Shown here: positions 1-64,000 of the stretch, in pieces
Layout of the letters: the number at the start of each line of letters is the position of its first letter
How positions within the stretch are numbered: position 1 is the first letter of the stretch
Virus record (IMG/VR): IMGVR_UViG_3300023184_000025
Location: 281,155-345,154 of that record
Length of the DNA: 64,000 bases
Direction: 5' to 3' (one strand)
Notes under the pieces: model-generated
Database searches by the model: none
Told to the model about the DNA's origin: nothing
The model's input: the letters and a program-made list of their open reading frames with translations, nothing else
Position numbers and translations under genes: made by a program

Positions 1-738
1 TCCTTCACCGACAGAACCTGCAATTAAGTCTGTAAGTGTGGTGTCGTCTGTGTCCTCGTCTGCCAACAGTTCGCTAACAAAGGTCCACGAACGTGGTGTA
101 GCAAAGGCACGGCTGGAGCTCTTGGCATCAAAGTCGTACAAGTCTTGTTTGGCAAATGTAATGTAGCCAACAACGTCTTTGTGAATCTGATTGCGAACAG
201 CCCAGTCTTGCCAGCTTGAAAAGTCCACACGCATCTCCACGTGAACAAAACGGTTCGCTAATGGAGTAGGCATACGATATGTAACACCTTTGTCGCTTTC
301 ACGATTACCTGCGGCAATCATTACAACATTGTCGGGCAATTTATATTTGCCAATGCGACGATTCAAAACAAGTTGGTAAGCCGCGGCCTGTACAGCAGGA
401 GCCGCTGAATTCATTTCATCCATGAACAAAACTACAACTGGATACTTACTGGCCAACTCTTCATCAGGCAAGTCGATGGGAGGTGCCCAATCCATCTTAC
501 CAAGTTCTTTGTTATAGAACGGAATACCTCGAATATCTGTAGGATCCATTTGACCCAAACGAAGGTCGATCATAAAGCCGCCGAGATCTTGGGTAATCTC
601 TGCAACAACGTCGGACTTGCCAATGCCGGGGGGACCCCACAAGAACAAGGGACGTTTTTTAGCAAAACATTTTTTAATTGCACGACGAGCACCTTCTGAG
701 GTAACTGTACGGTGATCTGATGCTGATACTTTTGGCAT
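1..738 (-). CDS. MoxR-like AAA+ ATPase (3' end runs off the window)
   Basis: Manual translation from ATG 738: MPKVSASDHR...LFLWGPPGIGKS (Walker A), VVLFMDE (Walker B), AAGNR, PLANRF; absent from the ORF track because it is truncated. Confidence 0.85.
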   Translation of the reverse strand, partial: MPKVSASDHRTVTSEGARRAIKKCFAKKRPLFLWGPPGIGKSDVVAEITQDLGGFMIDLRLGQMDPTDIRGIPFYNKELGKMDWAPPIDLPDEELASKYPVVVLFMDEMNSAAPAVQAAAYQLVLNRRIGKYKLPDNVVMIAAGNRESDKGVTYRMPTPLANRFVHVEMRVDFSSWQDWAVRNQIHKDVVGYITFAKQDLYDFDAKSSSRAFATPRSWTFVSELLADEDTDDTTLTDLIAGSVGEG

Positions 739-774
739 AGGGCTATTTCTTTCTTAAGTTGTTACAATACTAAT

Positions 775-803
775 ATTATACAAAAATCTGTTTTACTGGT
801 CAA
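775..803 (-). promoter_or_regulatory. sigma70-type early promoter
   Basis: TTGACC-17bp-TATAAT. Confidence 0.8.
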
Positions 804-1231
804 CTGTTTTCTGCAAGTTCTTCTTCTTCATTGTCCCAGTCTGAGTCACTAGAGGTTTCAATTTCTATATGACCAAACTTGAGCAACCCGGCCTCTGCAG
901 AAACTTCAAACGGGTATTCAAATTCAACGAATGCACCAAGTTCCTGCAAAAATTCTTCAGAGTATTCTTTGTCACGGATGTCTTCAACACGTATGCAACC
1001 AATACTGCCCGAATCCACCGAGTGGCTAGTTCTCATGTTGGAGCCGTAAGTACCGTCACCGTATGCAGTACCAAAGCTGGCAAAGCGCCGACCATCTTTG
1101 AGTGTAAACTCACCTTCTACACCGCGACCAAGTGCGCCAGGCGGAAAGAACAAACCAACACATTCTCCCCAGGCATCGTGCATGACATAGCACAGATCAC
1201 CAACATAGTATTTTCCTGCGGGCATTGTCAT
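800..1231 (-). CDS. hypothetical early protein (143 aa)
   Basis: ORF with acidic C-terminus, in the early gene run. Confidence 0.75.
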   Translation of the reverse strand: MTMPAGKYYVGDLCYVMHDAWGECVGLFFPPGALGRGVEGEFTLKDGRRFASFGTAYGDGTYGSNMRTSHSVDSGSIGCIRVEDIRDKEYSEEFLQELGAFVEFEYPFEVSAEAGLLKFGHIEIETSSDSDWDNEEEELAENS

Positions 1232-1240
1232 ACTAATTCC

Positions 1241-1408
1241 TTAAGAGTTAACAGTTTGATACGGGCTAAGATCTTCGTCACTGTCTGTGTCAGAAGCTTC
1301 ATAAACCCAAGTAATCGGCACTTCCAAAATCCTTGCCACAGTCACAGGCAAATAGCCTTCTTCGAGCAAGTCGTTGATCTCAATTGATAAGTCTGCCATT
1401 CTGCTCAT
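1241..1408 (-). CDS. small hypothetical protein (55 aa, MSRMADLSIEINDLLEEG...)
   Basis: Manual translation; fills the gap between neighbouring minus-strand genes. Confidence 0.65.
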   Translation of the reverse strand: MSRMADLSIEINDLLEEGYLPVTVARILEVPITWVYEASDTDSDEDLSPYQTVNS

Positions 1409-1411
1409 AGT

Positions 1412-1642
1412 TTAACCCCAGTCCTTTTTGTCACCATATTGTTCGTTCCAGTCGTAACCGGCATTGTATTCTGCAATTTCTTCATCTGACATAGCAGTGA
1501 CCTTGTCACCGTTGTATGTTCCTTCGGGGAACCAGTGAGGATTACGGTCACGATGATAGTAAGAATCGGCACTACCACGATCGTACAAGGATCCGTGACG
1601 TTGACGATCAAACTGTGGTAGCATCTCAAGTGTAACTGTCAT
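1412..1642 (-). CDS. hypothetical early protein (76 aa)
   Basis: AGGAG RBS; directly downstream of a sigma70 promoter. Confidence 0.75.
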   Translation of the reverse strand: MTVTLEMLPQFDRQRHGSLYDRGSADSYYHRDRNPHWFPEGTYNGDKVTAMSDEEIAEYNAGYDWNEQYGDKKDWG

Positions 1643-1666
1643 TTTTTACTCCTTTACTATACCTAT

Positions 1667-1695
1667 ATTATAGTAGAATTGGAATTATTGGTCAA
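1667..1695 (-). promoter_or_regulatory. sigma70-type early promoter
   Basis: TTGACC-17bp-TATAAT. Confidence 0.8.
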
Positions 1696-1864
1696 GTGGT
1701 ACAAACAACTTGGTGCCTTCGCCCATGACAACCTTGTATGCTTCTATAGTGGACTGAGGCTGTGCCAAGGGATTTTTTTGGATAAATTGCAGGGTTTCCA
1801 AAAAGCCCATGCCCAAAAACTCTGACTCTTTTTTTATAACTTTGATTGCTGTACGTATTTGCAT
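1685..1864 (-). CDS. small hypothetical protein (59 aa, MQIRTAIKVIKKESEF...)
   Basis: Manual translation; AGGAG RBS and own promoter. Confidence 0.65.
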   Translation of the reverse strand: MQIRTAIKVIKKESEFLGMGFLETLQFIQKNPLAQPQSTIEAYKVVMGEGTKLFVPLDQ

Positions 1865-1893
1865 ACTGGCTCCTTTTTGTTAAACTATGCTAT

Positions 1894-1922
1894 ATTATAG
1901 CAAATTGGGAAATACCGGTCAA
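1894..1922 (-). promoter_or_regulatory. sigma70-type early promoter (extended -10)
   Basis: TTGACC-17bp-TATAAT preceded by TGC. Confidence 0.8.
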
Positions 1923-1928
1923 CCAAAA

Positions 1929-2312
1929 TTAAACCCAGCTGTCCACCATCAAGACGGGCTTCTTAAGCACTCGTTTTACAAAGTCCTCGGGCTCGTCATC
2001 TGCACGTACCAGCACAAAGCCCATGCTCTCTACCAAGTCCACCTCGCATACTTGCAGGTCCACTGCGGCGGCCTCAAAGGCAATGTTCATCTTGGTCAGG
2101 GCATACTTGACGCCTGCTTGGAATGCCTCGTACTCGTTTGCACCCGTTTCATCAAAGTCAAACTCTGTTTCCATAATGTGCGCAAACTCTTGTCCATCTG
2201 CCACAATGAACTTGTTTATCTTCTTCCAGTTGCTCTGCTTCTCACTGTCAAAGTGGTCACAGCATTCGTTAATGTCAAAACTAGCAAAGTTGTCATAGTT
2301 TACTGTAGTCAT
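1929..2312 (-). CDS. hypothetical acidic early protein (127 aa)
   Basis: GGGAG RBS and own promoter. Confidence 0.75.
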   Translation of the reverse strand: MTTVNYDNFASFDINECCDHFDSEKQSNWKKINKFIVADGQEFAHIMETEFDFDETGANEYEAFQAGVKYALTKMNIAFEAAAVDLQVCEVDLVESMGFVLVRADDEPEDFVKRVLKKPVLMVDSWV

Positions 2313-2343
2313 TTCTCGCTCCCTTTTGTGTTAACATGTGTAT

Positions 2344-2372
2344 ATTATAGCAAATAGGCAAATTCTGGTCAA
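2344..2372 (-). promoter_or_regulatory. sigma70-type early promoter (extended -10)
   Basis: TTGACC-17bp-TATAAT preceded by TGC. Confidence 0.85.
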
Positions 2373-2400
2373 CCACAAGAATTGTGGTATTTTTGCAACA

Positions 2401-2427
2401 AAAAACCCTACAAAATGTAGGGTTTTT
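2401..2427. terminator. bidirectional intrinsic terminator
   Basis: AAAAACCCTAC-AAAAT-GTAGGGTTTTT. Confidence 0.8.
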
Positions 2428-2459
2428 ATGTGTTGTTTTAACGCAACAGTTGGTCAGAT

Positions 2460-3629
2460 CTATGCCATTAAATGATCATTTTTTTGTAGATAAAAATGAC
2501 CGTTTAGCATGCCCACAAATCCATCAAACTTGTTGTCAAAAGTATATTTTAAATATTTTTTATCAATATTTTTTTCAATATGTTCTATACCTTTGAACCA
2601 ACATTGATATTCTTTGGTATTTTTGAACCCTTGGAAAAACCAGTCGTCCCACTCGCACCAAATTGGGCTGGATGATTTTTGAACTTGAAATGTGTCTAAT
2701 TTCCAATTTGGATAGATTATACCGCGAGAAATCACTTCATAAGCTTGCCGACTTGCAAAACCAGGAGTGGGCCAGGTCAATATAGATTTTAACATTGGAT
2801 TTTGCTCAAACCATGACATGATCATGTGCGATTGTTTAATTATAATTTCAGGCAGGTCTGGACTCCAGTAAAATAATACCAACTCTGCATTATCATAGTC
2901 TTGATTATTGAGTCCACCTTGGCAATTGTTAACCAGAGTATCTAGAAAATAAACAGCATATTTGTTGTCCTTGATACACACCCGAGGTTTATCGATACCC
3001 ACAACAATTGCAGTTTTTAATCCTCGGTCCAGGTTTACCAGTTGCCCTTTTTCGCGAGTGTTTGAATAACGAGTTACAAAGTGAGGATTAAGATGTTCTC
3101 TAGTTGTTTTTAACCACTCTTCTCCGTCGTAGTTTTGAAAACTATCAACAGTTGCCTGCGACACATCGTAATAGGTTATTTTTGTATTGGGACTGCGAGA
3201 TCGTATTTGGTCTAGTCCCATACGAGTTGTTAACTCAAATTCTGCTTCGATGTTTCTTGCATCAGTCACACCACGATTGGCAATAACAGTAGGAGTGTGT
3301 GACCGATTCCAGATGGTTACAATTTCATCAATATGACATCCAGCATCAAAAAAAGCATCAACTAGAGTTTGGCTGTCACTTCCACCGCTATAATTTACTA
3401 TAACATAGTCGTATTTTTCTCGTATCTGACGGGCTCGAATCTTATACAGGTCCAGTATACTAATCTCTGGTTCGTGTGTCCAATTAGCGGTATTCCAGAC
3501 ATTATCACAAAACTGCCACTGTGGGTAGTTTTTTGTTTTGGTCCCAGCAATACATGCATCTATTTTGCTTCTGTATTGCTGGGCACCAACTGTATAAAAC
3601 CCAAGTTTGGGATTGATACCATTGATCAT
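2460..3629 (-). CDS. PP-loop (adenine nucleotide alpha-hydrolase-like) protein
   Basis: VIVNYSGGSDS matches the SGGxDS PP-loop motif; substrate unknown. Confidence 0.6.
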   Translation of the reverse strand: MINGINPKLGFYTVGAQQYRSKIDACIAGTKTKNYPQWQFCDNVWNTANWTHEPEISILDLYKIRARQIREKYDYVIVNYSGGSDSQTLVDAFFDAGCHIDEIVTIWNRSHTPTVIANRGVTDARNIEAEFELTTRMGLDQIRSRSPNTKITYYDVSQATVDSFQNYDGEEWLKTTREHLNPHFVTRYSNTREKGQLVNLDRGLKTAIVVGIDKPRVCIKDNKYAVYFLDTLVNNCQGGLNNQDYDNAELVLFYWSPDLPEIIIKQSHMIMSWFEQNPMLKSILTWPTPGFASRQAYEVISRGIIYPNWKLDTFQVQKSSSPIWCEWDDWFFQGFKNTKEYQCWFKGIEHIEKNIDKKYLKYTFDNKFDGFVGMLNGHFYLQKNDHLMA

Positions 3630-4561
3630 TGGACTGTTAAATTAAGCTGTTTAGAAATAATTAAGAATTTTCTTTTCTCTTCTTTTAAGAACTCAGCTGG
3701 GGAAAAGTCTTTTGCAGGTGCCATGTATAAAGATTTCAATTCACGTTGAACTTCTGCAGAACTGGCCACGGTCCTGATATATTGTAAAATTTCAGGATCA
3801 GCTCCTCGATTGGCTATCAACACTGACCATCTGTAGTATTGATGATCGTTAATTTTGAGTTCTTGAAGAGTGGGAACATTTTTAAAAGCGTCTACTCTGG
3901 TAGGACTACCCACAGCCACAGGCACTAGTTTGCCAGAACTGATGTACTGGTCAAGCAACATTGCGGATTCGTTAAGATAAGTCAATTGGCCTCCCAACAA
4001 ATCTGCTATAGCAGGACCTTTGTAAGGCACATGAACAAAATTGCTTTTGTCGCCGGCAACCAGGGCTGATATAGTATGTCCAGCACCGCCAACGCCTGAG
4101 CTTCCGTAGTTTACCTCTCTAGTTTTGGTATAGGTCACAAAGTCCTGCCAATTCTTTATTCCAGTTTGAGAATTAACCACCACCACTGAGGGCTCTGTTC
4201 CTAGATGAGCTACAGTAACAAAATCTGTGCTTGGATCATAAGCGTTGGTGCTTGGATTTAAAATAGGCAAACTAACCAAAGAAGGTCCAGCAACCAACAG
4301 TACAGTTTCCCCAGGAGTTTTTAGTGCAGCCATATGGGCGTGAGCAATTCCGCCACCTGCTCCCAGTTTGTATTCAACTTGAACTCGATATCGATTTTTG
4401 TCAATAGCTGACTCGATCACACGAGCAACACGGTCAGCACTTCCGCCAGCGGAGTACTGCACCATAATTTTGATTTCTTTGGGTGGCTGGTTAGCCATGC
4501 TGGACATCGAAAGTGTACCTAGCAATAAACCAAAACAAAATGATAATGATTTTTTAAACAC
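3626..4561 (-). CDS. Bug/TctC tripartite tricarboxylate transporter substrate-binding protein
   Basis: AGGSADRVAR, VEYKLGAGGGI, YGSSGVG, HVPYKG, DLLGGQ, VPTLQE motifs; probable GTG start at 4561 with RBS and signal peptide. Confidence 0.85.
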   Translation of the reverse strand: MFKKSLSFCFGLLLGTLSMSSMANQPPKEIKIMVQYSAGGSADRVARVIESAIDKNRYRVQVEYKLGAGGGIAHAHMAALKTPGETVLLVAGPSLVSLPILNPSTNAYDPSTDFVTVAHLGTEPSVVVVNSQTGIKNWQDFVTYTKTREVNYGSSGVGGAGHTISALVAGDKSNFVHVPYKGPAIADLLGGQLTYLNESAMLLDQYISSGKLVPVAVGSPTRVDAFKNVPTLQELKINDHQYYRWSVLIANRGADPEILQYIRTVASSAEVQRELKSLYMAPAKDFSPAEFLKEEKRKFLIISKQLNLTVQ

Positions 4562-4632
4562 GTAATATTTCCTTAAAAAGTTGAATTGTAATGCTTGTGG
4601 AAGAATTCCACTTACAGTAGGCGTTCTGTTAT

Positions 4633-4662
4633 AGTATAACAGTAAAGACATCACTATGTCAA
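4633..4662 (-). promoter_or_regulatory. sigma70-type promoter
   Basis: TTGACA-18bp-TATACT. Confidence 0.6.
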
Positions 4663-4732
4663 GTGTCAATTTGATCTGACGTCGGCCCTTGCCGGCGTTG
4701 CAAAATTATTTATAAATTGAAATAACTTGGTC

Positions 4733-4762
4733 AAAAAAAAGCCCACCATTGGTGGGCTTTTT
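4733..4762. terminator. bidirectional intrinsic terminator
   Basis: A8-GCCCACC-ATT-GGTGGGC-T5. Confidence 0.85.
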
Positions 4763-4770
4763 AATATATG

Positions 4771-5670
4771 TTAAGCTACAAACGGAGTGTATTCAATACC
4801 TGTTGTGGCCAAGCCAACTAGGCCAATAGTGGTTTCAAATGCTGGCAACTCACTAGCAATAACTAGCACATCTGCTTGACTTAACTTGTTGTTGGTCATC
4901 CAAGTTGTGTATTCTGTTACTTGTGCCAATGTAGCTGTGCTACCAAATACGTTTTTATAAACTTGTTTAATAAATGTTTCATCACTAACACCGCCGGCGT
5001 CTGCTTTGTAAACATCAGTGGCCAACAATGCTGTGGCCAATTGTTTGTTTGTCCAGCCTGCGTCAGCAAGATAGATGCCAATGCCTTCATATGCTTTAGT
5101 AACATCTGCAACACCAAGTGCGGCTGCCAGCAATGCATATACATCGCCTGCGCGACCTGCGGCATCATAGGCAATGGCTTTGTTGGTGAACACCACACGC
5201 TCATGATCAGCAAGATTGAATTCCATGTTGCTAACTAATGCGCTTGCCAAAGTTACTTTGCTGGCAGTTTTAGTAATGGTATACTCTGTGCTAGCGCCAC
5301 CCATTGTGTAAGTGTCAACGCCAGCGGTACCCGTAACATCAACAACAATGTCAACAGTACCATCGCCAACACGACCCGTGCCCACCACACCAAATGTAGC
5401 GACTTTACCAGCAGTACCAACTGTGGCAACTGTGACAATCAAGTTGTTTGTACTTGTACCGCCCAACGCTGTGCCCGCAAGGGTGATTGTATCACCTGCC
5501 GCATAACCCGAGCCTGCACTGGCTACCAAGCTGTCAAGAACAACGGAGTATACCCCGTCAGTTTTGGTAACATCAAAAGCGGCGCCAGTGCCTGTACCTC
5601 CTGTTAACCCTGTAACATTTTGGTATGTGGCATTAACTGCTTTGTCTTTGATTGTGATTGTTGTTGTCAT
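4771..5670 (-). CDS. Thr/Gly/Ala-rich surface-type protein with C-terminal DUF4214-like (S-layer/RTX-associated) region
   Basis: HERVVFTNKAIAYD..GRAGDVY and SDETFIKQVYKNVFG resemble DUF4214-type C-termini; N-terminal GGTGTGA..GSGYAAGDTITL repeat. Confidence 0.55.
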   Translation of the reverse strand: MTTTITIKDKAVNATYQNVTGLTGGTGTGAAFDVTKTDGVYSVVLDSLVASAGSGYAAGDTITLAGTALGGTSTNNLIVTVATVGTAGKVATFGVVGTGRVGDGTVDIVVDVTGTAGVDTYTMGGASTEYTITKTASKVTLASALVSNMEFNLADHERVVFTNKAIAYDAAGRAGDVYALLAAALGVADVTKAYEGIGIYLADAGWTNKQLATALLATDVYKADAGGVSDETFIKQVYKNVFGSTATLAQVTEYTTWMTNNKLSQADVLVIASELPAFETTIGLVGLATTGIEYTPFVA

Positions 5671-5796
5671 TATTTTTCCTTATAAAATGAATATCAACTA
5701 GTATATAGCGTTTTTACTAAGAAGTCTAGAAAAGACCAACTGAACTTGTGCGTATGCGCACATGTTTGTCACGGAAAAATGATTTTTTGGCAAAAG

Positions 5797-6036
5797 TTAT
5801 CCGTAAAAATGCTTGTATAACATACCGGCTGTGTAAATGGTCAGCAATACAGCATTGGATGTGATCATTGATTTGTGTTTCATTCGTATGCTAACAGCCA
5901 ACCACAGTCCAGTTTCCAAAAAACACATGATTGCACCCAGCGGATAAAAGTCCAAAGAAACGCAGACAGCACCAACAATTGAAATTGTGGTAGCAGTCCA
6001 TTCAACTATTGCTTCTCTGTTCAGCTTCATACCCAA
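5797..6036 (-). CDS. small membrane protein (about 3 TM)
   Basis: Hydrophobic segments; promoter TTGACT-18bp-TATACT at 6039-6068. Confidence 0.65.
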   Translation of the reverse strand: MGMKLNREAIVEWTATTISIVGAVCVSLDFYPLGAIMCFLETGLWLAVSIRMKHKSMITSNAVLLTIYTAGMLYKHFYG

Positions 6037-6069
6037 CTAGTATAACACAGACAAGAATGCACAGTCAAG

Positions 6070-6099
6070 AAAAAGCCCACCAATTAGTGGGCTTGTTTT
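6070..6099. terminator. intrinsic terminator
   Basis: AAAAAGCCCAC-CAATTA-GTGGGCTTGTTTT. Confidence 0.75.
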
Positions 6100-6116
6100 A
6101 TCTAATCTACTAGAAA

Positions 6117-6671
6117 TTAGAAACTACGTGTGTAGAATACATTGTAACCATCTTGACGTGAATCACCGGTGATTCGGTCGAAACGGAAACCAACTGCATC
6201 CTTCTTGTTGATTGCATAAGTTACGCCAACACGAACTGTATCGGTGGTGTCTTTGTTTACATTGGCATTGTCTGCCGCTGTACGATAACGGTAAGCAACC
6301 TTAGCTGTCAAGCCAGAGCTCAATGGTACAGTAACACCTGGCTCAATTGAGTAGTATGTAAACTGACCGCTGGTGCTGTACTTTTGGCCCAATGCCACTT
6401 TAGCGTAGCCTTTAACTGGTCCAAACAATGTAGTAGTTGCAGTACCGCCAACTTCTAAACGTGTGCTAACTGAATTTGTGTTGTCAGTTTGCGTTGATGA
6501 AAGTTGTGTGTGTACACCAAATGTATCATTGATACTTTCACTTAGAGCGAAGTTGGTACTCATTTGGTCATTGCCACCGATGGTGTTTAATTTTGTGCCT
6601 TCTACAGTAACTGATCCGGCAAACGCTGTGCTACTAATTGCAATAGCAATAAATGCTAAGATTTTCTTCAT
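6117..6671 (-). CDS. outer-membrane beta-barrel (small porin, KdgM-like) protein
   Basis: Signal peptide MKKILAFIAIAISSTAFA, alternating amphipathic strands, C-terminal YTRSF. Confidence 0.75.
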   Translation of the reverse strand: MKKILAFIAIAISSTAFAGSVTVEGTKLNTIGGNDQMSTNFALSESINDTFGVHTQLSSTQTDNTNSVSTRLEVGGTATTTLFGPVKGYAKVALGQKYSTSGQFTYYSIEPGVTVPLSSGLTAKVAYRYRTAADNANVNKDTTDTVRVGVTYAINKKDAVGFRFDRITGDSRQDGYNVFYTRSF

Positions 6672-6768
6672 TTTTATTTTCCTTAAAAAAAGAATGAGTT
6701 TTAAATCATTCACTATTATGTATCAGTGTTTGCAACAATGTTAATTAAAATTGGGGGTATTTTGGTCC

Positions 6769-6792
6769 AAAAAAAACCCGCCGAAGCGGGTT
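6769..6792 (-). terminator. intrinsic terminator ending the tmRNA transcript
   Basis: AACCCGC-TTCG-GCGGGTT followed by a T run. Confidence 0.85.
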
Positions 6793-7064
6793 CTGAGTTT
6801 CTGTTACGAGGTATGTCTTACCCTAGACGGCTTTTATCAAGCTGCCAATGCGAACTGTTCGTCGTTTGCGTTTACGTTTTTTGCTTGATTTACGGTCATC
6901 GCCTACCGTGCTGTCCACTCTGTTACTCTTTGCCCTGTCAAAACCATGCTCACCCCCGACAAGAATATACTAACCTAGTATACTCTTGGTGGAAGTGCCG
7001 GGGCTCGAACCCGGGTCCAAGACAACTTTCTCTTCGCCTCTTCCCTTTCGGGGTTTACAGCAAT
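6793..7064 (-). ncRNA. ssrA: circularly permuted (two-piece) tmRNA; tag ANDEQFALAA
   Basis: T-arm and CACTTCCACCA (3' end 6987) come first, then a 29-nt hairpin spacer, then 5' GGGGGTG (6957) with G3:U70, then tag GCA AAC GAC GAA CAG TTC GCA TTG GCA GCT TGA TAA (6869-6837). Confidence 0.9.
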
Positions 7065-7068
7065 ATTC

Positions 7069-7701
7069 TTATTTAATCAATCTACGCTTTTGTAAATTCA
7101 ATTCTGCTATTTTAGCATCGTCTGGCTTTAGATAGTAATTCTTCTCACCATCGTTATACCAGTGTCTACCAAACGCATTGTTGTTTTTATTCTTGCGTAG
7201 TTGAGTCCATTCAATTGTTGTTATCCAACCTTCTGGAATTTGTTCTTTATTATACTTTTTGCGTGATGACAAGTCAACCGCATCTTTACCCACACACCAA
7301 ACTTTTCCAAACTGCGAATTGTTTTCTTTCTGTTGGTGTTGCTTTTCAGCAAAGGTCTTCTTACGCTTTTCCATTGCTGAGTCAGTGTTTGCCAAATCAC
7401 ACACCTTCTTTTGATGTTCTTTGTTTACAGAAAAATTGTGTTCAGTGCGAATACCTGTAAATGGATTTGGGTGTAGTTGATGACGCAACTTTCCCGCTTC
7501 TCGTTGTCTTATTCTTACTAATTCTTCTTTTGGGCTTAACTTTGCTAAACCCTGCCACGCAACATAATCTTGCCAACGACCATATTCTTCATATAACTTG
7601 CGATGTGCTTCTGCGTGGTCATCAACAGATAATTCTACAAGATTGCTTGGATCGTCTGTTCCGCCTGCGTGTTTAGGAATAATATGATGTTTGTGGCTCA
7701 T
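7069..7701 (-). CDS. free-standing HNH homing endonuclease with NUMOD-like C-terminal repeats
   Basis: HKHHIIPKHAGGTDDPSNLVELSVDDHAEAH HNH core; FGKVWC / IPEGW / FGRHWYNDG repeats; TATAAATA promoter 5 nt before ATG. Confidence 0.8.
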   Translation of the reverse strand: MSHKHHIIPKHAGGTDDPSNLVELSVDDHAEAHRKLYEEYGRWQDYVAWQGLAKLSPKEELVRIRQREAGKLRHQLHPNPFTGIRTEHNFSVNKEHQKKVCDLANTDSAMEKRKKTFAEKQHQQKENNSQFGKVWCVGKDAVDLSSRKKYNKEQIPEGWITTIEWTQLRKNKNNNAFGRHWYNDGEKNYYLKPDDAKIAELNLQKRRLIK

Positions 7702-7740
7702 ACAAGTATTTATACCTGTCGAACCAAAGTCCAGGATTAG

Positions 7741-8052
7741 TTAAATATTTCCTAATCCTACACGACTATAACCCAACTTGGATTTAATCTCTTTACGGTC
7801 TCGATTCTTCTCTGGTTTCCACGCCCGTGGGTCGACGGTTTCACCAGTTAGTTCATAACGAAAGTCTGGATCGTAAACCATATATCCCAGTTTGTTCCAT
7901 TTGATTACCCCATCGTCAAATAGAAAAATACAACCACGACACATACAGAAACTGGCACCGTTTTCACTCATTACATTACCATTCACCGTGCCAACATATT
8001 TGACCACATTACCCTGGTGCATTTCTTTAAGTGCTTCGTAGTAGTCAATCAT
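7741..8052 (-). CDS. hypothetical protein (103 aa)
   Basis: ORF overlapping the upstream gene by ATGA. Confidence 0.7.
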   Translation of the reverse strand: MIDYYEALKEMHQGNVVKYVGTVNGNVMSENGASFCMCRGCIFLFDDGVIKWNKLGYMVYDPDFRYELTGETVDPRAWKPEKNRDRKEIKSKLGYSRVGLGNI

Positions 8053-8279
8053 TCATCAACTCCAAAAACAAACTTGATACGATTGGCAACCACCTTGCCA
8101 TCATATCGGGTGTCGTTAGCAACATCTAAACATTCATTGATGATTAGTTCTGCGAATTTTTCTAAACGGATCTTATCCCATTCTTGAATTTTGAATCCAT
8201 CTTTGGGATCAAATTGGTATATCTTATCAGCAGATAAGTTAGCCTGTTCAGTAAGTTGTTTTATCTTCTGTTCGTTCAT
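8049..8279 (-). CDS. hypothetical protein (76 aa)
   Basis: ORF in operon context. Confidence 0.7.
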   Translation of the reverse strand: MNEQKIKQLTEQANLSADKIYQFDPKDGFKIQEWDKIRLEKFAELIINECLDVANDTRYDGKVVANRIKFVFGVDE

Positions 8280-8348
8280 AGTGGTCTTTGCGGTGTCCTA
8301 CCCTTGCGTCCAGAACACTTTTCTCTTTGCTTCATACAGCAATAACTC

Positions 8349-8993
8349 TTACTTATTGATTATACTGTCAACAAAGTCTAATAGCAATGCATAATGGCTA
8401 CCTTGATGATATTTGCCCTTCATCCAACTGTAACTATCATACCAATGCCGTTCACTTTCAGGATGACACCCTATTAATCCAATTTGGTTTTGAATTATGG
8501 CCATTGGATCACCATTGGCATAACGAGCAACAGTTTCGAACTTAGACTCGTCTCCAACTAAAGCGCACCCGTCATACCAAAACATGTTTGTGGGAGTGCC
8601 GTTCCAGGTTATACTGATATTTTTTGCATGCGGCCTGCGAGTATCAGTGTCAGGGCGTGTTATATACTGTACTGCATCAACGCCGTCTAGCAAATTAAAA
8701 TACTCACTGCCAGCCCAGTATGCACCCATACAGATACCAAGGTATGCTCCACCACGATTAACAAATTCCTGTATCCTAAGTCCGTTTTCTCTAGTTAAAA
8801 AATTAAAATTACTGGCATCTCCCAGACCACCGGGAAAACATATCATGTCAACATCGTCAAAAAAATCCGCCTCTAATTCCTGGCGGGTGAATATTTTAAA
8901 TGTGTAGTTTGACGAAAGGGCTTTAATGATACCGTTGCCACTTTGCACGGAGCAATATGGTTGGTGCAAAAATAATGCAATGCGACCGTTCAT
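8349..8993 (-). CDS. class I glutamine amidotransferase-like (BPL_N-type) protein
   Basis: FPGG, GGAYLGICMGAY nucleophile elbow, GCHPE. Confidence 0.75.
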   Translation of the reverse strand: MNGRIALFLHQPYCSVQSGNGIIKALSSNYTFKIFTRQELEADFFDDVDMICFPGGLGDASNFNFLTRENGLRIQEFVNRGGAYLGICMGAYWAGSEYFNLLDGVDAVQYITRPDTDTRRPHAKNISITWNGTPTNMFWYDGCALVGDESKFETVARYANGDPMAIIQNQIGLIGCHPESERHWYDSYSWMKGKYHQGSHYALLLDFVDSIINK

Positions 8994-8995
8994 GA

Positions 8996-9127
8996 TTATT
9001 TGTGTGGTTTTAAAAAGTCATCGTCTTTTGAATCTTCATCAAATTTGGACCAATCGTAGGTAGCAACTGAATATATCCAATATCCATACAGTCCAAAAAT
9101 TAAAATTAATAAAATTAGATTAGACAT
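8996..9127 (-). CDS. small single-pass membrane protein (43 aa)
   Basis: Manual translation MSNLILLILIFGLYGYWIYSVATYDW... Confidence 0.6.
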   Translation of the reverse strand: MSNLILLILIFGLYGYWIYSVATYDWSKFDEDSKDDDFLKPHK

Positions 9128-9141
9128 ACTACTCGAGATAT

Positions 9142-9654
9142 TTAGTCAACAGTTTTATTGACTGTTACCCCGGACTTTTCTAAAAATTTTACCCCTGAAT
9201 CATCTCGGTATGCTTCTCCGTAAAATACTCTGCGTATTCCGGATTGATAAATCAGTTTAGCGCATTCAATGCAGGGAGCATGAGTAACAAACAAATCAGC
9301 ACCGTCGCCACTTTCTGTGCTCTTGGCCAATTTTGCAATGGCGTTAGTTTCAGCATGAAGTACCTCTGGTTTAGTTTTTAATCCGTATCTATACTCTTCT
9401 TCAGCATCTTCGTTATATTCTGTATACGGATACATCGATTCAAACTCATCGGGACTAATCCATCCTCCTGCTCCAGAGTCATATACTTTATCTTCGCAAT
9501 TATTATCCCAACCAGCCGGCATACCATTGTAGCCAATTGAGATGATTCTATCATCCTTGACCACAATAGCACCCACATGCAATCTACGAGCATGACTAAG
9601 TTTGGCAAATGTTTTAGCAACATCCATATAGGCCTGAATAAATTTCTGTTTCAT
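9142..9654 (-). CDS. dCMP deaminase
   Basis: GYNG, HAETNAI and PCIECAK zinc motifs. Confidence 0.9.
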   Translation of the reverse strand: MKQKFIQAYMDVAKTFAKLSHARRLHVGAIVVKDDRIISIGYNGMPAGWDNNCEDKVYDSGAGGWISPDEFESMYPYTEYNEDAEEEYRYGLKTKPEVLHAETNAIAKLAKSTESGDGADLFVTHAPCIECAKLIYQSGIRRVFYGEAYRDDSGVKFLEKSGVTVNKTVD

Positions 9655-9655
9655 A

Positions 9656-10261
9656 TTAGTCTACACTTGGCCCATTGCCGTTTTTAAAGCCCACCTTTCC
9701 ACCTTCAGATTCAATGCGTTTGATCACATCTTCGAATAAAATGGGTGTGTAATCGGTTTGCTCCACGCACACACAGTGATATCGCGGATCAATGTAGTTG
9801 CTGTAGATAACTTCTCCAGTATCAGCGTGTGCGCCACGAGGCTTCATCACACGGTTAGCGTGAGTGTGTCCGTGAATGTTCACACCAAAGCGACCCAAAC
9901 TTGCTTCATGCACAGGGATGTGGCTCAAGATCATTCCGTTCATCACATGATATGCTCGCAACTCACGAAAGTATTTGCGATATTCCTCATCACGAAAGAT
10001 ATCGTGATTACCACGGATCAGGACCTTGTCACCATTCAAGCGGGCCATTGTTGGTAATGCTTTACGATTGATGACCACATCACCCAAATGATAGACCTTG
10101 TCGTTGGGCCGCACACGGTCATTCCAACGACAAATCATTTCTTCATCCATTTCCTCAGCCGAGTCCCAGGGACGAAGTTTTGTAACACCATCGTTACGTG
10201 TGAAGCGACATACACCAGTATGTCCAAAATGTGTGTCGCTGACTAAAAATACACTAGGCAT
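9656..10261 (-). CDS. calcineurin-like metallophosphoesterase
   Basis: SDTHFGH, HLGD, RGNHD, HGHTH motifs. Confidence 0.85.
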   Translation of the reverse strand: MPSVFLVSDTHFGHTGVCRFTRNDGVTKLRPWDSAEEMDEEMICRWNDRVRPNDKVYHLGDVVINRKALPTMARLNGDKVLIRGNHDIFRDEEYRKYFRELRAYHVMNGMILSHIPVHEASLGRFGVNIHGHTHANRVMKPRGAHADTGEVIYSNYIDPRYHCVCVEQTDYTPILFEDVIKRIESEGGKVGFKNGNGPSVD

Positions 10262-10285
10262 ATATTGCTCCTTTCTTTAACTTAG

Positions 10286-10314
10286 ATTATACAATTGTTT
10301 GAGTTACCAGTCAA
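10286..10314 (-). promoter_or_regulatory. sigma70-type promoter
   Basis: TTGACT-17bp-TATAAT. Confidence 0.8.
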
Positions 10315-10332
10315 CTGTTTTTGTAATAAAAA

Positions 10333-10532
10333 ATAGTTAAAGGCACTACCCTGTGTTTAAAGCATTAGGTTTTATCAACGGTATCAGCGTTGCCGTAACA
10401 CTCCCATCAGCATGTTCAACCAAGTGCCACTTGGCTCGGCCAGTATATCGGCTACAGTAGGCTATGGGTGATCACTTCCCTGGTAGTTAGGATCTGCTGG
10501 CTAAGCTTTCTTTCGCTCACGCCTTTAACTAT
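10333..10532 (-). ncRNA. candidate structured RNA (about 200 nt) downstream of rpoZ
   Basis: Terminal ATAGTTAAAGGC/GCCTTTAACTAT helix, several internal helices, trailing U tract. Confidence 0.5.
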
Positions 10533-10536
10533 TACA

Positions 10537-10785
10537 TTAAAAAACTTTGTCAGAACGTCTAGGTCGACGGTCTGGATTTTTCACTTCTGTAGGTTTTAAC
10601 AAATACTCTCTACCCACATGTCCTGCTTCAATTTCCTTAAGAGCAGTGACTACTGCTCCGTTGGTGGAAGCAATGTGTGAGCGATAACCATTGCGAAGTT
10701 CTCTAACTCTGCGAGTTGCAATTAGCACAAGATCAAATCGGTTACCAACTTGTTCTACTGCGTCTTCTGATGTAATTCTTGCCAT
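10537..10785 (-). CDS. rpoZ: RNA polymerase omega subunit
   Basis: MARITSEDAVEQVGNRFDLVLIATRRVREL...VTALKEIEAG matches the omega consensus. Confidence 0.85.
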   Translation of the reverse strand: MARITSEDAVEQVGNRFDLVLIATRRVRELRNGYRSHIASTNGAVVTALKEIEAGHVGREYLLKPTEVKNPDRRPRRSDKVF

Positions 10786-10793
10786 GTTAATCC

Positions 10794-11969
10794 TTAAAGG
10801 TATTTTTGATGTAGGCGTTGTGAGTCATCGCCTAAGTCTTTTATTAATTTAGCATTGTAATAAAAGTGTTCTGTGTGATTGTTGTAATAGTTTTTTAAAT
10901 CATTAATGCTGTGATCTGCAATTAATTTTTTAATTGATTGTATAGCCATTGATACCCTGTCATGAAAATCACGCACTCCTTGATACCTGTAATCAATTAA
11001 GTCATGCGGAAACCAAAATCCTTGTGCTTCTAAATTGCTTACTGCGTTATAACAAAGAGGTATAGCTACCAAATGATGCCAGAAAGCTCTCATGGTTTTC
11101 TCTGTGAATGCTTGATGTAAATCATTATTTTTTGTTTCTCTAATTACCGAAGCAAAGCAACAGCGGTTGTTATTCCATGTAAAACTATCAACAAAACAAA
11201 ATTGTTGAACTCTTTTTTTAATTGCAGTATTGTTGTTGATATTTTTTATTTTAACCTCACCATCGCTGTTGACTTTTGTGTCATACAATGATGATATCAA
11301 ATCAATAGTGTCCTGACTTTTAAAATAAGTGATCTGTTCTGCATAGTCTAATAACACTTGTTTTGGTGGCAATTTATACAGGCTATCAAATAAACAATGA
11401 TCTAAAAACTCTAATACTCGCATTGCAATATATGATCTATCATTGTAGTGTTTTGTACCACCAGCCCAATAACTAAAATGATATTGCATCATTTTATTTT
11501 TTTCAGTGACTATGTCTGGGTGACTAACAAATTCACCAGGACTAAAACAAGTACGATAAGCACTTTCGCAATAGGCCCAGGACAACTCAACAATTGAAAA
11601 CGATTTTTCGTGATAAATGTTGCACCATTCTTTCCACCAATTTTTCATTCCTAAACTCTGACTTAACACCACAGTGATGTTTTCTATATCAGCACATTTT
11701 GTTCGTAACCACTGATGTAGATAAACCATTAACTCTTCGCTGATGTATTCTTGGTACAATATAGCCACAGGCTGTGCAAAACTTGTACCAAAATCAAAAT
11801 GTTGTGTTAATGCATCAAGTTTAGAAAAAACAAACTGTTTTAATTCAGTAGAATTTAACGTATCAGTGTTGGATATAAGATCGTCGCCAATTCTACAGGC
11901 TATTTTGTAGTTTGCTGGTTGTTGATGTGTTCTGATGTACCTAACAACATCTTCGTTGGCAACGTTCAT
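10794..11969 (-). CDS. hypothetical protein with GT10-like C-terminal region (ET..TEKT family)
   Basis: IRETK..FTEKT..GFWFP..IDYRY..D..DR; paralogous to 21834..22922. Confidence 0.45.
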   Translation of the reverse strand: MNVANEDVVRYIRTHQQPANYKIACRIGDDLISNTDTLNSTELKQFVFSKLDALTQHFDFGTSFAQPVAILYQEYISEELMVYLHQWLRTKCADIENITVVLSQSLGMKNWWKEWCNIYHEKSFSIVELSWAYCESAYRTCFSPGEFVSHPDIVTEKNKMMQYHFSYWAGGTKHYNDRSYIAMRVLEFLDHCLFDSLYKLPPKQVLLDYAEQITYFKSQDTIDLISSLYDTKVNSDGEVKIKNINNNTAIKKRVQQFCFVDSFTWNNNRCCFASVIRETKNNDLHQAFTEKTMRAFWHHLVAIPLCYNAVSNLEAQGFWFPHDLIDYRYQGVRDFHDRVSMAIQSIKKLIADHSINDLKNYYNNHTEHFYYNAKLIKDLGDDSQRLHQKYL

Positions 11970-12400
11970 GAGTATTCGTAATTGACAGTTGAATCGTTGA
12001 CTCTAAAGGTATTTGCGCCGTTTTTGATGTGAAATTTTCTAGCCATTTCAGTGGGTGGACTAAGAGTAACAAATCTTTTAATATTGGGTTTATTTTCTCT
12101 TATGTGTCGAACTGCATCAAAGATGAGTTCGCGGCCTGCACCAGGAGCATAACTCCAGATAGTGTAGAATACTACAATACTAGGATCGTTTACTGGTTCA
12201 AATAATTCGCTTTCATCAAGCGGAACAATGTTTTGGTAGCTAGCACAAGTGATGGCTTTGGCTTTACCACTTTCGTCACGGAGTACAAATATATCTCTAT
12301 TTGTGCCTATGCGACTACTGGTTGGGATGTGAGGACGAACTGGATCTTCTTTGAGCAGTTCAATGATGTTGTCTGAAAATGATTGTACAAAGTGTAGCAT
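11966..12400 (-). CDS. GNAT-fold protein resembling the malonyl-CoA decarboxylase catalytic domain
   Basis: VVFYTIWS..GAGRELI..IKRFVTLSP; start moved to MLHF because the longer ORF overlaps tRNAs. Confidence 0.5.
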   Translation of the reverse strand: MLHFVQSFSDNIIELLKEDPVRPHIPTSSRIGTNRDIFVLRDESGKAKAITCASYQNIVPLDESELFEPVNDPSIVVFYTIWSYAPGAGRELIFDAVRHIRENKPNIKRFVTLSPPTEMARKFHIKNGANTFRVNDSTVNYEYS

Positions 12401-12453
12401 GTTAACCTTATATATGACGTTATGTGTGTATTTAATATTAAAGACTAATATAA

Positions 12454-12528
12454 TGGCCGGTCCTGAGAGGATCGAACTCCCACCCTCTGTTTCGAAGACA
12501 GAGATGATATCCATTTCACCAAGGACCG
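12454..12528 (-). tRNA. tRNA-Arg(UCG)
   Basis: Cloverleaf, anticodon loop CTTCGAA, CCA encoded. Confidence 0.85.
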
Positions 12529-12531
12529 ATG

Positions 12532-12605
12532 TGGTGCTCTCAACAAGAATTGAACTTGTGTTTCGCCCTTACCAAGGGCGTGTAATGCCATTATACTATG
12601 AGAGC
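12532..12605 (-). tRNA. tRNA-Thr(GGU)
   Basis: Cloverleaf, loop TTGGTAA, CCA. Confidence 0.9.
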
Positions 12606-12646
12606 AGAATTTGTAATATTGATAAAGTTTTAATGTAAATAAAAAC

Positions 12647-13372
12647 ATGCCTAATTATGATTCCTTTTATAAAAATCTTGCTAACAAAACTGTAGACTGG
12701 TTGCCCATGGACACTGAAGAATTATACAAGAAAAATCTTGACAAACGCCACGGTGATCTAGTACTACAGGGCTGGATAGATAATCACTTTACATATGAAT
12801 TTAACTCACATGGGTTTAGGTGTAAAGAGTTTACCGACAAACCTAGTATCATGTTTCTTGGATGTAGTTTTACAATGGGTATGGGATTACCTGTAGACTT
12901 AATTTGGCCTGAGTTAGTATCAAAGAATCTAAATTTACAATGTGTTAATCTTGGCATTGCCGGCTCCTCTGCTGATACAGCATTTAGGTTATGCCATGGA
13001 TGGCTAGATAAAATTAATCCAAACACAGTTATTTTTATGCAACCCCCGGGCATAAGATGTGAACTGGTAACCGACGATAGTATTAAAAATGTAGATATTG
13101 AAGATCCATCAACAAAAGAGTTTATCAAACTTTGGACAGTAGACGAAAATAATAATTATTTCAACACTGAAAAAAATACATTAGGTATACAAATGCTGTG
13201 TACTGCCAAAGGAATCAAGTTTGTTACAGTTAATGCTAACACACTCACATCAAGCTACTCTAATTCATTTGGTAGAGACCTTTGCCATCCGGGCATTGAC
13301 AGGCATCGAGTTTTTGCTGAACGATTGTCAATGAAGCTTGGAGCGGGTAGAGAGAATCGAACTCTCAACTAA
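12647..13372 (+). CDS. SGNH/GDSL-like hydrolase/acyltransferase-type protein
   Basis: FLGCSFTMG, NLGIAGSS, DLCHPG; TAAATA 5 nt upstream; 3' end overlaps tRNA-Gly antisense. Confidence 0.65.
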   Translation: MPNYDSFYKNLANKTVDWLPMDTEELYKKNLDKRHGDLVLQGWIDNHFTYEFNSHGFRCKEFTDKPSIMFLGCSFTMGMGLPVDLIWPELVSKNLNLQCVNLGIAGSSADTAFRLCHGWLDKINPNTVIFMQPPGIRCELVTDDSIKNVDIEDPSTKEFIKLWTVDENNNYFNTEKNTLGIQMLCTAKGIKFVTVNANTLTSSYSNSFGRDLCHPGIDRHRVFAERLSMKLGAGRENRTLN

Positions 13373-13412
13373 ACCTTGGCAAGGTCTCGGGTTACCATTA
13401 CACCATACCCGC
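13339..13412 (-). tRNA. tRNA-Gly(GCC)
   Basis: Cloverleaf, loop TTGCCAA, CCA. Confidence 0.9.
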
Positions 13413-13422
13413 ATTAAATAAC

Positions 13423-13893
13423 TCAAGCTACTTTTAAAGTTTTGAAACGATCAGCGGCATAGCTTGCGGCAAATGCGTTGGGTTTAACAAACGGTACAAC
13501 ATTACATGTTCCTTTAATATAGCCAATAGCCTGGCTAATAACACAGCTAGATCCATACTGATCATCAGGGTTAATGTCCAAGTGGACTTGAACCTGTCTA
13601 CCTTCAAATACATCTGCTAGCTTTAGGTACAACTCGCTAACTTTATACACTTCGGACATGAGGCGCATTGCTGGCCTATTGACTTTGTGATCGTAATCAC
13701 GTTCACGTTGTACCTCACCAAATAACTTACAACCGTTATTTCCGTTAATGTGTACAACAATAGCCAAGACGTAGTCAGCATACCACTGACCGTCAACACG
13801 CATACGTTCAGAATCACAGCCTAGATAAATTTTAGTATCTGGCCCTTGCGCTTCAATAAAGCTCTTGATTTCTTCTAGATTAATTTTTTTCAT
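13423..13893 (-). CDS. RNase H-like YkuK/DUF458 family protein
   Basis: IYLGCDS, VHLDIN, VKPNAFAASYAAD. Confidence 0.75.
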   Translation of the reverse strand: MKKINLEEIKSFIEAQGPDTKIYLGCDSERMRVDGQWYADYVLAIVVHINGNNGCKLFGEVQRERDYDHKVNRPAMRLMSEVYKVSELYLKLADVFEGRQVQVHLDINPDDQYGSSCVISQAIGYIKGTCNVVPFVKPNAFAASYAADRFKTLKVA

Positions 13894-13904
13894 GATTACC
13901 TCAG

Positions 13905-14684
13905 TTACGAGCTGGCATCAAGTACATGACTATACATGATGTCCTTTACTGTAGCAGTCCTTTCATTTTTGTTTTTGCTTCCCAATACCACAATCACGTA
14001 GTCTTTGTCTTTTTGTGTCACAAACAAACTCATACACCAACCTGCGGCATTGGTAAGACCAGTTTTGCTAATCACAATGTTGTTAAATTCAAACAACAAT
14101 GGTTGATTGGTATTGGTTAAGTTTACAATTTGAGATTTTTTCTTGACCTGTGTTTCAATTGAAACAGTTTTCTTAACTGATGCTTCTTTAATAAACCAAT
14201 AGCCGGATGCTGTTTGCACCATGTTGGCCACGTCATATACTGTGCTTACATTAAACACACTTAGGCCAGTTGGGTCAATAAATGCAGTATTATTCATTCC
14301 CCACACTTTGGCATGTAGGTTCATTTGTTTAACAAATTCGCTTCTTCCACCAGGATAATCTTCAGCAATAGTTTCGGCCGCGGCGTTGTCACTGCGAACT
14401 AGCATTGCATTTAACAGTTCGTATCTGGTGTAATATTGTCGTGGAATACTACTTGGAACACGACCACTAAGTAAAAGTTTTCTACCTAGGTCTTTGTTGT
14501 AGTCAAGTGTGACCATTGCGGTCATTAATTTAGTAATACTAGCAATAGGACGAATTTCTTCACCGTTGTGTACATATTGTGGTTTGTTGGAGACCACATC
14601 CAAGACTAATATACTTGAATCACTAGGAAATGCATAAGTGGGTATGCTAACCAGCATTGCAAGCATTATAAAAAGTCTCTTCAT
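13905..14684 (-). CDS. D-alanyl-D-alanine carboxy/endopeptidase (peptidase S11, PBP7-like)
   Basis: Signal peptide; SITK, SDN and KTG penicillin-binding motifs. Confidence 0.9.
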   Translation of the reverse strand: MKRLFIMLAMLVSIPTYAFPSDSSILVLDVVSNKPQYVHNGEEIRPIASITKLMTAMVTLDYNKDLGRKLLLSGRVPSSIPRQYYTRYELLNAMLVRSDNAAAETIAEDYPGGRSEFVKQMNLHAKVWGMNNTAFIDPTGLSVFNVSTVYDVANMVQTASGYWFIKEASVKKTVSIETQVKKKSQIVNLTNTNQPLLFEFNNIVISKTGLTNAAGWCMSLFVTQKDKDYVIVVLGSKNKNERTATVKDIMYSHVLDASS

Positions 14685-14717
14685 GATGCTTCCTTTGTTC
14701 TATTATATATGCTAAAT

Positions 14718-14794
14718 TGGTGCCCCAGAGGAGACTCGAACTCCTAAAATTTGGCTTCTAAGACCAACACGTATACCAATTCCGTCACCGGGGC
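14718..14794 (-). tRNA. tRNA-Leu(UAG) with short variable loop
   Basis: TTGGT-CTTAGAA-GCCAA then only ATTTT before the T-stem; CCA. Confidence 0.85.
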
Positions 14795-14957
14795 TTTAAA
14801 TACAGTATGATTAATTGTAACACATCTACTGATATATTGTATGAGAAATTGGCAAAACAGTCTTATATTTCTCCAACTTACCATAGCACACATCGTGTGT
14901 TTGTTCCTGATCCACTGCTGAATACACCCAAACCTAAGTTTATTCCTGATCCATTAT

Positions 14958-15033
14958 TGGTACCAAGAGACGGGATCGAACCGTCCACACCCGGATTTTC
15001 AGTCCGGTGCTCTACCAACTGAGCTATCTTGGC
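14958..15033 (-). tRNA. tRNA-Phe(GAA)
   Basis: Canonical cloverleaf, CCA. Confidence 0.95.
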
Positions 15034-15035
15034 AT

Positions 15036-15111
15036 TGGGGTAACTAATGGGAATCGAACCCATATTAACGGAATCACAATCCGTGGTGTTAACCTTTACA
15101 CTATAGTCACC
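15036..15111 (-). tRNA. tRNA-His(GUG)
   Basis: G-1 present, loop TTGTGAT, CCA. Confidence 0.92.
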
Positions 15112-15116
15112 ATAGA

Positions 15117-15401
15117 TTAATCTTGGTCAGGCGGTAATCCATTACTGCGTCGATCACGAAGAGTATCAGTGTTCTGAAACATTCGTTTCTCTTGCTGTGT
15201 CAACTCTTTAAACGTTTTCCTGGGATTACCGCACATTACACAATTTGGGTTGCCACAGTTCATAGCATGATGCTTGGCAAACTTATGTGGTTCTTCAACT
15301 GGTATCCCAAATTCTTTGGCAATCTTTACCTGCTTGTTAATAGCATTATCATCTTTAAGCAATCGCTTGCTATGTTTGAATTTATCGTTTTCGTCTGACA
15401 T
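15117..15401 (-). CDS. hypothetical basic protein with HH..C..C..C motif
   Basis: KHHAMNCGNPNCVMCGNPRK; GGAG RBS. Confidence 0.7.
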   Translation of the reverse strand: MSDENDKFKHSKRLLKDDNAINKQVKIAKEFGIPVEEPHKFAKHHAMNCGNPNCVMCGNPRKTFKELTQQEKRMFQNTDTLRDRRSNGLPPDQD

Positions 15402-15415
15402 TGAATACTCCTATA

Positions 15416-15505
15416 TGGTGGAAGCGGTGAGATTCGAACTCACGGACCCTTGCGAGCCGACAGTTTTCAAGACTGTTGCCATAAACCTGACTCGACCACA
15501 CTTCC
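15416..15505 (-). tRNA. tRNA-Ser(UGA)
   Basis: Long variable arm, loop CTTGAAA, CCA. Confidence 0.92.
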
Positions 15506-15508
15506 TGA

Positions 15509-15946
15509 TTATTCTACTTCAGGGGCAGGTTTAACTTTCCCCCATTCAATAAAATTAAATACTCTCTCTACAATAAAGAAAAAAGTCATATTTGTCAATG
15601 CCTGTGCTATTGCAAATAGCACAGCGTCGGACCCACTGCTTTTAATAATGAATATGGCTATGAGATATCCAACAAACATAGTTATTGCACGATAGATAAT
15701 GGTTTTAATTACACTACGTTTGATATTGTCAACTCCTGAATTGTTTCTTGCCCAACCAGTAAGCAACCACAACCTGTCATGCACATAATAAATTGCTGTG
15801 CCTACTACAATTATAATTAAGCCAACCATACCAGCTGACGACATGCTGGCGCCAACCAGCAGTGATAACAACATGGCAGCTACCACAGAGAAAAATCTGT
15901 ATATAACTGCTTTTACTATTGTTCTTGTTTGTGTTTCTTTTATCAT
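15509..15946 (-). CDS. DUF2061-type membrane protein (tandem duplicated unit)
   Basis: Two R(T/S)(I/V)(V/I)K..IYR repeats with TM helices and HDRLW / ERVF ends. Confidence 0.65.
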   Translation of the reverse strand: MIKETQTRTIVKAVIYRFFSVVAAMLLSLLVGASMSSAGMVGLIIIVVGTAIYYVHDRLWLLTGWARNNSGVDNIKRSVIKTIIYRAITMFVGYLIAIFIIKSSGSDAVLFAIAQALTNMTFFFIVERVFNFIEWGKVKPAPEVE

Positions 15947-15968
15947 ATTACTTCCTTATATTTAATAC

Positions 15969-16042
15969 TGGCGTACCCACTAGGACTCGAACCTAGACTG
16001 ACGGTTTTGGAGACCGCGATGCTGCCATTACACTATGGATAC
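15969..16042 (-). tRNA. tRNA-Trp(CCA)
   Basis: Loop CTCCAAA, CCA. Confidence 0.9.
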
Positions 16043-16046
16043 AAAT

Positions 16047-16124
16047 TGGAACAACGGGTGAGATTTGAACTCACGACTTTACGGATTTGCAATCCGTTGC
16101 TTTTGACCACTCAGCCACCGTTGC
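16047..16124 (-). tRNA. tRNA-Cys(GCA)
   Basis: Loop TTGCAAA, U73, CCA. Confidence 0.9.
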
Positions 16125-16129
16125 ATAAT

Positions 16130-16206
16130 TGGTCGGAATAGTAGGATTCGAACCTACGACCTCCTGGTCCCAAACCAGGCGCACTACCAGGCTGTGCTAC
16201 ACTCCG
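16130..16206 (-). tRNA. tRNA-Pro(UGG)
   Basis: Loop TTTGGGA, CCA. Confidence 0.93.
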
Positions 16207-16212
16207 AATAAC

Positions 16213-16287
16213 TGGTGGGTGATGAGAGGATCGAACTCCCGACAAACTGCGTGTAAGGCAGCGACTCTACCGCTGAGCTAATCACCC
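16213..16287 (-). tRNA. tRNA-Val(UAC)
   Basis: Loop CTTACAC, CCA. Confidence 0.92.
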
Positions 16288-16293
16288 TAAACA

Positions 16294-16367
16294 TGGAGCG
16301 GGGTAAGAGAATCGAACTCTCAGCATTAGCTTGGAAGGCTAAGGTATTACCACTATACGAACCCCGC
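16294..16367 (-). tRNA. tRNA-Gly(UCC)
   Basis: Loop CTTCCAA, CCA. Confidence 0.92.
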
Positions 16368-16385
16368 ATTGTAATTTACTTATAT

Positions 16386-16460
16386 TGGTAGCCATGGACA
16401 GTTTCGAAATGTCGACCCCGACCTTATCAAGATCGTGCTCTTCCTCTGAGCTACACGGCT
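16386..16460 (-). tRNA. tRNA-Ile(GAU)
   Basis: Loop TTGATAA; T-stem has one mismatch; CCA. Confidence 0.85.
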
Positions 16461-16466
16461 AAAATC

Positions 16467-16543
16467 TGGCAGGAGATATAGGATTCGAACCTATGCGTGT
16501 CGGAATCAAAATCCGATGCCTTAACCAACTTGGCGAATCTCCA
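16467..16543 (-). tRNA. tRNA-Gln(UUG)
   Basis: Loop TTTTGAT, U1:U72 mismatch, CCA. Confidence 0.9.
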
Positions 16544-16551
16544 ACAAAGCC

Positions 16552-16627
16552 TGGTGGTAATGGCTGGACTCGAACCAGCGATAGACTGCGTATGAAGCAG
16601 TTGCATTGGCCACTATGCTACATTACC
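16552..16627 (-). tRNA. tRNA with CAU anticodon (elongator Met, or Ile2)
   Basis: Loop TTCATAC, CCA. Confidence 0.85.
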
Positions 16628-16742
16628 ATATAGAGGCACTCTCAACAGCAGGCCTAGGAGGCAATCTGGTTGCTGAAACTTTTGCATCTGCAGATACTCA
16701 GTTTCTTCTCCTGCTTTGACTTACGCCAAGAATGCTTTTATA

Positions 16743-16818
16743 TGGTAGGACGTATTGGATTCGAACCAATGACCAATAGATTAAAAGTCTACTGCTCTAC
16801 CAACTGAGCTAACGTCCC
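16743..16818 (-). tRNA. tRNA-Lys(UUU)
   Basis: Loop CTTTTAA, CCA. Confidence 0.95.
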
Positions 16819-16869
16819 ACTAATCTTCTCACTCTTATCACTGTCCATGTGGACTCTCCTTAAAAACTA

Positions 16870-16945
16870 TGGTGGAGGATACAGGGATCGAACCTGCGAC
16901 CTACTGGTTGCAAACCAGTCGCTCTCCCAACTGAGCTAATCCCCC
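16870..16945 (-). tRNA. tRNA-Ala(UGC)
   Basis: G3:U70, loop TTTGCAA, CCA. Confidence 0.95.
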
Positions 16946-16951
16946 AAATAC

Positions 16952-17028
16952 TGGTACCACCTGAGCGAGTTGAACGCCCTACCCCCAAGTTCGTAGCCTG
17001 GTGCTCTATCCAAATGAGCTAAGGTGGT
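16952..17028 (-). tRNA. tRNA-Arg(ACG)
   Basis: Loop CTACGAA, CCA. Confidence 0.9.
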
Positions 17029-17034
17029 ATAAAA

Positions 17035-17110
<76 letters not shown>

Positions 17111-17115
17111 TTGTT

Positions 17116-17191
17116 TGGCTCCTCGACCTGGGCTCGAACCAGGGACAACTTGATTAACAGTCAAGTGCTCTACCAACTGAGCTATCAAGGA
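17116..17191 (-). tRNA. tRNA-Asn(GUU)
   Basis: Loop CTGTTAA, CCA. Confidence 0.95.
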
Positions 17192-17380
17192 ATAAAATAG
17201 TTAACACACTCCGAGGAATGTGTGTATTAAAGCACTCTAAAATACTTAGGCTGCCTGTTCTTAAAGAATGCTTTAATACGCTGTAATTTTTCCCTACACA
17301 AGAGTAGTTCCATCCTACAGGCCGCCCATTTGCCCATGTTTAGAGTGCAGGCTAGGATCTCGTTTCCTATAACACTTTGG

Positions 17381-17554
17381 CTAATTTACACTAAACGTTG
17401 ACAATTTGGTCAACGCTTCGTGATGTTTTCTAGCACGTTCAAACTTATCTTGAATAAGTTTTTGAAGCTGTTCTTTGGACATCTCTCCGAGAGCAGTTTC
17501 ATAAGCTTGTTCTACGATTCGTTCGTTTAATTTTTTGTAATCTATCTGTTTCAT
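17381..17554 (-). CDS. small helical hypothetical protein (57 aa, MKQIDYKKLNERIVEQ...)
   Basis: Manual translation; AAGGAAAA RBS; first gene after the attenuator terminator. Confidence 0.65.
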   Translation of the reverse strand: MKQIDYKKLNERIVEQAYETALGEMSKEQLQKLIQDKFERARKHHEALTKLSTFSVN

Positions 17555-17570
17555 TTTTTCCTTTGTAAAA

Positions 17571-17604
17571 ACAAAAAACCCCAGGGTGTTTAGTCCTAGG
17601 GTCC
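17571..17604 (-). terminator. attenuator terminator B
   Basis: GGACCCTAGG-ACTAAACAC-CCTGGGG-TTTTTTGTTTT. Confidence 0.75.
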
Positions 17605-17627
17605 TTTTAGAATTTGATGTATTTTTA

Positions 17628-17759
17628 TTACATCTTGTCTCCTACGGACCCTTGATTTTCTGGAATTGTAATTGCACAGTTAAAATTAAAACCGCGTGAC
17701 CAGGCAGATGCTGTCTGGAGCATAACGGGTTTTAACGATAACATGTAATGTTTGTTCAT
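17628..17759 (-). CDS. putative leader peptide B (43 aa, contains all 20 amino acids)
   Basis: MNKHYMLSLKPVMLQTASAWSRGFNFNCAITIPENQGSVGDKM; carries AGGGTCC complementary to the terminator arm. Confidence 0.6.
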   Translation of the reverse strand: MNKHYMLSLKPVMLQTASAWSRGFNFNCAITIPENQGSVGDKM

Positions 17760-17769
17760 CTTAGTTTCT

Positions 17770-17798
17770 ATTGTACTTTATTTATATCTTAAAGTCAA
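17770..17798 (-). promoter_or_regulatory. composite promoter: sigma70 with an embedded T4-late-type TATAAATA
   Basis: TTGACT-ttaagaTATAAATAaag-TACAAT (17 bp spacer). Confidence 0.75.
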
Positions 17799-17845
17799 CC
17801 TTTAAGGTAAAAATGTTGTGTTGTATAGATACAACACTCCTGAGT

Positions 17846-17920
17846 TGGTTGCGGGGGAAGGATTCGAACCTCCGTCTTCCGGGTTATGAGCCCGATAGTC
17901 TACCACTGACGTACCCCGCG
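17846..17920 (-). tRNA. initiator tRNA-fMet(CAU)
   Basis: C1:A72 mismatch, GGG/CCC in the anticodon stem, CCA. Confidence 0.92.
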
Positions 17921-17942
17921 GTAAAAGTTAGAGTTTTTATAT

Positions 17943-18018
17943 TGGCGGTCTTAGGGGGTAACGATCCCCACTCTTACGGCGTGACAAGCCGTCGTGCGTC
18001 CATGAACACTTTAAGACC
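17943..18018 (-). tRNA. tRNA-Asp(GUC), atypical T-loop
   Basis: Loop TTGTCAC; T-loop ATCGTTA; CCA. Confidence 0.85.
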
Positions 18019-18025
18019 AAATTTT

Positions 18026-18170
18026 TATAGTCAAGCACCGAGTATGCCAATTTAGGAGTCCGGTGCTTCCGTTCCAAAGCCGATGCAGTTATATCAGGAT
18101 CCGCCTCCGGCCGATGGGACCCGAATAGTGTATGCGTCCATACACGATACCTTATCGATGCTTGACTATA
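18026..18170 (-). ncRNA. candidate stem-closed RNA cassette
   Basis: 16-bp closing helix TATAGTCAAGCATCGA/TCGGTGCTTGACTATA; inner GTGTATG-GACG-CATACAC hairpin. Confidence 0.55.
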
Positions 18171-18261
18171 AAAACATATTGAAACACACTAACTACCTTG
18201 GTATGTACTAAAGTTCATAGAACCGCTACGACCCTATCTTTAATGTGCTTCAATATGCTCT

Positions 18262-18454
18262 GCATCCCCCGGCGGTAATTATAGAGTATCAAGATACGAC
18301 GCTATCGTACCCATCACACACTCCTTCCACCCGCTTCCCGACAGGGACCGTTCTCGCATTGCTAGCGGCCTTTTGGTTCGAAGACTACCACCCGTACATG
18401 TCACTGTACTTCTCATCGTGTGGGTCACACTATCCGGAGACACCCGGAACGTTC
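18262..18454 (-). ncRNA. candidate GC-rich multi-helix RNA directly 3' of tRNA-Tyr
   Basis: At least five helices (TCCGG/CCGGA, GTACA/TGTAC, CCGCT/AGCGG, TACGA/TCGTA, GGTGGTAGT/ATTACCGCC). Confidence 0.55.
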
Positions 18455-18541
18455 TGGTGGATGAGGTTGGACTTGAACCAACAATGCCATTACGACGGAA
18501 GATTTACAGTCTCCTGGGGTTACCAATTTTCCTACACATCC
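18455..18541 (-). tRNA. tRNA-Tyr(GUA)
   Basis: Long variable arm, loop CTGTAAA, CCA. Confidence 0.92.
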
Positions 18542-18734
18542 AAAATTAGGATAAGCTACTTGTTTTCCAAACAAGCCCTTAATTGAGCGGTTACTCTGTC
18601 CATCTCTTTTATTCTAATGTCTGTGTGCAGAGAGATACTGCCTATCAGATTCTGGATTGCTCCGCTAACGGTCTTCTGCCACCGGACCTCTATCGCTAGT
18701 CAAGCGCCATTTTAACGAAAATAGTAACGGGATT

Positions 18735-18809
18735 TGGTACTGGGTACGGGAATCGAACCCGTCTTACAAACGTGAAAGGCTTGTGTCCTAACCGATAGAC
18801 GAACCCAGC
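18735..18809 (-). tRNA. tRNA-Glu(UUC)
   Basis: Loop CTTTCAC, CCA. Confidence 0.92.
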
Positions 18810-18934
18810 ATAAAGAAAAACCCTATAGCAGTCCAGTTAAGCAACCGAACAGGGCCGTGTTAAAGAGAGAAGCCACGGTTGCAGGACCTAGTGCTCTTGC
18901 GAGGAAGTATCCAGGCGATGTGGCTTCAAAAACT

Positions 18935-19024
18935 TGGCGGAGCGACTGGGAGTCGAACCCAGTCAACGCTTTAACACGTTGTACGGATTAGCAATCCGCT
19001 GCCTTACCGTTCGGCCACCGCTCC
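18935..19024 (-). tRNA. tRNA-Ser(GCU)
   Basis: Long variable arm, loop TTGCTAA, CCA. Confidence 0.93.
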
Positions 19025-19034
19025 AAAAAAAATG

Positions 19035-19270
19035 CTATATTAAAATACACTAAAGGAACCATTGTGCATCTATGTCTACACTATACGAACGTCTCGTATA
19101 GGCCTGCACGGTCATTACTGCCTACATACTCCGCCGCTTCTCTGGGATTAGTTCCGTATCATCTAAACGGACCCCGGTTTCATAGACTGTAAGATTGCGT
19201 AGGGCGGCCCCTGTGCTCGCGTCTTACAGTCCCTAACGGTGTAGGTAACCTTTAATACATTTTAATATAG
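19035..19270 (-). ncRNA. candidate 236-nt highly structured RNA heading the tRNA array
   Basis: 22-bp closing helix with 3 G-U pairs; inner GACTGTAAGA/TCTTACAGTC and CTATACGA/TCGTATAG helices; preceded by a GCAA tetraloop hairpin. Confidence 0.65.
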
Positions 19271-19344
19271 TAACCCTTGCGGGTTACTACATAAAAACTC
19301 TAAAATTTTTAAAGAACATTGTTGATTTCTCAACGTATGCATCA

Positions 19345-19373
19345 ATTATATGACACTTTGCGATTTTTGTCAA
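19345..19373 (-). promoter_or_regulatory. consensus sigma70 promoter for the tRNA array
   Basis: TTGACA-17bp-TATAAT. Confidence 0.85.
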
Positions 19374-19437
19374 CTACTTGTTTGTTGTATTTTTACAACA
19401 CTCTGTTGTTGTCCGGAATTGCTTCCTTCATGTTTCT

Positions 19438-19466
19438 ATTGTACTAGATCTGCCAATTTTGGTCTA
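19438..19466 (-). promoter_or_regulatory. second sigma70-type promoter
   Basis: TAGACC-17bp-TACAAT. Confidence 0.55.
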
Positions 19467-19471
19467 CCTAT

Positions 19472-19503
19472 AAAAAGAAAACCCGCCTAGTTGGCGGGTC
19501 TTT
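19472..19503 (-). terminator. attenuator terminator A
   Basis: AAAGACCCGCC-AACTA-GGCGGGT-TTTCTTTTT. Confidence 0.8.
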
Positions 19504-19521
19504 GTTGATAGTACTTTCTAG

Positions 19522-19626
19522 TTATCTAGATTTCTCAAGACCCGCATCAGACATGTGTTCATAGTCATAACTCACAAAATCTCGTGTGTTACTATTAGTG
19601 TGCATAGACAATGGTTGATAGTTCAT
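19522..19626 (-). CDS. putative leader peptide A (34 aa)
   Basis: MNYQPLSMHTNSNTRDFVSYDYEHMSDAGLEKSR; TATAAT 6 nt before ATG (leaderless); carries GCGGGTCTT complementary to the terminator arm. Confidence 0.6.
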   Translation of the reverse strand: MNYQPLSMHTNSNTRDFVSYDYEHMSDAGLEKSR

Positions 19627-19729
19627 AGTACTATTATATATCCATAATCTTTAAAAATTAATTTTTTCCTAGTTTTTTTACCAAAGCAACTACCCGGGTC
19701 CAAATAAATAAATTTTTAAAAAGTATCAA

Positions 19730-20434
19730 ATGATCAATACTAATACAGATAAAATAATAATTATATGTTATTCTAGTTTTAGCGGCGGAAAATTTTTAGT
19801 TAACAGTCTAGGGTTAAGCAATAAAATTGTATTACAAGATATCAACTTGGCAACACAGCAAGCAAATGGAAATTTCTCAAAACAGGAAAAGTTTGAATAT
19901 TTTGTTACAAAATTAAACGAAAATGGACCCACTAAAGAATGGAACGATCTTGGACTAGGGTGTTTTCAGTTTTTTGGTGTTCTTGACAAGGAATACTTGC
20001 AAAACAAAGTCACTGTAGAAAGATTTGACAACAAAATTTCAAATATCATTGACAATGATCTAACATTTTTTCTAGTTGCACATAATTACATTTTTTTGCC
20101 AAAATATTTAGAGGTATGGAAGAATGCAAAAATTATAGTGTTTGAAAACTCTGATTTGTTTATTAAATGGAGAACAAACGGAAAACAGACTGACAATGGT
20201 GCGTTTTCAAGAGAGAAATTTTTAGATAAAAATGTAATACACTATTTTGACAATAATAATTATTTTTCAAAAATCAAGACCCTAGACGAGATTGAAAAAA
20301 TGCATCAGGTATTAGACTTACCTGACTTTGATAAAGAGTTAGTATCAAACTACTATGATTTATGGATGAGCAAGTTACTAGAAAATAAAATATACTGGGA
20401 AAAAAGTAATAAATCTGGCAGAATCAATTTTTAA
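19730..20434 (+). CDS. hypothetical protein, possible sulfotransferase-like P-loop fold
   Basis: ICYSSFSGGKFL N-terminal motif, shared with 56857..57432. Confidence 0.4.
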   Translation: MINTNTDKIIIICYSSFSGGKFLVNSLGLSNKIVLQDINLATQQANGNFSKQEKFEYFVTKLNENGPTKEWNDLGLGCFQFFGVLDKEYLQNKVTVERFDNKISNIIDNDLTFFLVAHNYIFLPKYLEVWKNAKIIVFENSDLFIKWRTNGKQTDNGAFSREKFLDKNVIHYFDNNNYFSKIKTLDEIEKMHQVLDLPDFDKELVSNYYDLWMSKLLENKIYWEKSNKSGRINF

Positions 20435-20515
20435 GTATGTTTATTTCCTTTTTGTATCATTGGTTTAAATATTATATAAATCAAAGCCGTAGCTGGCATC
20501 ATAAAGGAGTAATCA

Positions 20516-21250
20516 ATGGTTACCAAGAAAGCACCAGTCAGAAAGGCACCTGTCAAGAAAGTAGTTGCTAAAAAAACACCTGTTAAAAAGGCACCCGTTA
20601 AAAAGACAACCACAGCACCAATTGTGATTGATGTCAGTAGCACTACTAAATCAGCATCATCCATGTTGGACAAGGCCATAGACCTAATCAAGTGGGTGGA
20701 CACACCGTTCAAACTGTTTGAAGTTATCTTGTTGGCCAGCGTGTTCTTTTTTGGCTATTTCGCCTGGGACAGCAGAACTGTTATTTTAAATGCAATAACA
20801 CAAAGCAGTCATATAACAAATCTCAAAGAAGTAAATCATCTTATACCAGTTGCTGTTGGTCTACAAAAAGACTTGGATGCGGTATCTGTAGTAGTACACA
20901 AAGCCAGTTTAGTTACCAACACCCGAACAACCATGTTAGCTTTTGGTCCTAAGGGCAGAGATAATGCATTAGACGGGTTGGTTTCCAGTTTGTTCAACAA
21001 AGATCCCATACGCAATGCCGCTATCATTGGCATGCTCAACGGTGAAGTTGTTTGCGATAAGTTAGAAGTAACAGGCAAGACTTCAGAATGGGAAGTCAAG
21101 CAAGGCGCCACATTTATCTGTCGTGGTGGTATTCCTCCAGAAGTGGGAGATTTTGATGGATACGTGTCAGTTGGATTCAAAACAGAACCAACAGAACTAA
21201 CTGTGGTTAAAACTAGAATTAATCTAGCCACATCTGAGATGTCGCAATGA
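20516..21250 (+). CDS. bitopic membrane protein with Lys/Pro-rich tail; T4 T-like holin candidate
   Basis: KKAPV repeats, one TM helix, about 150-aa C-terminal domain with two Cys; architecture only. Confidence 0.35.
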   Translation: MVTKKAPVRKAPVKKVVAKKTPVKKAPVKKTTTAPIVIDVSSTTKSASSMLDKAIDLIKWVDTPFKLFEVILLASVFFFGYFAWDSRTVILNAITQSSHITNLKEVNHLIPVAVGLQKDLDAVSVVVHKASLVTNTRTTMLAFGPKGRDNALDGLVSSLFNKDPIRNAAIIGMLNGEVVCDKLEVTGKTSEWEVKQGATFICRGGIPPEVGDFDGYVSVGFKTEPTELTVVKTRINLATSEMSQ

Positions 21251-21591
21251 AATGGCTAATAGTATTTTTATTACTGCTAATTTCATGTATACCAAGTTCA
21301 AGTCAGCCGTGTGATGATTGTATAGGTGGAGTTGTTGCTACAGATACTAACACTTGTTTGGTATCTAATTTTTATAAAATTGCTTATTCAATTCATGACC
21401 CTGGTTTACGACACCAACAGTTATCATCGTGGTTAACAACCAACGGAAACAAATGTGACAGCAAACAACTTGTTATAATTTGGAATCGTCTTGCTGAATG
21501 GGGTGGCGCCGCCGACTCAGCAGAATTGCGAGGCAAACTACTTTATTATTTTTCTAGAGCCGAAGAGAGGGAACGCAAGGAAAAATCATAA
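21247..21591 (+). CDS. secreted Cys-containing small protein (antiholin RI-like candidate)
   Basis: N-terminal signal, several Cys, ATGA overlap with the upstream gene. Confidence 0.3.
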   Translation: MKWLIVFLLLLISCIPSSSQPCDDCIGGVVATDTNTCLVSNFYKIAYSIHDPGLRHQQLSSWLTTNGNKCDSKQLVIIWNRLAEWGGAADSAELRGKLLYYFSRAEERERKEKS

Positions 21592-21824
21592 TGGATGCAA
21601 TCAGATGGTTCCCAATAGTGCAACCAAGTTACGCAAATGTAGATGGTATTTTAGCCGATGTTCACGCAAGAAAAAATGAAGAACGCTGGGCTGAATACAA
21701 CAAAGAGTTAGTTGAAAAAATACATTTCAGGGACTATTTGTATGATTTGTATTTGAAAAGAGCACACGAAAATCACATACGCATGGAAATATTCAACGTG
21801 AGTACCATAGATTATTATGTTTAA
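21591..21824 (+). CDS. hypothetical protein (77 aa)
   Basis: TAATG coupling with the upstream gene. Confidence 0.65.
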   Translation: MDAIRWFPIVQPSYANVDGILADVHARKNEERWAEYNKELVEKIHFRDYLYDLYLKRAHENHIRMEIFNVSTIDYYV

Positions 21825-21833
21825 TTAAAATTG

Positions 21834-22922
21834 TTATATAACTTTATCAGCGGTATTAACTAGGTCGTCAAACTGTTTAATTTGCCATTGATGCTTTTTG
21901 GCAAGATTGAGAATATTATCAACATTATTGCAAGCTAATTTTATTAAATTTTGATGATTGTGTTTGATATCGTTAATTAAATCATTCTCCAAGGCACCGA
22001 TGTTATTAACTAAAAATTCCACGTTTTCAACAATTGCATTTAATCGTTGTTCGTGGTCAAGTATGTTGTCATATTTGATAGGCAAATATTCTTCAAAGGT
22101 TTTGAATCCCATAATTGATAGTTGTTTGAGTACTCCGGGAATTCCAGCAATTATAAAAGCATGATTATTTAATATTGGAATCCAGGTTTTTTCTGTGAAA
22201 AAAACAGCATCAACCGAATTTGTATTATTAAAAATAGTTTCGGGCACAATTGAAAAACCTGTGTTATCATAAAGTTTAACGTCGTAAGGTACCGGAAGAA
22301 AAAAATAAGAGTAACCAAACGGTTTAAATTTAACACTATCTGGTTGACGTTGATATTTGTTTGTAAAATCAATGTATTCGTCAACTGTTATTTCAGGCAC
22401 AGTTGAATGTTCTTGATTAATTTTATCTTTAATTGGATAAAACGACCATATGCTGTTTTCTAACAAATTCTTTTGTTGTAACTTATATAGCAATCGAGTT
22501 CTGTTGAGTTTAGATGGTTTGCCGGTCAAGAATAAAAATGTATTTTTTACATTGGGTATTTTTTTAAAATCGCATAGTTTTTTAACTACAACTTCGTTGT
22601 AGATTCTTACTAAAAAATAATCTATTAGTAGAACATCATCAACAGCTGGATCCAACAGGTCTTGGTAATAAGGTTGATACCAGGAATCAAGTATAACAAA
22701 AATTCTTCCTTTCAATTTTCTCTTTGCTGTTTGCACTAGCGTTTTATACCCTTGTCTCCAGTTAGTAGACATTTTATAATAAGGTACTTCCCATACACTA
22801 GCTAAAATAGTATCACAGTCTGTGTTGTACTCTTTAAGAAAATTTTCAGCCTGCTCAACGGAAAAAGTATCTCCTTGGAAGATATATTCTTCACATCTGA
22901 TAACTTGAAACTTATTGTTCAT
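21834..22922 (-). CDS. GT10-like (GT-B) hypothetical protein
   Basis: FSIVPET..FFTEKTWIPI..GFKTF..YD..R; TAAATA 4 nt before ATG. Confidence 0.5.
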   Translation of the reverse strand: MNNKFQVIRCEEYIFQGDTFSVEQAENFLKEYNTDCDTILASVWEVPYYKMSTNWRQGYKTLVQTAKRKLKGRIFVILDSWYQPYYQDLLDPAVDDVLLIDYFLVRIYNEVVVKKLCDFKKIPNVKNTFLFLTGKPSKLNRTRLLYKLQQKNLLENSIWSFYPIKDKINQEHSTVPEITVDEYIDFTNKYQRQPDSVKFKPFGYSYFFLPVPYDVKLYDNTGFSIVPETIFNNTNSVDAVFFTEKTWIPILNNHAFIIAGIPGVLKQLSIMGFKTFEEYLPIKYDNILDHEQRLNAIVENVEFLVNNIGALENDLINDIKHNHQNLIKLACNNVDNILNLAKKHQWQIKQFDDLVNTADKVI

Positions 22923-22940
22923 ACTCTATTTAAACTTGTT

Positions 22941-22965
22941 AAAAAGCCCGGTTGCCCGGGCTTTT
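22941..22965. terminator. intrinsic terminator after groEL
   Basis: AAAAAGCCCGG-TTG-CCCGGGCTTTT. Confidence 0.8.
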
Positions 22966-22968
22966 AGA

Positions 22969-24887
<1,919 letters not shown>

Positions 24888-24997
24888 ATTTTTCTCCTTT
24901 AAAGTAAGCAAGATTTTATTCATGACCCGCGAACGGCATCACGAATCAATATTTATAATTCGTTATTTTATACTATACAAAAAATATTTGCAACCAA

Positions 24998-25354
24998 TTA
25001 GGTAAAAGATAACTCAGCTGTGATTTTGTGCAAGCGATCAAATCTGAAACTACGCCATTCTTCTTTTTCCAAGTCATATACACGCACAACATCCTCTGTG
25101 GGTTCTTTGCGTTCTTTCTTGGGAAGTGCCGATTCTGTTACAGCTTCCCATTTGATTAAGTCATTATTAAGAGTACATTTCATTTGTCGAATTGTACCAT
25201 CAGCTTTGACAAACTCAATGCTGACAGAGCCTGCTTGTAGTAAGCCACGTACCCAATCTCGTATGACAATTTTCTGCGTGTCATCTGCTTCTTGATATTG
25301 TGTGCCTGGCGCACTTTTAAGAAGACGAACCATTTCTTGTTTAGACCAATCCAT
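24998..25354 (-). CDS. WYL_2/DUF2693-like SH3 beta-barrel protein
   Basis: FVKADGTIRQMKCTL..VYDLEKEEWRSFRFD. Confidence 0.7.
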   Translation of the reverse strand: MDWSKQEMVRLLKSAPGTQYQEADDTQKIVIRDWVRGLLQAGSVSIEFVKADGTIRQMKCTLNNDLIKWEAVTESALPKKERKEPTEDVVRVYDLEKEEWRSFRFDRLHKITAELSFT

Positions 25355-25361
25355 AATTACC

Positions 25362-25586
25362 TCACTTGTGTTTTAATGCAAACCAACTGGCAGTTGCATT
25401 GTTATAAAAGAAAAAAATTGTATATTTAGGGTTCATTTGATGTCCATTTATTGCATCAAACTTGGGAGGATAATATTGAAAGTCAAAGTCTGAACCTTGC
25501 CGAAGACCGCTGTCTCTCAACTCTTGTACTATTTCCATAACACGAGTTGGGTTGTGTCCTTCGAGCGTTACTTCAATCATGCCCAC
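25362..25586 (-). CDS. hypothetical protein (74 aa)
   Basis: ORF in operon context. Confidence 0.65.
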   Translation of the reverse strand: MGMIEVTLEGHNPTRVMEIVQELRDSGLRQGSDFDFQYYPPKFDAINGHQMNPKYTIFFFYNNATASWFALKHK

Positions 25587-25795
25587 CTCAGTAAGAACAA
25601 TGTTAACATTTTTTCATCTCTAAACTCAAATACACCTTCTCCAATGAATCTCCAACCATCTATTGCAGTATTTCCAAATTGTTCTTTGCACCATTCTATA
25701 CATGGCGTCCAGCCCACATACACATGTTTAGAAACACTACCGTTTACAGGAGGCATAATACTGGCCACATACCACCCTGATAAACTGTTAATCAT
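25577..25795 (-). CDS. hypothetical protein (about 72 aa)
   Basis: WCKEQFG..WRF..FEFRDEKMLTLFLLRW; start shortened to avoid a long overlap. Confidence 0.6.
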   Translation of the reverse strand: MINSLSGWYVASIMPPVNGSVSKHVYVGWTPCIEWCKEQFGNTAIDGWRFIGEGVFEFRDEKMLTLFLLRWA

Positions 25796-26339
25796 CTTCC
25801 CATTCAACAGGTGCCCATCCAAGTTTACGTAGATCTTCCCGGATCTCTTGGGTGACCACACCTTCGGGCACATAGTCACGTCCGTCTGGATCAGTAGTGG
25901 GCTCATAATGATCTAAACCAAAACCGGATTCTTTGTTACCAATGCCAGAACAGTACCAATCAATGTAATCGCCTTTTTCCTGCATGTCAGCAACAATGCC
26001 TCCGCTGTGCCGCCAACTGCAACTCCAACGTTGGTTTTTTAAGATAGGCCAGGTTTCCAATTTTTGAAACTGCATGTTGCACATGGCCGCATACAAGTTC
26101 TGTGCATAATTGTCGCTGGCTTTTACTTTGTCACAGATCCATTCAGTGCCACGGAGATCGTATTCCATATTGTCTTTTTGCCATTCTGGATCTGCAACAT
26201 TAGCTTCATCCTGCTCACGCCAAGTTTTATACATTTCTATATAGTCAGGATTGGGCAACTTGCCTTGTTCCTCACAGCGTTTAACATATCCTTCCTTTTG
26301 AAAGGTATGTCGTTCTGGACTGCTGTTTATCTTGGTCAT
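25788..26339 (-). CDS. hypothetical phage protein (183 aa)
   Basis: ORF with YAQNLYAAMCN and DYIDWYCSG. Confidence 0.7.
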   Translation of the reverse strand: MTKINSSPERHTFQKEGYVKRCEEQGKLPNPDYIEMYKTWREQDEANVADPEWQKDNMEYDLRGTEWICDKVKASDNYAQNLYAAMCNMQFQKLETWPILKNQRWSCSWRHSGGIVADMQEKGDYIDWYCSGIGNKESGFGLDHYEPTTDPDGRDYVPEGVVTQEIREDLRKLGWAPVEWEDD

Positions 26340-26581
26340 TGTAGTTTTCTTGTGGATTCTTCGTCAAAACTGTTTAACAGTTTTTCTGCCAACGCAGGAT
26401 CTTCTTCCATGAGTTCTTCAAAGTCAACAGGACGACTTTGTTCTGCTAATTCTTCTGGTGTTAGATTAGAAAACATCTCAATAAGCTCTTTCTGCAGAGC
26501 ATCAAGTTCTTCTTGTGTTCCATCAAAATCATCAAATGCACCAGGTGCAAACTCTACTTTTGATTTCTGCGAATTAGTCAT
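26336..26581 (-). CDS. acidic hypothetical protein (81 aa)
   Basis: ORF downstream of the tRNA triplet. Confidence 0.65.
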   Translation of the reverse strand: MTNSQKSKVEFAPGAFDDFDGTQEELDALQKELIEMFSNLTPEELAEQSRPVDFEELMEEDPALAEKLLNSFDEESTRKLQ

Positions 26582-26596
26582 TGTGAATCCTTGTTA

Positions 26597-26671
26597 TGGT
26601 CCGGCCTACAGGAATCGAACCTGTATTGATAGCTTAGAAGGCTACTGTTCTATCCATTGAACTAAGGCCAG
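26597..26671 (-). tRNA. tRNA-Arg(UCU)
   Basis: Loop CTTCTAA, CCA. Confidence 0.92.
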
Positions 26672-26676
26672 GTTGT

Positions 26677-26762
26677 TGGTGCGACTGGCCGGAATCGAAC
26701 CGGCACGCCATTACAGCGAGAGATTTTAAGTCTCTTGTGTCTACCTATTTCACCACAGTCGC
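26677..26762 (-). tRNA. tRNA-Leu(UAA)
   Basis: Long variable arm, loop CTTAAAA, CCA. Confidence 0.93.
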
Positions 26763-26763
26763 T

Positions 26764-26838
26764 TGGTGGGCCCACTTGGAATTGAACCAAGACTCGACCG
26801 ATTATGAGTCGGTTGCTTTACCATTAAGCTATAAGCCC
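26764..26838 (-). tRNA. tRNA with CAU anticodon, probably Ile2 (lysidine type)
   Basis: GACTCATAATC anticodon arm resembles bacterial Ile2 tRNAs; CCA. Confidence 0.85.
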
Positions 26839-26854
26839 AGTACGAGTAATTATA

Positions 26855-27391
26855 CTAAAATTTGTTTTCAACTTCGTTCAACTTGTGTTGCGCAATGGCT
26901 TCTGTGAGTGCTTGCACAACAAACTGATTGAATGTTACATCTTGCTCATGTGCAAGTTTCATGTATTTTAACAGCTCTTCATCACTAAAGTCAAGTGGCA
27001 CTTGCACACGAGTATCATACACCTCGCCTGCCTTGATAGCCAAACACTTCTGAATAAAGTCGTCATCCACTTCTAGATCCACATAGTCAACATTGTCCCA
27101 GGCTTGGTTCAGCATTTCGCCGCGAGTCTTGGCTTCTTTGTTGTACTTTTTAACATAGTCAGAATTGATCATGCGATATGCACGATTGTTTGTGTAGTCG
27201 CAGACTGCCACTTCATAGACCTTTTGACTCTTAGTGCTGAATACAACATTGAAACTCCAACCGCCTTCATCGTGAACACCGTTCCAGCTACTCAACTGAT
27301 AACTATTTGATCCGTAACAGTTCCAACCAAAATCACCACCTTCGGTGATTTTATAGTCAACTAATTCCATCCATTCTTTCATTGTGATCAT
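26855..27391 (-). CDS. hypothetical phage protein (178 aa)
   Basis: Own promoter TTGACT-17bp-TATAAT at 27417-27445. Confidence 0.7.
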   Translation of the reverse strand: MITMKEWMELVDYKITEGGDFGWNCYGSNSYQLSSWNGVHDEGGWSFNVVFSTKSQKVYEVAVCDYTNNRAYRMINSDYVKKYNKEAKTRGEMLNQAWDNVDYVDLEVDDDFIQKCLAIKAGEVYDTRVQVPLDFSDEELLKYMKLAHEQDVTFNQFVVQALTEAIAQHKLNEVENKF

Positions 27392-27425
27392 ATGATATAC
27401 TCCTGATTAGATACTAATTATACAC

Positions 27426-27578
27426 TTATACAATTTTAAAGTCAACGGCACAACAACATGTTTGATGTTTTTCACGTCGTTGGTATGCCGTTTTCAATTC
27501 TTCTTTGCGCATGCGATATTTTGGTGTGCGCAAATCTTTGGCAACAAGGTTTTTGGGTTTGAGTTGTTTAATTTTCAT
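27426..27578 (-). CDS. small basic protein (50 aa, KNLVAKDLRTPKYR)
   Basis: Manual translation. Confidence 0.6.
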   Translation of the reverse strand: MKIKQLKPKNLVAKDLRTPKYRMRKEELKTAYQRREKHQTCCCAVDFKIV

Positions 27579-27587
27579 ACTGCACCA

Positions 27588-27929
27588 TTAAAAGTTAACT
27601 CCACGAACATCAGTATTTAAGTTGGGCTTCATGCTACGGATCAAATCACGTTCAAAATTGTGAGCTTCTGTCTTGCCACGTACCACAGCCATCACACGAA
27701 CAGTGAATGTGTCAGTACCACGCTCACGCATGGTCTCGTACAACATCCAGGATTTGTCTTCTGAACGCATACGATAAACGTGTTTGTTGCAACGAACCAA
27801 CACACTTTTCTTAACAGTACTCATTGTTTTAGCTGTGACACCAATGTAGAAGTCTGTACCGCTTTCAATCATATAAATGATGTGAGTGCGGTCTGTACGC
27901 TTTTTACGGGTTACTGTTTTTGTGTTCAT
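27588..27929 (-). CDS. GIY-YIG-like nuclease
   Basis: HIIYMI..DFYIGVT..R..H..AHNFERDLI..LN. Confidence 0.7.
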   Translation of the reverse strand: MNTKTVTRKKRTDRTHIIYMIESGTDFYIGVTAKTMSTVKKSVLVRCNKHVYRMRSEDKSWMLYETMRERGTDTFTVRVMAVVRGKTEAHNFERDLIRSMKPNLNTDVRGVNF

Positions 27930-27935
27930 GTATAT

Positions 27936-27964
27936 ATTATAGCAAAATGGGCATTTCCAGTCAA
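27936..27964 (-). promoter_or_regulatory. sigma70-type promoter
   Basis: TTGACT-17bp-TATAAT with extended -10. Confidence 0.8.
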
Positions 27965-28085
27965 CCAAAACCAGTGTTGTTTTTATACAACATGCTGGAA
28001 TATACACTGGATTAAGCTGGATTAATATTAGATAATCCAATAATATTATCGGGGATTATTGATAATATTAACTCTATATTCACTT

Positions 28086-28114
28086 ATTATAGCAAAATGG
28101 TAATTATTGGTCAA
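28086..28114 (-). promoter_or_regulatory. sigma70-type promoter
   Basis: TTGACC-17bp-TATAAT with extended -10. Confidence 0.75.
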
Positions 28115-28470
28115 CCTGAATAATTATCGAGAAACTTTTGTAAATCCCCGTACAAAGTTGCCAGCATTGCTTCTTTACTGGAAAACATAACTATTTGTTT
28201 ATTTTTTAAATCAATATAATAAGGAAAAGTCAACTTACGATCTAACGCCAGTAATCCTTTCTTATTGAGATTTTTTTTAATCTCAATTGCAACAGTCCAA
28301 CTTTCAATTTCTAAAAATTGAAAAGCCTTATATCCGTTGTCAGTGAGCCTTAACCCACCACTGGATCGGATATTGCAGTACCAAGTTTTAAGTGCTTTTT
28401 CTGTGGTTACAGACAATGAATTGGGTAACAATTCAACTAACGTTTGCGTTAGTTCATTTTTGTTTACCAT
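28111..28470 (-). CDS. hypothetical phage protein (119 aa)
   Basis: ORF in operon context. Confidence 0.7.
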   Translation of the reverse strand: MVNKNELTQTLVELLPNSLSVTTEKALKTWYCNIRSSGGLRLTDNGYKAFQFLEIESWTVAIEIKKNLNKKGLLALDRKLTFPYYIDLKNKQIVMFSSKEAMLATLYGDLQKFLDNYSG

Positions 28471-28756
28471 CTGGAAAAATCTGGGGGCCTTGCTTTAACA
28501 ACACCACTGAGAATTTGTCAGTCTTAAATTGTGTGTTAAGTTTTTTTGCTAGATTAATTGCATGACCGCTATTGGAAAAACTAACCTTCTTGTACTTTGG
28601 ACCGGGGTATTGAACTAGCATGTTTGATGTTTTAAGATTGATAGGTAGCCCGTCAAAGAACACAGCCCAGATCCCTTCAGCCGCAAGTACCTGCTCAGTC
28701 TTGTAATTGACTTTGTTGGTTAGTTCTACTAGAACTTTAGGTTTTGGTCTGCTCAT
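28454..28756 (-). CDS. hypothetical phage protein (100 aa, MSRPKPKVL...)
   Basis: AGGAG RBS; TAAATA upstream. Confidence 0.7.
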   Translation of the reverse strand: MSRPKPKVLVELTNKVNYKTEQVLAAEGIWAVFFDGLPINLKTSNMLVQYPGPKYKKVSFSNSGHAINLAKKLNTQFKTDKFSVVLLKQGPQIFPDGKQK

Positions 28757-28809
28757 TGTTAAACTCCTACTTTTATTTATCCCGTTATGTAGGTAGTTTT
28801 TAGGTAGTT

Positions 28810-29016
28810 TTAGAATGAGCCGCCGGCGACCTCAATGCTGGTTATAGGTTCTACAGGGGTTGCAGTAGACTGTTCACGTAGTACTTGAAGACTTAACAAT
28901 AATTTTGTAATATCCCCATGCAAGTCTCTGGCTTCGTTGACAGTCATGATCAAGTCACGTTGACTTCTGCTTTCTGCTGCCTTGACTCGATCAATGAATT
29001 TGTTGATGTGTAACAT
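28810..29016 (-). CDS. hypothetical protein (68 aa)
   Basis: TAATG coupling. Confidence 0.65.
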   Translation of the reverse strand: MLHINKFIDRVKAAESRSQRDLIMTVNEARDLHGDITKLLLSLQVLREQSTATPVEPITSIEVAGGSF

Positions 29017-29381
29017 TATGTTCTTTTTAGATAAGGTGCTAGATTAGGAGGAGTCCACCCCACTGGCTTTAACACCTTACCATCTTCACGTTTGCGCACC
29101 TTGCCAGTTAACCGGTCAATTTTAGCAAAGTTTGTTGACATAACTTGTTTCCAAGCGCCTTCACCGTCGAACCCAGCAGATTGAATAGCACCAATGGTAA
29201 CAACTAAAATATCAATTAATGCATCCAGTGCTTCAGCATCATCAGCAATGCCTGCTTTGAGCTCGTTGTATTCTTCGTCGATTAGATCTAAATACATTGT
29301 GTATTGATCGTTATTGCGTACACCCACTGTTTGGTCGCAGGCTCGCATGAATTTTTCTTGATCTCTAAACGGATTTGTCAC
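29016..29381 (-). CDS. MazG-like/PRA-PH nucleotide pyrophosphohydrolase
   Basis: LIDEEYNEL..LDALIDILVV..SNFAK..REDGKVLKP; probable GTG start at 29381. Confidence 0.8.
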   Translation of the reverse strand: MTNPFRDQEKFMRACDQTVGVRNNDQYTMYLDLIDEEYNELKAGIADDAEALDALIDILVVTIGAIQSAGFDGEGAWKQVMSTNFAKIDRLTGKVRKREDGKVLKPVGWTPPNLAPYLKRT

Positions 29382-29811
29382 AGGCTTCTTCCTCGGTATA
29401 AAATGGTCCAGTGTATGAATAACGCTGAAGTGTAATAAGTTTTGGACATTGCACAACATCCCAGACTCGTCCTGTCTTTAGCCGATACCATCCTGCGGCA
29501 AACCACGACTTGGATTTTTCTTCCTGTGTCCAAATGGGTAGTTGGCGCTTGACATCAAAAATTGGATTATATGGATGGTCTGTGGTTGGATATCCATGTA
29601 CTTGGTTAGGTTCAGGTACAGATCTTTGTTTAATAGGTTCAAAGTCAATGCCAATACGTTGTTGCACCATACTCAGTGTTTTAAAACACGTGGTTAGATC
29701 TTTTATTTTAACAGAAAATCCGTCAGGTCCAGATTCAATGTTACCAATCTTACGATCGTTTTCTTTCAAGATCCAATATTGATTTGGAATAACTGCTTTA
29801 GCTATGATCAT
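29365..29811 (-). CDS. hypothetical phage protein (148 aa)
   Basis: ORF in operon context. Confidence 0.7.
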   Translation of the reverse strand: MIIAKAVIPNQYWILKENDRKIGNIESGPDGFSVKIKDLTTCFKTLSMVQQRIGIDFEPIKQRSVPEPNQVHGYPTTDHPYNPIFDVKRQLPIWTQEEKSKSWFAAGWYRLKTGRVWDVVQCPKLITLQRYSYTGPFYTEEEACDKSV

Positions 29812-30805
29812 TTAATACTCCTTGATATGTTGCGTTTAGCCAGCGAGCAAACTGTTCGGGGTTTTCGCTGATACGACTGAGCTCGTACTTGCCACAAAAC
29901 TTCATAAATCTGACACCAACTTGTCCAATGTCTCGATGGCTGATCTGTTCATGTATTGCTTGATCAACTTGTTGTTTAATTTCTTCTGGCTGTTCGCCAA
30001 GATCAATCAAATGTCGATTGCGTTCGTAGTCATCTAACACACGATGTTCTAGACCGTTGTGGTCTGTCCAACGCTGAAGCATCATATTATTCCAAGCATA
30101 TCCTTTTTTATTCATATCTTCGAATGCTTCTTGTAGGCCAATTTTATTTTTAGTTCCTTTAAGGCGTACCCCAGGATAGGCACTAAAAACATTATCGGAT
30201 GTATCACCACGCATACATTTTTCAAATAGAAGCCATTTTGGATTTGGAATAGTTTTAGGTTGTTTTGTTTTTTTATCAATTACAGGTTTACCTTTGGCAT
30301 CAAATATGCCATTGATTGTAAGTAGCTCATCAGTTATGCCATTGTACTGTTGCACATTGTTGGCCAGTAACTGCACAAAATCTGTGTCACTCGAAATAAT
30401 AATATGATTGTCTTGTGGGTGCAGAGCAGTCCAACGTGCAATTACATCATCTGCTTCTGCATTGGGTTGTCGGATTACTGAACAGTTTGTTTGCTCTAGC
30501 AAATATTTAGTCAGATTATCATAGGTTTCCCAGAACAATTTGTCTTCTTCTTGCTCTTTTTCTGACATGGCCGCACGTGATTCTGCACGGTTTGCTTTGT
30601 AGGGCTTGTAAAAATCCTTACGCCAGCTACGACCTTCGAGTGCAAATACCACATGGTCTGCATTAAATTGTCGTGCTACTTTGTTAATTGACGCCAGCGT
30701 AATGTGCAATGCATATCCAATTTTTTCCCAAGCATCCTCTGCCCTGTAGGCCACATGCCTAGCACGAAAAAACATGTTAGAAGTATCGATTAAAAGATAT
30801 TGCAT
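29798..30805 (-). CDS. rnh: T4 RNase H-like 5'-3' exonuclease (FEN family)
   Basis: LLIDTSN, YKANR, EADDVI, SSDTDFVQL, GDTSDNV. Confidence 0.9.
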   Translation of the reverse strand: MQYLLIDTSNMFFRARHVAYRAEDAWEKIGYALHITLASINKVARQFNADHVVFALEGRSWRKDFYKPYKANRAESRAAMSEKEQEEDKLFWETYDNLTKYLLEQTNCSVIRQPNAEADDVIARWTALHPQDNHIIISSDTDFVQLLANNVQQYNGITDELLTINGIFDAKGKPVIDKKTKQPKTIPNPKWLLFEKCMRGDTSDNVFSAYPGVRLKGTKNKIGLQEAFEDMNKKGYAWNNMMLQRWTDHNGLEHRVLDDYERNRHLIDLGEQPEEIKQQVDQAIHEQISHRDIGQVGVRFMKFCGKYELSRISENPEQFARWLNATYQGVLNDHS

Positions 30806-30811
30806 GTTGAC

Positions 30812-31516
30812 TCAAATCAAATGGTTACTAATAACATATTGTAGCACATAATTGCTCCAAAAGCTATGAGCAGGTTTACCAAAATGATAAGAATTGGGTG
30901 CTACTGTATCAAAACCACGTTGTTTAATTATATCCGAAAATGTAGATTTTGGTTTATAAGGATCCATATAACTTACTCCCCAACTGCGTTGATCAGAAAT
31001 TTTGGAAAAATCTGAGTTGCCATTAAAAAATACATGTTTAACATTTAGATCATCAAGCCGGCAATGTAGTTGCCAAACATCATTGTGCGCTTCTTCAGTC
31101 TTTTTGCGCCAATCAACTGTGGCAACAAACTCTTTGTATCGTTGTTGCAGTTCAGGTGGAACATCATCAATTCCGCTGGCGTTCACTTGATAGTAAACAC
31201 CGTTGTATAACCATTCTTCTCTTTCCCATGTACTCCACTGAATAATCATCAATGTTTCATATAGGTTACTAGCATGCTCTGTTAGATATTTTTCCGTAGT
31301 TCTAATAATACGTGCGTTTGAACTAGCTGACTCAGCATCATACCAAAAACCTGCTTTGATTGCGTCGGCTAATGTTTTCCCCCAAGAGGCAATGATATTT
31401 TCAGGATGCGGTCTACGGCCCATGTATGTGTACTTTTGATCATCCTCGGCAAATGCATAAGGAGTTACAATTTCTGCACCGGCTGTGTGACTATCACCGT
31501 TTACATATAGAATCAC
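30812..31516 (-). CDS. SGNH-like protein
   Basis: YVNGDSHTAG, SNARI, HFGKPAH. Confidence 0.6.
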   Translation of the reverse strand: MILYVNGDSHTAGAEIVTPYAFAEDDQKYTYMGRRPHPENIIASWGKTLADAIKAGFWYDAESASSNARIIRTTEKYLTEHASNLYETLMIIQWSTWEREEWLYNGVYYQVNASGIDDVPPELQQRYKEFVATVDWRKKTEEAHNDVWQLHCRLDDLNVKHVFFNGNSDFSKISDQRSWGVSYMDPYKPKSTFSDIIKQRGFDTVAPNSYHFGKPAHSFWSNYVLQYVISNHLI

Positions 31517-31983
31517 ACCAGTTCCTTTTGTTTTTCTGCGGCAACTACTCGTTTGCGCAGACTTGAACTTGAAAAACTGTGATCGCGACTGTTGAACACA
31601 TGTTCAATCTGAAGGCCTATACCTTCGTTACGTCCGGTGAAGTTGGTGTCTTCATATTCTTTCCCAAGGATGCGCACATCAATGGGCAAGGTCAATATCA
31701 AGTCAATTAGGTCTTGCTCGGTAGTGTAAATCACAATTTCATCTACAAAACGACAAGCACTCAATTGTATCTGACGCTCTACAATACTTTGCACAGGGGG
31801 ATTTTTTGAATCTGGTCGATCAACGCTGGCATCTGTTTGTAATCCTGCAATTAAATAATCGCAATGATTCTTTGCTTCGGCTAACATTGCTATGTGTCCA
31901 GCATGAAGCATGTCAAATTGACTGAATGTGATGCCAATTTTTTTACCTTGTACTTTGAGTTCTTTAATGCGATTAAAAATCAT
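31513..31983 (-). CDS. cytidylyltransferase (TagD-like)
   Basis: FDMLHAGH (HxGH), SSSSLRKR. Confidence 0.85.
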   Translation of the reverse strand: MIFNRIKELKVQGKKIGITFSQFDMLHAGHIAMLAEAKNHCDYLIAGLQTDASVDRPDSKNPPVQSIVERQIQLSACRFVDEIVIYTTEQDLIDLILTLPIDVRILGKEYEDTNFTGRNEGIGLQIEHVFNSRDHSFSSSSLRKRVVAAEKQKELV

Positions 31984-32168
31984 GCATACTCCTTGAACAT
32001 TTCTTTCCTACCCGGCTCGCCAAGTTCTAGATCAAATATTTCTCGTGTTCGTTGTAACATAACACAGGCCATCATTAGCAACTCTTCTCTGCTGTCACAC
32101 ATTAAAATTTGTTGCTCAATTGGCATTGCTAATTCTGTCATGCGATCATTGATACTTTGTTTATTCAT
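31980..32168 (-). CDS. hypothetical protein (62 aa)
   Basis: Coupled ORF. Confidence 0.6.
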   Translation of the reverse strand: MNKQSINDRMTELAMPIEQQILMCDSREELLMMACVMLQRTREIFDLELGEPGRKEMFKEYA

Positions 32169-32545
32169 GAAACCTCCCGACGGCCATTACCAAGGTCTTT
32201 ACTTTTGGTATATCGTTGTATTGGGGGATTCATTGCTTGTTCCTGTTCCCATGTTTCCATCACAACATGTCTGCAGACATTTTGGAACCATTGGTCAACT
32301 ATGTCAGCATCGGTTTTTCCTGCATATCCTGCACGTAGCAGATTGGCTACAAATTTTTCATTCCAGTCAAGATCAAATGCACCCTGGTGCATATTATCAG
32401 CATCAATCTCTAAACCCAAGATTGCCACATACGGCTCTCCACGTTCTGTGGCCAACTCTTTTTCTGTTTTCTTGGGTGCCTTTGCTTCTTTTGGTTGCTC
32501 GGGCTGTTTTGTTTTTTTCTTAAAGAACTTGTCAAACAGTTTCAT
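32165..32545 (-). CDS. hypothetical phage protein (126 aa)
   Basis: Coupled ORF. Confidence 0.7.
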   Translation of the reverse strand: MKLFDKFFKKKTKQPEQPKEAKAPKKTEKELATERGEPYVAILGLEIDADNMHQGAFDLDWNEKFVANLLRAGYAGKTDADIVDQWFQNVCRHVVMETWEQEQAMNPPIQRYTKSKDLGNGRREVS

Positions 32546-32836
32546 TTATATCCATCCTCCTGCTCTAACAATACCAATTACACCAACTAGGATCCAAAAA
32601 GCATTTAACAGCGTATATGCTGGATCTTTCTTTAGTTTGGCACAATATGTTAACAGTACAGCATCGATAGTGTTAAAGACCCAAACAAACATAAACGGAC
32701 TTGAAGGTCCTAACCATGACACCAAACTAAAACTGATAATACGCATGATAACCCCAACCATTTCCATTTGTGGAACATGCGATTTAATATAATTCAAAAC
32801 AAAATTCATTTTTATTTCCCCCACCCATTTCCCCAT
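32546..32836 (-). CDS. small membrane protein
   Basis: Three hydrophobic segments. Confidence 0.6.
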   Translation of the reverse strand: MGKWVGEIKMNFVLNYIKSHVPQMEMVGVIMRIISFSLVSWLGPSSPFMFVWVFNTIDAVLLTYCAKLKKDPAYTLLNAFWILVGVIGIVRAGGWI

Positions 32837-33696
32837 AAGTCAACGTGTAGCCTAGGGCTGTAGTAATAACCTCGACTGCATGCCCAATCTGCTACACGAA
32901 CACGATTCTGCGCATAAGGAGTAACCACACCACCCTGTGGCATAACGTAAACTACACCGGTAAATCCACCTGCTCTAAACTCTTTGACTGCACGTTCTAC
33001 TTCAACAAAGTGAGCGTCTGTTTCAACCACAAACTTGAGATATACTGTGCCCAGTGCTTGATAGCTGGCAACAATGTCTGGACAAATTGCTTCTTCCCAA
33101 CTCTCACCACTGGCACTGAGTTTGGCACTGACGCTAAACGTAACAAACCGATCTTGCTTGGTACCAAGTGCAGGTTGTTGCCAAGCTTGTAAAAAATCTC
33201 TGAATCCTGTTTGTAATTTCTGAGTGCCGTTGGTTTCAAATGTAATGTTACACAGGTCATTCATGCTTGGATTACTAATCAATTCCTCATACGCACGTTG
33301 CCAACCCAACAACGGCTCACCACCTGTGATAACCAAATGTACATCATTGCCATTATCTTGTACCCATTTATTGTTAGGCGTAAGTTTTAACATATCTGCA
33401 ATTAATTGTGCAGTTTCAAATGTTGGACTCAGATGTTTAAAATCTGGATGCCAACTAGCATAGCTGTCACACCCTGTATTAACCAGCGGAAGACTAAGGA
33501 AGTCTTTGTACAAATGTACTTGTTTGGCAACTTCATCTGCTTCTGTGCTTTTTACTCCTGGCGCACATCCAAAACCTGAGCAGGTAAAGTTACAGCCGAA
33601 TGTACGCAGGAATACACTGGGTACTCCGACAAAGCGACCTTCGCCTTGTGCTGAATAAAATAGTTCGCTTACTTTTATTTTCATATTATGTTCCAC
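32812..33696 (-). CDS. queE: 7-carboxy-7-deazaguanine synthase (radical SAM)
   Basis: ELFYSAQGEG..VFLRTFGC, CDS, VITGGEPL, ETNGT, SAKL, RLHVDLWG. Confidence 0.88.
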   Translation of the reverse strand: MEHNMKIKVSELFYSAQGEGRFVGVPSVFLRTFGCNFTCSGFGCAPGVKSTEADEVAKQVHLYKDFLSLPLVNTGCDSYASWHPDFKHLSPTFETAQLIADMLKLTPNNKWVQDNGNDVHLVITGGEPLLGWQRAYEELISNPSMNDLCNITFETNGTQKLQTGFRDFLQAWQQPALGTKQDRFVTFSVSAKLSASGESWEEAICPDIVASYQALGTVYLKFVVETDAHFVEVERAVKEFRAGGFTGVVYVMPQGGVVTPYAQNRVRVADWACSRGYYYSPRLHVDLWGNGWGK

Positions 33697-34534
33697 ATGA
33701 TATCAAACACTGATTGTGTGTTAGATCCAGTTTATTATACAGTAATTTGTCAATGCTGTCAAATTTTTCTACAGGAGCAAAAAAACAACAGGTACTTAAT
33801 TTTCCCGATGCGGCTAGATACACCGAGGGCGGAGATAAATGTATACAATTTTTTGGATCAACCACAGTTGACGTTTTTGGCATACGTATCAGATGTTGAA
33901 ATTCTACCGGCGGTAAAAGATCAAATTCCTCACCAGTTCTATAATGTTTGGCCAATTGACGATTGCGATATAATTTAACCAATTTAAAATGTTTAAATCC
34001 TAATTTCTGACTAGTACGTATACAATCTTTAACCTGGTGTTCGTTGTGTGCATATGGTATGAATTGCCAGGTTGCTGTTCCACCAGCTGATATAAATGCC
34101 TTGGCATTTTCAATTACTTTGTTATAGTCCGTACCTTGCCGATATATTTCGTGTACGCCTTCTAGTCCATCTATACCAAACCAAATATCATGATTAATAT
34201 CAGTTAATAAATTTGCTAAATCTTTCCACCATGCAGTAGTTCTTAAGCTACCGTTGGTATGTATTTGTATTTTTTGAGTGTGCGGTTTAGCAAGTTTAAT
34301 CAATTCAATAAAATTGTGAGCTATCACTGGATCACCGTAGTTTCCGCAAAATTGTATGCCTTCCAACATTGGCAGTCGATTTAAAATATCAGCCAACTGA
34401 TCAGTTTCAAGATCTTGTTCAACCAGTCCTGGCTTCAATCCATATCCATTGTTGTTTCTAGGACAAGCTGGGCACCAAGCATTACATTTTGAACTAGCTT
34501 CAACGTGAAGCCATTTAATGTCACTGGCTTTCAT
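33686..34534 (-). CDS. radical SAM protein with C-terminal twitch/SPASM-like Cys
   Basis: CNAWCPAC, GNYGDP, HTNGS. Confidence 0.8.
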   Translation of the reverse strand: MKASDIKWLHVEASSKCNAWCPACPRNNNGYGLKPGLVEQDLETDQLADILNRLPMLEGIQFCGNYGDPVIAHNFIELIKLAKPHTQKIQIHTNGSLRTTAWWKDLANLLTDINHDIWFGIDGLEGVHEIYRQGTDYNKVIENAKAFISAGGTATWQFIPYAHNEHQVKDCIRTSQKLGFKHFKLVKLYRNRQLAKHYRTGEEFDLLPPVEFQHLIRMPKTSTVVDPKNCIHLSPPSVYLAASGKLSTCCFFAPVEKFDSIDKLLYNKLDLTHNQCLISCGT

Positions 34535-34799
34535 ATATGGTTGACCACTGCTGTAGTTTTTTTCTTTTATTTTGAACAGCGGCTTGTATACTAGCATCAT
34601 CGAGAATTTTAAGTTCTCTAAGCAATTCAACCATGCATAGCACATCGCCTACTTCTTCGCACAACAATTCTCTATTAGACATGCCACGTTTTAAATGAGT
34701 TTCATCTATGCCAAATCTACGTATCTTGCTTACAATTTGTATAACCTCAGCACATTCTTCCTGGAGGATATCCATCACTTCGTTTATTTTCGAGTTCAT
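34521..34799 (-). CDS. MazG-like NTP pyrophosphohydrolase domain protein
   Basis: LQEECAEVIQ..EEVGDVL. Confidence 0.75.
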   Translation of the reverse strand: MNSKINEVMDILQEECAEVIQIVSKIRRFGIDETHLKRGMSNRELLCEEVGDVLCMVELLRELKILDDASIQAAVQNKRKKLQQWSTIYESQ

Positions 34800-34820
34800 A
34801 AGTTTGATATTTCTTTTAAA

Positions 34821-35018
34821 TTATCGTTGACCCTGTGCAATCAGTCTATTAACCACATTGAGATCAAACTCTAAACTAACAATTTTATTTTTAAGTGCTT
34901 GATATTCTTCACTGTGTACATCTTTATCATGCGTTACAATGTCAAAGTACATGTCCGCGACTTCTGCGTGTAGTTTTCTAATATCATATTCTAACAACTC
35001 TCGTCTATCTGCTAACAT
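34821..35018 (-). CDS. hypothetical coiled-coil protein (65 aa)
   Basis: ORF. Confidence 0.6.
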   Translation of the reverse strand: MLADRRELLEYDIRKLHAEVADMYFDIVTHDKDVHSEEYQALKNKIVSLEFDLNVVNRLIAQGQR

Positions 35019-35027
35019 ATACTTTCC

Positions 35028-35798
35028 TTATAACTTCTTTGCTTTTATTAAAAGATGCCAGCCTAGATATTCTTTAACTGCTTCTCTCATTACTTCGGGC
35101 ATTGCTTCAAACCATGGTTCAAGTTCAAAAATTCCCTGCTTATATTTTTCTACATTGTACATAAAGCAATGACTCTGTCGTAAGCGTAACAAATCAAAAT
35201 CTTCTCTAAGCAATTCGTGTATCTCTTCAGCAGTATATGCTTCTGCATATGGACAATTTGCTTGTGCTTCAAACTGATCCAGCCCTTTACGAATCATGGC
35301 ATACTTCCAGGAGTTTTTGGCGTAGACCATAAACCTAAACTCGCCATCGTGTTTTAACAAACTGGCAACAGTTTTAATATGATCTTGCATGCCAGGATAA
35401 TGATGCAGTACCCCGTAGCTGTAGACTAAATCAAATTGTCCCAAGTCCAGTACTTTAGGGTCAGTAATATCAATATTGTGAAAACCACCTTCGAGATCAT
35501 AAACATTAAATCTTTGTTTGCACAGATCTAAACTAGCATCTGACAGATCAATACCTACATACTCGGCACCGTGACGAGCAAACTGTTCTGCATCTGTGCC
35601 AATACCACATCCAATTTCTAATACACGTTTACCTCTCCATTGATGGAATCCAGCAAAGTCAAGGATGTGTGGTTCAGAACGATATCTTTTGCTTGTTACT
35701 TCGTCAAAGTACTGGTCAGAGCCAATGGGCGCACTACTATGCCCAACATTACACGGTTGTGTATTCCAGTAGTCAAGAATTCTTTTTTGTAAATCCAT
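35028..35798 (-). CDS. class I SAM-dependent methyltransferase
   Basis: VLEIGCGIG, GIDLS, FDLVYSYGVLHH. Confidence 0.88.
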   Translation of the reverse strand: MDLQKRILDYWNTQPCNVGHSSAPIGSDQYFDEVTSKRYRSEPHILDFAGFHQWRGKRVLEIGCGIGTDAEQFARHGAEYVGIDLSDASLDLCKQRFNVYDLEGGFHNIDITDPKVLDLGQFDLVYSYGVLHHYPGMQDHIKTVASLLKHDGEFRFMVYAKNSWKYAMIRKGLDQFEAQANCPYAEAYTAEEIHELLREDFDLLRLRQSHCFMYNVEKYKQGIFELEPWFEAMPEVMREAVKEYLGWHLLIKAKKL

Positions 35799-35800
35799 AA

Positions 35801-36643
35801 TTAATTAAATTTTGCCATTTGTTTATTTGGGTCAAACTCGCCAAGCATTCTAATCCAAGGGTCTTGTTTGCCTGCTAACACATTCATAAACCAACTAACA
35901 TCTTCACCTCGAGCATGCATAAACCAAGCAATTTGTCTAGCATCTAAAAAGCGTTGTCGACGATATTCAAAGTGATTAAAGTCTCTAGGGTCTTCTGGTC
36001 GTCCTTCGTACATGATTCTCTTCTGGAAAGTTTCGTCGTTGTTATTACCAGTTAGGTCGTGACGATCATGCAAGACATCAACCGAAATAGTTTCCATAAT
36101 ATTTAAGATATAGGCAATTTGACTAATCCATGCGTCCGAAAGTTGGTGTGCGCTTAGATAATTAAACAACATTAACCATTCTTTTGGAACAATCGGAAAT
36201 ACAGCATAAGGATGCTCGTTGTGAGTGGGCATTCTTAGCACACGAAACTTACCGTTGTGCTCTTTTATTCGACTGTCCCAGCCCTGTGTTTTCATAAGTG
36301 CATCGTCATTCCAGAACATTAGCCAACGTGCATTACTTTTTTTAGCCAGTTCTGTAACATATTCATTTAAACGAGTGTAACCAACTGGTTTAAATTCTAA
36401 TATTGACGTCGAAATACCCCGACTATCAAATTCTTTAAAAACGTTTGCCGCCGCCCACTCAATGGAGTCTTTGTCGTCTTCATCCATGCCTAGTAAAATT
36501 TGTATTGATTTTACATCATCGGCCAGGTCAATCAAGCTGTTAAGACTATCAAGCAATGCAGTTGTGCGTCCACGGGTGGGCAACAACACAGCCACATCAT
36601 ATTTTGGTTCCAAAATTAAAGCTGGTATTTCAATCAATTTCAT
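35801..36643 (-). CDS. GT-A (family 2-like) glycosyltransferase
   Basis: VLLPTRGR, MFWNDD, DAWI. Confidence 0.7.
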   Translation of the reverse strand: MKLIEIPALILEPKYDVAVLLPTRGRTTALLDSLNSLIDLADDVKSIQILLGMDEDDKDSIEWAAANVFKEFDSRGISTSILEFKPVGYTRLNEYVTELAKKSNARWLMFWNDDALMKTQGWDSRIKEHNGKFRVLRMPTHNEHPYAVFPIVPKEWLMLFNYLSAHQLSDAWISQIAYILNIMETISVDVLHDRHDLTGNNNDETFQKRIMYEGRPEDPRDFNHFEYRRQRFLDARQIAWFMHARGEDVSWFMNVLAGKQDPWIRMLGEFDPNKQMAKFN

Positions 36644-37173
36644 TCAAATAAATCCTCATTCCATTCTCTATGGCCTTCTCTAAAAGCCATGTTTGCTTGT
36701 GTTTCACGCACTTCCACTCGGTAGCACCATAAACGACTTGCTTCGTACTCTCCCCAAAAGTCAGGAATGTAAACACCGTTAACATACTTGTACAGCATGT
36801 CTGCAAGTGATTCACATCCAACTCTGGGCAAGATTGTGAGCTTGGCCAGTTTCCGACGTTCCATTTCCTTGTAGAACTCCAGTTCAGGATCATCGGCACT
36901 GACCAAGGTAGTGTGATCAAATTGATCTTCTAATATCTTTTTAAGTTCTTTGAGACCACCATAGTCGGCTGCCCAGTTACGAACATCAAGATTGTTTGTA
37001 CCAAAGTAAAATTTCATACTAAACGAATAACCATGATTCAAATTACAATGACTATCGGCCCTCCACTGTCTGTAAGCGCACGGAAATGCGTCAATGTACT
37101 CTTTGGTACTGGTAAACTTGTAGGTTACCGGTTGATACTCTTGCTTGACTACTGCGTTAAAATTGTCTGACAT
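36640..37173 (-). CDS. queD: 6-carboxytetrahydropterin synthase (QueD/PTPS family)
   Basis: HCNLNHGY, DYGGLK, FDHTTL, CESLA, VEVRET. Confidence 0.8.
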   Translation of the reverse strand: MSDNFNAVVKQEYQPVTYKFTSTKEYIDAFPCAYRQWRADSHCNLNHGYSFSMKFYFGTNNLDVRNWAADYGGLKELKKILEDQFDHTTLVSADDPELEFYKEMERRKLAKLTILPRVGCESLADMLYKYVNGVYIPDFWGEYEASRLWCYRVEVRETQANMAFREGHREWNEDLFE

Positions 37174-37191
37174 GCTGTTTCTCCTATGTTA

Positions 37192-37221
37192 ATTATAGCA
37201 TAGGCTTGCAGAATTTGTAAA
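37192..37221 (-). promoter_or_regulatory. sigma70 promoter inside an RBS-occluding hairpin upstream of queD
   Basis: TTTACA-18bp-(TGC)TATAAT; CCTATG-N10-CATAGG overlaps the TAGGAG RBS. Confidence 0.6.
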
Positions 37222-37256
37222 GCGGGATGAATGCCAAAAAGACCGCTGAAGCTTGA

Positions 37257-37958
37257 CTACTTGGCTTCTACCACAATACGAACATTTCCGTCCATTTGTT
37301 CATTGTGATATGAATTTTTGCCAATGTCAACGTCCACAATTAAATAATTACAATCTATATTTGATAATGCATCACGGATGAACTGATCGTACAATACACC
37401 TCGAGGCGTTGCTGTGTTAAAAAGTTTAATTAAATCGGTTTCACTTGTAAAGTCGATGAATCTTTGAAAATTTAATGCCAAATATCCTCGTCCACCAGGT
37501 TTAATCATTGAAACAAATTGTTGTAATCGATTCTCGAATTTAGTTAATGAACAAAAATGTAGGGCACAAATCGAAAATACTGATTCAAAACATTGTTGAT
37601 GATTTTTGACATATTCATCATCAATTTGATCATCAATGTCTCGATAGTCATCCAGGGGATCTACGCCAACAATATTAGGTATGTATTTTTTGAAAATATT
37701 CCAGCCACATCCTAAATCATATATTGTGTCTGGTGATTTTTCCAACAATGGTTTTAGATAATAAAACGGTGTTACAGAAAAATAACTTTTTAATAAACGA
37801 TCTCCCCATATTTGTCTAGGAGTGCATGAAGATTTTTGATACGGCCAGTGCTTGGCCCAGACTAAATGATCAAAGTCTTTTTCAAGAGTTCGATATAAAT
37901 CTGTATTCTGAAACTCTTCTTTAAATCTGAGTAGATTGTATTCGTTTAAGTTATCCAT
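37257..37958 (-). CDS. methyltransferase-like protein
   Basis: YDLGCG, GVDP, FESVFS, IKPGG. Confidence 0.65.
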   Translation of the reverse strand: MDNLNEYNLLRFKEEFQNTDLYRTLEKDFDHLVWAKHWPYQKSSCTPRQIWGDRLLKSYFSVTPFYYLKPLLEKSPDTIYDLGCGWNIFKKYIPNIVGVDPLDDYRDIDDQIDDEYVKNHQQCFESVFSICALHFCSLTKFENRLQQFVSMIKPGGRGYLALNFQRFIDFTSETDLIKLFNTATPRGVLYDQFIRDALSNIDCNYLIVDVDIGKNSYHNEQMDGNVRIVVEAK

Positions 37959-37961
37959 ATA

Positions 37962-38645
37962 TTAATTCCTTTTACACGCATTAACAATATTCATAAACTC
38001 ATTGCGTACTGCTGGATCACTCTTGAATACTCCGCCAAGTTTGCTAGTGACTGTTGACGATCCTGTGTCTTCTACACCACGACTTTTTACACAGTAGTGT
38101 TGAGCATCAATGACCACTGCAATGTCGTCAGTTTCAAGAATATACTGTAATGCATGATACACTTGTTCTGTCAACCGCTCCTGAATTTGTGGGCGTTTGC
38201 TAAAGTATTCAACCACACGATTGATCTTTGACAAGCCCAACACCTTTTGTTTGGGAATGTAACCCACAGTTGCTAAACCATCAATCACAACAAAGTGATG
38301 TTCGCAGTTGCTTTGTACGTTGACATTACGCTCGATAACCATTTCATCGTACTTCATCTTGTTGTCAACTGTGGTACACTTTGGAAATGCTTCGTAATCT
38401 AGACCCCAAAAAATTTCATTCACATACATCTTGGCCACACGTTTTGGTGTGTCCATTAGACTATCATCACTGAGGTCTAATCCCAGCACCTCCATGATAT
38501 GCTTAAAGTCTTTTTCAATCAATTCAATTTTATCTTTACGATCAACTGCATGTTGAAAAGTAGGAGTTTCTACACCGCACTTGACCAAGTGGTTGTGTAC
38601 TAATAGACCCAATTCAGGGTCGCATTTTGTTTTGTTATATGACAT
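37962..38645 (-). CDS. folE: GTP cyclohydrolase I
   Basis: DTPKRVAK, SNCEHH, LGLSKINR, RPQIQERLT, HYCVKSRG. Confidence 0.95.
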   Translation of the reverse strand: MSYNKTKCDPELGLLVHNHLVKCGVETPTFQHAVDRKDKIELIEKDFKHIMEVLGLDLSDDSLMDTPKRVAKMYVNEIFWGLDYEAFPKCTTVDNKMKYDEMVIERNVNVQSNCEHHFVVIDGLATVGYIPKQKVLGLSKINRVVEYFSKRPQIQERLTEQVYHALQYILETDDIAVVIDAQHYCVKSRGVEDTGSSTVTSKLGGVFKSDPAVRNEFMNIVNACKRN

Positions 38646-38741
38646 ATTGATATCCTTCCTTACGCGGATTTTAAATTTTGATATTTGCTACCTTTGTGTA
38701 GCAAGAATATTTATTAAGTTTAACAGATTTATCTAAAAAAG

Positions 38742-39281
38742 TCAAACCCTAAAGCCAGAAATTTGGAGAGTATATTTGTCTTCCATACCTGCATTACAGC
38801 TCAGATGTTGGATATCACTGTCCCACACCCAGCCTTCGCCTTGTTTCCAACCAACACTGGTTTCAAAAGTATTGTCCGGAGAAATATATTGGATCATTTG
38901 CCCAAATTTGTAATCTTCTAAATAGACATTGGCTCTAACTTTTAGTTCAGTACGTTCAGGAAACCGTTTTTTAATTTGGTAGAATGTATCTTTGTGCAAG
39001 GTGGTTATACAGCCAGGTTGTTGTCTAATACTTGACATAGTGACAATTTCCATACCTAACTGCTGACCAATTTCTGTAAAGTCCACCTGATCCGGAGTCC
39101 ACCAAAGTTGATTAATTTTAGTATTTTCATAACAGTAACTTTTTGGCAACCCGCCATATGATGCATAAATGTCGGCCATTTCGGTAACCTGATGCTTGAT
39201 ACATGTATCTTCGTGAGTGGTATAGTTGGCATTTAGAAAAATACCAAAATCATAGTCTAGTTTAATTTTTTGTACAAACAT
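38742..39281 (-). CDS. 2OG-Fe(II) oxygenase-like protein
   Basis: LHKDT (HxD) and distal HLSCNAG. Confidence 0.55.
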   Translation of the reverse strand: MFVQKIKLDYDFGIFLNANYTTHEDTCIKHQVTEMADIYASYGGLPKSYCYENTKINQLWWTPDQVDFTEIGQQLGMEIVTMSSIRQQPGCITTLHKDTFYQIKKRFPERTELKVRANVYLEDYKFGQMIQYISPDNTFETSVGWKQGEGWVWDSDIQHLSCNAGMEDKYTLQISGFRV

Positions 39282-39284
39282 TTT

Positions 39285-39881
39285 TTAATCCTCAATGGTT
39301 ATTTGTCTACAGTCTGGATATTCAACATACACGGGTTGCGGCCAATTAACCTTAATTATGTTGAGTAGATCCATACCAATTTCTGCTTCTTCTATGGTGG
39401 GCTTGTAATGATAACCCACTTTGAAAACCTGCTGTGATTCCCATGGCTTGATAGCTAAGTCTCTGCCATCGTAGCGTTGAGCCAACATGATATCGTAGGC
39501 TTCAACATCATCCAGCAAAATAGCACCACCACGACCAATGTGAAGTGGCTTGCCATGCCCAAAGCTCAGGCAGGTCAATGTGTCTGGGCGATACATATCT
39601 TTTTCAAGTCTGCGAGCACTATCCCAGATGCGTGTGCCAAGGAATGAATACTCTCCTACCCAACGTTGCCAAGCATGATCAAGATACTCATATTTGATAC
39701 CTAACTTGTGCATGGTCATTGGAATACTCAAGTAAGTGTAAGGAGTAAACTTGCACTCCTTGACTTGATCATATCGCAAACAAAGTTCAATGGCATGTGT
39801 ACAGCAATCAGTCATGATTGCATATGGTGCACCGGTAAACTCTGCTAGAGCTTGTTCAAATTTTAATATTTTGTCAAACAT
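39285..39881 (-). CDS. truncated DegT/DnrJ/EryC1-like PLP aminotransferase
   Basis: CCTHAIEL, WDSAR, SFGHGKP..GRGG; start at MFDKIL. Confidence 0.7.
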   Translation of the reverse strand: MFDKILKFEQALAEFTGAPYAIMTDCCTHAIELCLRYDQVKECKFTPYTYLSIPMTMHKLGIKYEYLDHAWQRWVGEYSFLGTRIWDSARRLEKDMYRPDTLTCLSFGHGKPLHIGRGGAILLDDVEAYDIMLAQRYDGRDLAIKPWESQQVFKVGYHYKPTIEEAEIGMDLLNIIKVNWPQPVYVEYPDCRQITIED

Positions 39882-41754
39882 TGTCAACTTTGTTAATTCT
39901 GTTTTTTGATACCGATGCTCGTCGACCAAAATATAATTGTTCAAAGAAGTCCTGTTTGTTTTTATGCTTAAATGGATACGAAATTTCAAGTGTGTTTGAA
40001 ACGTTTAATTCGTCAGAGTTGTTAAACACATAATCGTAAATGTTGTATTGATAGTCAACAGTATACGGGTAACTACCTTCATAATGATGTAGATAATCTG
40101 ATTGTAAAGATACCACTTCTTTATAAATTTCAGGATCCAACTCGCAAAATTCTTTGTTAATAATTTGATAAACTTCGTCAAGTGTTGAATCGACATTATC
40201 AAACAATATGTGAATACTAGTCCAAAGCGCACTATGTCCATCTCTATTTGGAATAATACTTTCGCCACTTTCTAAAAAAGAAACAATAAAATTCTTCATT
40301 CTATAGTATTCTTGAGTTAGTAAACTAGTACTGGGACCGTTGACAATTTTATTTTCAATTTGCGAATAGAAATCGTAGTAACTAATATTTTTATGCTTTC
40401 TTAAAAATCTACTTAGAATATGTGTGATACCACTATAATGATAAGTCATTATAATGTAACTGAACAAATAACTCTTAACAAAATCTTCAAGGGGCATGTA
40501 CTTTGTAGATTTGACTACTACTTCTTTTTCCATAATATCATCACCCTCGTTGACTAATGCACCAGTTACAAACTTTGGAACAGCAATACTTTCAATTTGG
40601 TGTAGAGTTCGTTGCTCATAGCTGTTAAGTTCAGAGTTTTCTAATAACTGCGCAAGCCAAACATCCAGGCTGTTGTGTTGCCCAGCCTCAAGTATCAGTC
40701 CATGATTTTGTTTCCAGGTTTCATAGGTCTCGTAAGGTAGTCCAAGGATCATTTCAGTGTATGCTGGAATGCCATTTTTAAAACATTCTTCTAGCATCTC
40801 TTTAAGATCGCTGATCTCCATATTTTTTCTTTTGATAGCATCAAGAACTTGATCGTTCATGCTTTGCACACTAACAGTAAATCCTCTATTTTTATCATTG
40901 CTAAAAAATATTTTTGCAATTTCTATAATTTTTTGTTTTGCATTTTTAGCCCATTGAGCAATGACAACATGCGGGAATCCCTTTGTGTTTTGTAATTGGT
41001 GTATATGTTGTGCAAACTTTTTATCTCTTTCATAGAGCATGCCAAAATTTGCATCAGCAATAAACAAATATGCAACACGATTGTTGGCCATCCAGGTAAG
41101 CTCGTCTAACACCCGGTCTTCTGCAAATTTAAGAACCTTGCTGTATGTTAAGCTACCCCAATCACAAAAAGTACATGAGTACGGGCATCCGCGGTTGGTT
41201 TCTAATACTCCTTGCCAGTAGTACTCAGGATTGTCGTTGACTATTTTATCAAATACACCTGATGTATACGGGCTTGGATACTCTAAGTTGGCCATTCTAG
41301 CAAATGTACTGACTTTTTTAATTGGTGTTTCATTGTGTAAAGATAGTAGTATATCTAAAAATGCTGGCTCGCCCTCACCGTTGACAATTGTATCAACGTA
41401 TGGATGTTTCTTAAAGAAAGATTTTTCGTAAGGTAGTTTGGTAACTTGCGGCCCGCCAAATACAATAAGACACTTGGGCCATTTTTCTTTAATAGACTTG
41501 GCTAGTTTTTTACAATATTCGTAGTTCCAAACATAACAACTAAATGCTGCCACAGCTGGATTATCAAAGTTTTTGATTGTTTCATCAATTGACATTCTCT
41601 TGAAGACTAACTCTTTAAGGATAAAGTTATCCTTGATCACAGGATTTTGCACAGCAAAACTCCATAAGCACCCTACAGAATATGGCAACCAATAGCCCTC
41701 GGTTCCGCCAAACACATTTCCATGTGCGGGCTGTAGTAAGTAAACATTATGCAT
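39874..41754 (-). CDS. cobalamin-binding (class B) radical SAM protein
   Basis: FSCYVWN..VFGGP B12 domain; ETNRGCPYSCTFCDW. Confidence 0.88.
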   Translation of the reverse strand: MHNVYLLQPAHGNVFGGTEGYWLPYSVGCLWSFAVQNPVIKDNFILKELVFKRMSIDETIKNFDNPAVAAFSCYVWNYEYCKKLAKSIKEKWPKCLIVFGGPQVTKLPYEKSFFKKHPYVDTIVNGEGEPAFLDILLSLHNETPIKKVSTFARMANLEYPSPYTSGVFDKIVNDNPEYYWQGVLETNRGCPYSCTFCDWGSLTYSKVLKFAEDRVLDELTWMANNRVAYLFIADANFGMLYERDKKFAQHIHQLQNTKGFPHVVIAQWAKNAKQKIIEIAKIFFSNDKNRGFTVSVQSMNDQVLDAIKRKNMEISDLKEMLEECFKNGIPAYTEMILGLPYETYETWKQNHGLILEAGQHNSLDVWLAQLLENSELNSYEQRTLHQIESIAVPKFVTGALVNEGDDIMEKEVVVKSTKYMPLEDFVKSYLFSYIIMTYHYSGITHILSRFLRKHKNISYYDFYSQIENKIVNGPSTSLLTQEYYRMKNFIVSFLESGESIIPNRDGHSALWTSIHILFDNVDSTLDEVYQIINKEFCELDPEIYKEVVSLQSDYLHHYEGSYPYTVDYQYNIYDYVFNNSDELNVSNTLEISYPFKHKNKQDFFEQLYFGRRASVSKNRINKVDNV

Positions 41755-42445
41755 TTTTTGATTTTTTTATATAATTGTAAATATGCTCTGACCATATTTG
41801 GTGACCGTAATCATTAAGATGACAATCATTTTTACTTATCGCAACATTGTTGTCAACAATGAAATCCAACATGTATCCAGCACCAGCAAGTTTTAAATCT
41901 TGTGTACTTTCTTTGCTGAAATAAAAAGGAATATAAGTTCCTGGACACCGCAATTTTACACTATCAGTATAACTTAAAAAATTGCAAGTTTGTTCATATA
42001 ACGAATAATAATTGTCAAACCAATTATCATAAAAATTAATCCCAGTTGATGTAGGAGTTAGTGTCGACCATTTTTTTTGTGTATTAAGAAAATTGTTGTC
42101 ACTGCGAAATAACTGTTTTGTTTTGGTGGTATACACTAAACTTTTTTTGATAGCTTCTGTGTGTACTGGGTTATCATTGTCAATGATAAACGATTTGCGT
42201 GAAGGGTGACTCCATCCAATTATTACCAAATCGTTGTCTGTGATTCTGTTGAGATTTTCTAAAAACGTATGATAAATGAAAAAATTATCTGCTCCTGCTT
42301 GAGCATAATTTTCGTACTCTATATTTAGCTTTTTACTAAGAAGATTGGGCCATCCTGATTCGGGTGACCCAATATTGTAAGGCAAGGACATACTTTGTCC
42401 AAATACCCAAAGTTTACTGTTTTCTGTTGTACCAAAGCCAGGCAT
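41747..42445 (-). CDS. SGNH-like protein
   Basis: VFGQSMS, GADN, DCHLN..GH. Confidence 0.55.
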   Translation of the reverse strand: MPGFGTTENSKLWVFGQSMSLPYNIGSPESGWPNLLSKKLNIEYENYAQAGADNFFIYHTFLENLNRITDNDLVIIGWSHPSRKSFIIDNDNPVHTEAIKKSLVYTTKTKQLFRSDNNFLNTQKKWSTLTPTSTGINFYDNWFDNYYSLYEQTCNFLSYTDSVKLRCPGTYIPFYFSKESTQDLKLAGAGYMLDFIVDNNVAISKNDCHLNDYGHQIWSEHIYNYIKKSKNA

Positions 42446-43391
42446 GTTTAATTATATCATCTAGTGAAAATTGTTGTTTCCAATTGGTTAAAGAACTAAA
42501 TTTATCTGCACTGGCAGTTAAGATTGCAGGATCACCATCTCTTTGTGGTCCTATTTTTACCTGTAGTTTTAACCCTGTAATTCTTTCTGCTGAATTGATA
42601 ATTTCCTGATTACTCGATCCTGTGCTGGTTCCAAGGTTATAAGTCCCACTAGGAAGTTCAGCGTCAATTGCCAGTATGTGTGCGTGTGCAATATCCTCAA
42701 CATGGATATAATCTCTAATACAGGTCTTGTCGTCAGTGGGATAATTGTTACCATTGAGAGTGAATTCTTGACCGTCTCGCAGACTCTCCAACACACGAGC
42801 AATAATATGTGTTGCGTTGCGAGCTTGTCCGTGCTGTATTTTACTATCTGCGCCGCAGGCATTGAAATATCTAAATGCAATATATTCTAATCCATAGGCT
42901 ACTTTATAATCTTCCAGTATCCATTCCATGGCTCTCTTTGTTTCACCATACGGGCTAATTGGTTCACAAGGATCAACTTCATGACACGGAGTCATAATTG
43001 GATTGCCATAAACACTGGCGCTACTGCTAAAGATAATTCTGGGCCGATACTCTGCTGGTATACTAGAAATTCTATCTAGGAATTGTATATTCTTTTCAAT
43101 GTTGTTATTCCAGTATTCTTTTGGATTCTTAACACTGGGTCCAACTAGACTAGTTCCTGCACAATGAATGACCGCGGATGGCTTTGAGGCTTCGATAATA
43201 TTGATGATTTCCTCAGATGCAAAATCTCCTCTATGGAATTGATTTGGAACCAACATTAAATGTTTAGGCAACGGATTTTGATCAATACCAAGCACCATAT
43301 ACCCAAGCCTCTTTAACGAAATCATGGTCTGACCACCGATATATCCGGCAGCACCGGTGACTACTACTAATTTATTAGAGTCAACTTTCAT
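42414..43391 (-). CDS. galE: UDP-glucose 4-epimerase
   Basis: VTGAAGYIG, FSSSA, YGETK, RYFNACGA, IRDYIHV. Confidence 0.92.
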   Translation of the reverse strand: MKVDSNKLVVVTGAAGYIGGQTMISLKRLGYMVLGIDQNPLPKHLMLVPNQFHRGDFASEEIINIIEASKPSAVIHCAGTSLVGPSVKNPKEYWNNNIEKNIQFLDRISSIPAEYRPRIIFSSSASVYGNPIMTPCHEVDPCEPISPYGETKRAMEWILEDYKVAYGLEYIAFRYFNACGADSKIQHGQARNATHIIARVLESLRDGQEFTLNGNNYPTDDKTCIRDYIHVEDIAHAHILAIDAELPSGTYNLGTSTGSSNQEIINSAERITGLKLQVKIGPQRDGDPAILTASADKFSSLTNWKQQFSLDDIIKHAWLWYNRKQ

Positions 43392-44584
43392 TCAACTTTC
43401 CTAACTTTGTATTTTGCCCCTGCAACATGATCACGATATCGATTACCTGCACGATTCCACTGCTCTCCTTTGCCTTCCATGATATCACAGATTCTATCAA
43501 TGGTTCCATTGTTCCAGTCGCTGATAAGACCAATATTATGATGAGATTTTTCTAATAGATTATTAAGTTTCCTAACTACATCATCCTCACTCCAGGGAAT
43601 GTACAGACGGTCTAGGTCGTTGGCAAATGTTTCTGGAAAACTACGATAAGCAGGGTAAAGCACATTAGCGCCAAGTGTGTCAGCTTCTGAAACTGTGTTT
43701 GATACCCAGTCTTGAAGAGCACAATTGAAAAGAACACGAGTGTCATTAAGAAGAGAGTAATACTCATTTTTAGTTAAGTTTTCATGAATCTCAAGTAATC
43801 CACTAGCCTGTAATTTGCGAGCACGTTTTACATAATTATTATTGTTTGATCGCAACGGACCTCCAGAGAAGATAGCAAAGCTAATCTGAGGCTGTTCTTC
43901 TTGAACACGTTCAGCCAGGTCCATAAAGAAACCTGGTTGCTTCTCCTGGTCAAATCTTGCGGCAAACCCTACCCGCATTTTACGATCGGCAAATGGTCGG
44001 ATATTTGCTGTGCCACCTATGCGTTCTAACACTTCTTCTTTGCCAAATGCCAAGCCGCTAATATTGTAGATAGGTGCAGTCCAATTGGCAATACGCATGT
44101 GGGCTACCATTTCTTCGTTGGTAGCCAGTACACCTGTAACAAATTCATTGACCATTTGTTCATACAAACTCATCCACTTGCCCATGCCCCATACATGTAC
44201 AAAGTCGTCAGGATCAATAGCCTGTGCCAGACAACGAACATACACACGAGGTCTTTGTTCTGTTGGAATTTGATTCATGATATAAGGCAAGCTTTCAATG
44301 CCTGGCTGGAACATGTCTTCAAAGTACACAACATCTTTTCCTGAGCATTCACCATTGCGCATCAGCTGTACAAGATTCATCATCTGACTCATGCCAAAGT
44401 AACTGCGCCCGTGTGCGTCCAGGACCTGACCTACACTAATACTTTTAGTGTTGTCAATGGTAGATCCAGGAACATACACTACATCAATACCTCGACGTTC
44501 AAATACACGTCGATTCCATTCAGTAAGTTGTAGTGTGTAGCGGGCTTCGTATGACTCCAGACCCATGTAAAATAGTTTCCTCAT
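43388..44584 (-). CDS. GT-B glycosyltransferase (possible DNA/base glycosyltransferase)
   Basis: GFAARFDQEKQP, NTVSEADTLG..PAY..FPE GT-B signature. Confidence 0.7.
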   Translation of the reverse strand: MRKLFYMGLESYEARYTLQLTEWNRRVFERRGIDVVYVPGSTIDNTKSISVGQVLDAHGRSYFGMSQMMNLVQLMRNGECSGKDVVYFEDMFQPGIESLPYIMNQIPTEQRPRVYVRCLAQAIDPDDFVHVWGMGKWMSLYEQMVNEFVTGVLATNEEMVAHMRIANWTAPIYNISGLAFGKEEVLERIGGTANIRPFADRKMRVGFAARFDQEKQPGFFMDLAERVQEEQPQISFAIFSGGPLRSNNNNYVKRARKLQASGLLEIHENLTKNEYYSLLNDTRVLFNCALQDWVSNTVSEADTLGANVLYPAYRSFPETFANDLDRLYIPWSEDDVVRKLNNLLEKSHHNIGLISDWNNGTIDRICDIMEGKGEQWNRAGNRYRDHVAGAKYKVRKVE

Positions 44585-44593
44585 GGTAACCCC

Positions 44594-44800
44594 TTAAGGT
44601 CTAGTGTCAGCAGTCCACATGTCCTTGGCGTTTTTGCCCTGGGCATGTTTGCTGTGTTGTTGCCAGGCATAACTTTTCCAGTTATACAAATCGGACTCGT
44701 TGTAACGATACCCAAACCTAATACAAAAATCTAGAAATTTTTCTAGCTCTTCAAAAATTTGATTAAGACGAGGGTTGGGTTTAAATGTAGGCTTGGCCAT
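44594..44800 (-). CDS. hypothetical protein (68 aa)
   Basis: ORF with GGAA RBS. Confidence 0.65.
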   Translation of the reverse strand: MAKPTFKPNPRLNQIFEELEKFLDFCIRFGYRYNESDLYNWKSYAWQQHSKHAQGKNAKDMWTADTRP

Positions 44801-44811
44801 ACTGTTTCCTA

Positions 44812-45255
44812 TTAAATTTTAATTGACAAACTAGGGCGAGAAATTTCATATTTGATCAAAGCGCCGTTCTCACCATCTTCGGCCACTTCAATCCAGACCG
44901 CACGGTCAGGATACCTTTCGGCAATCTGTGTGTACAAGTCATCACTGATCATTTCACAACTTTTAAAGTTGAGTTCTAGCGTTCCGCCAGCATACAGTTT
45001 CTCCAACCAGCGTTTGAACTGGATGAATTCAATATCGCGATCATTATGAAAAACATCGATCCAAACTCGGAAATGGAATATGTGTCGATGAGGTACCCCA
45101 AGAAAAGACACATCATATTCATCACCGGTCGCCAGTGTTGGATCACTAGCGGCAGCAGGGTACTTGTGGATTCCTTCTTTGCGAAATGTGATCCAGATTT
45201 TTCGTTCTGCATGTTGTTTGATTCTTTCCACTTGTTCTCTTTGCTCTTGGTTCAT
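44812..45255 (-). CDS. second QueD/T-fold paralogue, DpdL-like
   Basis: LGVPHRHIF (LxxxHRHxF), DRDIEFI, SCEM, EDGENG. Confidence 0.65.
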   Translation of the reverse strand: MNQEQREQVERIKQHAERKIWITFRKEGIHKYPAAASDPTLATGDEYDVSFLGVPHRHIFHFRVWIDVFHNDRDIEFIQFKRWLEKLYAGGTLELNFKSCEMISDDLYTQIAERYPDRAVWIEVAEDGENGALIKYEISRPSLSIKI

Positions 45256-45536
45256 AGTTTAAGACTTTCAGTAGTTATAATTTTACCTAGTGATTCAGAA
45301 AAATTCTCATCACTGTTGATAATATAAGTTGTGTGGGTTGTTCTATCAGTTCTTTGATCATAATGCCTAAAAATTACAATTTTGCCGCCAATAGCAGATT
45401 TAACTTGAATATTTAGGCCGCCATCTGGGTAATCATCAGACACAATTAGTTGACTGTGTTTGCTACTAGTTACTGCCTCGTTGTATTGATTGGCACTATC
45501 AAGTTTGTTAAAAAGATATTTCCAAAACCATTTCAT
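45252..45536 (-). CDS. hypothetical protein (94 aa)
   Basis: Coupled ORF. Confidence 0.65.
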   Translation of the reverse strand: MKWFWKYLFNKLDSANQYNEAVTSSKHSQLIVSDDYPDGGLNIQVKSAIGGKIVIFRHYDQRTDRTTHTTYIINSDENFSESLGKIITTESLKL

Positions 45537-45706
45537 ATACTGTCCTTACTATTGTATAGATTTTTATCAATGATGTCAACTAGAACTGGGCCTAAATTAT
45601 TAATTTTATCAAGATTCTCTGGAAACCAACTGTCTGCTAGATCAGGATCAAAAAAATACTCAATTAACTCTCCGTTGAGAGATTGGATATGATATATTTG
45701 ATTCAT
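45533..45706 (-). CDS. hypothetical protein (about 57 aa)
   Basis: Coupled ORF; start at MNQIY. Confidence 0.5.
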   Translation of the reverse strand: MNQIYHIQSLNGELIEYFFDPDLADSWFPENLDKINNLGPVLVDIIDKNLYNSKDSI

Positions 45707-45707
45707 T

Positions 45708-46193
45708 TCAAGTTGGAAACGGCCAAGCATTGCTGGGCTCAGGTTTTGGTTTTAATTTAACATTTTCTTCAATGACCTTTCCAGTTAGTTCGTCGCATAA
45801 ACTAACTTGGTATGGTGCAATAACATGTACCGCGGCATCTTCTTCTTGCCAATCATGTTCACCGTCATACAACCAGGCTGAGCCACCTTTGTGATATGCT
45901 TCATGGATAGCTTCACGTTCTTCCTGATCTAGGTCGTCGCTAAATTCAAATTCAATGCTAATGCTGTCATCAAACTCACAACCCCAACCTGCGTCAGATT
46001 TACAATAGGCAACAGGCATACCTTCATAGGGCAAGTTAACATCCATACCTGCTTCAATAAAACCTTGTCCCCAGCGATAGGTTTCATCTATGTTAAACCA
46101 ACTGATGGAACCATCCGCATTTTCTCGGAACATTTCTACATGGTAGACAATGCTTTTCTTTTCCAGTGGCTTGATCAAGTAGACTCTAGACAT
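45708..46193 (-). CDS. acidic hypothetical protein (161 aa)
   Basis: ORF ending NAWPFPT. Confidence 0.7.
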   Translation of the reverse strand: MSRVYLIKPLEKKSIVYHVEMFRENADGSISWFNIDETYRWGQGFIEAGMDVNLPYEGMPVAYCKSDAGWGCEFDDSISIEFEFSDDLDQEEREAIHEAYHKGGSAWLYDGEHDWQEEDAAVHVIAPYQVSLCDELTGKVIEENVKLKPKPEPSNAWPFPT

Positions 46194-46195
46194 AA

Positions 46196-46888
46196 TTATT
46201 TCCTATCGCCAAACAGTTGTAACAAGTTTAAGAACAAGTTGATAAAGTCCATGTACAATGTTAGCGCACCGCCGACTTCGGCTGCCGGGCTAGTGTCTAC
46301 ACTGAGCTCTTCGCGAATCTTTTGTGTGTCATAGGCAGTTAGTCCCAGGAAGATAATGATAGCCAGTGCGGAGATCACCATCTGCATCACGGTGCTGCCA
46401 ATAAAGATATTAACGATACTGGCAATGCAGATGGCGATCAACCCCACAATCATAAACTTACCCATGCTATCTAAACTACGTTTGGTAAAATAGCCATAGC
46501 CACTCATGACACTAAACAATATAGCCGCGCCCATAAAGGCACTAACAATACTGCCCATGGTAAACACAGCGAAGATTGTAGCAAAACTCAATCCCATGAG
46601 TGCCGCAAAGCCATGTAAGCATAACTGTGCTACACTCTTGCTAGGGTTATTAGCTAATACCATACTAACGCCAAAGATTGCCGCCAATGGTGCAAAAATA
46701 ACAATCCACTTTAGCATGCCGGTAAAAAAGAATGCCAGCAACTCTGGACTAGTGCCTACAAAGTAACTAACAATCATTGATACAATGACTGCAAGGCTCA
46801 TGTGTCCATACACACGACCCATAGCAGAGTTAATTTCATCTGCTGAACGGTAAGGCAAGTTGTTGCCTGTATAAGTTGTTCCAAACAT
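46196..46888 (-). CDS. Bax inhibitor-1/YccA family membrane protein
   Basis: Seven TM helices, YDTQKI, LYMDFINLFLNLLQLFG. Confidence 0.92.
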   Translation of the reverse strand: MFGTTYTGNNLPYRSADEINSAMGRVYGHMSLAVIVSMIVSYFVGTSPELLAFFFTGMLKWIVIFAPLAAIFGVSMVLANNPSKSVAQLCLHGFAALMGLSFATIFAVFTMGSIVSAFMGAAILFSVMSGYGYFTKRSLDSMGKFMIVGLIAICIASIVNIFIGSTVMQMVISALAIIIFLGLTAYDTQKIREELSVDTSPAAEVGGALTLYMDFINLFLNLLQLFGDRK

Positions 46889-46889
46889 T

Positions 46890-47306
46890 TTATGCTACCT
46901 CATCTTTCTTATCACTGGGAAACTTTGCACTAGTATATCGAATAACCAATACACTGACGGCAATAACAAATGTAGAACCAGCCACGGACAACATCTCAAT
47001 AATGTCAATGGGCTGGTGACTCATGATGTCTACCATGTGCCTGGTCAATGCAGTTATTGCTATGTAAAGTAAAAATCTAACAGGCATATGATTGGTTCTA
47101 AAATAAATCCCAACCATAGCACCTATTTCCAAATAGATAAACATCAGCAATAGGTCACCGACTGTGGCATGGTGCTTTTGAAACATTTCAAAAAACGTCC
47201 AACCGGCGGCCCATACCGTGGCGGCACCGATACCAAACAGAGCCAATCGGTGAAATATGTCCACCAACGTGTTTCCTATCCGATCTACTATTTCTGTTTT
47301 TAACAT
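46890..47306 (-). CDS. psiE: phosphate-starvation-inducible PsiE-like protein
   Basis: LLMFIYLEI..YF..H.PVRFLLYIAITALTR. Confidence 0.85.
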   Translation of the reverse strand: MLKTEIVDRIGNTLVDIFHRLALFGIGAATVWAAGWTFFEMFQKHHATVGDLLLMFIYLEIGAMVGIYFRTNHMPVRFLLYIAITALTRHMVDIMSHQPIDIIEMLSVAGSTFVIAVSVLVIRYTSAKFPSDKKDEVA

Positions 47307-47328
47307 TTTGCCACCGAGTAGTTTTTCC

Positions 47329-47850
47329 TTACAGGTGCTTCATTACATTTTCAGGACTAGAAACACCATAAGGATCTGGATCACTTGCACTTGATTCTGG
47401 CTCTATAAACATGTGTTCTACTAGGCCGTTGTTAACAACTGCGGCATAGCGACGACTGCGTTTGCCAAAGCCAATAGCACTCATATCAACTGTCATGCCC
47501 ATGCCTTCTGTAAACGCACCTGCTCCGTCTGGAATAACCTGAACGTTCTTGATGTTTAGCGCACGAGCCCATTCGTTCATAACAAAGCCATCATTAACAC
47601 TGACGCAATAGATTGCATCGATGCCCTTGGCTTTGAAGTCATTATACTGTTCTTCGAAGCCGGGTAGTTGATATGTTGAGCAAGTGGGTGTAAATGCACC
47701 CGGTAAGCTAAACACTACTACTCGCTTGTTGGCAAATAAATCATTGCTTGTTTTAAAAACAAAGTCCCCACCAATTGGGCAGCCGCCTCCCTCTGGTGCT
47801 TCATCTCCTTCGCGAAATGCGAATGTTACGTTAGGTATATTGTGTGTCAT
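47329..47850 (-). CDS. peroxiredoxin (Prx5/PGdx type)
   Basis: LPGAFTPTCS, SVNDGFVM, RSRRYA. Confidence 0.92.
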   Translation of the reverse strand: MTHNIPNVTFAFREGDEAPEGGGCPIGGDFVFKTSNDLFANKRVVVFSLPGAFTPTCSTYQLPGFEEQYNDFKAKGIDAIYCVSVNDGFVMNEWARALNIKNVQVIPDGAGAFTEGMGMTVDMSAIGFGKRSRRYAAVVNNGLVEHMFIEPESSASDPDPYGVSSPENVMKHL

Positions 47851-47861
47851 AATAATTTTCC

Positions 47862-48053
47862 TTAGTTATCTAACTCCATTGAAATCCACTCTTTGATTAC
47901 TGCAATCATTTCTTCTTCTGTTGCACACATAATCTTAGAATTCTTCCAATCTTCTTTTTTGTCACGACCGCCTACTTCGACCATAAAGCCGTTGTCGTAA
48001 CGGTTAAGGGTAATGCTTTCATTTACTTTTGCAAGTTTAGTTAGTTTTGCCAT
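47862..48053 (-). CDS. hypothetical protein (63 aa)
   Basis: ORF with AAGGA RBS. Confidence 0.65.
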   Translation of the reverse strand: MAKLTKLAKVNESITLNRYDNGFMVEVGGRDKKEDWKNSKIMCATEEEMIAVIKEWISMELDN

Positions 48054-48063
48054 TTTTAATTCC

Positions 48064-48606
48064 TTATTTAAAAGTTAAATCATTTTTGTACTGAGTCCAA
48101 TCAGTAAATGTTTCACGCCTTGTTAACTCGTGCAGACTATGACACCAGACTCCTGGATTAGTGGCGGCAAAGTCTTTGTCATCTAATTTAATTGTAGCAT
48201 TGTATCCCAGTTGTTGGATATAAGGTAATTTAACACTGATCATTGGAATAAACAAATTGTGTTCAACTAACCCACCTTCTAAAAGTCCTTCAACATTTTG
48301 TTGTGTAATGTCAAGCGTACACCAGTATCCTAGGTCTAAAAAGTATTGAACTAGTTTTTCCCAAGGATTCCAGAAAATAGCATCATTGGTTCCGATATGA
48401 ATCGGAAAACTCATATTGGCACCAAAATAAATGTGCTTTATATGTTTGTCTAAATCCGGTTGGCTGTTTTGCACGTCTAGGATTTCCTTGATAGCACCAG
48501 GAGACTGTAATCCTACTACAAAAAGAGTATTTGTTCCGTAAGCAGGAGTGTGCTCGACTTCTTTGCCAAAGAAGAACTTGGTATTATTGTGGCCTTCTCT
48601 ATTCAT
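48064..48606 (-). CDS. hypothetical protein in the dpdA operon (180 aa)
   Basis: Coupled ORF; EVEHTPAYG, HIYFGAN. Confidence 0.7.
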   Translation of the reverse strand: MNREGHNNTKFFFGKEVEHTPAYGTNTLFVVGLQSPGAIKEILDVQNSQPDLDKHIKHIYFGANMSFPIHIGTNDAIFWNPWEKLVQYFLDLGYWCTLDITQQNVEGLLEGGLVEHNLFIPMISVKLPYIQQLGYNATIKLDDKDFAATNPGVWCHSLHELTRRETFTDWTQYKNDLTFK

Positions 48607-48809
48607 TGTTCGTCATCCCAGGGGATCTCTTGCTCGTATTCGTATTGTTGTTTGCGTAATGCTGACAGTTGATCTAAAACTGTTAGTTTTTGCTTTTTAA
48701 GATTTTGCATCAACTCGTCAGTATATACACCTGACTTTTCTAGTGTGTCGATCTTATCATGGAGTACACGGTGTGACTCCTCAAGCATGCGAATTTTTCC
48801 CTTGTACAT
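48603..48809 (-). CDS. DUF465/YdcH-like small helical protein
   Basis: LEESHRVLHDKI..LKKQKL..LDQL. Confidence 0.6.
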   Translation of the reverse strand: MYKGKIRMLEESHRVLHDKIDTLEKSGVYTDELMQNLKKQKLTVLDQLSALRKQQYEYEQEIPWDDEQ

Positions 48810-50346
48810 TTAAATTCTCCAATTGATCTAAAAGTGATTCATCAAACTCTTCTGATGATGGTGTGCTTTCAACTTCAAATAAGTTATTAAATTGAGTATG
48901 TGCGTTAGTTGTTTTCTTACCAGTAAACCCTCTAGTACCAATGATCTGATCCCAAAACTTTGAATTTTGATTAATTAAATCAATGCTCTTTTGTCTATCT
49001 TTGAGGCTGAAGATTTTATCTACTAAGTCTCTAAATTTTACACGATCAAAGGTTTCTCGGACAAGCATTCCGGGCAATAAGCCTGTATCATATTGCCTAT
49101 TTGCTTCCTGTACTGCTCGAATATGGTGCCAGACATTGTGCCCCATCATTAGAGCATAGCTAAAACTATCCCATGACGTACGACCTTCTTTACCAATCTT
49201 ATTTAGGTCGCCTGGCTTATAGATACAAACATCTTTGATAGCCATTCTTGAACTAATTGGACTGTCTTCAAACAAGCTATGTACTTTGTCCTGTATTACT
49301 GCATCTCTAAAACTTCTTGTATCCGTAGCATACTTTTTATCATCAGCAGTTGGTTCCATTTGATAAGACCACTTGCCTCTATCTTCCACACGTAGATTGG
49401 TGTAGATTTGTCCATTGGCTGTGGCAAGGAAAGGACTGGCACAATCAAAGCTGATGGTAAACTTGGGATTGTGATAACGCCTAACTGCACGTTGAACATC
49501 TGTAAGCAAACAAGCCCACTCAAGCTTACTTGTGCCTAAAAAGTGCATCCAATCATGCAAGCCTTCTTCTAATAAGCCATCATGAATTAGTGTAATTAAT
49601 CTTTTTAGAACCAAGTGAACATCGCACATATTTTGACCACCCATACCCCAGCCATTGAATGGTCGTTCGTATTTGGAAGGATTGCAGTAGTCTTTCATCA
49701 AACCGTACCAGTGGTCGGCTTCTCCATGATTACCACCTTGCAGTACATTTAGAATCTTAACATCACCGTGTCTGTTTTTAATCCAGTATTCATTGTTGTA
49801 TTTTGTAGCATTAACTGCATCGTCATAGCTGAAGATACCACAGGCAGCCGCGGCTTTTGGATCACGGAATGTCCAAGTTGGAATATCCATGGTCATTCCG
49901 TATGTGCCTATGCCACATTGCCATTCTAATACTGCTCTGCGTTTTTTCTCTGCGGCTTTGTCTGTGGGATCAGCCCACTTGCCCGGCCACACACCCTTGG
50001 CAATTTGAAACCCGCCTGAGTCCAGAACCATAATACTGTTTGGATCTCTGTTACGAACCATGTCTTCTTTTGGATCTATCTTGGTCAGGTCTAAGTTAGC
50101 ATGACCCGCTGAGTAAAGACTGTACTTGTATGGAAATAAACCTTTTTGGGGATTAAGCCAATTAAGAGATTCCATATCAGGAATTGCTTTAGGCATACGT
50201 GCTGGTTCAATATATTGTTCAGTGCGTTGCCTGCCCACATACGAAGCATAGAAACTACTAATAGCAGGCAAAAATACAGCATAGTCACTTTGCTGTGCTG
50301 TTAGATTGTCCTGCGTGACTGAGCTATTATTTTCTTTAAGATCCAT
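48781..50346 (-). CDS. dpdA: guanine transglycosylase (TGT fold), DpdA-like DNA 7-deazaguanine insertase
   Basis: LDSGGFQ, MTMDIP, NVLQG, GWGMGG, HFLGTS, SFDCASP, distal HN; longer than bacterial tRNA TGT and no CxCxxC. Confidence 0.7.
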   Translation of the reverse strand: MDLKENNSSVTQDNLTAQQSDYAVFLPAISSFYASYVGRQRTEQYIEPARMPKAIPDMESLNWLNPQKGLFPYKYSLYSAGHANLDLTKIDPKEDMVRNRDPNSIMVLDSGGFQIAKGVWPGKWADPTDKAAEKKRRAVLEWQCGIGTYGMTMDIPTWTFRDPKAAAACGIFSYDDAVNATKYNNEYWIKNRHGDVKILNVLQGGNHGEADHWYGLMKDYCNPSKYERPFNGWGMGGQNMCDVHLVLKRLITLIHDGLLEEGLHDWMHFLGTSKLEWACLLTDVQRAVRRYHNPKFTISFDCASPFLATANGQIYTNLRVEDRGKWSYQMEPTADDKKYATDTRSFRDAVIQDKVHSLFEDSPISSRMAIKDVCIYKPGDLNKIGKEGRTSWDSFSYALMMGHNVWHHIRAVQEANRQYDTGLLPGMLVRETFDRVKFRDLVDKIFSLKDRQKSIDLINQNSKFWDQIIGTRGFTGKKTTNAHTQFNNLFEVESTPSSEEFDESLLDQLENLNVQGKNSHA

Positions 50347-50361
50347 CAGAATAACAATCTT

Positions 50362-51093
50362 TTATTTGCTATGTGCTGGAAGAATATAATTGTATTCTGC
50401 AATGCCACTATTCACAGTAATCTGTGCGGCACCGTCATCACTGATTTTAAATGTCTTGTCGCCAATTAAATCTAGAATGCTAATTACCTGTGCCTTGGGC
50501 CAGGACCATGCACGTTTCAATTGACCATTAATTCCTGGATGAAACACAAACTCGCCTGCGTGTGTGCTATGGTCACCAAAATACAATTTTAGATCAGTAC
50601 CTTCAGTACGTGCCTGAAACGAAGGCTCTTCTGCGTTGGCCTGACTTTGCATCTTTAAACGTTGAATTCCTGCATTGGTTGGTTCAAATTCAATGTGCCA
50701 GTTCACTCCCTTGAATTTGACAGTTTTAAGTTTTTCGGCAATAATTTCACTGGTCATGAAACGATAATCGTTTTTAAAATCATCTATTTTATTTTTAAAG
50801 TGCAGGCCCACTGGCACAGACTCGCCATTGCGGTCTTGTCGCTTGACAGTAATCTCTGCATTTTCTTTATACTCTTGTAAGTTTAATAGAATTTTAAGTT
50901 TGCTTAGATTAGGCATGCCAAATGTGCCAATAAAGTCAGGAACAGGATTTAAAAATTTTGCCTGGACTACAACTGAACGATCTTCGGCCATGCCGTCAAT
51001 AACAGTTTCAGTTTCTGTACCTGTAATTTTAATTAGATCGATACAGCCAAGATCGAATGTGTGTTGTACTAAGTCTAGTAAGTGGTCTTTCAT
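50362..51093 (-). CDS. probable DNA polymerase sliding clamp (gp45-like)
   Basis: 243 aa, FGMPNL..L motif and terminal YILPA, next to the polymerase; promoter TTGCAA-17bp-TATAAT at 51117-51145. Confidence 0.55.
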   Translation of the reverse strand: MKDHLLDLVQHTFDLGCIDLIKITGTETETVIDGMAEDRSVVVQAKFLNPVPDFIGTFGMPNLSKLKILLNLQEYKENAEITVKRQDRNGESVPVGLHFKNKIDDFKNDYRFMTSEIIAEKLKTVKFKGVNWHIEFEPTNAGIQRLKMQSQANAEEPSFQARTEGTDLKLYFGDHSTHAGEFVFHPGINGQLKRAWSWPKAQVISILDLIGDKTFKISDDGAAQITVNSGIAEYNYILPAHSK

Positions 51094-51128
51094 AGTTTCT
51101 CCAAAGTGTTAAAAGTATTATACAAGGG

Positions 51129-52073
51129 TTATTGAGATTTTGCAACGATTTCGGCCAAACTTTGTCCACCTCTGATACTGGACAACGTACCCGGCTTACG
51201 CAATTCTACCCAACAGCTAGCGGCATCTGCGTGAAATGTTTGTTTCACTTCATACCCAATTGAACGTGCAAGATTTAATACCATTGTGCCAGGTGTGTAG
51301 CACATAAAGCTACGTTCGGCTAATTCGACTCCTGCGGCACGGTCGCAATCGTTAAATGTTATAGCAAATGTTCCACCGTTTTTGAGTTTTTTGTACACCT
51401 CGATAAGGTAACATTTGATTACTTCAAATGGCTTAAAATTAAAAAAGTTATAGGCAAGGCAAAACCCAAATTGATTGTCTGGGATGTTATCTAGCATAGT
51501 GTGTTCTGATGATTCCTGAATCACATACGATCGTAAACGTCGCTGATATTGCCTACTAAATTTTAATATAGCAGGATCTAATAATTCATTAGAAACATCA
51601 ACAAGATACAACGGATCACATCCGACCAATTGCCTTACCCAATCTTCACGACCAGGTCGTATAATCAGACCTGCATGATGCCAGTCACCGTACAAGCCAA
51701 TTCTTGCTTTGATAAAATCAAATGCTGATTGTTCTAGATCAGGACGACGATTTAAAATATATTCAGCTGAGTCATGCACCATTTCCTGGTCATAGAGTCT
51801 ATAACTTTCTTGAAAATACGCCGATTCTTGATTAGAAATTATTGATACAAGCTCATCTTTGATCTTTTCGATTGTGTCGTCAAATTTGGTAAAAGCTGAA
51901 TTAATGTGTTCGTAGTCATCCTTTAATTCTTGAATTAGATCGTTAAACTGAATTCCATGGGTAGCCACTGTATGTAATACTGGCCCAAGCTTTTCGTGCG
52001 TCAATGGAATAGCATCAATTGGCGTTAAATCGTCTAGCAAATTTTTGTATGCCACAAGAGAACTTAGTTTCAT
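51129..52073 (-). CDS. methyltransferase-like protein with N-terminal coiled coil
   Basis: LYLVD, FGFCLAYNFF, LKNGG class I elements. Confidence 0.5.
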   Translation of the reverse strand: MKLSSLVAYKNLLDDLTPIDAIPLTHEKLGPVLHTVATHGIQFNDLIQELKDDYEHINSAFTKFDDTIEKIKDELVSIISNQESAYFQESYRLYDQEMVHDSAEYILNRRPDLEQSAFDFIKARIGLYGDWHHAGLIIRPGREDWVRQLVGCDPLYLVDVSNELLDPAILKFSRQYQRRLRSYVIQESSEHTMLDNIPDNQFGFCLAYNFFNFKPFEVIKCYLIEVYKKLKNGGTFAITFNDCDRAAGVELAERSFMCYTPGTMVLNLARSIGYEVKQTFHADAASCWVELRKPGTLSSIRGGQSLAEIVAKSQ

Positions 52074-54730
52074 GAGAAGTCAAATAATGTTTGGAATGTG
52101 TTTTCAGTATTGGTTGCACTAGCAAGTTCCCATTCTAGTACACCCAACAAGTTATCAATTTTTTGATCTACAACAGTAGTTTCCATCTCACCGTCATTGA
52201 ACGGCAAATCCTTAAACCATTGCGGCAAATGCAGTTCGTCTGTGGGATAACCAATTGATGTCCAGCCTAAAGGATTTGATTTTAGTTTGCACACAATGGT
52301 TTTCATACCGTCAACCACTTGCATGGAATAGTTGTCCCCGTTCATTCTACGCAAGTTGTTCCAGTTCATGGCTGCTCGCACATGCCCGGGCATGTTGGCT
52401 TTGCCCAGTCGCGCTTCTTCTGCCTGATACTTGGTCAAGTTGTTCACACGTTTGGGTGAACCTTTTTCCCAGCCCGGGCGATCAGCAAAAATGTACTTGA
52501 AGTCTCGAATTTTTTCAATAATAGCTTCACGCTTGGTACCTATTAGTACTTCATTAAGAATATCACTAAGAAATTCCTGAATGACCTTGGGTGTATCACT
52601 GCGTTTCAAATCCAGGCCCATGGCTTTGACCTTACCAGGCTTGCCTGCCACATCCAGTCGCTTGCCTTCTTTGTCAATGATCATCACAGCATAACGCTTC
52701 TTGGTGATAAACAAACCTTTGCTGGCAACAATTTCTCGACCGCCCTTGATGATTGATCCCATTTCTCTTGGCACATGAAATGCCTGTTCCATAAACCCTG
52801 GGAAACTTTGATTTACTTGTTCAGCAATAGAGTCATACAAAGCAATAGCAATTTCTTTTGACCATTCCATTCGACCTGCTTCTACTTCGGCTTTGACGGC
52901 ACTCCATGCACTGAAGTAACAGGAGTCGGTGTCACCATAAATGATACTTTCGCCTGTGTGGTCGTATTTGCCGTGTATGCACTCATTCACATGAGCATCC
53001 ATGTGCCGGGCAATGCTACGCCCAGTCAAAGTGGTGGATTGGCCAATTCGCTTGTCAAAAAATCTACAGCCAGGATTAAGAATAGCACCATACAGACTAT
53101 TAAGGTTAATCTTTTTAACCAATTGCCTTTTGTCCCAGTATTCCTCATCTTCTTTAGTTTTACATTCTTTTAGTTTGGCCTGCATTTCCTTACGTTCAGC
53201 ATACCAACGCTTGAGCAAGCCGGGTATGATACCTTCTGTGGCATAGGTAAAGATAGTGCCATTGGCGCTCAAGATCCAAGGTTGATTTGAATCAAAGATC
53301 ATCTTCCACACTTCGGCAGCACCATGCACAGTCTCTTCACCTGACTGCCAATCAATGGTAATCTCTGTACCACGTTGCTGTTCCATCACTGCTGTGTATT
53401 CTAAGGTGGCAAACAAACCCTCCCAGGCAGCGGCAAAACTGGCACCTTTACTGGTCTTTTCTTGAATCAAATGATCTGTCATTATCGGTCGGAGTTGACC
53501 AACAATGGTTTCGGGCCCCATGTTAAGAGCACGGATTGCTGACGGGTAAAGCGAGTTGATGTCGATACTACCAATGTATTCGTGAACTCCTTTTTTGGGA
53601 TAAGCAACATAGGCACCTGCGGCTTGCGTGTCTTCATCTGTGAGTCTTTCTTTACGGTTAGGAACTACCATTCCACGTTCGTGGGCTTCATTAATAATCG
53701 CTTGTTCTGTCACTGCCACAGCACCCATAGTGGTTGGCAGTAACACAGTATTCTCATGTGCCAGTGTGTTGGCTAGATCCAAGAAACGTAGTTTCTTGTC
53801 AATATCTCTCAACAGTTTTGTATCTTGTCTGTTGTACTCAATAAATATCTTGAAGTTTTGATTGTACAACTGATCCAGGGTGCCTTCAAATGCTGTCTTT
53901 GATCCCAGTTCTTCATACTCACCAATTGCGTCTAAACTGTATGAATGGCGCTCTTCGTATGTGTATTTGCGATACAACTGCATGTAGTCTAGATGTATAC
54001 GACCAATCAAGTCAAAGGTTTCATTCTCACTGCCAAAACGTTCAAACATACGCTTCTTAGGCAGTTGTCCCCACAAACAGAATCTTCTGGTGTCGTCTTT
54101 GCTGAGTACACGAGTTGTTCTGTTCACGGTGTAAGGTATGTCGTAGCCTTCTGAGTTCCAACCACTCAGCACGTCTGCGTCTTCAATGAGGTTTAAAAAG
54201 GTATCCAACAAGTCTGCTTCTTTTTCAAACACAAAACAGTTAGAGAATTCTTTGGCAATTTCATTTGCAGTCTCTGCACTCATATGCCTAGGTGGAACAA
54301 CTAATGTGACCATTTGATCCAGCCAGTCCATGTAAACACTAATGGCAGTGATGGGATTGAATGGATCATCGGGTCTGCTGAAGCCACGTTCAGGATCAAA
54401 GTCTACTTCAATGTCAAAGAACGCCACATTTAGTCGAGGTCCATCCTGCCCCTTATAGTTTTCTTCTAGACATCTAAACACAGGCTTGATATCTGCTTCA
54501 TACAAGTTCTTGTGACCTTGTGCCCGTAGTTCCTTACGAAACTCTTTGTTGTTGCGTGTGGAGAATCTACTGACAGATGTACCATAGATGCTTTGAAACT
54601 TGCCTCTAGGGTCATCATAATAAAAGATGTAGTTGGCAGGATATTCTTCGTAGTATCTTTGTCCATTCTTACGACCCACAATGTGAATACGATCGTGGTC
54701 ACGATCAAATAGTGCGTCAATGTAACTCAT
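52070..54730 (-). CDS. family B DNA polymerase (T4 gp43-like)
   Basis: FFDIEV (ExoI), DINSLYPS, KINLNSLYG, YGDTDS, KKRY. Confidence 0.97.
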   Translation of the reverse strand: MSYIDALFDRDHDRIHIVGRKNGQRYYEEYPANYIFYYDDPRGKFQSIYGTSVSRFSTRNNKEFRKELRAQGHKNLYEADIKPVFRCLEENYKGQDGPRLNVAFFDIEVDFDPERGFSRPDDPFNPITAISVYMDWLDQMVTLVVPPRHMSAETANEIAKEFSNCFVFEKEADLLDTFLNLIEDADVLSGWNSEGYDIPYTVNRTTRVLSKDDTRRFCLWGQLPKKRMFERFGSENETFDLIGRIHLDYMQLYRKYTYEERHSYSLDAIGEYEELGSKTAFEGTLDQLYNQNFKIFIEYNRQDTKLLRDIDKKLRFLDLANTLAHENTVLLPTTMGAVAVTEQAIINEAHERGMVVPNRKERLTDEDTQAAGAYVAYPKKGVHEYIGSIDINSLYPSAIRALNMGPETIVGQLRPIMTDHLIQEKTSKGASFAAAWEGLFATLEYTAVMEQQRGTEITIDWQSGEETVHGAAEVWKMIFDSNQPWILSANGTIFTYATEGIIPGLLKRWYAERKEMQAKLKECKTKEDEEYWDKRQLVKKINLNSLYGAILNPGCRFFDKRIGQSTTLTGRSIARHMDAHVNECIHGKYDHTGESIIYGDTDSCYFSAWSAVKAEVEAGRMEWSKEIAIALYDSIAEQVNQSFPGFMEQAFHVPREMGSIIKGGREIVASKGLFITKKRYAVMIIDKEGKRLDVAGKPGKVKAMGLDLKRSDTPKVIQEFLSDILNEVLIGTKREAIIEKIRDFKYIFADRPGWEKGSPKRVNNLTKYQAEEARLGKANMPGHVRAAMNWNNLRRMNGDNYSMQVVDGMKTIVCKLKSNPLGWTSIGYPTDELHLPQWFKDLPFNDGEMETTVVDQKIDNLLGVLEWELASATNTENTFQTLFDFS

Positions 54731-54746
54731 TTATCTCCACTTAACA

Positions 54747-55340
54747 TTAAATATCACGTGTAGTTATCACTTTGTCAGCAAGACCGTAATTAACTGATTC
54801 CTCTGCTGACATAAACTTGTCACGATCCATATCTTCGGTCAGCTGTTCAAAAGTTTTACCTGTTGAATTATGCTTGACATAGATTTCAGTTAACCGTTTT
54901 TTCAAATAGGTGATTTCTTTGTAGCTAATCTCAATATCGCTTTGCATGCCACGAGCGCCACCGCTGGGTTGGTGTATCATGTGACGTGCATTAGGCAGGA
55001 TCATGCGCTTGCCTTTGGCACCTGACTGTGCCAACAAACTTCCCATGCTACATGCTTGTCCCATTACAATGGTGTTGATATCGGGTTTAATAAATTGCAT
55101 GGTATCATAGATAGCCATACCAGCAGTGACACTACCTCCAGGGCTATTGATGTACATACTAATGTCTTTGTCTGGATTCTCGCTCTCAAGAAACAATAAC
55201 TGAGCAACAATTAAATTTGCCATTTGATCGTGTACTTCACCTTCAAGTAAAATTACACGGTCACGCAACAAGCGGCTATAGATATCATAACTACGCTCAC
55301 CTTTGCTGGTTTGTTCCAGCACCATTGGTACTAACGCCAT
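54747..55340 (-). CDS. clpP: ATP-dependent Clp protease proteolytic subunit
   Basis: DIYSRLL, YINSPGG, ACSMG (Ser), MIHQP (His), DRD. Confidence 0.96.
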
Positions 55341-55349
55341 ATTTTACCT

Positions 55350-55610
55350 TTAAAGAGTTTTGCCAGCAGTTTCGAGAATAGTTTCCAAGAGCTCGTGGTC
55401 CTGACGTGTTTTCCCTAGTTCGGCTTTGTGTGCGATCCTGATTGCTTTTTTAAGAACAGCTGGTTTGATTTCAAGTTCTTCGGCAATGGCTTTAATGGTA
55501 TCATTTAGGCCGCCATTTAAAGTTTCAACTTCGTGCATGACCTGCATGCCTTCATTGATAATCTGAATAAGTTTAATCTTTTGATCGCCATTAAATGTTT
55601 TGTTGTCCAC
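55350..55610 (-). CDS. T4 DsbA/GapR-like dsDNA-binding protein
   Basis: LNDTIKAIAEELEIKPAVLKKAIRIAHK helical pattern; promoter TTGACC-17bp-TATACT at 55631-55659. Confidence 0.65.
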   Translation of the reverse strand: MDNKTFNGDQKIKLIQIINEGMQVMHEVETLNGGLNDTIKAIAEELEIKPAVLKKAIRIAHKAELGKTRQDHELLETILETAGKTL

Positions 55611-55683
55611 AAGAGTTCTCCTAAAGACTTAGTATAACAGGTTTATCTGCCTAGGTCAACAATATATGGCTATTTTGGTAGAA

Positions 55684-56754
55684 TTATAATCCGCCAAATA
55701 AAAATACTCGGTCAAGATTTTTTATTTGATCTAACGCTTCTTGTGCTTGTTGATATTGACTGTGCTCGGGATCAAATACGTCAATCAACTTAAATTCATT
55801 GTTGGAGAATGTGCCCCAATTTCCAATTCTTCCATACTCAATTAAATCTACGCCCAGGTGCTGGCCCATGTTGTAAAATTCTAGCATCTCTTCAAAATTA
55901 TCTTTTTGAACTATCATTCGAATTTTAAACAGCATGCCATTTTGTTTTTTCTTTTCAGAAATCCACAATAATGCATGTTGTAGGTCGTCCCAGCGTCCAC
56001 CACGACGCAATTTTTCATATGTAGCAGACCTTGCGGCATCGGTGGTAATGGTAATCGATTTTACTTTTTCTTGCATGCTGCCAAGTCGATGCCAACGGTC
56101 TGGTACCAGTAAACCATTTGATTGTATAGCCAATTGTACGTTTGGAAAATCCTCTGTTGATATTGTGTTAACAAACGACAACAACATTGGACTGGCAAAT
56201 AATTCTCCACTGGTACTCACATGTAGTACGATTGGTTGATTAGTAGGTGTACAAAACAAATTTGATTTTAGTGTTTGCCCTAGGTGTTCTAGATGTTCAT
56301 TCTGTGCATCATTGTTTTTTATAATTTCCGTTCGACAACTTGGGCAACTGAGATTACAGGTTCGATCGCCAGATACCCAAATTTCTTTGGGCATAATGTA
56401 ACGAGATGCATCAAGAAGCAAGGGTTTAATATCATTGCCTACATTTTCTTTATCATTAAGATGATTGTGCCTTAAGATTCCGCAGGTGTTCTCGTTGCAA
56501 TAATCGTAGGTACCATCAATAATGCTCTGTCGCACATTGGTACTGTCAGCATTGGACAATATTTCGTCAAGTGAATTAATTAATAAATTTCCAACACTAG
56601 ATGGCATCCAGTCTTGACAACCACAGAGAGTTACTCTACCATCAAGTCCAATGCACATGCCCACAAAAGGACTAAGACAAACAAGATTTTGTAAATTTTT
56701 TGCTGGGAATTGTACTAGTGGCTTCTGTATCCAATTTAGTTTGTATTTTGACAT
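55684..56754 (-). CDS. radical SAM protein with N-terminal SPASM-like cluster
   Basis: CLSPF..CGC..C..C, then CNLSCPSC, SGELF. Confidence 0.8.
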   Translation of the reverse strand: MSKYKLNWIQKPLVQFPAKNLQNLVCLSPFVGMCIGLDGRVTLCGCQDWMPSSVGNLLINSLDEILSNADSTNVRQSIIDGTYDYCNENTCGILRHNHLNDKENVGNDIKPLLLDASRYIMPKEIWVSGDRTCNLSCPSCRTEIIKNNDAQNEHLEHLGQTLKSNLFCTPTNQPIVLHVSTSGELFASPMLLSFVNTISTEDFPNVQLAIQSNGLLVPDRWHRLGSMQEKVKSITITTDAARSATYEKLRRGGRWDDLQHALLWISEKKKQNGMLFKIRMIVQKDNFEEMLEFYNMGQHLGVDLIEYGRIGNWGTFSNNEFKLIDVFDPEHSQYQQAQEALDQIKNLDRVFLFGGL

Positions 56755-56764
56755 ATAGTAATTA

Positions 56765-56837
56765 TGCTCACTTTGTAGTCTACGGTAGCGAATCGCTTTC
56801 TACACCCAGCAGCCGGGTCACACTACGGTAACTAGTA
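56765..56837 (-). ncRNA. candidate compact structured RNA
   Basis: GC-rich island with CGGTA/TACCG, ACCCGG/CTGGGT, AGCG/CGCT and GTAG/CTAC helices. Confidence 0.45.
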
Positions 56838-56856
56838 CCGGTCCTAAGGTGTGTTC

Positions 56857-57432
56857 TTAAAAAATTATTAATCTATCCATTGTAAATTCATTAACAGATA
56901 CCGATGGGTCAATATCATTAACAGCACTACACCATGCTTGCCAAATTTCACTATCAGCGTTGTTAAAGTATGTTTTTAAATCAGGGCAAGATTTTTTATA
57001 TGCACTAATACTTTCTTCTACAAAATCATAATTTTGTTGATACTGTAGTTTATTTTTATCTAAAATATCAAACAGAGAATTAGCAAACACCCTTGGAGAA
57101 TCAAGAAGTTGATAATCTAAATCTACGTTAGATACATCTAGTTGTAATTTACTTTTTGCCGCTGATTTAAAATAATTTTGATTTCCTAGTTGGTTGAATC
57201 CAGTCTTGACTAAAGCATTAATATAAAAGTTAAAAGTACACCGCCCGCTAAATTTTGTATATGTTATATTTTTGTTAGGCGGGTTGTGCGATGCTTGTAC
57301 GCTTGCTGATTCTATTTCACTGTGAAAATTTTTTAATCCTGATTTAATTATTAATTTGCCTGATTCTAATCTATAAATTAAATTTGATAACCATCTACCG
57401 CCTGCTCCGGGTGGATACTGTATGTGAATCAT
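56857..57432 (-). CDS. hypothetical protein, possible sulfotransferase-like fold
   Basis: IQYPPGAGGRWL N-terminus. Confidence 0.45.
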   Translation of the reverse strand: MIHIQYPPGAGGRWLSNLIYRLESGKLIIKSGLKNFHSEIESASVQASHNPPNKNITYTKFSGRCTFNFYINALVKTGFNQLGNQNYFKSAAKSKLQLDVSNVDLDYQLLDSPRVFANSLFDILDKNKLQYQQNYDFVEESISAYKKSCPDLKTYFNNADSEIWQAWCSAVNDIDPSVSVNEFTMDRLIIF

Positions 57433-57443
57433 AGATTGATAAT

Positions 57444-57524
57444 TTATACAGGACTATAGGGATTGAGAGGGCGATCCCACTCGCCCTGTTGTTCAGGATA
57501 CACTGGGTACTCGTTGTTTTGCAT
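57444..57524 (-). CDS. 26-aa micro-ORF MQNNEYPVYPEQQGEWDRPLNPYSPV
   Basis: Manual translation; fills the intergenic gap exactly. Confidence 0.5.
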   Translation of the reverse strand: MQNNEYPVYPEQQGEWDRPLNPYSPV

Positions 57525-57528
57525 TGAT

Positions 57529-59187
57529 TTACTTGCTGGATTTATAACTAGCGTAGCCTCGACCGTAGCCACTTTGTTGGCTTTCGTCTAGCCCTGGTAA
57601 TAGTCCGGCTTTTTTCATTGCGGCTTTGGTTGCTGGCCCAACATCCATGCCTGTGTCTACGATTTTTCCATCTTTTACTAAGAGAAAACGTGCTTGACTT
57701 CTAATAATAGCTGATCCGTTACTGCCACGATTTGGTGTAACACTTATATTACTTTCAGTGTCTAATACTGCTTTAACTGTGTGTCCAGCAACATCTATTG
57801 TGGTTAAAACAAAACCGTTGCCTAAATCTTGTTGTTGACTTGATTGTGCCATAGCACCGCCAGCGGCTCCAGCCAATGCGGCAGCGCCAAGTCCTCGCAA
57901 GAATCCTCTACGATTCATATCGGCTTCCGATACACCTTGAGGTTTATCGTTGGGGTTGGTGGTCAACACAAACTCTTTGCCCTTGTTGAACAGTTTGGCC
58001 TGCATTGTTAGTGCGGCGTTGTTCGCGGTAGCCTTGTCACGGAATGAGTAAGGGTTGCCTGCTTTGTCTCTAATGAGTTTTCCATTGAGCCGGATATACC
58101 AGGTACGAGTGTCAGGTGCTGGGGCCTGGCCTTCAGGATCTCTAGCACCACGCTTGAAGCCTGTGCGATTTGTATAATAGTCGTTGCGGGCTTCGTCTAA
58201 CTCTGCCTCCGCCACACCCTTCTTGGCAAAACGAGGATTGTGGAAAGCACCTTCGACGTACCATTCCATGTCATCATCATTTACTTTACAGTTCAATACT
58301 TGAACACTATAGCCTTGGTCATCTAACCAGGCCTGTGCTTGTTGTATCATTTCTTGTTTAGAAACGTCGCCACTGACGTCCAAATCGTTCCACCAACCAT
58401 CACCAACTAAGTCAGTCATTTGGTCATCCGTGTACCAACGTCCTGATTCGCCGCCGCCATTACCTGGAGCAAATTCTTTTAGGTTGCCTTGCTGGCCATA
58501 CATATCCATTAGTTGTCGAACATAGAAACTATAATGGCCACGACGGTCATTGTATTCTCTGTCTCCAAGCACAGTCTTTAATGCGGCCACAGCATCACTC
58601 ATTTCAGAACCATGCATTATTTTTAATGCGTCAGTAACCAGTGAATCAACTCGCTGTGAACTTTCTGCCATGTCTTGCTTTTTCTTTTTAGCAATAGCAA
58701 TTGCGGCTTGCTGTGCGGCATTGGCAGCTTCGTCCATGGCCTTCTTGAATCCTTTGCCAGGCTCCCATCCTGCGATAGGTTTGCACTTGCAACTATCACC
58801 AGGGCACTTGCAATTCTGCATGCCACATTGCATACAGCGTTCTTTGGACTCTTGTATGCTTTCATTTGGCACACAGTTTCTTACTGACTTGCCTGTTGTA
58901 GCACTTTTCTTTGTGCCTGCCGCATGATAGCCACTCCAGCAGTTGGTATAACCGTTGCTGTCTTTTTGGCCCTTCTTAATCTCATTGAGACTGCCATGTG
59001 TTTGACACATGCCACAGTCTTCACACACCATTTCCATCTCAACTGACTCGTTGTGTTTTTTCTTACCAGCACAATGAGCCTTTTGACTAAATCCTTTAGG
59101 GTGAGAGCAGTTGATACTGCTCTTGTATTTTTGACTCCACTGTTCCGCCACGCTCTGCGTGTTTTCAAATAAGGTATTGAGATTCAT
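57529..59187 (-). CDS. modular polyprotein-like protein, probable internal head/ejected protein
   Basis: Unrelated modules separated by SVAE, LNE, IQE, MDE, DMAE, LKE, GVAE, LDE, GVSE. Confidence 0.6.
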   Translation of the reverse strand: MNLNTLFENTQSVAEQWSQKYKSSINCSHPKGFSQKAHCAGKKKHNESVEMEMVCEDCGMCQTHGSLNEIKKGQKDSNGYTNCWSGYHAAGTKKSATTGKSVRNCVPNESIQESKERCMQCGMQNCKCPGDSCKCKPIAGWEPGKGFKKAMDEAANAAQQAAIAIAKKKKQDMAESSQRVDSLVTDALKIMHGSEMSDAVAALKTVLGDREYNDRRGHYSFYVRQLMDMYGQQGNLKEFAPGNGGGESGRWYTDDQMTDLVGDGWWNDLDVSGDVSKQEMIQQAQAWLDDQGYSVQVLNCKVNDDDMEWYVEGAFHNPRFAKKGVAEAELDEARNDYYTNRTGFKRGARDPEGQAPAPDTRTWYIRLNGKLIRDKAGNPYSFRDKATANNAALTMQAKLFNKGKEFVLTTNPNDKPQGVSEADMNRRGFLRGLGAAALAGAAGGAMAQSSQQQDLGNGFVLTTIDVAGHTVKAVLDTESNISVTPNRGSNGSAIIRSQARFLLVKDGKIVDTGMDVGPATKAAMKKAGLLPGLDESQQSGYGRGYASYKSSK

Positions 59188-59780
59188 TATGCTTCATCCA
59201 AGTAATCGGGTGTGGCCTGTATAACTTCTACTGTGTTTTCTCTACGATGAGCACAGTACATTTCACAGGCCATCTCGGCATGTTTGAGTGATTCAAACTT
59301 TGCACTATGTGGTTTGTTTTTAATTGTAATTCTGAAACCATCATCATCGTTGCCGTGGATTTTAATTTCATGTCCGTCGTCGGTGTTGATAGTTCTAACT
59401 GAAGGCCCAATATGATCAACATCCTGTGGTATTTTATCTTTGAGATCAGAGTCTGACTTAATTTCGTTTGAAAGGTCAGCCAGGTAGTCGCCTAGTTTTT
59501 TCTTAACTGTGCTGATTACATCTTCGGATGTGACCACTTCAGAGATAGTTTCTTGATCTTCGTCTTGTTCAACACTCTCTGCTCCAACAAAGTATCCCTT
59601 GGTAGGATGCTCAGGATCAGTTCTATTGGTTAATACATTGATACTTTTTGGTTTAAACAGCGCAGGAAGTTCAGGAACTCTCCTTTGTTGTTTATTAAGT
59701 CCAGATTTAACATCCACAGGGGTAATTTCTCCCTCGGCAATTTTATCCAGCTTTGCTAAAATATCTTTTAAATCGCTCAT
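59187..59780 (-). CDS. acidic hypothetical virion-type protein
   Basis: MSDLKDILAKLDKIAE N-terminus; start set at 59780. Confidence 0.6.
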   Translation of the reverse strand: MSDLKDILAKLDKIAEGEITPVDVKSGLNKQQRRVPELPALFKPKSINVLTNRTDPEHPTKGYFVGAESVEQDEDQETISEVVTSEDVISTVKKKLGDYLADLSNEIKSDSDLKDKIPQDVDHIGPSVRTINTDDGHEIKIHGNDDDGFRITIKNKPHSAKFESLKHAEMACEMYCAHRRENTVEVIQATPDYLDEA

Positions 59781-60217
59781 GCCCGCTCGCCTTTTAAGAA
59801 ACTTCTTAACATCCAACCATGCTTGGCCTGTGCGTCTAGGCGTTCAGCAATGAAGTTGGCAATGCCCTGGTTGTTTTCTTGTTCAGCACTGACAAATGTT
59901 TGATTCAATAAATCAATTAGGGCTCCGTTGTCAGAAAGCAACTCTTCAATCATCAATCGGGCACGTGGGATCTTGGTTTGTCCTTGTATGATAGACAGTT
60001 CTTGAAAACGTTCAAAACTGCCTGGACTGTATTCTTGTAAGGTGCGAATGTATTCAGCAATTCGATCAACTGCGCCGTACACCTCTTCATAGAAGTTGGC
60101 AAAGAAATCGTGGTATTGAGCAAAGTCAGGACCTTCCACATTCCAGTGAAAATTCTGTGCTTTGATACTCAAAGCATATTGTGTGGCCAGCAAAGTCTTT
60201 AAATCGTCCGATAACAT
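59777..60217 (-). CDS. dps: Dps ferritin-like DNA-protection protein
   Basis: NFHWNVEGPDF..YH..F..DRIAEYIRTL ferroxidase motifs. Confidence 0.92.
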   Translation of the reverse strand: MLSDDLKTLLATQYALSIKAQNFHWNVEGPDFAQYHDFFANFYEEVYGAVDRIAEYIRTLQEYSPGSFERFQELSIIQGQTKIPRARLMIEELLSDNGALIDLLNQTFVSAEQENNQGIANFIAERLDAQAKHGWMLRSFLKGERA

Positions 60218-60384
60218 TATTTCTTCCTAGGTTTTACAGGCATCATTTTTTGTGCGCTGTTGGCATATTTAGCTGGTTTAGTACTCTTAGTCCTAGTTAT
60301 CACTTCGCCCATTGGTTGAGCCACGGTAGCAATACCGCCTGAGCATGTGCCGCCCATACTTTCAGTTATTTCACGTAGTCGCAT
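60217..60384 (-). CDS. small basic protein (MRLREITES...)
   Basis: Shares the MR..E N-terminus with neighbouring genes. Confidence 0.55.
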   Translation of the reverse strand: MRLREITESMGGTCSGGIATVAQPMGEVITRTKSTKPAKYANSAQKMMPVKPRKK

Positions 60385-60670
60385 CGAATATAATCTCCAA
60401 GGTTTGTTGATCAACCCAGCGAGCCGATCCGTGTTCAATTCTGTGATTTTCTATCTGGAACGTGGCCAAGTTGGGCTTTAATGGCTCAAACTTAACTGTA
60501 TACATTCCTGCTGGTGCTTCTATTTGCAGTATTTCTTTTAGATACTCATTTACCCAATAGAATGTACGCTCAGCAAATAATTCATCGTTGACATAGATGC
60601 GATAAGAAGGTGGTAATCCTTGCCAGTCACAATGCAAATCAAATAAAGCTTTTACGAATTGTTTTTTCAC
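60371..60670 (-). CDS. hypothetical protein (99 aa)
   Basis: GTG start 4 nt after TAAATA. Confidence 0.6.
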   Translation of the reverse strand: MKKQFVKALFDLHCDWQGLPPSYRIYVNDELFAERTFYWVNEYLKEILQIEAPAGMYTVKFEPLKPNLATFQIENHRIEHGSARWVDQQTLEIIFDATT

Positions 60671-60697
60671 CCAGTATTTAGTTGGGCGTTAACTGAA

Positions 60698-60898
60698 CTA
60701 AACTTTGAGTTCTCTTGGCTGTCCAACAATAACATGCTTGTTATTGTATTGTTGTCTGAGTATTCTACGAGCCATTTCTGGTGTACGAGCCATTACTGTA
60801 GTATCAATGATGTTGATATAGCCCGTTTGTTGTAACTTAATCTTTACAACATAAGTTTTCATCTTGGTTTTAACAGGCTTAATTTCTTTGTAGCGCAT
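60698..60898 (-). CDS. small basic protein (MRYKEI...)
   Basis: ORF. Confidence 0.6.
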   Translation of the reverse strand: MRYKEIKPVKTKMKTYVVKIKLQQTGYINIIDTTVMARTPEMARRILRQQYNNKHVIVGQPRELKV

Positions 60899-60899
60899 A

Positions 60900-62270
60900 T
60901 TAGTGGAACATTAAAAACTGATTTTGTACATCGAGTCTTGTTGCACCCAAGTCGCCGTGGCCTGCTGGAAATACTACCACATTCCATTTAGGCTTGGGTC
61001 CTTCGGGGATACGATTCATTTGGTCGTATGTGATAATTGATCCTGGGTCAATATTGTATTTTGTAGATAACTTCTGTTTGAAGTTTTCCCATGCTTCTGG
61101 GCTTTTGACCTGTGTGCGGCCTTGTTCATCCTTGACATATTTGCCCTTGGCATCAGTCACAAACAAATCGCGGAACATGTCTTTGGGAATAGTCGGTGCG
61201 CCTTTTAGGTTCTTACCGGCATTTCTGTAGAGTTCAACTTTCTTGACTTCTCGACTCTTGGCACCACCATCACTGAAGTTGGGTAATGTATTAGACGGCG
61301 TGTTTGGATCAGTTACTGGATCTCCCATTTTGCTGTAGAAGTAAAAACGTACATCTGGGTTGTTGAGTTGCACTTTCTTACTAAGGTCCCAGTACTCTTT
61401 AGAGAAAAAGTCGCCAGCATCATGAATGCGCACCAGCAACTTGATGCCATTTTTGTCTGCCAGTGCTTTTGTTCGTTTGATTTCTGCGTCAAACATTGCC
61501 ATGTACTCATCAGGGTGATTAACCAAGAAGTTCAATGCTTGTGCGGCCGACATAGATGCGGCAGGGAACATAACGTAGCCGCCTTTTCTAGCATAACAGA
61601 ACAGTTGACATTCGCCTGCACCCGGGCATGTGGTAATTTCCACAAACTCTCCGGTGTCTTCATCCACAACAATACCACTTAGTGCTGGTAGTGTCAAGTC
61701 GTATGTGATGGCACCTTCTTTTTTACTCTTGCTCATCTTGGCATTTGATCCAAGGATTGCCCTGGGCGGTGTAGTAATTTGACGCTTTAGATCTTCCAAG
61801 TCCCATTCTTCTGTACCATCGTCTTTGGTAATGGCTTTGACATTGCTACCGTGAATAATAGGCTTAAAGCGATCTTGTTTGGTTTTTGTACCTGTTTTAA
61901 TTCGAGTTAGGTAATCCTGCATGTCTTGCTTAGACCATGACTTCTGTGGAGCATTTAACTTGATTGCTTCCGCCACACCGTTATCTGTGCCAATGTAGTG
62001 ATGATTGTGTACTTTGTAGCCTTGTTTACGATACCAATTGACAGCAGTATTAACAGCAGATTCACGATCTAATGCACGTACCTTGGCCTTGCGTTGTTTT
62101 AGTTCTTGACGTTGTGTCACAGCTGGACTGTGAGGATCACTGACAGTGACAGCAACTATGTGCTTGTCAAAGTTATGCTCAAGTTCTTCACTGACACCGG
62201 TGTTCTCAATATGCAAAGGTTTTACTTTGAATCCGCCCAGGGTAGTTTCTTGAAGTTCGTTAAATCTCAT
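60900..62270 (-). CDS. modular protein with C-terminal GP88-like (atypical radical SAM) domain
   Basis: MRFNELQE, GVSE and GVAE modules; TCPGAGECQLFCYARKG, RIHDAGDF, FYFYSK. Confidence 0.65.
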   Translation of the reverse strand: MRFNELQETTLGGFKVKPLHIENTGVSEELEHNFDKHIVAVTVSDPHSPAVTQRQELKQRKAKVRALDRESAVNTAVNWYRKQGYKVHNHHYIGTDNGVAEAIKLNAPQKSWSKQDMQDYLTRIKTGTKTKQDRFKPIIHGSNVKAITKDDGTEEWDLEDLKRQITTPPRAILGSNAKMSKSKKEGAITYDLTLPALSGIVVDEDTGEFVEITTCPGAGECQLFCYARKGGYVMFPAASMSAAQALNFLVNHPDEYMAMFDAEIKRTKALADKNGIKLLVRIHDAGDFFSKEYWDLSKKVQLNNPDVRFYFYSKMGDPVTDPNTPSNTLPNFSDGGAKSREVKKVELYRNAGKNLKGAPTIPKDMFRDLFVTDAKGKYVKDEQGRTQVKSPEAWENFKQKLSTKYNIDPGSIITYDQMNRIPEGPKPKWNVVVFPAGHGDLGATRLDVQNQFLMFH

Positions 62271-62323
62271 TTCTTTTTCCTATTTGCAAAGGCAATCTTT
62301 ATTAATTTACTTATGTTTTATTG

Positions 62324-62980
62324 TCAGATAAAGTTTGGATGATTGATAACTTGCTCTGCATATAGTTTATTGGTTTTTTCACCGGGGTGCATATTATCAT
62401 CTGCAAAATCTAACATTTGTGACATCCAGGAAGCATTGTCATCTGATAAAAATTGTGTTTTATCAAGCTGATTAAACAGCATTGGAAAACCTCGAGCTTG
62501 TTCCAAAAATCCCATGCCGTTTATTAATATCATTTTAGAATCATGTTGCTTGCAATAATTTTGCAACAAAATTAATTTCAACAGATCTTGTTCAATTTCT
62601 TTTCTGGTATTAAAAAAATTAATTCCAACTTCTATAATAGAGTTAGTTTCTAAATTGGTTTTTGTATTAGAGACCCGGCCACCGTTAAAAATACAAAAGT
62701 CAGTGGAGTTGTTCCTCCAAAACCAACGTCGTCGAGTTGATGTTGTTTGTATTATAACAACGTCATAATGTGTAGATAAAATTTCCTGTATTGCACGATA
62801 TAAGATTTCTTGGTTGCTAAGGCCGCCATAACTGATATTGGTAATAGAAACATTTGTTTTAGTGGATACTATGTTGTACCAACATCTAGGATCATCATGA
62901 TTTCCAACAATCTCTCCAAATCCGCAATAATCGCTAAACGAGCATCCTACTAACAAAATAGATTTTAAAGATGCTGACAT
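62324..62980 (-). CDS. SGNH-like protein
   Basis: LVGCSFSD, GLSNQEI, DNMHPG. Confidence 0.6.
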   Translation of the reverse strand: MSASLKSILLVGCSFSDYCGFGEIVGNHDDPRCWYNIVSTKTNVSITNISYGGLSNQEILYRAIQEILSTHYDVVIIQTTSTRRRWFWRNNSTDFCIFNGGRVSNTKTNLETNSIIEVGINFFNTRKEIEQDLLKLILLQNYCKQHDSKMILINGMGFLEQARGFPMLFNQLDKTQFLSDDNASWMSQMLDFADDNMHPGEKTNKLYAEQVINHPNFI

Positions 62981-63399
62981 TATTTTTTGCGACCAGCTTT
63001 CATGTTGGCACACCAGTGCGCCATGCGTTGTCTTTCGCCGGAACTGTTGGCAGCAATGCTACGCAACTTCGAAACTGATTGTTTGCAGTTGACACCCTTG
63101 CGTTTGGCCAGACCTTTGCGTCCGGGTTTTTTACCATCGGCAAAGTTTTCTTTCATAACCCAGGTGTCTGGAACTTCATGGTACCGGTCAACCCACATGT
63201 CATGTAACTTCTGACCACTGATGCTGTGAGTTTTTGCAATACGTGTCATAATTTTGTCAATACTATCGTACACTTGATCATCGCTGGCAGACTGCAATTT
63301 TTGTTTGCGAGCTATCAATGCTGCCTTGAGTTCCGCCACTGCTTGATGGTCTTTGCTGTGGTCCATGTTTTCTGATACAATAAATTCTTGTGCTCTCAT
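62980..63399 (-). CDS. modular virion-type protein (MRAQEFIVSE..., KENFADGKKPGRKG)
   Basis: Modules separated by E motifs. Confidence 0.55.
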   Translation of the reverse strand: MRAQEFIVSENMDHSKDHQAVAELKAALIARKQKLQSASDDQVYDSIDKIMTRIAKTHSISGQKLHDMWVDRYHEVPDTWVMKENFADGKKPGRKGLAKRKGVNCKQSVSKLRSIAANSSGERQRMAHWCANMKAGRKK

Positions 63400-64000
63400 G
63401 CTAGTCCAATCTTTCCTGGCGCCATTGGTCCAGTTGCAATTCTTTCACCACCATCAAAGTAACGTATTTCTACGGGCATGTCTGGCCAGTTTAATCTGTA
63501 GGCAGCCATGATGCGATGATTGCCTTCGTTGACCCAGGCTTCGCCATTGTAGGCCACCATGATATAGGGCAGGTATTCTTCGTTGGGGTTACTGCCCATG
63601 GGCGGCAATTTGCCAGTCTTGTCCATGTAGTCCATCAACCACTTTAGGTCATTTTTGCGCACATTCATTTGTTCGTTGCGCATACCAGGCAACGAAGCTA
63701 GTCGCATCACACGCACTCTAGGTGGAGTTCCAACCACACCAGCAGTGGTGCTACCCATGTAAGGAACACCGTAGCTGTTACGGCCTTTGCTCTTGGCATA
63801 GTCAATTTTATCTTGCAACCACTCTTCATTGGGTACGTCTACGCTTAGTTTGCCTTCCGCCACACCTTGCTTCTTCATATACTTCTTACGCAATTTTAAG
63901 TCTGCTGGCGTTGCTTTTCTGATTAAATTCAAATATTTGTTTACTGGAATTTCTTTTATCTCAATGGGTTTGATGCCTTCTACTCCAGGAATAGAATGAA
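63396..64000 (-). CDS. modular protein with C-terminal ParB-like domain (5' end outside the window)
   Basis: Frame open to the window edge; GVAE then PYIMV..NEGNHRIMAA ParB-type GxHR motif. Confidence 0.6.
   Translation of the reverse strand, partial: HSIPGVEGIKPIEIKEIPVNKYLNLIRKATPADLKLRKKYMKKQGVAEGKLSVDVPNEEWLQDKIDYAKSKGRNSYGVPYMGSTTAGVVGTPPRVRVMRLASLPGMRNEQMNVRKNDLKWLMDYMDKTGKLPPMGSNPNEEYLPYIMVAYNGEAWVNEGNHRIMAAYRLNWPDMPVEIRYFDGGERIATGPMAPGKIGLA

What the first reader, a model, noticed from the sequence alone, without database searches (positions are those of the whole stretch)
19035..19290. 236-nt ornate RNA at the start of the main tRNA transcript
Seen: a TAGTAACCC-GCAA-GGGTTACTA hairpin, then a 22-bp closing helix (3 G-U) enclosing a 10-bp helix GACTGTAAGA/TCTTACAGTC, CTATACGA/TCGTATAG, GTGCA/TGCAC, TCCGT/ACGGA and possible CCTAC/GTAGG pairing. 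There is no plausible ORF, and it is the first product of a consensus TTGACA-17-TATAAT promoter. It does not resemble tRNA, RNase P, SRP or tmRNA by eye.
Basis: seen in the sequence. Interest (0 to 1): 0.65.

Follow-up and report, generated by a model that had tools for sequence, protein, structure and literature searches.

The report
New structured RNA of jumbo phages
The flagged stretch encodes a real, strongly conserved, roughly 200-236-nucleotide folded RNA. It is found once per genome in many uncultivated freshwater giant phages, matches no described RNA family, is made like a small ribosomal RNA ahead of transfer RNA genes, and may even be circular.

Summary
It lies behind a perfect TTGACA-17-TATAAT promoter and 10 nt before tRNA-Ser.

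It is a family, not a chance fold:
- About 70 full-length homologues (48 distinct) occur in IMG/VR phage contigs.
- There is one copy in each of six near-complete genomes of 320-383 kb.
- 94.6% of helix cells pair, against 41-43% in slid controls, and 48 of 63 pairs show compensatory change.
- G-U pairs fix the strand.

Nothing known matches it. Rfam 15 gives no match for the window or for 12 diverse members. There is no hit in 50,697 GenBank phages or in 185,579 prokaryote species genomes.

The architecture is a 22-bp closing helix, two three-way junctions with near-invariant joining strands, a GNRA-capped arm and a probable loop-loop contact.

The expression unit resembles an rRNA operon: promoter, boxB-like hairpin, a boxA-like sequence (11 of 13 to E. 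coli rrn boxA), the RNA inside a long leader-trailer-type helix, then tRNAs.

Four lake metatranscriptomes hold the RNA body but not the leader. In two, the contig is cyclic (195 and 200 nt) and joins two points inside P1. No DNA contig holds this junction.

Function is unknown. Best reading: a stable trans-acting phage RNA excised through P1. A circular form is unproven.

The parts
19345..19373 (-). sigma-70 promoter TTGACA-17-TATAAT; predicted start near 19338
   Evidence: 12 of 12 matches. A promoter with at most 2 mismatches lies within 220 nt upstream in 41 of 46 distinct family copies.
19321..19334 (-). leader hairpin GUUGA-GAAA-UCAAC, in the place of boxB in rrn leaders
   Evidence: Read. 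An equivalent hairpin precedes the boxA-like sequence in the tRNA-linked homologues.
19306..19318 (-). boxA-like sequence UGUUCUUUAAAAA
   Evidence: The only exact copy in the window. 11 of 13 identical to E. coli rrsH-leader boxA TGCTCTTTAACAA, read. At most 2 mismatches in 22 of 46 copies, always 39-45 nt upstream of the RNA.
19268..19289 (-). leader hairpin with GCAA loop; its 3' strand runs 3 nt into P1
   Evidence: A hairpin at this place in tRNA-linked homologues has a different sequence. It is absent where the promoter abuts P1.
19035..19270 (-). the conserved structured RNA, primary form, P1 to P1' (236 nt)
   Evidence: covariance model score 237.7 bits; conservation starts and stops at P1.
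19249..19270 (-). P1 5' strand (22 bp closing, leader-trailer-type helix)
   Evidence: 19 of 22 pairs show compensatory change; 92.7% of cells paired.
19035..19056 (-). P1 3' strand
19241..19245 (-). P2 5' strand CCUAC (pairs with GUAGG at 19121-19125)
   Evidence: 100% paired. One position covaries: U-A to C-G in 4 sequences and U-G in 3.
19235..19239 (-). P3 5' strand CCGUU (pairs with GGCGG at 19131-19135), including an invariant U-G wobble
   Evidence: 100% paired; position 38 reads U-G 31, U-A 10, C-G 8.
19185..19231 (-). P4 arm: 10-bp base, internal loops, 4-bp tip with tetraloop GCCG (19205-19208)
   Evidence: 9 of 10 and 4 of 4 pairs show compensatory change.
19179..19183 (-). near-invariant junction strand AUGAA between P4 and P5
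19144..19175 (-). P5 arm. In most members it is capped by a GNRA tetraloop; here it carries an inserted hairpin (19153-19171).
19112..19125 (-). P2 3' strand plus invariant junction strand GUAGG-N-AGUAAUGA
   Evidence: It is invariant also in members found through the other motif.
19064..19109 (-). P6/P7 domain: P6 GUGCA/UGCAC, P7 hairpin with loop GACGU (19089-19093), conserved GUAGAC (19074-19079)
   Evidence: 3 of 5 and 8 of 8 pairs show compensatory change. The domain is replaced or shortened in some clades.
19049..19263 (-). the part held by cyclic metatranscriptome contigs: the presumed mature RNA, retaining the inner 8-9 bp of P1
   Evidence: X15 record 6 and X19 record 27. Joints 19262 to 19049, and 19263 to TTTT to 19049.
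18935..19024 (-). tRNA-Ser(GCU), 10 nt after P1; RNase P cleavage here would define the 3' flank
   Evidence: A tRNA starts within 15 nt of the RNA in about 31 of 71 copies.

Best explanation
This is a previously undescribed family of phage-encoded stable structured non-coding RNA. It is a single-copy gene in a lineage of uncultivated freshwater jumbo phages.

In this window it is made as the first product of an rRNA-operon-like unit:
- a consensus sigma-70 promoter;
- a leader with a boxB-like hairpin and a boxA-like sequence, inferred to recruit host Nus factors so that RNA polymerase reads through the untranslated array;
- the RNA, bracketed by a 22-bp leader-trailer-type helix (P1);
- then tRNAs.

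The RNA is excised by cuts inside P1 and trimmed to a species of about 195-215 nt that keeps the inner 8-9 bp of P1. The inferred route is host double-strand-specific processing such as RNase III, followed by trimming. RNase P at the abutting tRNA clears the 3' flank.

The mature RNA is a compact fold:
- two three-way junctions joined by the invariant P2-P3 stack;
- a GNRA-capped P5;
- a probable P4-loop to P7-loop contact.

About 45 near-invariant junction nucleotides form either a catalytic core or a docking site for a highly conserved host component or ligand. I commit to a trans-acting role in taking over, or protecting, the host translation and tRNA apparatus.

Shown: the family, the fold, the strand, the promoters, the boxA-like leader, presence in RNA libraries, and ends inside P1.

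Inferred: Nus-dependent antitermination, RNase III and RNase P processing, trans action, and the target.
For: Family and fold:
- Motif scans found homologues.
- nhmmer and the covariance model gave about 70 full-length matches, 48 distinct.
- 94.6% of cells pair, against 41-43% when partners are slid. 48 of 63 pairs show compensatory change and 0 of 500 shuffles reach the observed values.
- A MAFFT-only alignment, not fitted to the model, already gave 30 of 43 predicted pairs with double changes.

Strand: 273 G-U cells against 24 A-C cells.

Copy number: one copy in the window's own genome and in each of five other genomes that are 92-100% complete.

Not a known family.

Expression signals.

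Trans-acting, autonomous gene:
- It occurs with its own promoter abutting P1.
- It occurs followed directly by another promoter, or by a protein gene rather than a tRNA.

RNA evidence:
- All four lake metatranscriptomes, from four studies, hold the body.
- The leader at 19276-19400 has zero depth.
- In X15 and X19 the whole contig is the RNA body, at depth 25-32.

Processing analogy: the 27-bp leader-trailer helix of E. coli 23S rRNA is processed by RNase III and exonucleases down to the 8-bp H1 (PMC10250234).
Against: - No function is shown and no partner is identified.
- The only recurrent neighbour (phrog_1987, unknown function) lies 200 kb away in the window's own genome.
- RNase III involvement is inferred from helix length alone. 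The observed boundaries (about positions 12-15 and 225-226) do not fit a simple 2-nt 3'-overhang RNase III product without further trimming.
- The boxA-like leader is present in only about half of the copies.
- The invariance of the two core motifs is partly ascertainment, because they were the search patterns. Each motif was, however, also invariant in members found through the other.
- The RNA evidence comes from assembled contigs of relatives, not raw reads of this phage. Levels, strand and exact ends are therefore not shown.
Confidence: 0.62

Rival explanations
1. The mature RNA is covalently circular in vivo. Both strands of P1 are cut about 8-9 bp from the core and the ends are joined, by a host ligase such as RtcB or by the RNA's own catalysis. 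This gives an exonuclease-resistant ring of 195-215 nt in which P1 is capped by an A-rich loop.
For: - In two lake metatranscriptomes from different studies the contig is cyclic: its first 30 nt equal its last 30 nt, which is k-1.
- The joint lies at the same place in both: 19262 to 19049 in X15, and 19263-TTTT-19049 in X19. The units are 195 and 200 nt, the sides are 53 and 74 nt, and no flank is attached.
- The joined form is absent from DNA. An exact-junction pattern and a generalised junction pattern each gave 0 hits in viral contigs and in metagenome contigs. The unjoined form occurs about 70 times in viral contigs.
- An invariant core would suit a ribozyme.
Against: - The evidence rests on contigs only, so the share of junction reads is unknown. 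A de Bruijn cycle can close on a linear RNA with only 2 chimeric reads.
- The junction lies in an A-run (AAAA at the 5' side; 3 versus 8 A's in the two runs). This fits reverse-transcriptase template switching onto oligo(A)-tailed 3' ends.
- X18 contigs of a relative are linear and reach about positions 8 and 232.
- The phage encodes no RtcB, Rnl1-type ligase, RNase III or reverse transcriptase. Its only ligase hit is an ATP-dependent DNA ligase.
- The sequence at the cut sites is not conserved.
- Whether metagenome contigs holds the family at all was not tested.
Confidence: 0.3
2. It acts only in cis for the tRNA operon. It would be a 5' structural cap, a processing module or a polymerase-modifying element that stabilises the array transcript or makes it termination-resistant, with no function once released.
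For: - It is the first element of the transcript here.
- A tRNA abuts its 3' end in about 31 of 71 copies.
- An antitermination-like leader precedes it.
Against: - About 27 of 71 copies have no tRNA within 200 nt downstream.
- Some copies are followed at once by a new promoter or by a ribosome-binding site and ORF.
- About 45 near-invariant junction nucleotides and a compact tertiary design exceed what a stabiliser needs.
- The RNA accumulates apart from its flanks.
Confidence: 0.1
3. It assembles into an RNA-only homo-oligomer. This could be a ring or cage as in ROOL and GOLLD, or a ring as in phi29 pRNA, using the complementary P4 and P7 loops between molecules.
For: - The P4 tetraloop and the P7 pentaloop are complementary over 2-3 nt. 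One position covaries (G-C in 31 sequences, A-U in 4, none unpaired) and a second is always C-G in 35 of 37.
- It shares the genomic habitat of ROOL and GOLLD, which is phage tRNA islands (10.1101/2024.12.08.627333).
Against: - The covariation cannot tell contacts within a molecule from contacts between molecules, and it stems from one clade.
- The third loop pair fails in 17 of 37 sequences.
- The RNA is three to four times smaller than ROOL or GOLLD.
- No structural or biochemical data exist.
Confidence: 0.1
4. It is a very divergent member of a known catalytic or stable RNA class, such as a minimal RNase P RNA, a group I intron, a Y RNA or 5S rRNA.
For: - Its placement among tRNAs would suit an RNase P RNA.
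- The inner P1 with bulged U's loosely recalls P4, and short strings such as AAUGAC also occur in E. coli M1 RNA (from memory).
- Excised group I introns circularise.
Against: - No Rfam model of these classes scores over the RNA at E up to 10 in the window, or at E up to 5 in 12 diverse members.
- There is no P4-type or P3/P7-type pseudoknot.
- There are no conserved flanking exons.
- The circle's last base is U, not G.
- C29 and C30 pair in P2, which covaries, rather than in a P4-like helix.
Confidence: 0.03

Closest known systems
GOLLD and ROOL RNAs (large ornate phage and prophage RNAs near tRNA islands)
   Same: - Encoded by phages, often next to or among tRNA genes.
- Function unknown and no protein partner known.
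- Elaborate covariation-supported folds; found first in lake or metagenome data.
   Different: - No sequence or structure similarity; the Rfam models do not match.
- About 200-236 nt, against about 580 and 800 nt.
- Absent from all 185,579 prokaryote species genomes, so no prophage copies are known.
- Carries a long closing helix and an rrn-like leader.
Bacterial rRNA precursors (rrn operon leader with boxB-boxA-boxC; leader-trailer helices of 16S and 23S)
   Same: - The order of elements is the same: strong promoter, hairpin, boxA-like sequence (11 of 13 here, 12 of 13 in L018), an RNA enclosed by a long helix made of its flanks, then tRNAs.
- The helix is trimmed to about 8 bp, as for 23S H1.
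   Different: - The enclosed RNA is not an rRNA; no 5S, 16S or 23S model matches.
- No boxC match was sought or seen.
- Nus-factor binding and RNase III cleavage are untested.
- Half of the family lacks the boxA-like leader.
Phage T4 stable RNAs C and D (species 1 and 2) in the T4 tRNA cluster
   Same: Small stable RNAs of unknown function, co-transcribed with phage tRNAs and released by the tRNA-processing machinery (from my own knowledge).
   Different: No T4-like phage in GenBank matches this RNA by blastn. This RNA is larger, and its homology to the T4 RNAs was not testable beyond that search.
phi29 pRNA
   Same: A phage RNA built on a three-way junction, with a 5'/3' helix and two mutually complementary loops that covary.
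   Different: pRNA belongs to small protein-primed podoviruses and their packaging motor. Here the phages are jumbo phages. The loop complementarity is only 2-3 nt and may be within one molecule.

Membership tests
Any Rfam 15 family | Covariance-model score at or above the gathering threshold, or at least a repeated weak match across members | tested here: not met
   At the gathering threshold on the whole window, only tRNAs and tmRNA match. At E up to 10 on 18000-20000, only chance-level hits (about 15-22 bits) to unrelated families touch the RNA. For 12 diverse members at E up to 5, nothing lies over the RNA.
RNase P RNA | Conserved regions CR-I and CR-V forming the P4 long-range helix; a match to the bacterial, archaeal or type-T models | tested here: not met
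   No RNase P model scores. The candidate P4-like pairing competes with P2, which covaries. Catalysis is not testable here.
Group I intron | P3-P7 pseudoknot core, a terminal G, conserved exon context, and a U-G pair at the 5' splice site | tested here: not met
   No Intron_gpI match. The helices are fully nested apart from a loop-loop contact. The flanks differ between clades. The joined form ends in U.
GOLLD / ROOL | Match to RF01998 or RF03087-type models; size 500-800 nt with multiple pseudoknots | tested here: not met
   No match; length is 236 nt. The shared feature of phage tRNA-island context is met.
Riboswitch or T-box type cis-regulator | An aptamer followed by an expression platform (terminator/antiterminator or RBS sequestration) before a regulated gene | tested here: not met
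   P1 is followed after 3-10 nt by a tRNA, or by a promoter. There is no alternative-pairing platform and no Rfam riboswitch match.
rrn-type antitermination leader (works like, for the leader only) | boxA sequence downstream of a promoter-proximal hairpin, upstream of a leader-trailer helix | tested here: met
   UGUUCUUUAAAAA at 19318-19306 compares with TGCTCTTTAACAA in the E. coli rrsH leader. It is conserved at a fixed distance in 22 of 46 copies. NusB/NusE binding is not testable with these tools.
Circular RNA | A 3'-to-5' junction present in RNA and absent in DNA; exonuclease resistance | tested here: inconclusive
   A junction is present in cyclic contigs of two RNA runs. It is absent from two DNA contig collections. 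The junction read share, matched DNA runs and RNase R could not be tested.
Protein-coding gene | A conserved open frame with codon-like substitution | tested here: not met
   The longest stop-free stretch has a median of 53 codons, in varying frames and strands. Substitutions are compensatory in helices.

The most novel reading that the evidence does not exclude
A DNA phage encodes a non-intronic, ornate RNA that is cut out of an rRNA-like precursor and covalently circularised in the bacterial cell. The RNA's own invariant core might catalyse this. The ring would then act as a long-lived effector on the host translation, tRNA or defence machinery. It would be the first such circular structured RNA of a bacteriophage.
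Probability: 0.25. Interest if true: 0.9.

Novelty: new variant of a known kind. Interest (0 to 1): 0.72.

Why it matters
Large RNAs with invariant cores and heavy covariation have so far turned out to be ribozymes, riboswitches or cores of ribonucleoproteins. Few new classes of this size remain to be found.

- This one is a single-copy, apparently core gene of a lineage of 320-383 kb freshwater phages.
- It is expressed from consensus promoters and is detectable in lake metatranscriptomes.
- It joins GOLLD and ROOL as a third, unrelated, tRNA-island-linked phage RNA. It is small enough (about 200 nt) for chemical probing, crystallography or cryo-EM with scaffolds.
- Its rrn-like leader suggests that phage tRNA arrays borrow the host rRNA antitermination and processing system.
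- If the end-joined form is real, it opens the question of how bacteria or phages circularise RNA.

Tried and rejected
- **Rfam.** Gathering and permissive scans of the window and of 12 members found nothing.
- **GenBank phages.** blastn of three divergent members found no match.
- **Cellular origin or prophage copies.** The two-motif pattern and the 19-mer core each gave 0 hits in genome contigs.
- **Tandem or permuted DNA as the source of the cyclic contigs.**
  - 0 hits for the junction patterns in viral and metagenome contigs.
  - The one tandem pair known (L066) keeps full P1 strands and its copies are diverged.
- **Rolling-circle reverse transcription of the DRT2 kind.**
  - No reverse transcriptase in the genome.
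  - The unit is full of stop codons, and 200 nt is not a multiple of 3.
- **Phage-encoded RNA repair or processing enzymes.**
  - No RtcB, Rnl1 or RNase III (the Rnl1 control rang nowhere, so that blank is weak).
  - The PF09414 hit is an ATP-dependent DNA ligase.
- **A linked protein partner.**
  - A phrog_1987 protein lies 50-900 nt downstream in seven loci.
  - In the window's own genome it lies 200 kb away.
  - Flanking window ORFs have no Pfam family.
- **Further pseudoknots by mutual information.** Only the P4b pair and the P4-P7 loop contact emerged.
- **An 8-nt complementarity to the 16S 3' region.** This is expected by chance (my estimate) and lies in paired RNA.
- **Literature.**
  - The catalogue of about 10,000 viral candidate RNAs (PMC10690425) may contain this motif unnamed. 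Its supplements are not held.
  - Lee et al. 2023 on circular RNAs is not held.
  - No paper describing this RNA was found.
- **The L003 hit of the first pattern scan** was a chance match in coding-like sequence.

Full report
**What is in the window**

The tRNAs of this window lie on the minus strand, and so does the feature. Read 5' to 3' on that strand, the elements are:
- a perfect TTGACA-17-TATAAT promoter at 19373-19345;
- a 68-nt leader;
- a 236-nt segment at 19270-19035;
- tRNA-Ser at 19024-18935, 10 nt later.

The 22-bp closing helix has exactly three G-U pairs. The segment folds at -88 kcal/mol against -68.1 +/- 4.6 for shuffles, z = -4.3. The window is the last 64 kb of a 345-kb IMG/VR virus record that is 99% complete.

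**It is a family**

- An exact search for the 10-bp helix found an identical phage and three relatives of 76-78% identity. In these, conservation begins and ends at the closing helix, and helices differ by double changes.
- Two short core motifs then retrieved many more loci.
- nhmmer and a covariance model built from seven sequences with a hand-set structure gave about 70 full-length matches, 48 of them distinct. They lie in contigs of 4-383 kb.
- On the model-fitted alignment of 49 sequences, 94.6% of cells pair, against 41-43% when partners are slid by 1-3 columns. 48 of 63 pairs show changes on both sides, and no shuffle in 500 reaches any measure.
- Such an alignment leans towards its model. 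A plain MAFFT alignment had, however, already given 30 of 43 predicted pairs with double changes.
- G-U cells outnumber A-C cells 273 to 24, so the transcribed strand is the tRNA strand.
- There is no conserved reading frame.
- The window's own genome and five other genomes of 320-383 kb (92-100% complete) hold exactly one copy each.

**Architecture** (positions count from 19273 = 1)

| Element | Positions | Notes |
|---|---|---|
| P1 | 4-25 with 218-239 | 22 bp; 19 pairs covary |
| P2 | CCUAC with GUAGG | nearly invariant; supported by one covarying position |
| P3 | CCGUU with GGCGG | nearly invariant; one varying position with one-sided changes; includes an invariant U-G |
| P4 | 43-89 | long arm with a 4-bp tip and tetraloop |
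| P5 | 99-130 | GNRA tetraloop in most members; in the window and L020 it carries an inserted hairpin instead |
| P6/P7 | 165-210 | replaced or shortened in some clades |

- P2 and P3 stack between two three-way junctions.
- The joining strands are near-invariant: GGUUACCUACACCGUUAGG, AUGAA, GCGGCGGA, GUAGG-N-AGUAAUGA and GUUCC.
- Two of these strands were my search patterns, so part of their invariance is ascertainment. Each was, however, also invariant among members found only through the other.
- Mutual information added one solid pair in P4 and a contact between the P4 tetraloop and the P7 pentaloop. One pair reads G-C 31 and A-U 4 with none unpaired, one is always C-G, and a third is kept in only 20 of 37.

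**Not a known RNA**

- Rfam 15 gives no match over the RNA in the window at E up to 10, or in 12 diverse members at E up to 5.
- Three divergent members find nothing in 50,697 GenBank phage records.
- Neither a two-motif pattern nor the 19-nt core occurs in one genome each of 185,579 prokaryote species. There is therefore no cellular homologue and no prophage copy in that set.
- I found no paper on it. A catalogue of about 10,000 unnamed viral candidates may include it, but its tables are not held.

**Context and expression signals**

A sigma-70-type promoter with at most two mismatches and a 17-bp spacer lies within 220 nt upstream in 41 of 46 distinct copies. There are three layouts.

(A) The window's layout: the promoter lies 64-71 nt upstream. 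It is followed by:
- a small hairpin;
- a sequence UGUUCUUUAAAAA, always 39-45 nt before the RNA;
- a second hairpin that abuts P1.

This sequence is 11 of 13 identical to boxA in the E. coli rrsH leader, which I read. In L018 it is 12 of 13. It scores at most 2 mismatches in 22 of 46 copies.

(B) The promoter abuts P1, so transcription starts at the helix. A palindrome spans the -10 box.

(C) The promoter is followed by a separate conserved structured element of about 90 nt, then the RNA, then the next promoter.

A tRNA starts within 15 nt of P1 in about 31 of 71 copies. It is mostly Asp, and also Ser, Leu and Glu. About 27 copies have none within 200 nt. L066 has two diverged tandem copies. 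The RNA is thus an autonomous gene, often but not always fused to a tRNA.

**RNA evidence**

- Fourteen DNA runs and six RNA runs hold part of the stretch.
- I laid 701 bases on four lake or freshwater metatranscriptomes from four studies.
- All four hold contigs over the RNA body from close or more distant relatives. The leader and promoter (19276-19400) have no depth except for one chimeric record.
- In X15 and X19 the whole contig is the RNA (225 and 230 nt, depth 32 and 25), and it is cyclic. Its first and last 30 nt coincide, and the joint runs from 19262 or 19263 back to 19049, with TTTT between in X19.
- In RNA terms, position 225 or 226 in the 3' strand of P1 is joined to about position 12 in the 5' strand. 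This keeps the inner 8-9 bp of P1 under an A-rich loop and drops the outer 11-14 bp.
- In X18, linear contigs of another relative reach about positions 8 and 232.
- These are contigs, so level, strand and the share of junction reads are not known.

**Is the joined form DNA?**

An exact junction pattern and a generalised one each gave 0 hits in viral contigs and in metagenome contigs. The unjoined gene occurs about 70 times in viral contigs. I did not test whether metagenome contigs holds the family at all.

Three readings remain:
- a true circle;
- a linear RNA whose ends, at about 12-15 and 225-226, were bridged by template switching at the A-run, possibly onto oligo(A)-tailed 3' ends;
- concatemers.

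The phage has no RtcB, RNase III, T4-type RNA ligase or reverse transcriptase. Its one ligase is a DNA ligase. I put a true circle at about 0.25-0.3.

On either reading the mature RNA is shorter than the primary helix. The E. coli 23S precursor behaves the same way: its 27-bp leader-trailer helix is cut by RNase III and trimmed to the 8-bp H1 (PMC10250234).

**How it most likely works**

- Shown: a conserved compact fold, strong promoters, a boxA-like leader in half the family, accumulation apart from its flanks, and ends inside P1.
- Inferred: the leader recruits host Nus factors so that polymerase traverses the untranslated array. P1 serves as the double-stranded processing site, which explains why all 22 pairs are kept by covariation although only 8-9 survive. 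RNase P at the abutting tRNA clears the 3' side.
- Function: the invariance of about 45 junction nucleotides, across phages whose helices have diverged freely, argues for a catalytic core or for docking to something that does not evolve with the phage. That would be a host macromolecule or a small ligand. It has no single-stranded variable segment, so it is not a guide RNA, and no expression platform, so it is not a riboswitch. I favour a trans-acting role on the translation, tRNA or defence interface, with low confidence in the target.

**Verdict**

This is a new RNA family of the same kind as GOLLD and ROOL, orphan ornate phage RNAs at tRNA islands. It is unrelated to them in sequence and structure, has an rRNA-like mode of production, and shows an unexplained end-joined form.

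Noticed in passing
window 6746-7115 (-): The phage encodes a tmRNA with tag ANDEQFALAA. ARAGORN marks it as permuted. It matches both the betaproteobacterial tmRNA model (120 bits) and the permuted tmRNA model (112 bits). This hints at a betaproteobacterial host.
   Followed up: no
L016:8060-8212, L130:7464-7616, L095:8658-8810(-), L039, L091, L105, L117: In one clade a consensus promoter is followed by a separate conserved element of about 90 nt. It has a three-way fold with a GAAA-capped arm, and 4 pairs show double changes. It lies directly upstream of the RNA. No Rfam match was seen where these loci were scanned.
   Followed up: partly
L123, L126, L020, L110, L093: the 30 nt before the RNA: Where the promoter abuts P1, a 10-nt inverted repeat (GTTCATGTGC ... 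GCACATGAAC) spans the -10 box. It looks like an operator for a repressor.
   Followed up: no
L066:76-531 (-): Two diverged copies of the RNA lie in tandem, 4 nt apart. The upstream copy has its own boxA-like leader, and a tRNA follows the downstream copy.
   Followed up: partly
window 19153-19171 (-) and L020: The 19-21-nt hairpin inserted in the P5 loop is nearly identical in the window and in L020, which belong to different context groups. It is absent from the window's closest relatives. This suggests module exchange.
   Followed up: no
window 17770-17839 and 19383-19403 (-): A second promoter-like site (TTGACT-17-TACAAT, 17798-17770) lies inside the tRNA array. It is preceded by a terminator-like hairpin whose sequence repeats upstream of the first promoter. 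Small minus-strand ORFs of 36-57 aa follow it, so the array is probably more than one unit.
   Followed up: partly
window 13423-14684 (-), 22969-24588 (-): Protein genes sit inside or beside the tRNA array: a D-Ala-D-Ala carboxypeptidase (Peptidase_S11), an RNaseH-like protein (PF04308) and a GroEL-type chaperonin. The chaperonin is 69% identical to enterobacterial GroL.
   Followed up: partly
window 18810-18934 (-): The spacer between tRNA-Ser and tRNA-Glu is partly covered by contigs in two RNA runs. It folds only modestly better than shuffles (z = -1.9).
   Followed up: partly
L020:2880-2936(-), L093: downstream of the RNA: In two loci without an abutting tRNA, the RNA is followed by a shared sequence with a T-arm-like hairpin (CUGAG-UUCGCAA-CUCAG) that ARAGORN does not call. 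It may be a tRNA-like 3' processing signal.
   Followed up: no

What the first reader, a model, noticed from the sequence alone, without database searches (positions are those of the whole stretch)
32812..50346. 7-deazaguanine DNA modification pathway with no queC but a DpdL-like second QueD
Seen: folE, queD, queE, a large TGT-fold gene and a second T-fold gene with LGVPHRHIF; no queC or queF in 64 kb. Known: FolE-QueD-QueE make 7-carboxy-7-deazaguanine (CDG), DpdA inserts 7-deazaguanines into phage DNA, and a QueD paralogue (DpdL) is proposed to decarboxylate CDG to give dDG. From memory, DpdL carries an LxxxHRHxF-type motif. Inference: the genome carries dDG or dCDG as anti-restriction armour. 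The alternative is that the TGT acts on the phage's own GUN tRNAs (Asn, Asp, His and Tyr are all encoded here).
Basis: partly seen in the sequence, partly recalled or inferred. Interest (0 to 1): 0.72.

Follow-up and report, generated by a model that had tools for sequence, protein, structure and literature searches.

The report
Deazaguanine DNA-modification cluster with sugar genes
A 345-kb freshwater jumbo phage carries a complete gene set for replacing guanine in its DNA with a 7-deazaguanine base, using a very divergent base-swapping enzyme and a conserved sugar-adding enzyme, so the final base may be more elaborate than any measured so far.

Summary
FolE (37962-38645), a phage-type QueD (36640-37173), QueE (32812-33696), a DpdL homologue carrying LGVPHRHIF (44812-45255) and a 521-aa TGT-fold protein (48781-50346) are all present. 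QueC, QueF, Pfam TGT, DpdA2 and DpdA3 are absent from the whole 345,154-bp genome.

The 521-aa protein matches no sequence library. Its AlphaFold model matches only TGT-superfamily structures above the generic TIM-barrel level. Profile-profile comparison ties it to DpdA2 (96%). It keeps the three aspartates that TGT and DpdA share.

It sits beside the sliding clamp and DNA polymerase. In other phages, relatives sit next to QueC/QueF or DpdL genes. This favours DNA over tRNA as the target.

New here: a GT4 glycosyltransferase (43388-44584) next to DpdL, followed by GalE and a short DegT-like enzyme. Among 13 cultured DpdL phage lineages, this glycosyltransferase is present in all 7 with DpdA2 or this new family. 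It is absent from all 6 with DpdA3.

dDG has been measured only in the DpdA3 class. A 7-deazaguanine DNA modification is therefore well supported, but its identity (dDG, dCDG or a glycosylated derivative) is open.

The parts
52070..54730 (-). Family B DNA polymerase, upstream end of the conserved block
   Evidence: NCBIfam DNA polymerase II/pol2 hits, best 4.8e-38. Present in 64 of the 80 related IMG/VR loci, at a median 76% identity.
51129..52073 (-). Conserved 314-aa protein of unknown function between polB and the clamp
   Evidence: Found in 60 related loci. No Pfam or NCBIfam hit.
50362..51093 (-). Sliding-clamp-like protein (243 aa)
   Evidence: An HMM built from 68 relatives hits Phosso XYS97379, annotated 'DNA polymerase III sliding clamp beta' (1.2e-51), PA5oct EST35_0314 and Vibrio 2.275.O gp465. 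PHROG 12062, 6.9e-29.
48781..50346 (-). Divergent DpdA-like guanine transglycosylase (521 aa, P0001), the only TGT-superfamily gene in the genome
   Evidence: AF2 model pLDDT 89.3. The Foldseek PDB top 50 are all Z. mobilis TGT, E about 5e-7. VIA-align: ArcTGT Z 17.4, QTRT2 16.4, TGT 15.5, DpdA 7ui4 15.1, Cap10 14.1, then generic TIM barrels at 11.7 or less. hhalign against ACP17 DpdA2 gives 96%, E 1.5e-9; against nt-1 DpdA2 93%. D109, S110, G112, H268, G271 and D301 are invariant and D154 is conserved in at least 90% of 48 diverse homologues. Single copy in the genome.
48064..48606 (-). Conserved 180-aa protein of unknown function; in most relatives it lies directly between the DpdA-like gene and DpdL
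   Evidence: Found in 73 related loci, at a median 295 bp upstream of DpdL. An HMM hits ACP17 ASD50402, the gene just upstream of ACP17 DpdA2, at 4.9e-23. No family found in Pfam, PHROGs, NCBIfam or the Atlas.
45708..47850 (-). Lineage-specific insert splitting the operon: redoxin (47329-47850), PsiE (46890-47306), Bax1-I family membrane protein (46196-46888) and a 161-aa unknown (45708-46193)
   Evidence: Pfam hits 2.1e-25, 3.8e-22 and 4e-53. Found in only 0-9 of about 70 related loci that have room for them.
44812..45255 (-). DpdL (QueD-paralogue T-fold protein, proposed CDG decarboxylase); LGVPHRHIF at 45076-45102
   Evidence: 56-58% identical to ACP17 DpdL and 36% to phiST DpdL. H30, H56, H58, H70, E76, C100, E101 and E126 are invariant in 11 family members. 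hhalign against phage QueD gives 87%, E 4e-6. The motif matches LxxxHRHxF as published.
44594..44800 (-). Conserved 68-aa protein between DpdL and the glycosyltransferase
   Evidence: Found in 70 of 78 related loci with room, 16 bp downstream of DpdL. No family found.
43388..44584 (-). GT4-type (GT-B fold) glycosyltransferase genomically tied to DpdL
   Evidence: AF2 model pLDDT 78.6. VIA-align Z 24.1-21 to GT4 enzymes such as sucrose-phosphate synthase, BshA and PimA. Homologues lie beside DpdL in ACP17, PA5oct, X1, BCSR5, Phosso and BUCT-ZZ01 (68% identity). All tblastn hits among 50,697 phage records are DpdL-carrying phages. Found in 63 of 66 related loci with room.
42414..43391 (-). UDP-glucose 4-epimerase GalE; its start overlaps the stop of the glycosyltransferase gene
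   Evidence: NCBIfam TIGR01179 galE equivalog, 285.5 bits against a cut-off of 262.3. Pfam Epimerase 6.2e-49. Found in 47 of 57 related loci.
39874..42445 (-). Variable genes: B12-binding radical SAM C-methyltransferase-like protein (39874-41754) and a 232-aa unknown (41747-42445)
   Evidence: NCBIfam KedN5-family 4.4e-66, below cut-off. Pfam Radical_SAM and B12-binding. Present in only 6 and 1 related loci respectively.
39285..39881 (-). Short DegT/DnrJ/EryC1-like PLP enzyme (about 198 aa if started at the conserved Met; the mechanical ORF runs to 39989)
   Evidence: Pfam PF01041 6e-14, over cut-off. Conservation starts at Met37, and an SFGHGKP motif is conserved. Found in 44 of 47 related loci.
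37962..38645 (-). GTP cyclohydrolase I FolE
36640..37173 (-). Phage-type QueD (CPH4 synthase) with CxxxHGY in place of CxxxHGH
   Evidence: Pfam PTPS 1.9e-14. 49% identical to ACP17 QueD. The HGY/RQW form is invariant in 7 phage QueDs and is shared with phage Iggy, whose DNA carries dPreQ0.
33686..36643 (-). Partly variable genes: 280-aa protein (35801-36643), class I SAM methyltransferase (35028-35798), 65-aa ORF, and a twitch/SPASM-like radical SAM protein (33686-34645)
   Evidence: Found in 23, 6, 1 and 6 related loci respectively.
32812..33696 (-). QueE (CDG synthase)
   Evidence: PHROG 2076 QueE-like, 3e-50. 30% identical over the full length to PA5oct QueE, 2.3e-25. NCBIfam QueE models match only the N-terminal 40-50 residues, below cut-off.

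Best explanation
The block 32812-54730 is a DNA-guanine replacement system built into the replication module of a freshwater jumbo phage. The steps, with their status: (1) FolE, a phage-type QueD and QueE convert GTP to 7-carboxy-7-deazaguanine (CDG). The gene identities are shown; the chemistry is inferred from the established queuosine pathway. (2) With no QueC or QueF anywhere in the genome, CDG cannot become preQ0 or preQ1. DpdL, a QueD paralogue that keeps the metal-binding histidines but replaces the catalytic Cys of CxxxHGH, converts CDG or a near precursor to another base. The published proposal is decarboxylation to 7-deazaguanine, which has never been shown in vitro. (3) The 521-aa TGT-fold protein, a deep relative of DpdA2 with the three catalytic aspartates intact, exchanges guanine in phage DNA for that base, by the covalent Asp-ribosyl mechanism of TGT and DpdA. 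This step is inferred. (4) A GT4 glycosyltransferase, fed by the adjacent GalE (UDP-Gal or UDP-GalNAc) and perhaps a short DegT-like PLP enzyme, belongs to the same functional unit. It probably adds a sugar either to the deazapurine before insertion or to the modified DNA. Its role is inferred from strict co-occurrence only, and the acceptor is unknown. The outcome is DNA that resists host restriction. The core claim (7-deazaguanine in DNA) is strong. The exact end product is open; my rough estimates are plain dDG about 0.35, a glycosylated or otherwise extended derivative about 0.3, dCDG about 0.1.
For: Gene identities. DpdL homology and motif. QueC, QueF, TGT and DUF6610 are absent from the 99%-complete genome, and DpdA2 and DpdA3 HMMs find nothing. 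TGT fold. Homology to DpdA2, with DSGGxQ / D-IP / QG / HxLG / SxD aligned. D109 and D301 are invariant and D154 nearly so, matching the three aspartates reported invariant in TGT and DpdA (PMC10164549). The family is linked to deazaguanine genes in independent contexts: Vibrio phage 2.275.O gp468 beside QueF, YhhQ, QueC and FolE; metagenome contigs with polB, a clamp-like gene, the homologue and QueC, one also with FolE; and PA5oct with polB, clamp, the homologue, GT, DpdL and QueE. PA5oct DNA resists several restriction enzymes, which its authors read as a modified G. The order polB-314aa-clamp-DpdA-like-180aa-DpdL-68aa-GT-GalE-DegT-like-FolE-QueD recurs in the 80 related IMG/VR loci. GT linkage: adjacent to DpdL in 7 lineages, absent from 6 DpdL+DpdA3 lineages and from DpdL-less DpdA2 or P0001-family phages. 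No ThyA-family hydroxymethylase is present to give the GT a hydroxymethyl-pyrimidine acceptor.
Against: No chemistry has been measured for this phage or for any phage of the GT-containing class. DpdL activity has never been shown, and ACP17 DpdL + DpdA gave no dDG in E. coli. The transglycosylase has no invariant cysteine, so the zinc site of canonical TGTs (known to me from the literature, not tested here) is probably missing; its nucleic-acid substrate cannot be read from the fold. Plain 7-deazaguanine offers no obvious hydroxyl for O-glycosylation, so a GT acting on dDG would need unusual chemistry. The fold matches of the GT are generic GT4 and do not reveal the acceptor. The window's own GT scores below Pfam's cut-off (22.3 against 26.4 bits). 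NCBIfam QueE models match only the N-terminus of the QueE candidate.
Confidence: 0.78

Rival explanations
1. The DNA carries plain dDG, as in phiST. The glycosyltransferase, GalE, DegT-like and methyltransferase genes are unrelated passengers, for example glycosylating virion proteins or host envelope, that happen to sit in the same block.
For: dDG is the only product ever tied to DpdL. 7-Deazaguanine has no obvious sugar acceptor group. The B12-rSAM, methyltransferase and second rSAM genes vary among close relatives, and this region does accept unrelated inserts, such as the redoxin/PsiE/Bax1-I island. GT fold matches are generic.
Against: The GT is adjacent to DpdL or the DpdA-like gene in seven distantly related phage lineages with different hosts. 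Every tblastn hit among 50,697 phage records is a DpdL phage. It is absent from all six DpdL+DpdA3 lineages. It is kept at the same site in 63 of 66 relatives, even where the allele is only 24% identical. Chance passengers would not show this pattern.
Confidence: 0.33
2. The TGT-fold enzyme modifies the phage's own GUN tRNAs (Asn, Asp, His, Tyr) at position 34 with a deazaguanine, not DNA.
For: All four GUN tRNAs are encoded in the window. By structure the protein is as close to tRNA enzymes (ArcTGT Z 17.4, TGT 15.5) as to bacterial DpdA (15.1).
Against: Its nearest family by profile comparison is DpdA2, shown to insert preQ0 and preQ1 into DNA. The gene sits beside the clamp and polB in this clade, PA5oct, Vibrio 2.275.O and two metagenomic contigs, the same arrangement as the DpdA of phage Iggy. 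The phage cannot make preQ1, which from my own knowledge is the substrate of bacterial tRNA TGT. PA5oct DNA shows restriction resistance attributed to a modified G.
Confidence: 0.06
3. FolE, the two T-fold proteins and the GT4 make a glycosylated pterin, as in cyanobacterial tetrahydrobiopterin glucoside, and not a DNA base.
For: The GT model matches the UDP-glucose:tetrahydrobiopterin glucosyltransferase of Synechococcus PCC 7942 at Z 21.1. The closest cultured-phage GT homologue (68% identity) is in a phage of that host. FolE plus PTPS-family enzymes is the pterin route (established knowledge).
Against: That Z score lies within the generic GT4 range (ranks 1-30 span Z 24-18.6). QueE (CDG synthase) and a TGT-superfamily enzyme are conserved parts of the same block and have no role in pterin glycoside synthesis.
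Confidence: 0.04

Closest known systems
DpdL-type dDG system of Cellulophaga phage phiST (FolE-QueD-QueE-DpdL-DpdA3; Hutinet et al. 2023, PMC10516641)
   Same: Same QueC-less route (FolE, phage-type QueD, QueE) and a DpdL with the LxxxHRHxF motif and the same invariant His/Glu set.
   Different: phiST uses the 259-aa DpdA3. It has a MazG-like enzyme and a P-loop protein beside DpdL, and no glycosyltransferase. This window has a 521-aa DpdA2-like enzyme, a GT4, GalE and a DegT-like enzyme, and no DpdA3. Only phiST-type DNA has been measured.
DpdA2 transglycosylases (Vibrio phages nt-1 and VH7D; Acidovorax phage ACP17)
   Same: The catalytic core aligns by profile-profile comparison, with DSGGxQ, D-IP, QG, HxLG and SxD conserved (96% and 93%). 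ACP17, X1, BCSR5 and BUCT-ZZ01 also pair DpdA2 with DpdL and the same GT4 family.
   Different: No BLAST- or HMM-level similarity: tblastn of P0001 finds no DpdA2 phage, and a DpdA2 HMM finds nothing in this genome at E <= 1. Pairwise identity is about 20%. The protein is about 100 aa longer, with a distinct helical C-terminal part.
PA5oct (Wroclawvirus) EST35_0316-0322 cluster
   Same: Same transglycosylase family (34% identity), the same GT4 family, DpdL and QueE, next to the clamp and polB. Its DNA resists several restriction enzymes, read as a modified G.
   Different: Gene order differs (the GT lies between DpdA-like and DpdL). There is only a 172-aa GalE-like fragment. A PRTase-like gene is present that this genome lacks. 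Neither paper that mentions PA5oct together with 7-deazaguanine names a transglycosylase, DpdL or GT.
Bacterial tRNA-guanine transglycosylase and bacterial DpdA (PDB 7UI4)
   Same: TIM-barrel TGT fold (Z 15-17). Three conserved aspartates in the same order.
   Different: No Pfam TGT match. No invariant cysteine, so probably no zinc site. Sequence identity is 12-16% in the structural alignments.

Membership tests
DpdL (QueD-paralogue, proposed CDG decarboxylase) | LxxxHRHxF in place of QueD's CxxxHGH | tested here: met
   LGVPHRHIF at residues 52-60. The motif definition is read from PMC10516641. L52, H56, H58 and F60 are invariant in 11 members.
DpdL (QueD-paralogue, proposed CDG decarboxylase) | Sequence homology to the named DpdL proteins of phiST and ACP17 | tested here: met
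   tblastn gives 55.8% identity, 3e-40, to ACP17 and 36.4%, 3e-10, to phiST.
DpdL (QueD-paralogue, proposed CDG decarboxylase) | T-fold / PTPS-family relationship | tested here: inconclusive
   hhalign of DpdL against the phage QueD alignment gives 87%, E 4e-6, over the C-terminal half only. The best PDB profile hit is P. horikoshii PH0634 at E 0.41. There is no direct Pfam PTPS hit. The paper reports 99.9% by HHpred. No structure was predicted here.
DpdL (QueD-paralogue, proposed CDG decarboxylase) | Occurs with FolE, QueD, QueE and a DpdA but without QueC | tested here: met
DpdL (QueD-paralogue, proposed CDG decarboxylase) | CDG decarboxylase activity | not testable with these tools
   Also unproven in the literature.
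DpdA / TGT superfamily | TGT-type TIM-barrel fold | tested here: met
   Model pLDDT 89.3. The top five non-redundant PDB matches are ArcTGT, QTRT2, TGT, DpdA and Cap10 (Z 17.4-14.1), against 11.7 or less for other TIM barrels. Foldseek probability is 1.00 to TGT.
DpdA / TGT superfamily | Three conserved active-site aspartates (general acid/base, base recognition, nucleophile) | tested here: met
   D109 and D301 are invariant and D154 is conserved in at least 90% of 48 homologues. They align with DSGG, FDEIP and SYDS of DpdA2. The criterion is from PMC10164549. Equivalence to individual TGT residues is at motif level, not by superposition.
DpdA / TGT superfamily | Match to Pfam TGT (PF01702) | tested here: not met
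   No hit even at E <= 10. The named DpdA3 of phiST also has none.
DpdA / TGT superfamily | Acts on DNA rather than tRNA | not testable with these tools
   Only context supports it: the replication-module position, the DpdA2 relationship and the PA5oct restriction data.
DpdA2 subfamily | Direct sequence similarity to nt-1, VH7D or ACP17 DpdA2 | tested here: not met
   tblastn of P0001 against phages returns only its own family. tblastn of ACP17 DpdA2 does not return PA5oct or Phosso. A DpdA2 HMM gives no hit in this genome. The only signals are a weak pairwise blastp hit, E 0.005, and the profile-profile matches.
DpdA3 subfamily | Similarity to phiST gp042 and its relatives | tested here: not met
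   hhalign gives 70% over 85 columns only. A DpdA3 HMM finds nothing in the genome. Foldseek to phiST M4SLA5 gives E 3.3e-3.
DpdA4 (DUF6610) | Match to PF20314 | tested here: not met
   No match in the genome.
QueD (CPH4 synthase) | PTPS domain and the CxxxHGH signature | tested here: inconclusive
   PF01242 is over cut-off, but the signature reads CNLNHGY. The same HGY form is invariant in 7 phage QueDs and occurs in Iggy, a phage with dPreQ0 DNA, so it is probably a functional phage variant.
QueE (CDG synthase) | QueE-specific N-terminal motif plus radical SAM cluster; family model match | tested here: inconclusive
   PHROG QueE-like 3e-50 and full-length homology to annotated phage QueEs. 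NCBIfam QueE equivalogs reach only 34-41 bits against cut-offs of 200-300. The cysteines are spaced CX3CX4C in the translation.
GT4 glycosyltransferase (GT-B fold) | GT-B two-Rossmann fold and Glycos_transf_1 C-terminal domain | tested here: met
   Z 24.1-21 over 310-340 residues to GT4 enzymes. PF00534 gives 22.3 bits for the window protein, below the 26.4 cut-off, but 45.5 and 26.5 bits for the X1 and BUCT-ZZ01 homologues.
GalE | NCBIfam equivalog TIGR01179 over cut-off | tested here: met
   285.5 bits against 262.3.

The most novel reading that the evidence does not exclude
Phages that pair DpdL with a DpdA2-like transglycosylase, including this abundant freshwater jumbo-phage clade, PA5oct, ACP17 and a Synechococcus phage, do not stop at dDG. 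Instead they carry a glycosylated 7-deazaguanine derivative in their DNA, possibly galactose-derived and in some lineages amino- or methyl-tailored. The GT4 would be the missing component that prevented reconstitution in E. coli. This would be the first sugar-bearing purine in DNA. The variable tailoring genes and the two deep GT alleles would then reflect an arms race with modification-dependent nucleases.
Probability: 0.28. Interest if true: 0.88.

Novelty: new variant of a known kind. Interest (0 to 1): 0.63.

Why it matters
7-Deazaguanine DNA modifications are a main way for phages to escape restriction and some CRISPR systems. The DpdL branch is the least understood: its enzyme activity is unproven and reconstitution has failed.

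This window shows that DpdL systems come in two genomic classes. Only one, the DpdA3 class without a glycosyltransferase, has been chemically characterised. The other class always carries a GT4 glycosyltransferase. In this clade it also carries GalE and a PLP enzyme. This class is widespread: more than 7,800 metagenomic homologues of both the transglycosylase and the GT were found (lower bounds, since only 8,000 candidates were scored per search), and it includes the therapeutic-candidate phage PA5oct.

That gives a concrete, cheap experiment with cultured phages. It could reveal a new DNA base, explain the failed reconstitution, and define the target of modification-sensing defences such as END nucleases. 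It also adds a deep branch to the DpdA family that standard HMM libraries miss, so surveys of phage DNA modification are probably undercounting it.

Tried and rejected
1. Megablast of 36000-50400 against 50,697 phage records gave no match.
2. The 521-aa protein had no hit in Pfam, PHROGs, NCBIfam, PADLOC, PDB sequences, or PDB with a 48-sequence profile. Only structure and profile-profile methods worked.
3. The supplementary tables of PMC10516641, which may already list PA5oct-type proteins under some DpdA subgroup, are not held. I cannot exclude that this family was already binned there.
I did not resend those rows. I built A5 from window, protein-search and IMG/VR sequences instead.
5. The Atlas look-alike search for the GT listed bacterial QTMAN_N (tRNA-queuosine mannosyltransferase-like) clusters at ranks 32-43. 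hmmscan found no PF12038 match in the GT or its homologues, and fold matches are generic GT4, so I treat this as a lead only.
6. The Atlas search for the 180-aa protein gave no usable hit.
7. Sequencing runs: 23 runs hold the stretch (freshwater and lake metagenomes), but all are kept as assembled contigs, none as raw or nanopore reads. Signal or error patterns at G could not be examined, and read laying was not used.
8. The context look-ups for P0141, P0202 and P0229 gave short or integrase-flanked contigs with no informative neighbours.
9. A nucleotide-level route through a phosphoribosyltransferase was considered, because BUCT-ZZ01 and PA5oct have PRTase-like genes in their clusters. This genome has no PF00156 match.
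10. A T4-like sugar acceptor on hydroxymethyl-pyrimidines was considered. No ThyA-family gene is present.

Full report
**Source and setting**

The window is the last 64 kb (281155-345154) of a 345,154-bp IMG/VR virus record judged 99% complete. It holds 28 tRNA genes and a tmRNA. GC is about 40%, and nearly all genes are on the minus strand. The same stretch occurs in freshwater and lake metagenomes. No cultured phage is close at the DNA level.

**Check of the observation**

- FolE (37962-38645) is an equivalog-level match.
- The PTPS-family gene (36640-37173) passes Pfam's cut-off and is 49% identical to the annotated QueD of Acidovorax phage ACP17.
- The QueE candidate (32812-33696) matches the PHROG QueE family at 3e-50. 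It is homologous over its full length to annotated phage QueEs, although NCBIfam's bacterial QueE models match only its N-terminus.
- The 147-aa protein (44812-45255) carries LGVPHRHIF.

Hutinet et al. 2023 state that QueD's CxxxHGH becomes LxxxHRHxF in DpdL. The protein is 56% identical to ACP17 DpdL and 36% to phiST DpdL, the two proteins that paper names. An alignment of 11 family members keeps H30, H56, H58, H70, E76, C100, E101 and E126 invariant. It relates to phage QueD by hhalign at 87%.

QueC, QueF, Pfam TGT and DUF6610 (DpdA4) have no match anywhere in the genome, while the same searches ring in control genomes.

**The 'large TGT-fold gene'**

The 521-aa protein (48781-50346) gave nothing in Pfam, PHROGs, NCBIfam, PADLOC or PDB sequence searches, even with a profile. 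It nevertheless belongs to a very large family:
- at least 7,882 homologues in the 90%-clustered collection;
- 933 clusters at 50% identity;
- many on contigs of 200-350 kb.

An AlphaFold2 model built on 48 diverse homologues is confident (pLDDT 89.3, pTM 0.89).
- Foldseek's top 50 PDB hits are all Zymomonas TGT (E about 5e-7, probability 1.00).
- An exhaustive non-redundant comparison puts five TGT-superfamily entries on top: archaeosine TGT Z 17.4, QTRT2 16.4, bacterial TGT 15.5, the DNA preQ0 insertase DpdA 15.1 and Cap10 14.1.
- Unrelated TIM barrels follow at Z 11.7 or less.

So the fold claim holds, but structure alone does not separate a DNA enzyme from a tRNA enzyme.

Profile-profile comparison does better:
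- 96% (E 1.5e-9, 176 columns) to ACP17's DpdA, which I showed to be a DpdA2;
- 93% to Vibrio phage nt-1 DpdA2, an enzyme shown to put preQ0 into DNA;
- only 70% over 85 columns to phiST DpdA3.

The aligned blocks are DSGGxQ, D-IP, QG, HxLG and SxD. D109 and D301 are invariant and D154 nearly so. This corresponds to the three aspartates that Gedara et al. report as invariant in both TGT and DpdA: general acid/base, base recognition and nucleophile. No cysteine is invariant, so a TGT-like zinc site is unlikely.

A DpdA2 HMM does not find this protein at all. It is therefore a deep, separate branch nearest DpdA2, not a member in the ordinary sense.

**DNA or tRNA?**

Context favours DNA.
- In 80 related IMG/VR loci the usual order is polB, a 314-aa protein, a sliding-clamp-like protein, the DpdA-like gene, a 180-aa protein, DpdL, a 68-aa protein, the glycosyltransferase, GalE, a DegT-like gene, FolE and QueD.
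- The polB-clamp-transglycosylase arrangement recurs in PA5oct and in two metagenomic contigs, where the neighbour is QueC. In Vibrio phage 2.275.O the homologue sits near a clamp-like gene and beside QueF, a YhhQ-type transporter, QueC and FolE.
- Phage Iggy, with proven dPreQ0 DNA, also has DpdA next to the clamp and polymerase.
- The family therefore travels with three different deazaguanine pathways, always near replication genes.
- This phage cannot make preQ1, which from my own knowledge is the substrate of bacterial tRNA TGTs.

I put the tRNA alternative at about 6%.

Immediately downstream of DpdL lies a 398-aa protein (43388-44584).
- It has weak Glycos_transf_1 similarity.
- Its model is a GT-B fold matching GT4 enzymes at Z 21-24.
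- Its gene overlaps a GalE equivalog (42414-43391).
- A short DegT-like PLP enzyme with a conserved SFGHGKP motif follows further downstream in this window, and directly after GalE in most relatives.

Homologues of this glycosyltransferase lie next to DpdL or the transglycosylase in ACP17, PA5oct, Xanthomonas X1/BUDD, Burkholderia BCSR5, Sinorhizobium Phosso and Synechococcus phage BUCT-ZZ01 (68% identical). Every tblastn hit in 50,697 phage records is a DpdL-carrying phage.

Whole-genome searches give a clean split of the 13 cultured DpdL lineages:

| Class | Lineages | Glycosyltransferase |
|---|---|---|
| DpdL + DpdA3 | phiST group, MA9V-3, Ahp1, D479, Bakedbeans, RHph_I1_18 | absent in all 6 |
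| DpdL + DpdA2 | ACP17, X1/BUDD, BCSR5, BUCT-ZZ01 | present in all 4 |
| DpdL + this new family | PA5oct group, Phosso, this window's clade | present in all 3 |

The glycosyltransferase is also absent from DpdL-less phages that have DpdA2 (nt-1) or the new family (Vibrio 2.275.O). These lineages are not statistically independent, but seven against six with no exception is hard to ascribe to chance.

Within the window's own clade the glycosyltransferase is kept in 63 of 66 loci with room. Ten loci carry an allele only 24% identical at the same site. GalE (47 of 57) and the DegT-like gene (44 of 47) are also conserved.

Other genes in the block are rare among relatives: the B12-radical-SAM methyltransferase-like gene, the class I methyltransferase, the second radical SAM gene and several unknowns. 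A redoxin/PsiE/Bax1-I island is a window-specific insertion that splits the operon.

**Mechanism**

The steps and their status:
- Shown at the level of gene identity: GTP to CDG by FolE, QueD and QueE.
- Shown: no route to preQ0 or preQ1.
- Inferred from the literature: DpdL converts CDG, proposed to be a decarboxylation to 7-deazaguanine.
- Inferred from fold, motifs and context: the DpdA-like enzyme swaps G in DNA for the product.
- Inferred from co-occurrence only: the GT4, supplied by GalE, takes part in the same pathway.

What the GT4 glycosylates cannot be read from the sequence or the fold.
- The best matches include enzymes with small-molecule acceptors (BshA, MshA, a pterin glucosyltransferase) and T4 alpha-glucosyltransferase on DNA. 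All lie within the generic GT4 range.
- The genome has no ThyA-family hydroxymethylase, so a T4-like hydroxymethyl-pyrimidine acceptor is unlikely.
- It has no phosphoribosyltransferase either.

dDG has been measured only in the DpdA3 class. [quoted passage not shown] The end product in this class is therefore open.

**Comparison with what is known, and novelty**

A QueC-less, DpdL-containing deazaguanine system is known since 2023, and predicted deazaguanine use by jumbo phages is mentioned in a 2026 review. The following are new relative to the texts I could read:
1. a transglycosylase family that standard libraries miss, nearest DpdA2 and embedded in the replisome module;
2. the strict DpdL / DpdA2-like / GT4 association, which the Hutinet paper does not mention (no occurrence of 'glycosyl' or 'sugar');
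3. the extension by GalE and a PLP enzyme in an abundant freshwater clade.

I could not read that paper's supplementary tables, so point 1 may be partly anticipated there.

I rate this a new variant of a known kind, with interest 0.63. The most novel reading still allowed is a sugar-bearing deazaguanine in DNA. I give it a probability of about 0.28; it would be a notable finding if true.

Noticed in passing
window 6746-7079 and 12454-26838: The phage encodes a tmRNA (tag ANDEQFALAA) and 28 tRNA genes covering nearly all amino acids, all on the minus strand.
   Followed up: no
window 45708-47850: A four-gene island (redoxin, PsiE, a Bax1-I family membrane protein and a 161-aa unknown) is inserted between the 180-aa gene and DpdL. 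It is absent from nearly all of about 70 related loci, where those two genes are adjacent.
   Followed up: partly
window 36640-37173; L104:3989-4447; alignment A4: The phage QueD proteins examined read CxxxHGY and (F/Y)RQW where bacterial QueD has CxxxHGH. By my recollection of the E. coli QueD sequence (not fetched here), the RQW stretch replaces an upstream His as well, so two of the three canonical zinc histidines appear replaced. The form is shared with phage Iggy, whose DNA carries dPreQ0.
   Followed up: partly
L063:10687-11760, L030:9061-10236 and eight other IMG/VR loci: Ten of 76 close relatives carry, at the same position after DpdL, a glycosyltransferase of the same family that is only 23-24% identical to the window's. 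That is two deep alleles at one locus.
   Followed up: partly
L012:8212-9363 (Vibrio phage Bakedbeans gp176); L014:8431-9312 (Chryseobacterium phage MA9V-3): In these two phages DpdL is the C-terminal domain of larger proteins (383 and 293 aa). Their N-terminal parts have no Pfam match and are not similar to each other.
   Followed up: partly
L006:2748-3209 (BUCT-ZZ01) and L001:12946-13380 (PA5oct EST35_0321): A protein annotated xanthine-guanine phosphoribosyltransferase in BUCT-ZZ01 has a homologue (E 4.5e-10) inside the PA5oct DpdL cluster. This hints at a nucleotide-level step in some GT-containing systems. This genome has none.
   Followed up: partly
L007:3197-4809 (Xanthomonas X1) and L010:10276-12114 (BCSR5): X1 and BCSR5 share three further genes just upstream of their glycosyltransferase: a PAPS-reductase-family protein and two unknowns. 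These are not found in the window.
   Followed up: no
window 39285-39989: The mechanical ORF for the DegT-like gene starts at a TTG and overlaps the B12-radical-SAM gene by 116 nt. Conservation among 46 relatives begins at Met37, so the likely start is 39881.
   Followed up: yes
L015:13844-14473 (Vibrio phage 2.275.O gp471): This phage carries a YhhQ-type transporter (PF02592 in the record's own annotation), which I recall as the queuosine-precursor transporter family. It sits between QueF and QueC, next to its member of the new transglycosylase family.
   Followed up: no

Follow-up and report, generated by a model that had tools for sequence, protein, structure and literature searches.

A predicted GT4-type glycosyltransferase encoded among the 7-deazaguanine DNA modification genes of a freshwater jumbo phage

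The closest described counterpart of the locus studied here is the pathway by which Cellulophaga phage phiST replaces G in its DNA with 2'-deoxy-7-deazaguanine (dDG), using FolE, QueD, QueE, DpdL and DpdA3 (PMC10516641). Sugar decoration of an already non-canonical DNA base is represented by phage T4, in which AGT and BGT, soluble GT-B fold enzymes, use an NDP-sugar to glucosylate 5-hydroxymethylcytosine and so block nucleases, while in animal tRNA one GT-A and one GT-B enzyme (QTGAL and QTMAN) form galactosyl- and mannosyl-queuosine on a 7-deazaguanine nucleobase. In actinomycetes, HuiG, a GT4-type N-glycosyltransferase (PF13439 in those clusters), puts a sugar on the 2-amino group of a free 7-deazaguanine-derived base and is accompanied by SAM methyltransferases, the product, huimycin, being a secondary metabolite derived from preQ0 (which needs QueC), with no DpdA and no DNA involved (PMC7439116; 10.64898/2026.04.15.718813). 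Glycosylation of a purine in DNA has not been described. In Pseudomonas jumbo phage PA5oct (Wroclawvirus), G is modified according to restriction evidence rather than chemical identification of the base (PMC12191111), and its dpdA-queE locus is syntenic with the one described below.

We examined a window of 64,000 nucleotides (positions 281,155 to 345,154 of IMG/VR record IMGVR_UViG_3300023184_000025) belonging to a 345-kb freshwater jumbo phage; all coordinates are those of the window. A preliminary description had listed sugar and radical SAM tailoring genes interleaved with deazaguanine genes, and this gene list is confirmed: all listed genes exist in the order given, and all genes of the locus lie on the minus strand. 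However, the range it assigned to them (33686-44584) leaves out dpdL and a small ORF at one end and queE and a cytidylyltransferase at the other, a 65-aa ORF (34821-35018) and a second SGNH-like gene were not listed, and the TGT-like dpdA lies at 48781-50346. Its remark that each glycosyltransferase follows a QueD-family gene holds here, given that queD and the GT-A gene overlap by 4 nt and that the order dpdL, small ORF, GT-B is found at the other site, and it also holds across relatives. The arrangement is not an assembly artefact, since contigs from other metagenomes, 99-100% identical in the GT-B protein, show the same gene order and several independent freshwater runs hold the DpdL-GT-B-GalE stretch. 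The locus lies in the replication module between DNA polymerase and RNase H, and sigma70-like promoter matches precede queE, queD and dpdL.

The core genes correspond to a QueC-less, DpdL-type pathway. FolE (GTP cyclohydrolase I, 37962-38645) matches PF01227 at E 1e-62, and QueD (36640-37173), of the CPH4 synthase type, matches PF01242 at E 2e-14 and phrog_2389 at E 5e-35 and carries the CxxxHGY motif shared with phiST QueD. QueE, the CDG synthase (32812-33696), matches phrog_2076 at E 3e-50 and, over its N-terminal part, NCBIfam QueE models at E 1e-10. DpdL (44812-45255), a QueD paralogue proposed as a CDG decarboxylase, matches phrog_17812 at E 4e-36, is 36% identical to phiST DpdL and shows, as LGVPHRHIF, the LxxxHRHxF signature given in PMC10516641. 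The DpdA-type DNA guanine transglycosylase (48781-50346) is a long form of 521 aa with a DSGGFQ motif; on its own it gave no Pfam hit, but a profile built with its homologues matches only tRNA-guanine transglycosylases in the PDB (best E 8e-4) and the homologue in phage X1 is annotated queuine tRNA-ribosyltransferase. QueC and QueF are absent from the whole 345-kb genome. The phiST cluster has the same enzyme set, likewise without QueC, and also includes a MazG-like gene, here found at 34521-34799 (PF03819, E 2.6e-5). It differs in having no GT4 gene, no sugar genes and no homologue of the 180-aa protein described below, and its DpdA3 is 259 aa and was not hit by the DpdA HMM built from the present family.

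The GT-B gene (43388-44584) encodes a predicted GT4-type retaining glycosyltransferase. The AF2 model has a pLDDT of 93.7, and Foldseek matched it to MshA, BshA, GlgM, PimA, SenB and LmbT at E about 1e-11, whereas T4 AGT and BGT were not among the 50 listed PDB matches and no QTGAL or QTMAN proteins were among the 30 listed Swiss-Prot fold matches. The donor-site residues typical of active GT4 enzymes (R210, E214, K215, K272 and D292-x7-E300) are nearly invariant. The protein defines a distinct family of at least 787 clusters at 50% identity (E<1e-3, among 1.84 billion representatives).

We examined the co-occurrence of the GT-B gene with dpdA and dpdL across phages, a test that had been proposed beforehand, and the outcome is strongly positive. 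Every strong member that could be placed sits in a deazaguanine cluster, usually touching dpdL and dpdA. In the window's own family, DpdL and GT-B are both found in 78 of 80 loci. All GenBank isolates with a strong member, namely BUCT-ZZ01, ACP17, X1, BUDD, BCSR5, the PA5oct group and Phosso, have dpdL within 3.7 kb, and 5 of 5 sampled distant metagenomic homologues lie within about 0.5 kb of dpdL, four of them under 50 bp. Furthermore, of 80 distant IMG/VR loci (median 33% identity to the window's GT-B), 78 carry deazaguanine genes and 62 have dpdL in the fetched flanks, 44 of them within 100 bp; in the two near-complete genomes without an adjacent dpdL, it lies elsewhere in the genome. A DpdA-type transglycosylase is encoded with the glycosyltransferase wherever enough flank is available. 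In contrast, a more distant relative in Xanthomonas phage PhiXhv-12 (HMM E 6.5e-26), in which the N-terminal signature is missing, sits with GlmS and a deacetylase and without deazaguanine genes.

Other genes accompany this association to different degrees. An unknown protein of 180 aa, u180 (48064-48606), is present in 74 of 80 family loci, has homologues beside GT-B, DpdL or DpdA in ACP17, X1, BCSR5 and 53 of the 80 distant loci, and is fused to DpdL in three loci; its AF2 model (pLDDT 77) gave no convincing fold match. A cytidylyltransferase-like nucleotidyltransferase of the HldE-C/TagD type (31513-31983; PF01467 E 1e-9, phrog_7878 E 5e-30) has homologues at 35-40% identity directly upstream of dpdL-GT-B-dpdA in 10 distant loci. 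The small basic ORF between dpdL and GT-B (u68, 68 aa, 44594-44800, pI 9.2) is conserved in 78 of 80 family loci, but no homologue was found outside the family. The UDP-hexose 4-epimerase-type SDR (GalE-like, 42414-43391; PF01370 E 6e-49) is present directly after GT-B in 79 of 80 family loci and also lies beside GT-B in two loci whose GT-B is about 55% identical.

For GalE, the half-size DegT, GT-A, the radical SAM enzymes and the methyltransferases, the only link to the pathway is conserved position within this one phage family. A GT-A, GT2-like glycosyltransferase (35801-36643) matches phrog_14945, 'glycosyltransferase', at E 8.5e-8, shows LLPTRGR, DEDD and NDD motifs with invariant D54, D57, D113 and D114, and lies directly behind queD in 49 of 80 relatives; it had no PDB sequence match and was not found outside the family. 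A DegT/DnrJ/EryC1-like protein (39285-39989; PF01041 E 6e-14, partial match) is about half size, about 198 aa from the likely start at 39881, but the lysine of its SFxxxK motif aligns with the Schiff-base (PLP) lysine of solved aminotransferases, and it is present in 68 of 80 relatives at about 70% identity. A cobalamin-binding radical SAM C-methyltransferase-type enzyme (39874-41754; PF02310 plus PF04055) matches the NCBIfam KedN5 family at E 4e-66, below the cut-off, and is found in 20 of 80 relatives, usually between GT-A and queE. A second radical SAM enzyme, with twitch/SPASM-type relatives (33686-34645; PF04055 E 2e-6, phrog_21308 E 1e-29, CxxxCxxC motif as CNAWCPAC), occurs in 5 of 80, and a class I SAM methyltransferase (35028-35798; PF08242 E 8e-18) in 15 of 80. 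Other assignments are weaker. The possible methyltransferase u233 (37257-37958) gave only Pfam Methyltransf_25 and Methyltransf_11 at E 0.1 and is present in 7 of 80 relatives, many of which carry a HIT-domain gene in this slot instead. The probable 2OG/Fe(II) oxygenase (38742-39281), present in 11 of 80, gave no Pfam hit and rests on an Atlas feature match (0.97-0.99) to Asp/Arg-hydroxylase-like viral clusters, some carrying PF05118, and on an HxD...H pattern. The SGNH-like hydrolase or acyltransferase u232 (41747-42445), rare in relatives (5 of 80), gave no Pfam hit and was recognised by its GQS, GADN and DxxH blocks read from the sequence, while the second SGNH-like gene (30812-31516) matches DUF6071 (PF19547, E 2e-7) with an N-terminal GDSH block, also read from the sequence. 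The GalE, half-size DegT, GT-A, B12-radical-SAM and methyltransferase genes are specific to this phage family and sit in a cassette that swaps NDP-sugar enzymes between close relatives. The PA5oct locus, with the order DNA polymerase, clamp-like gene, DpdA, GT4-like EST35_0317 (HMM E 5e-86), DpdL, QueE and RNase H, lacks GalE (it has only a 172-aa Rossmann fragment), DegT, GT-A, the B12-radical-SAM enzyme, the methyltransferases and the cytidylyltransferase.

The preliminary description had offered either an undescribed glycosylated or methylated 7-deazaguanine, analogous to galactosyl- or mannosyl-queuosine, or a separate capsid or host-surface glycan pathway sharing the operon, and this interpretation is partly supported. 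Indeed, the co-occurrence favours the first reading for the GT-B gene and, more weakly, for the cytidylyltransferase, but the comparison with T4 AGT/BGT, also proposed beforehand as a test, was negative. The queuosine analogy cannot hold literally: the acceptor there is the cyclopentenediol of queuosine, and without QueC and QueF there is no preQ0, preQ1 or queuosine side chain to carry a sugar, so that the acceptor atom must be another one.

Three other explanations were considered, each less likely than the one we prefer. It is doubtful, though the least improbable of the three, that GalE, the half-size DegT, GT-A, the cytidylyltransferase, the SGNH proteins and the methyltransferases, with or without the GT4 enzyme, build a glycan on a virion or other protein or on a host structure and merely share the operon. 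Phage virion proteins can be glycosylated, the genome has other GT2 genes and hence also glycosylates other things, the cassette varies between close relatives as surface-glycan loci do, and apart from the cytidylyltransferase and the two GalE cases these genes were not found beside deazaguanine genes outside this family. However, they are interleaved gene by gene with folE, queD and queE in a fixed backbone across 80 relatives and sit in an early replication-type module, not among structural genes; only soluble NDP-sugar enzymes are present in the cassette, with no flippase, polymerase or lipid-carrier transferase seen, and the GT4 member is clearly tied to dpdL elsewhere.

It is also unlikely that the GT4 protein is an accessory of dDG formation or insertion, through a transient glycosyl intermediate or a structural role beside DpdA, DpdL and u180, leaving plain dDG in DNA while the other sugar genes serve another purpose. 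Its tight placement between dpdA and dpdL and the DpdL-u180 fusions, which suggest a multi-part machine, would fit this view, as would the report that dpdA plus dpdL of ACP17 alone gave no dDG in E. coli, for which the authors suspected missing enzymes (PMC10516641); the GT gene lies between those two genes, and this result also counts for the reading we prefer. On the other hand, the donor-site residues typical of active GT4 enzymes are nearly invariant, the nucleotidyltransferase and GalE travelling with the gene point to real sugar transfer, and phiST reaches full dDG replacement without it (PMC10516641). Least likely of all, the pathway could make a free huimycin- or dapiramicin-like 7-deazapurine glycoside, used against the host or competitors and not incorporated into DNA. 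HuiG offers a precedent, the nearest solved folds of the GT have small-molecule acceptors and methyltransferases accompany the GT here as in huimycin clusters, but the encoded DpdA, the position in the replication module and the resistance of PA5oct DNA at G-containing restriction sites (PMC12191111) argue against it.

Taken together, we consider it about as likely as not that the region is one DNA-modification locus producing a glycosylated, further tailored 7-deazaguanine. What homology establishes is the core: FolE, QueD and QueE make 7-carboxy-7-deazaguanine (CDG) from GTP, the pathway stops there as there is no QueC, and DpdL and the TGT-like DpdA complete the branch known from phiST. Comparative genomics in turn establishes that a distinct GT4-type glycosyltransferase belongs to this branch in many unrelated phages, most often encoded directly next to dpdL and dpdA and often with overlapping stop and start codons, together with u180 and, in one lineage, with a sugar-phosphate nucleotidyltransferase. 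Beyond this all is inferred, without any chemical datum or demonstrated sugar on DNA. Moreover, dDG has no hydroxyl or side-chain amine, so glycosylation would need an N2-, C- or other unusual linkage, the nearest solved folds act mostly on small molecules and not on DNA, and phiST shows that the GT is not needed for dDG as such. Conversely, there is no thymidylate-synthase-type hydroxymethylase that could supply a pyrimidine acceptor, and, unlike in T4, the base would be a purine without a hydroxymethyl acceptor. In our model, the nucleotidyltransferase and GalE would provide an NDP-sugar which the GT4 enzyme transfers to the 7-deazaguanine moiety, at N2, C7/C8 or another atom, either on the free base before its insertion by DpdA, in line with the gene order dpdL-GT-dpdA and the HuiG precedent, or on dDG already in DNA. 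In this phage family GT-A would add a second sugar, and the B12-radical-SAM enzyme, the SAM methyltransferases, the 2OG oxygenase, the half-size DegT and the SGNH proteins would tailor the sugar or the pyrrole ring. The result would be a bulky, strain-variable hypermodified G that shields the phage DNA from restriction and other DNA-sensing defences.

In order to place the locus in its genome, we first examined its surroundings. The window is the last 64 kb of a 345,154-bp virus record (CheckV completeness 99%), and all genes of the finding lie on the minus strand. A megablast of the region against GenBank phages found no near-identical phage, while near-identical DNA occurs in freshwater and lake metagenomes from several studies. 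Furthermore, two contigs from other metagenomes (loci L004 and L005), 99-100% identical in the GT-B protein, show the same gene order, and the arrangement is therefore real. The locus lies between a family-B DNA polymerase (52070-54730) and an RNase H/5'-3' exonuclease (29798-30805), and is syntenic with Pseudomonas jumbo phage PA5oct and Vibrio phage 2.275.O.

The preliminary description had listed sugar and radical-SAM tailoring genes interleaved with deazaguanine genes, and this observation held, as each gene on that list is present, although the range it gave cut off dpdL and the small ORF on one side and queE and the cytidylyltransferase on the other. The assignments differ in strength. 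They are strong for the GalE-type epimerase, FolE (PF01227, E 1e-62), QueD (PF01242, E 2e-14, and phrog_2389), QueE (phrog_2076, E 3e-50), the class I methyltransferase, the B12-binding radical SAM enzyme and the cytidylyltransferase-like gene. They are moderate for the GT-A, the MazG and the second radical SAM enzyme, and weak for the SGNH (motifs only), the 2OG oxygenase (language-model features only) and the 233-aa "methyltransferase" (E 0.1). The B12-binding enzyme has both the N-terminal B12-binding domain (PF02310, E 1e-9) and the radical SAM domain (PF04055, E 3e-12) of class B radical SAM methyltransferases, but scores 223 bits against the KedN5 family, below its 700-bit cut-off, so that no subfamily is assigned. 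The putative GT-A matches phrog_14945 (E 8.5e-8) and carries GT2-like motifs with invariant D54, D57, D113 and D114, while Pfam and PDB sequence searches gave no hit and a search of the PDB with its profile gave nothing usable. The DegT-like protein is about half size, about 198-234 aa where a full-length fold-type I PLP enzyme has about 360-400 aa, and matches only parts of the profile, but it keeps the PLP lysine; some relatives carry a full-length DegT as well.

We next examined the core pathway. The 147-aa protein upstream of the GT (44812-45255) carries LGVPHRHIF, that is, the LxxxHRHxF signature which, in place of CxxxHGH, defines DpdL, the QueD paralogue proposed as a CDG decarboxylase, and it is 36% identical to the DpdL of Cellulophaga phage phiST (PMC10516641). 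The 521-aa protein at 48781-50346 has the DSGGFQ motif and, although it has no Pfam hit on its own, a profile built with its homologues matches only tRNA-guanine transglycosylases in the PDB (best E 8e-4), which is weak but consistent with a DpdA-family DNA transglycosylase. QueD (36640-37173) has CxxxHGY in place of the canonical CxxxHGH, as do the QueD proteins of phiST, ACP17, BUCT-ZZ01 and BCSR5. QueC and QueF are absent from the whole genome: phmmer with a phage QueC and QueF found nothing in the genome or in about 160 GT loci, and PF06508 gave only a sub-threshold match outside the window (positions 44533-44826 of the record's contig; 15.6 bits, E 0.002) in a 282-aa frame, which is probably another PP-loop ATPase and not QueC. 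Hence the core is the QueC-less DpdL branch, with a pathway ending at CDG. In phiST this branch replaces all G by 2'-deoxy-7-deazaguanine (dDG) (PMC10516641). A Bax-inhibitor/YccA-like membrane protein, PsiE and a peroxiredoxin (46196-47850) are inserted between dpdA and dpdL; only 3-5 of 80 relatives have them in the fetched flanks, and they look like recent auxiliary inserts unrelated to the pathway.

The GT-B protein is seen by Pfam Glycos_transf_1 only below threshold (22.3 bits against a cut-off of 26.4), as a divergent family of its own. A 50-sequence alignment gave a confident AF2 model (pLDDT 93.7) with the two Rossmann-like domains of a GT-B fold. The best structural matches of this model are GT4 retaining enzymes, namely MshA, BshA, GlgM, PimA, SenB and LmbT, with a Foldseek probability of 1.00 and TM 0.55-0.66 to MshA, BshA, GlgM and PimA. 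In contrast, T4 AGT and BGT are not among the 50 PDB matches listed, and no thymidylate-synthase-type hydroxymethylase that could make a pyrimidine acceptor is encoded in the genome. The donor-site residues are invariant or nearly so: R210 is invariant, E214, K215, K272 and E300 are at least 90% conserved, and the EX7E motif reads D292-x7-E300 here and E-x7-E in ACP17, X1 and BCSR5. An N-terminal E10...R15-Y16-T17 signature peculiar to this family is conserved to the same degree. Against 1.84 billion representatives, phmmer found 787 clusters at E<1e-3 and 199 at E<1e-30. A prediction of a complex between the GT4 protein and DpdL scored 0.00 without a verdict, which is not evidence either way, and isoelectric points do not separate DNA-binding from small-molecule enzymes here.

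In order to see whether the GT-B gene follows the deazaguanine genes across phages, a check which the preliminary description had proposed, its genomic context was compared at increasing distances. The window's own family has more than 600 relatives in IMG/VR at 77-83% identity, with the backbone PolB-u314-u243-DpdA-u180-(u94)-DpdL-u68-GT-B-GalE-miniDegT-FolE-[variable]-QueD-GT-A-[B12-rSAM and/or MT]-QueE-CytT-DUF6071-RNaseH, and DpdL is found in 78 of the 80 GT-B loci fetched. In many relatives (among L004-L083, the loci of this family) variable extra ORFs of about 140-290 aa interrupt otherwise tight junctions in the slots u243/dpdA, u180/dpdL and u68/GT-B, and these may be mobile elements such as homing endonucleases. 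Among GenBank phages, strong members occur only in records that also have DpdL, within 3.7 kb: Synechococcus phage BUCT-ZZ01 (adjacent), Acidovorax phage ACP17 (DpdA3-GT-DpdL-QueE), Xanthomonas phages X1 and BUDD and Burkholderia phage BCSR5 (u180-like-GT-DpdA), the eleven PA5oct-group records (DpdA-GT-DpdL; HMM E 5e-86) and Sinorhizobium phage Phosso (DpdL-GT). In the T4-like cyanophage BUCT-ZZ01 (locus L084, 7093-7554 and 12001-13167) the GT is 68% identical to that of the jumbo phage, far closer than its other shared genes, which suggests transfer of the gene, and the cluster also holds a gene annotated xanthine-guanine phosphoribosyltransferase next to queE, which hints at a nucleotide-level route. 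The GT of ACP17 is ASD50404 and that of PA5oct is EST35_0317. DpdL occurs without the GT in phiST and its kin, RHph_I1_18, Ahp1, Bakedbeans, D479 and MA9V-3.

Five distant metagenomic homologues were sampled, at 29-42% identity, and all lie within about 0.5 kb of dpdL, four of them within 50 bp or overlapping it. Searches of IMG/VR with distant GT homologues as single queries found nothing, but a search with an alignment yielded eighty distant loci with a median of 33% identity to the window's GT. Of these, 78 carry deazaguanine genes, 62 have dpdL in the fetched flanks, 44 of them within 100 bp, and none has queC. Many of the loci without dpdL are cut at the contig end, and in the two near-complete genomes of that kind dpdL lies elsewhere in the genome. 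Among the phage and metagenomic loci compared, the GT is thus found only where DpdL is, but not the reverse, which is the pattern expected of an enzyme acting after DpdL. However, a clearly more distant relative (HMM E 6.5e-26, lacking the N-terminal signature), the nearest outgroup of the family, is present in Xanthomonas phage PhiXhv-12 and its kin, 227-kb phages with no deazaguanine gene nearby; there (locus L185, 6735-9969) it lies between GlmS and an LmbE-type deacetylase, in a trio reminiscent of the BshA/BshB and MshA/MshB logic.

Other genes travel with the GT to different extents. The 180-aa protein u180 (48064-48606) has homologues beside the GT in ACP17, X1, BCSR5 and 53 of the 80 distant loci, and it travels with DpdA, DpdL and the GT across lineages; the u180-like protein of ACP17 is ASD50402. 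It is fused to the C-terminus of DpdL in at least three distinct loci of metagenomic phages (L108, 4836-5618; L109, 5132-5992; L136, 5102-5998). Since an iterated u180 profile drifted into DpdL through these fusion proteins, the profile was built from stand-alone members only. No family match was found and its fold gave no convincing match: Foldseek against the PDB returned nothing below E 0.06, VIA-align gave Z of at most 6.7 (STAS domains; QueE at Z 5.1-5.9), within the stated noise of the tool, and a profile search of the PDB gave no usable hit. The possibility that u180 is a degenerate QueE was examined by a profile-profile comparison, which was negative (probability 0.2%). Homologues of the cytidylyltransferase-like gene at 35-40% identity lie directly upstream of dpdL-GT-dpdA in ten distant loci, and GalE lies beside the GT in two intermediate loci. 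In contrast, GT-A, mini-DegT, the B12-radical-SAM enzyme, the methyltransferases and the second radical SAM enzyme were not found outside the window's family.

Between the fixed backbone genes, close relatives swap several enzyme types. These are a HIT-domain protein of 130 aa, carried by 44 of 80 relatives in the slot between folE and queD where this window has the 233-aa weak methyltransferase-like gene instead, UDP-glucose dehydrogenase, GDP-mannose dehydratase and RmlD-like reductases, an NDP-hexose C-methyltransferase and an FkbM methyltransferase, a full-length DegT, cupins and KdsA, and further radical SAM/SPASM and SGNH proteins. All appear to be soluble, and no flippase, polymerase or lipid-carrier transferase was seen. 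Indeed, a Pfam Polysacc_synt_C hit in one relative (L047) first suggested a Wzx flippase, and so a surface glycan, but the full ORF is a 136-aa soluble, cupin-like protein among GDP-mannose dehydratase, sugar C-methyltransferase, SDR and KdsA-like genes, and this idea was rejected. Two further GT2-type glycosyltransferase genes lie elsewhere in the genome, outside the window (78393-78857 and 133691-133942 of the record's contig), so the phage also glycosylates other targets. Sigma70-like promoter matches are enriched in the region, 101 against 63±7.6 expected. They include a perfect TTGACA-17-TATAAT (33734-33762, minus strand) inside the 3' end of the radical SAM gene, 38 nt before the queE start, and near-perfect ones in front of queD and the dpdL unit. 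This fits early expression with the DNA-metabolism genes, but it is only a pattern match.

Taken together, homology establishes the route from GTP to H2NTP (FolE), CPH4 (QueD) and CDG (QueE), with DpdL and DpdA as in phiST, and the genomic linkage of the GT is well supported, whereas the presence of dDG or a derivative in virion DNA, sugar transfer by the GT, its acceptor and every later step are inferred and the chemistry is unproven. In this view, the nucleotidyltransferase and GalE would supply an NDP-sugar, which the GT4 enzyme would put on the 7-deazaguanine moiety, either on the free base between the DpdL and DpdA steps or on dDG already in DNA, and GT-A would extend the sugar. The B12-radical-SAM enzyme could methylate a sugar carbon or a pyrrole carbon, its class including enzymes that methylate indole C2, and the methyltransferases, the oxygenase, mini-DegT and the SGNH proteins would tailor the product further. 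Given that dDG has no hydroxyl, the link must be unusual. N2 has a precedent in huimycin, where a GT4-type enzyme glycosylates the 2-amino group of a free 7-deazapurine (PMC7439116; 10.64898/2026.04.15.718813), while C7/C8 attachment is conceivable but without precedent for a retaining GT4 enzyme.

The interpretation offered in the preliminary description, a glycosylated or methylated 7-deazaguanine analogous to galactosyl/mannosyl-queuosine or else a separate glycan pathway sharing the operon, is thus only partly supported. The co-occurrence with DpdL agrees with its first alternative as far as the GT is concerned, but QueC and QueF are absent, so that no preQ1 or Q could be made by the phage as an acceptor for a queuosine-type glycosyltransferase. 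Other explanations have to be weighed against DNA glycosylation: the GT could have an accessory role that leaves no sugar in DNA, the pathway could make a free deazapurine glycoside, or the family-specific sugar genes could build a protein or surface glycan.

Eight 7-deazaguanine derivatives are known in phage DNA and none carries a sugar, while all known DNA glycosylations sit on hydroxymethyl-pyrimidines. In the papers we could search, the DpdL branch is described without any glycosyltransferase and no report of this gene family or of a glycosylated 7-deazaguanine in DNA was found, although this literature is incomplete and the claim of novelty is provisional. The authors of the DpdL study note that dpdA plus dpdL of ACP17 gave no dDG and that other enzymes may be needed (PMC10516641); the GT gene lies between those two genes, and a GT belonging to the DpdL branch would, together with u180, offer a concrete candidate for these missing enzymes. 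Several GT-positive phages are in culture and 7-deaza-dG oligonucleotides are commercially available, which makes the hypothesis directly testable.

A GT that belongs to the DpdL branch would predict a new class of DNA hypermodification. It is possible, though on present evidence slightly less likely than not, that many phages, including abundant freshwater jumbo phages, the therapeutic candidate PA5oct, ACP17, Phosso and a cyanophage, carry sugar-decorated 7-deazaguanine in place of G, made by a dedicated GT4 enzyme working with DpdL, DpdA and u180. This would be the first glycosylated purine in DNA, possibly with an N2- or C-glycosidic link to the base, and it would bear on how PA5oct-like therapeutic phages meet restriction enzymes, END nucleases and DNA glycosylases. 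In the freshwater family, the sugar would be diversified by swappable NDP-sugar cassettes, as an arms race with DNA-sensing defences would predict.
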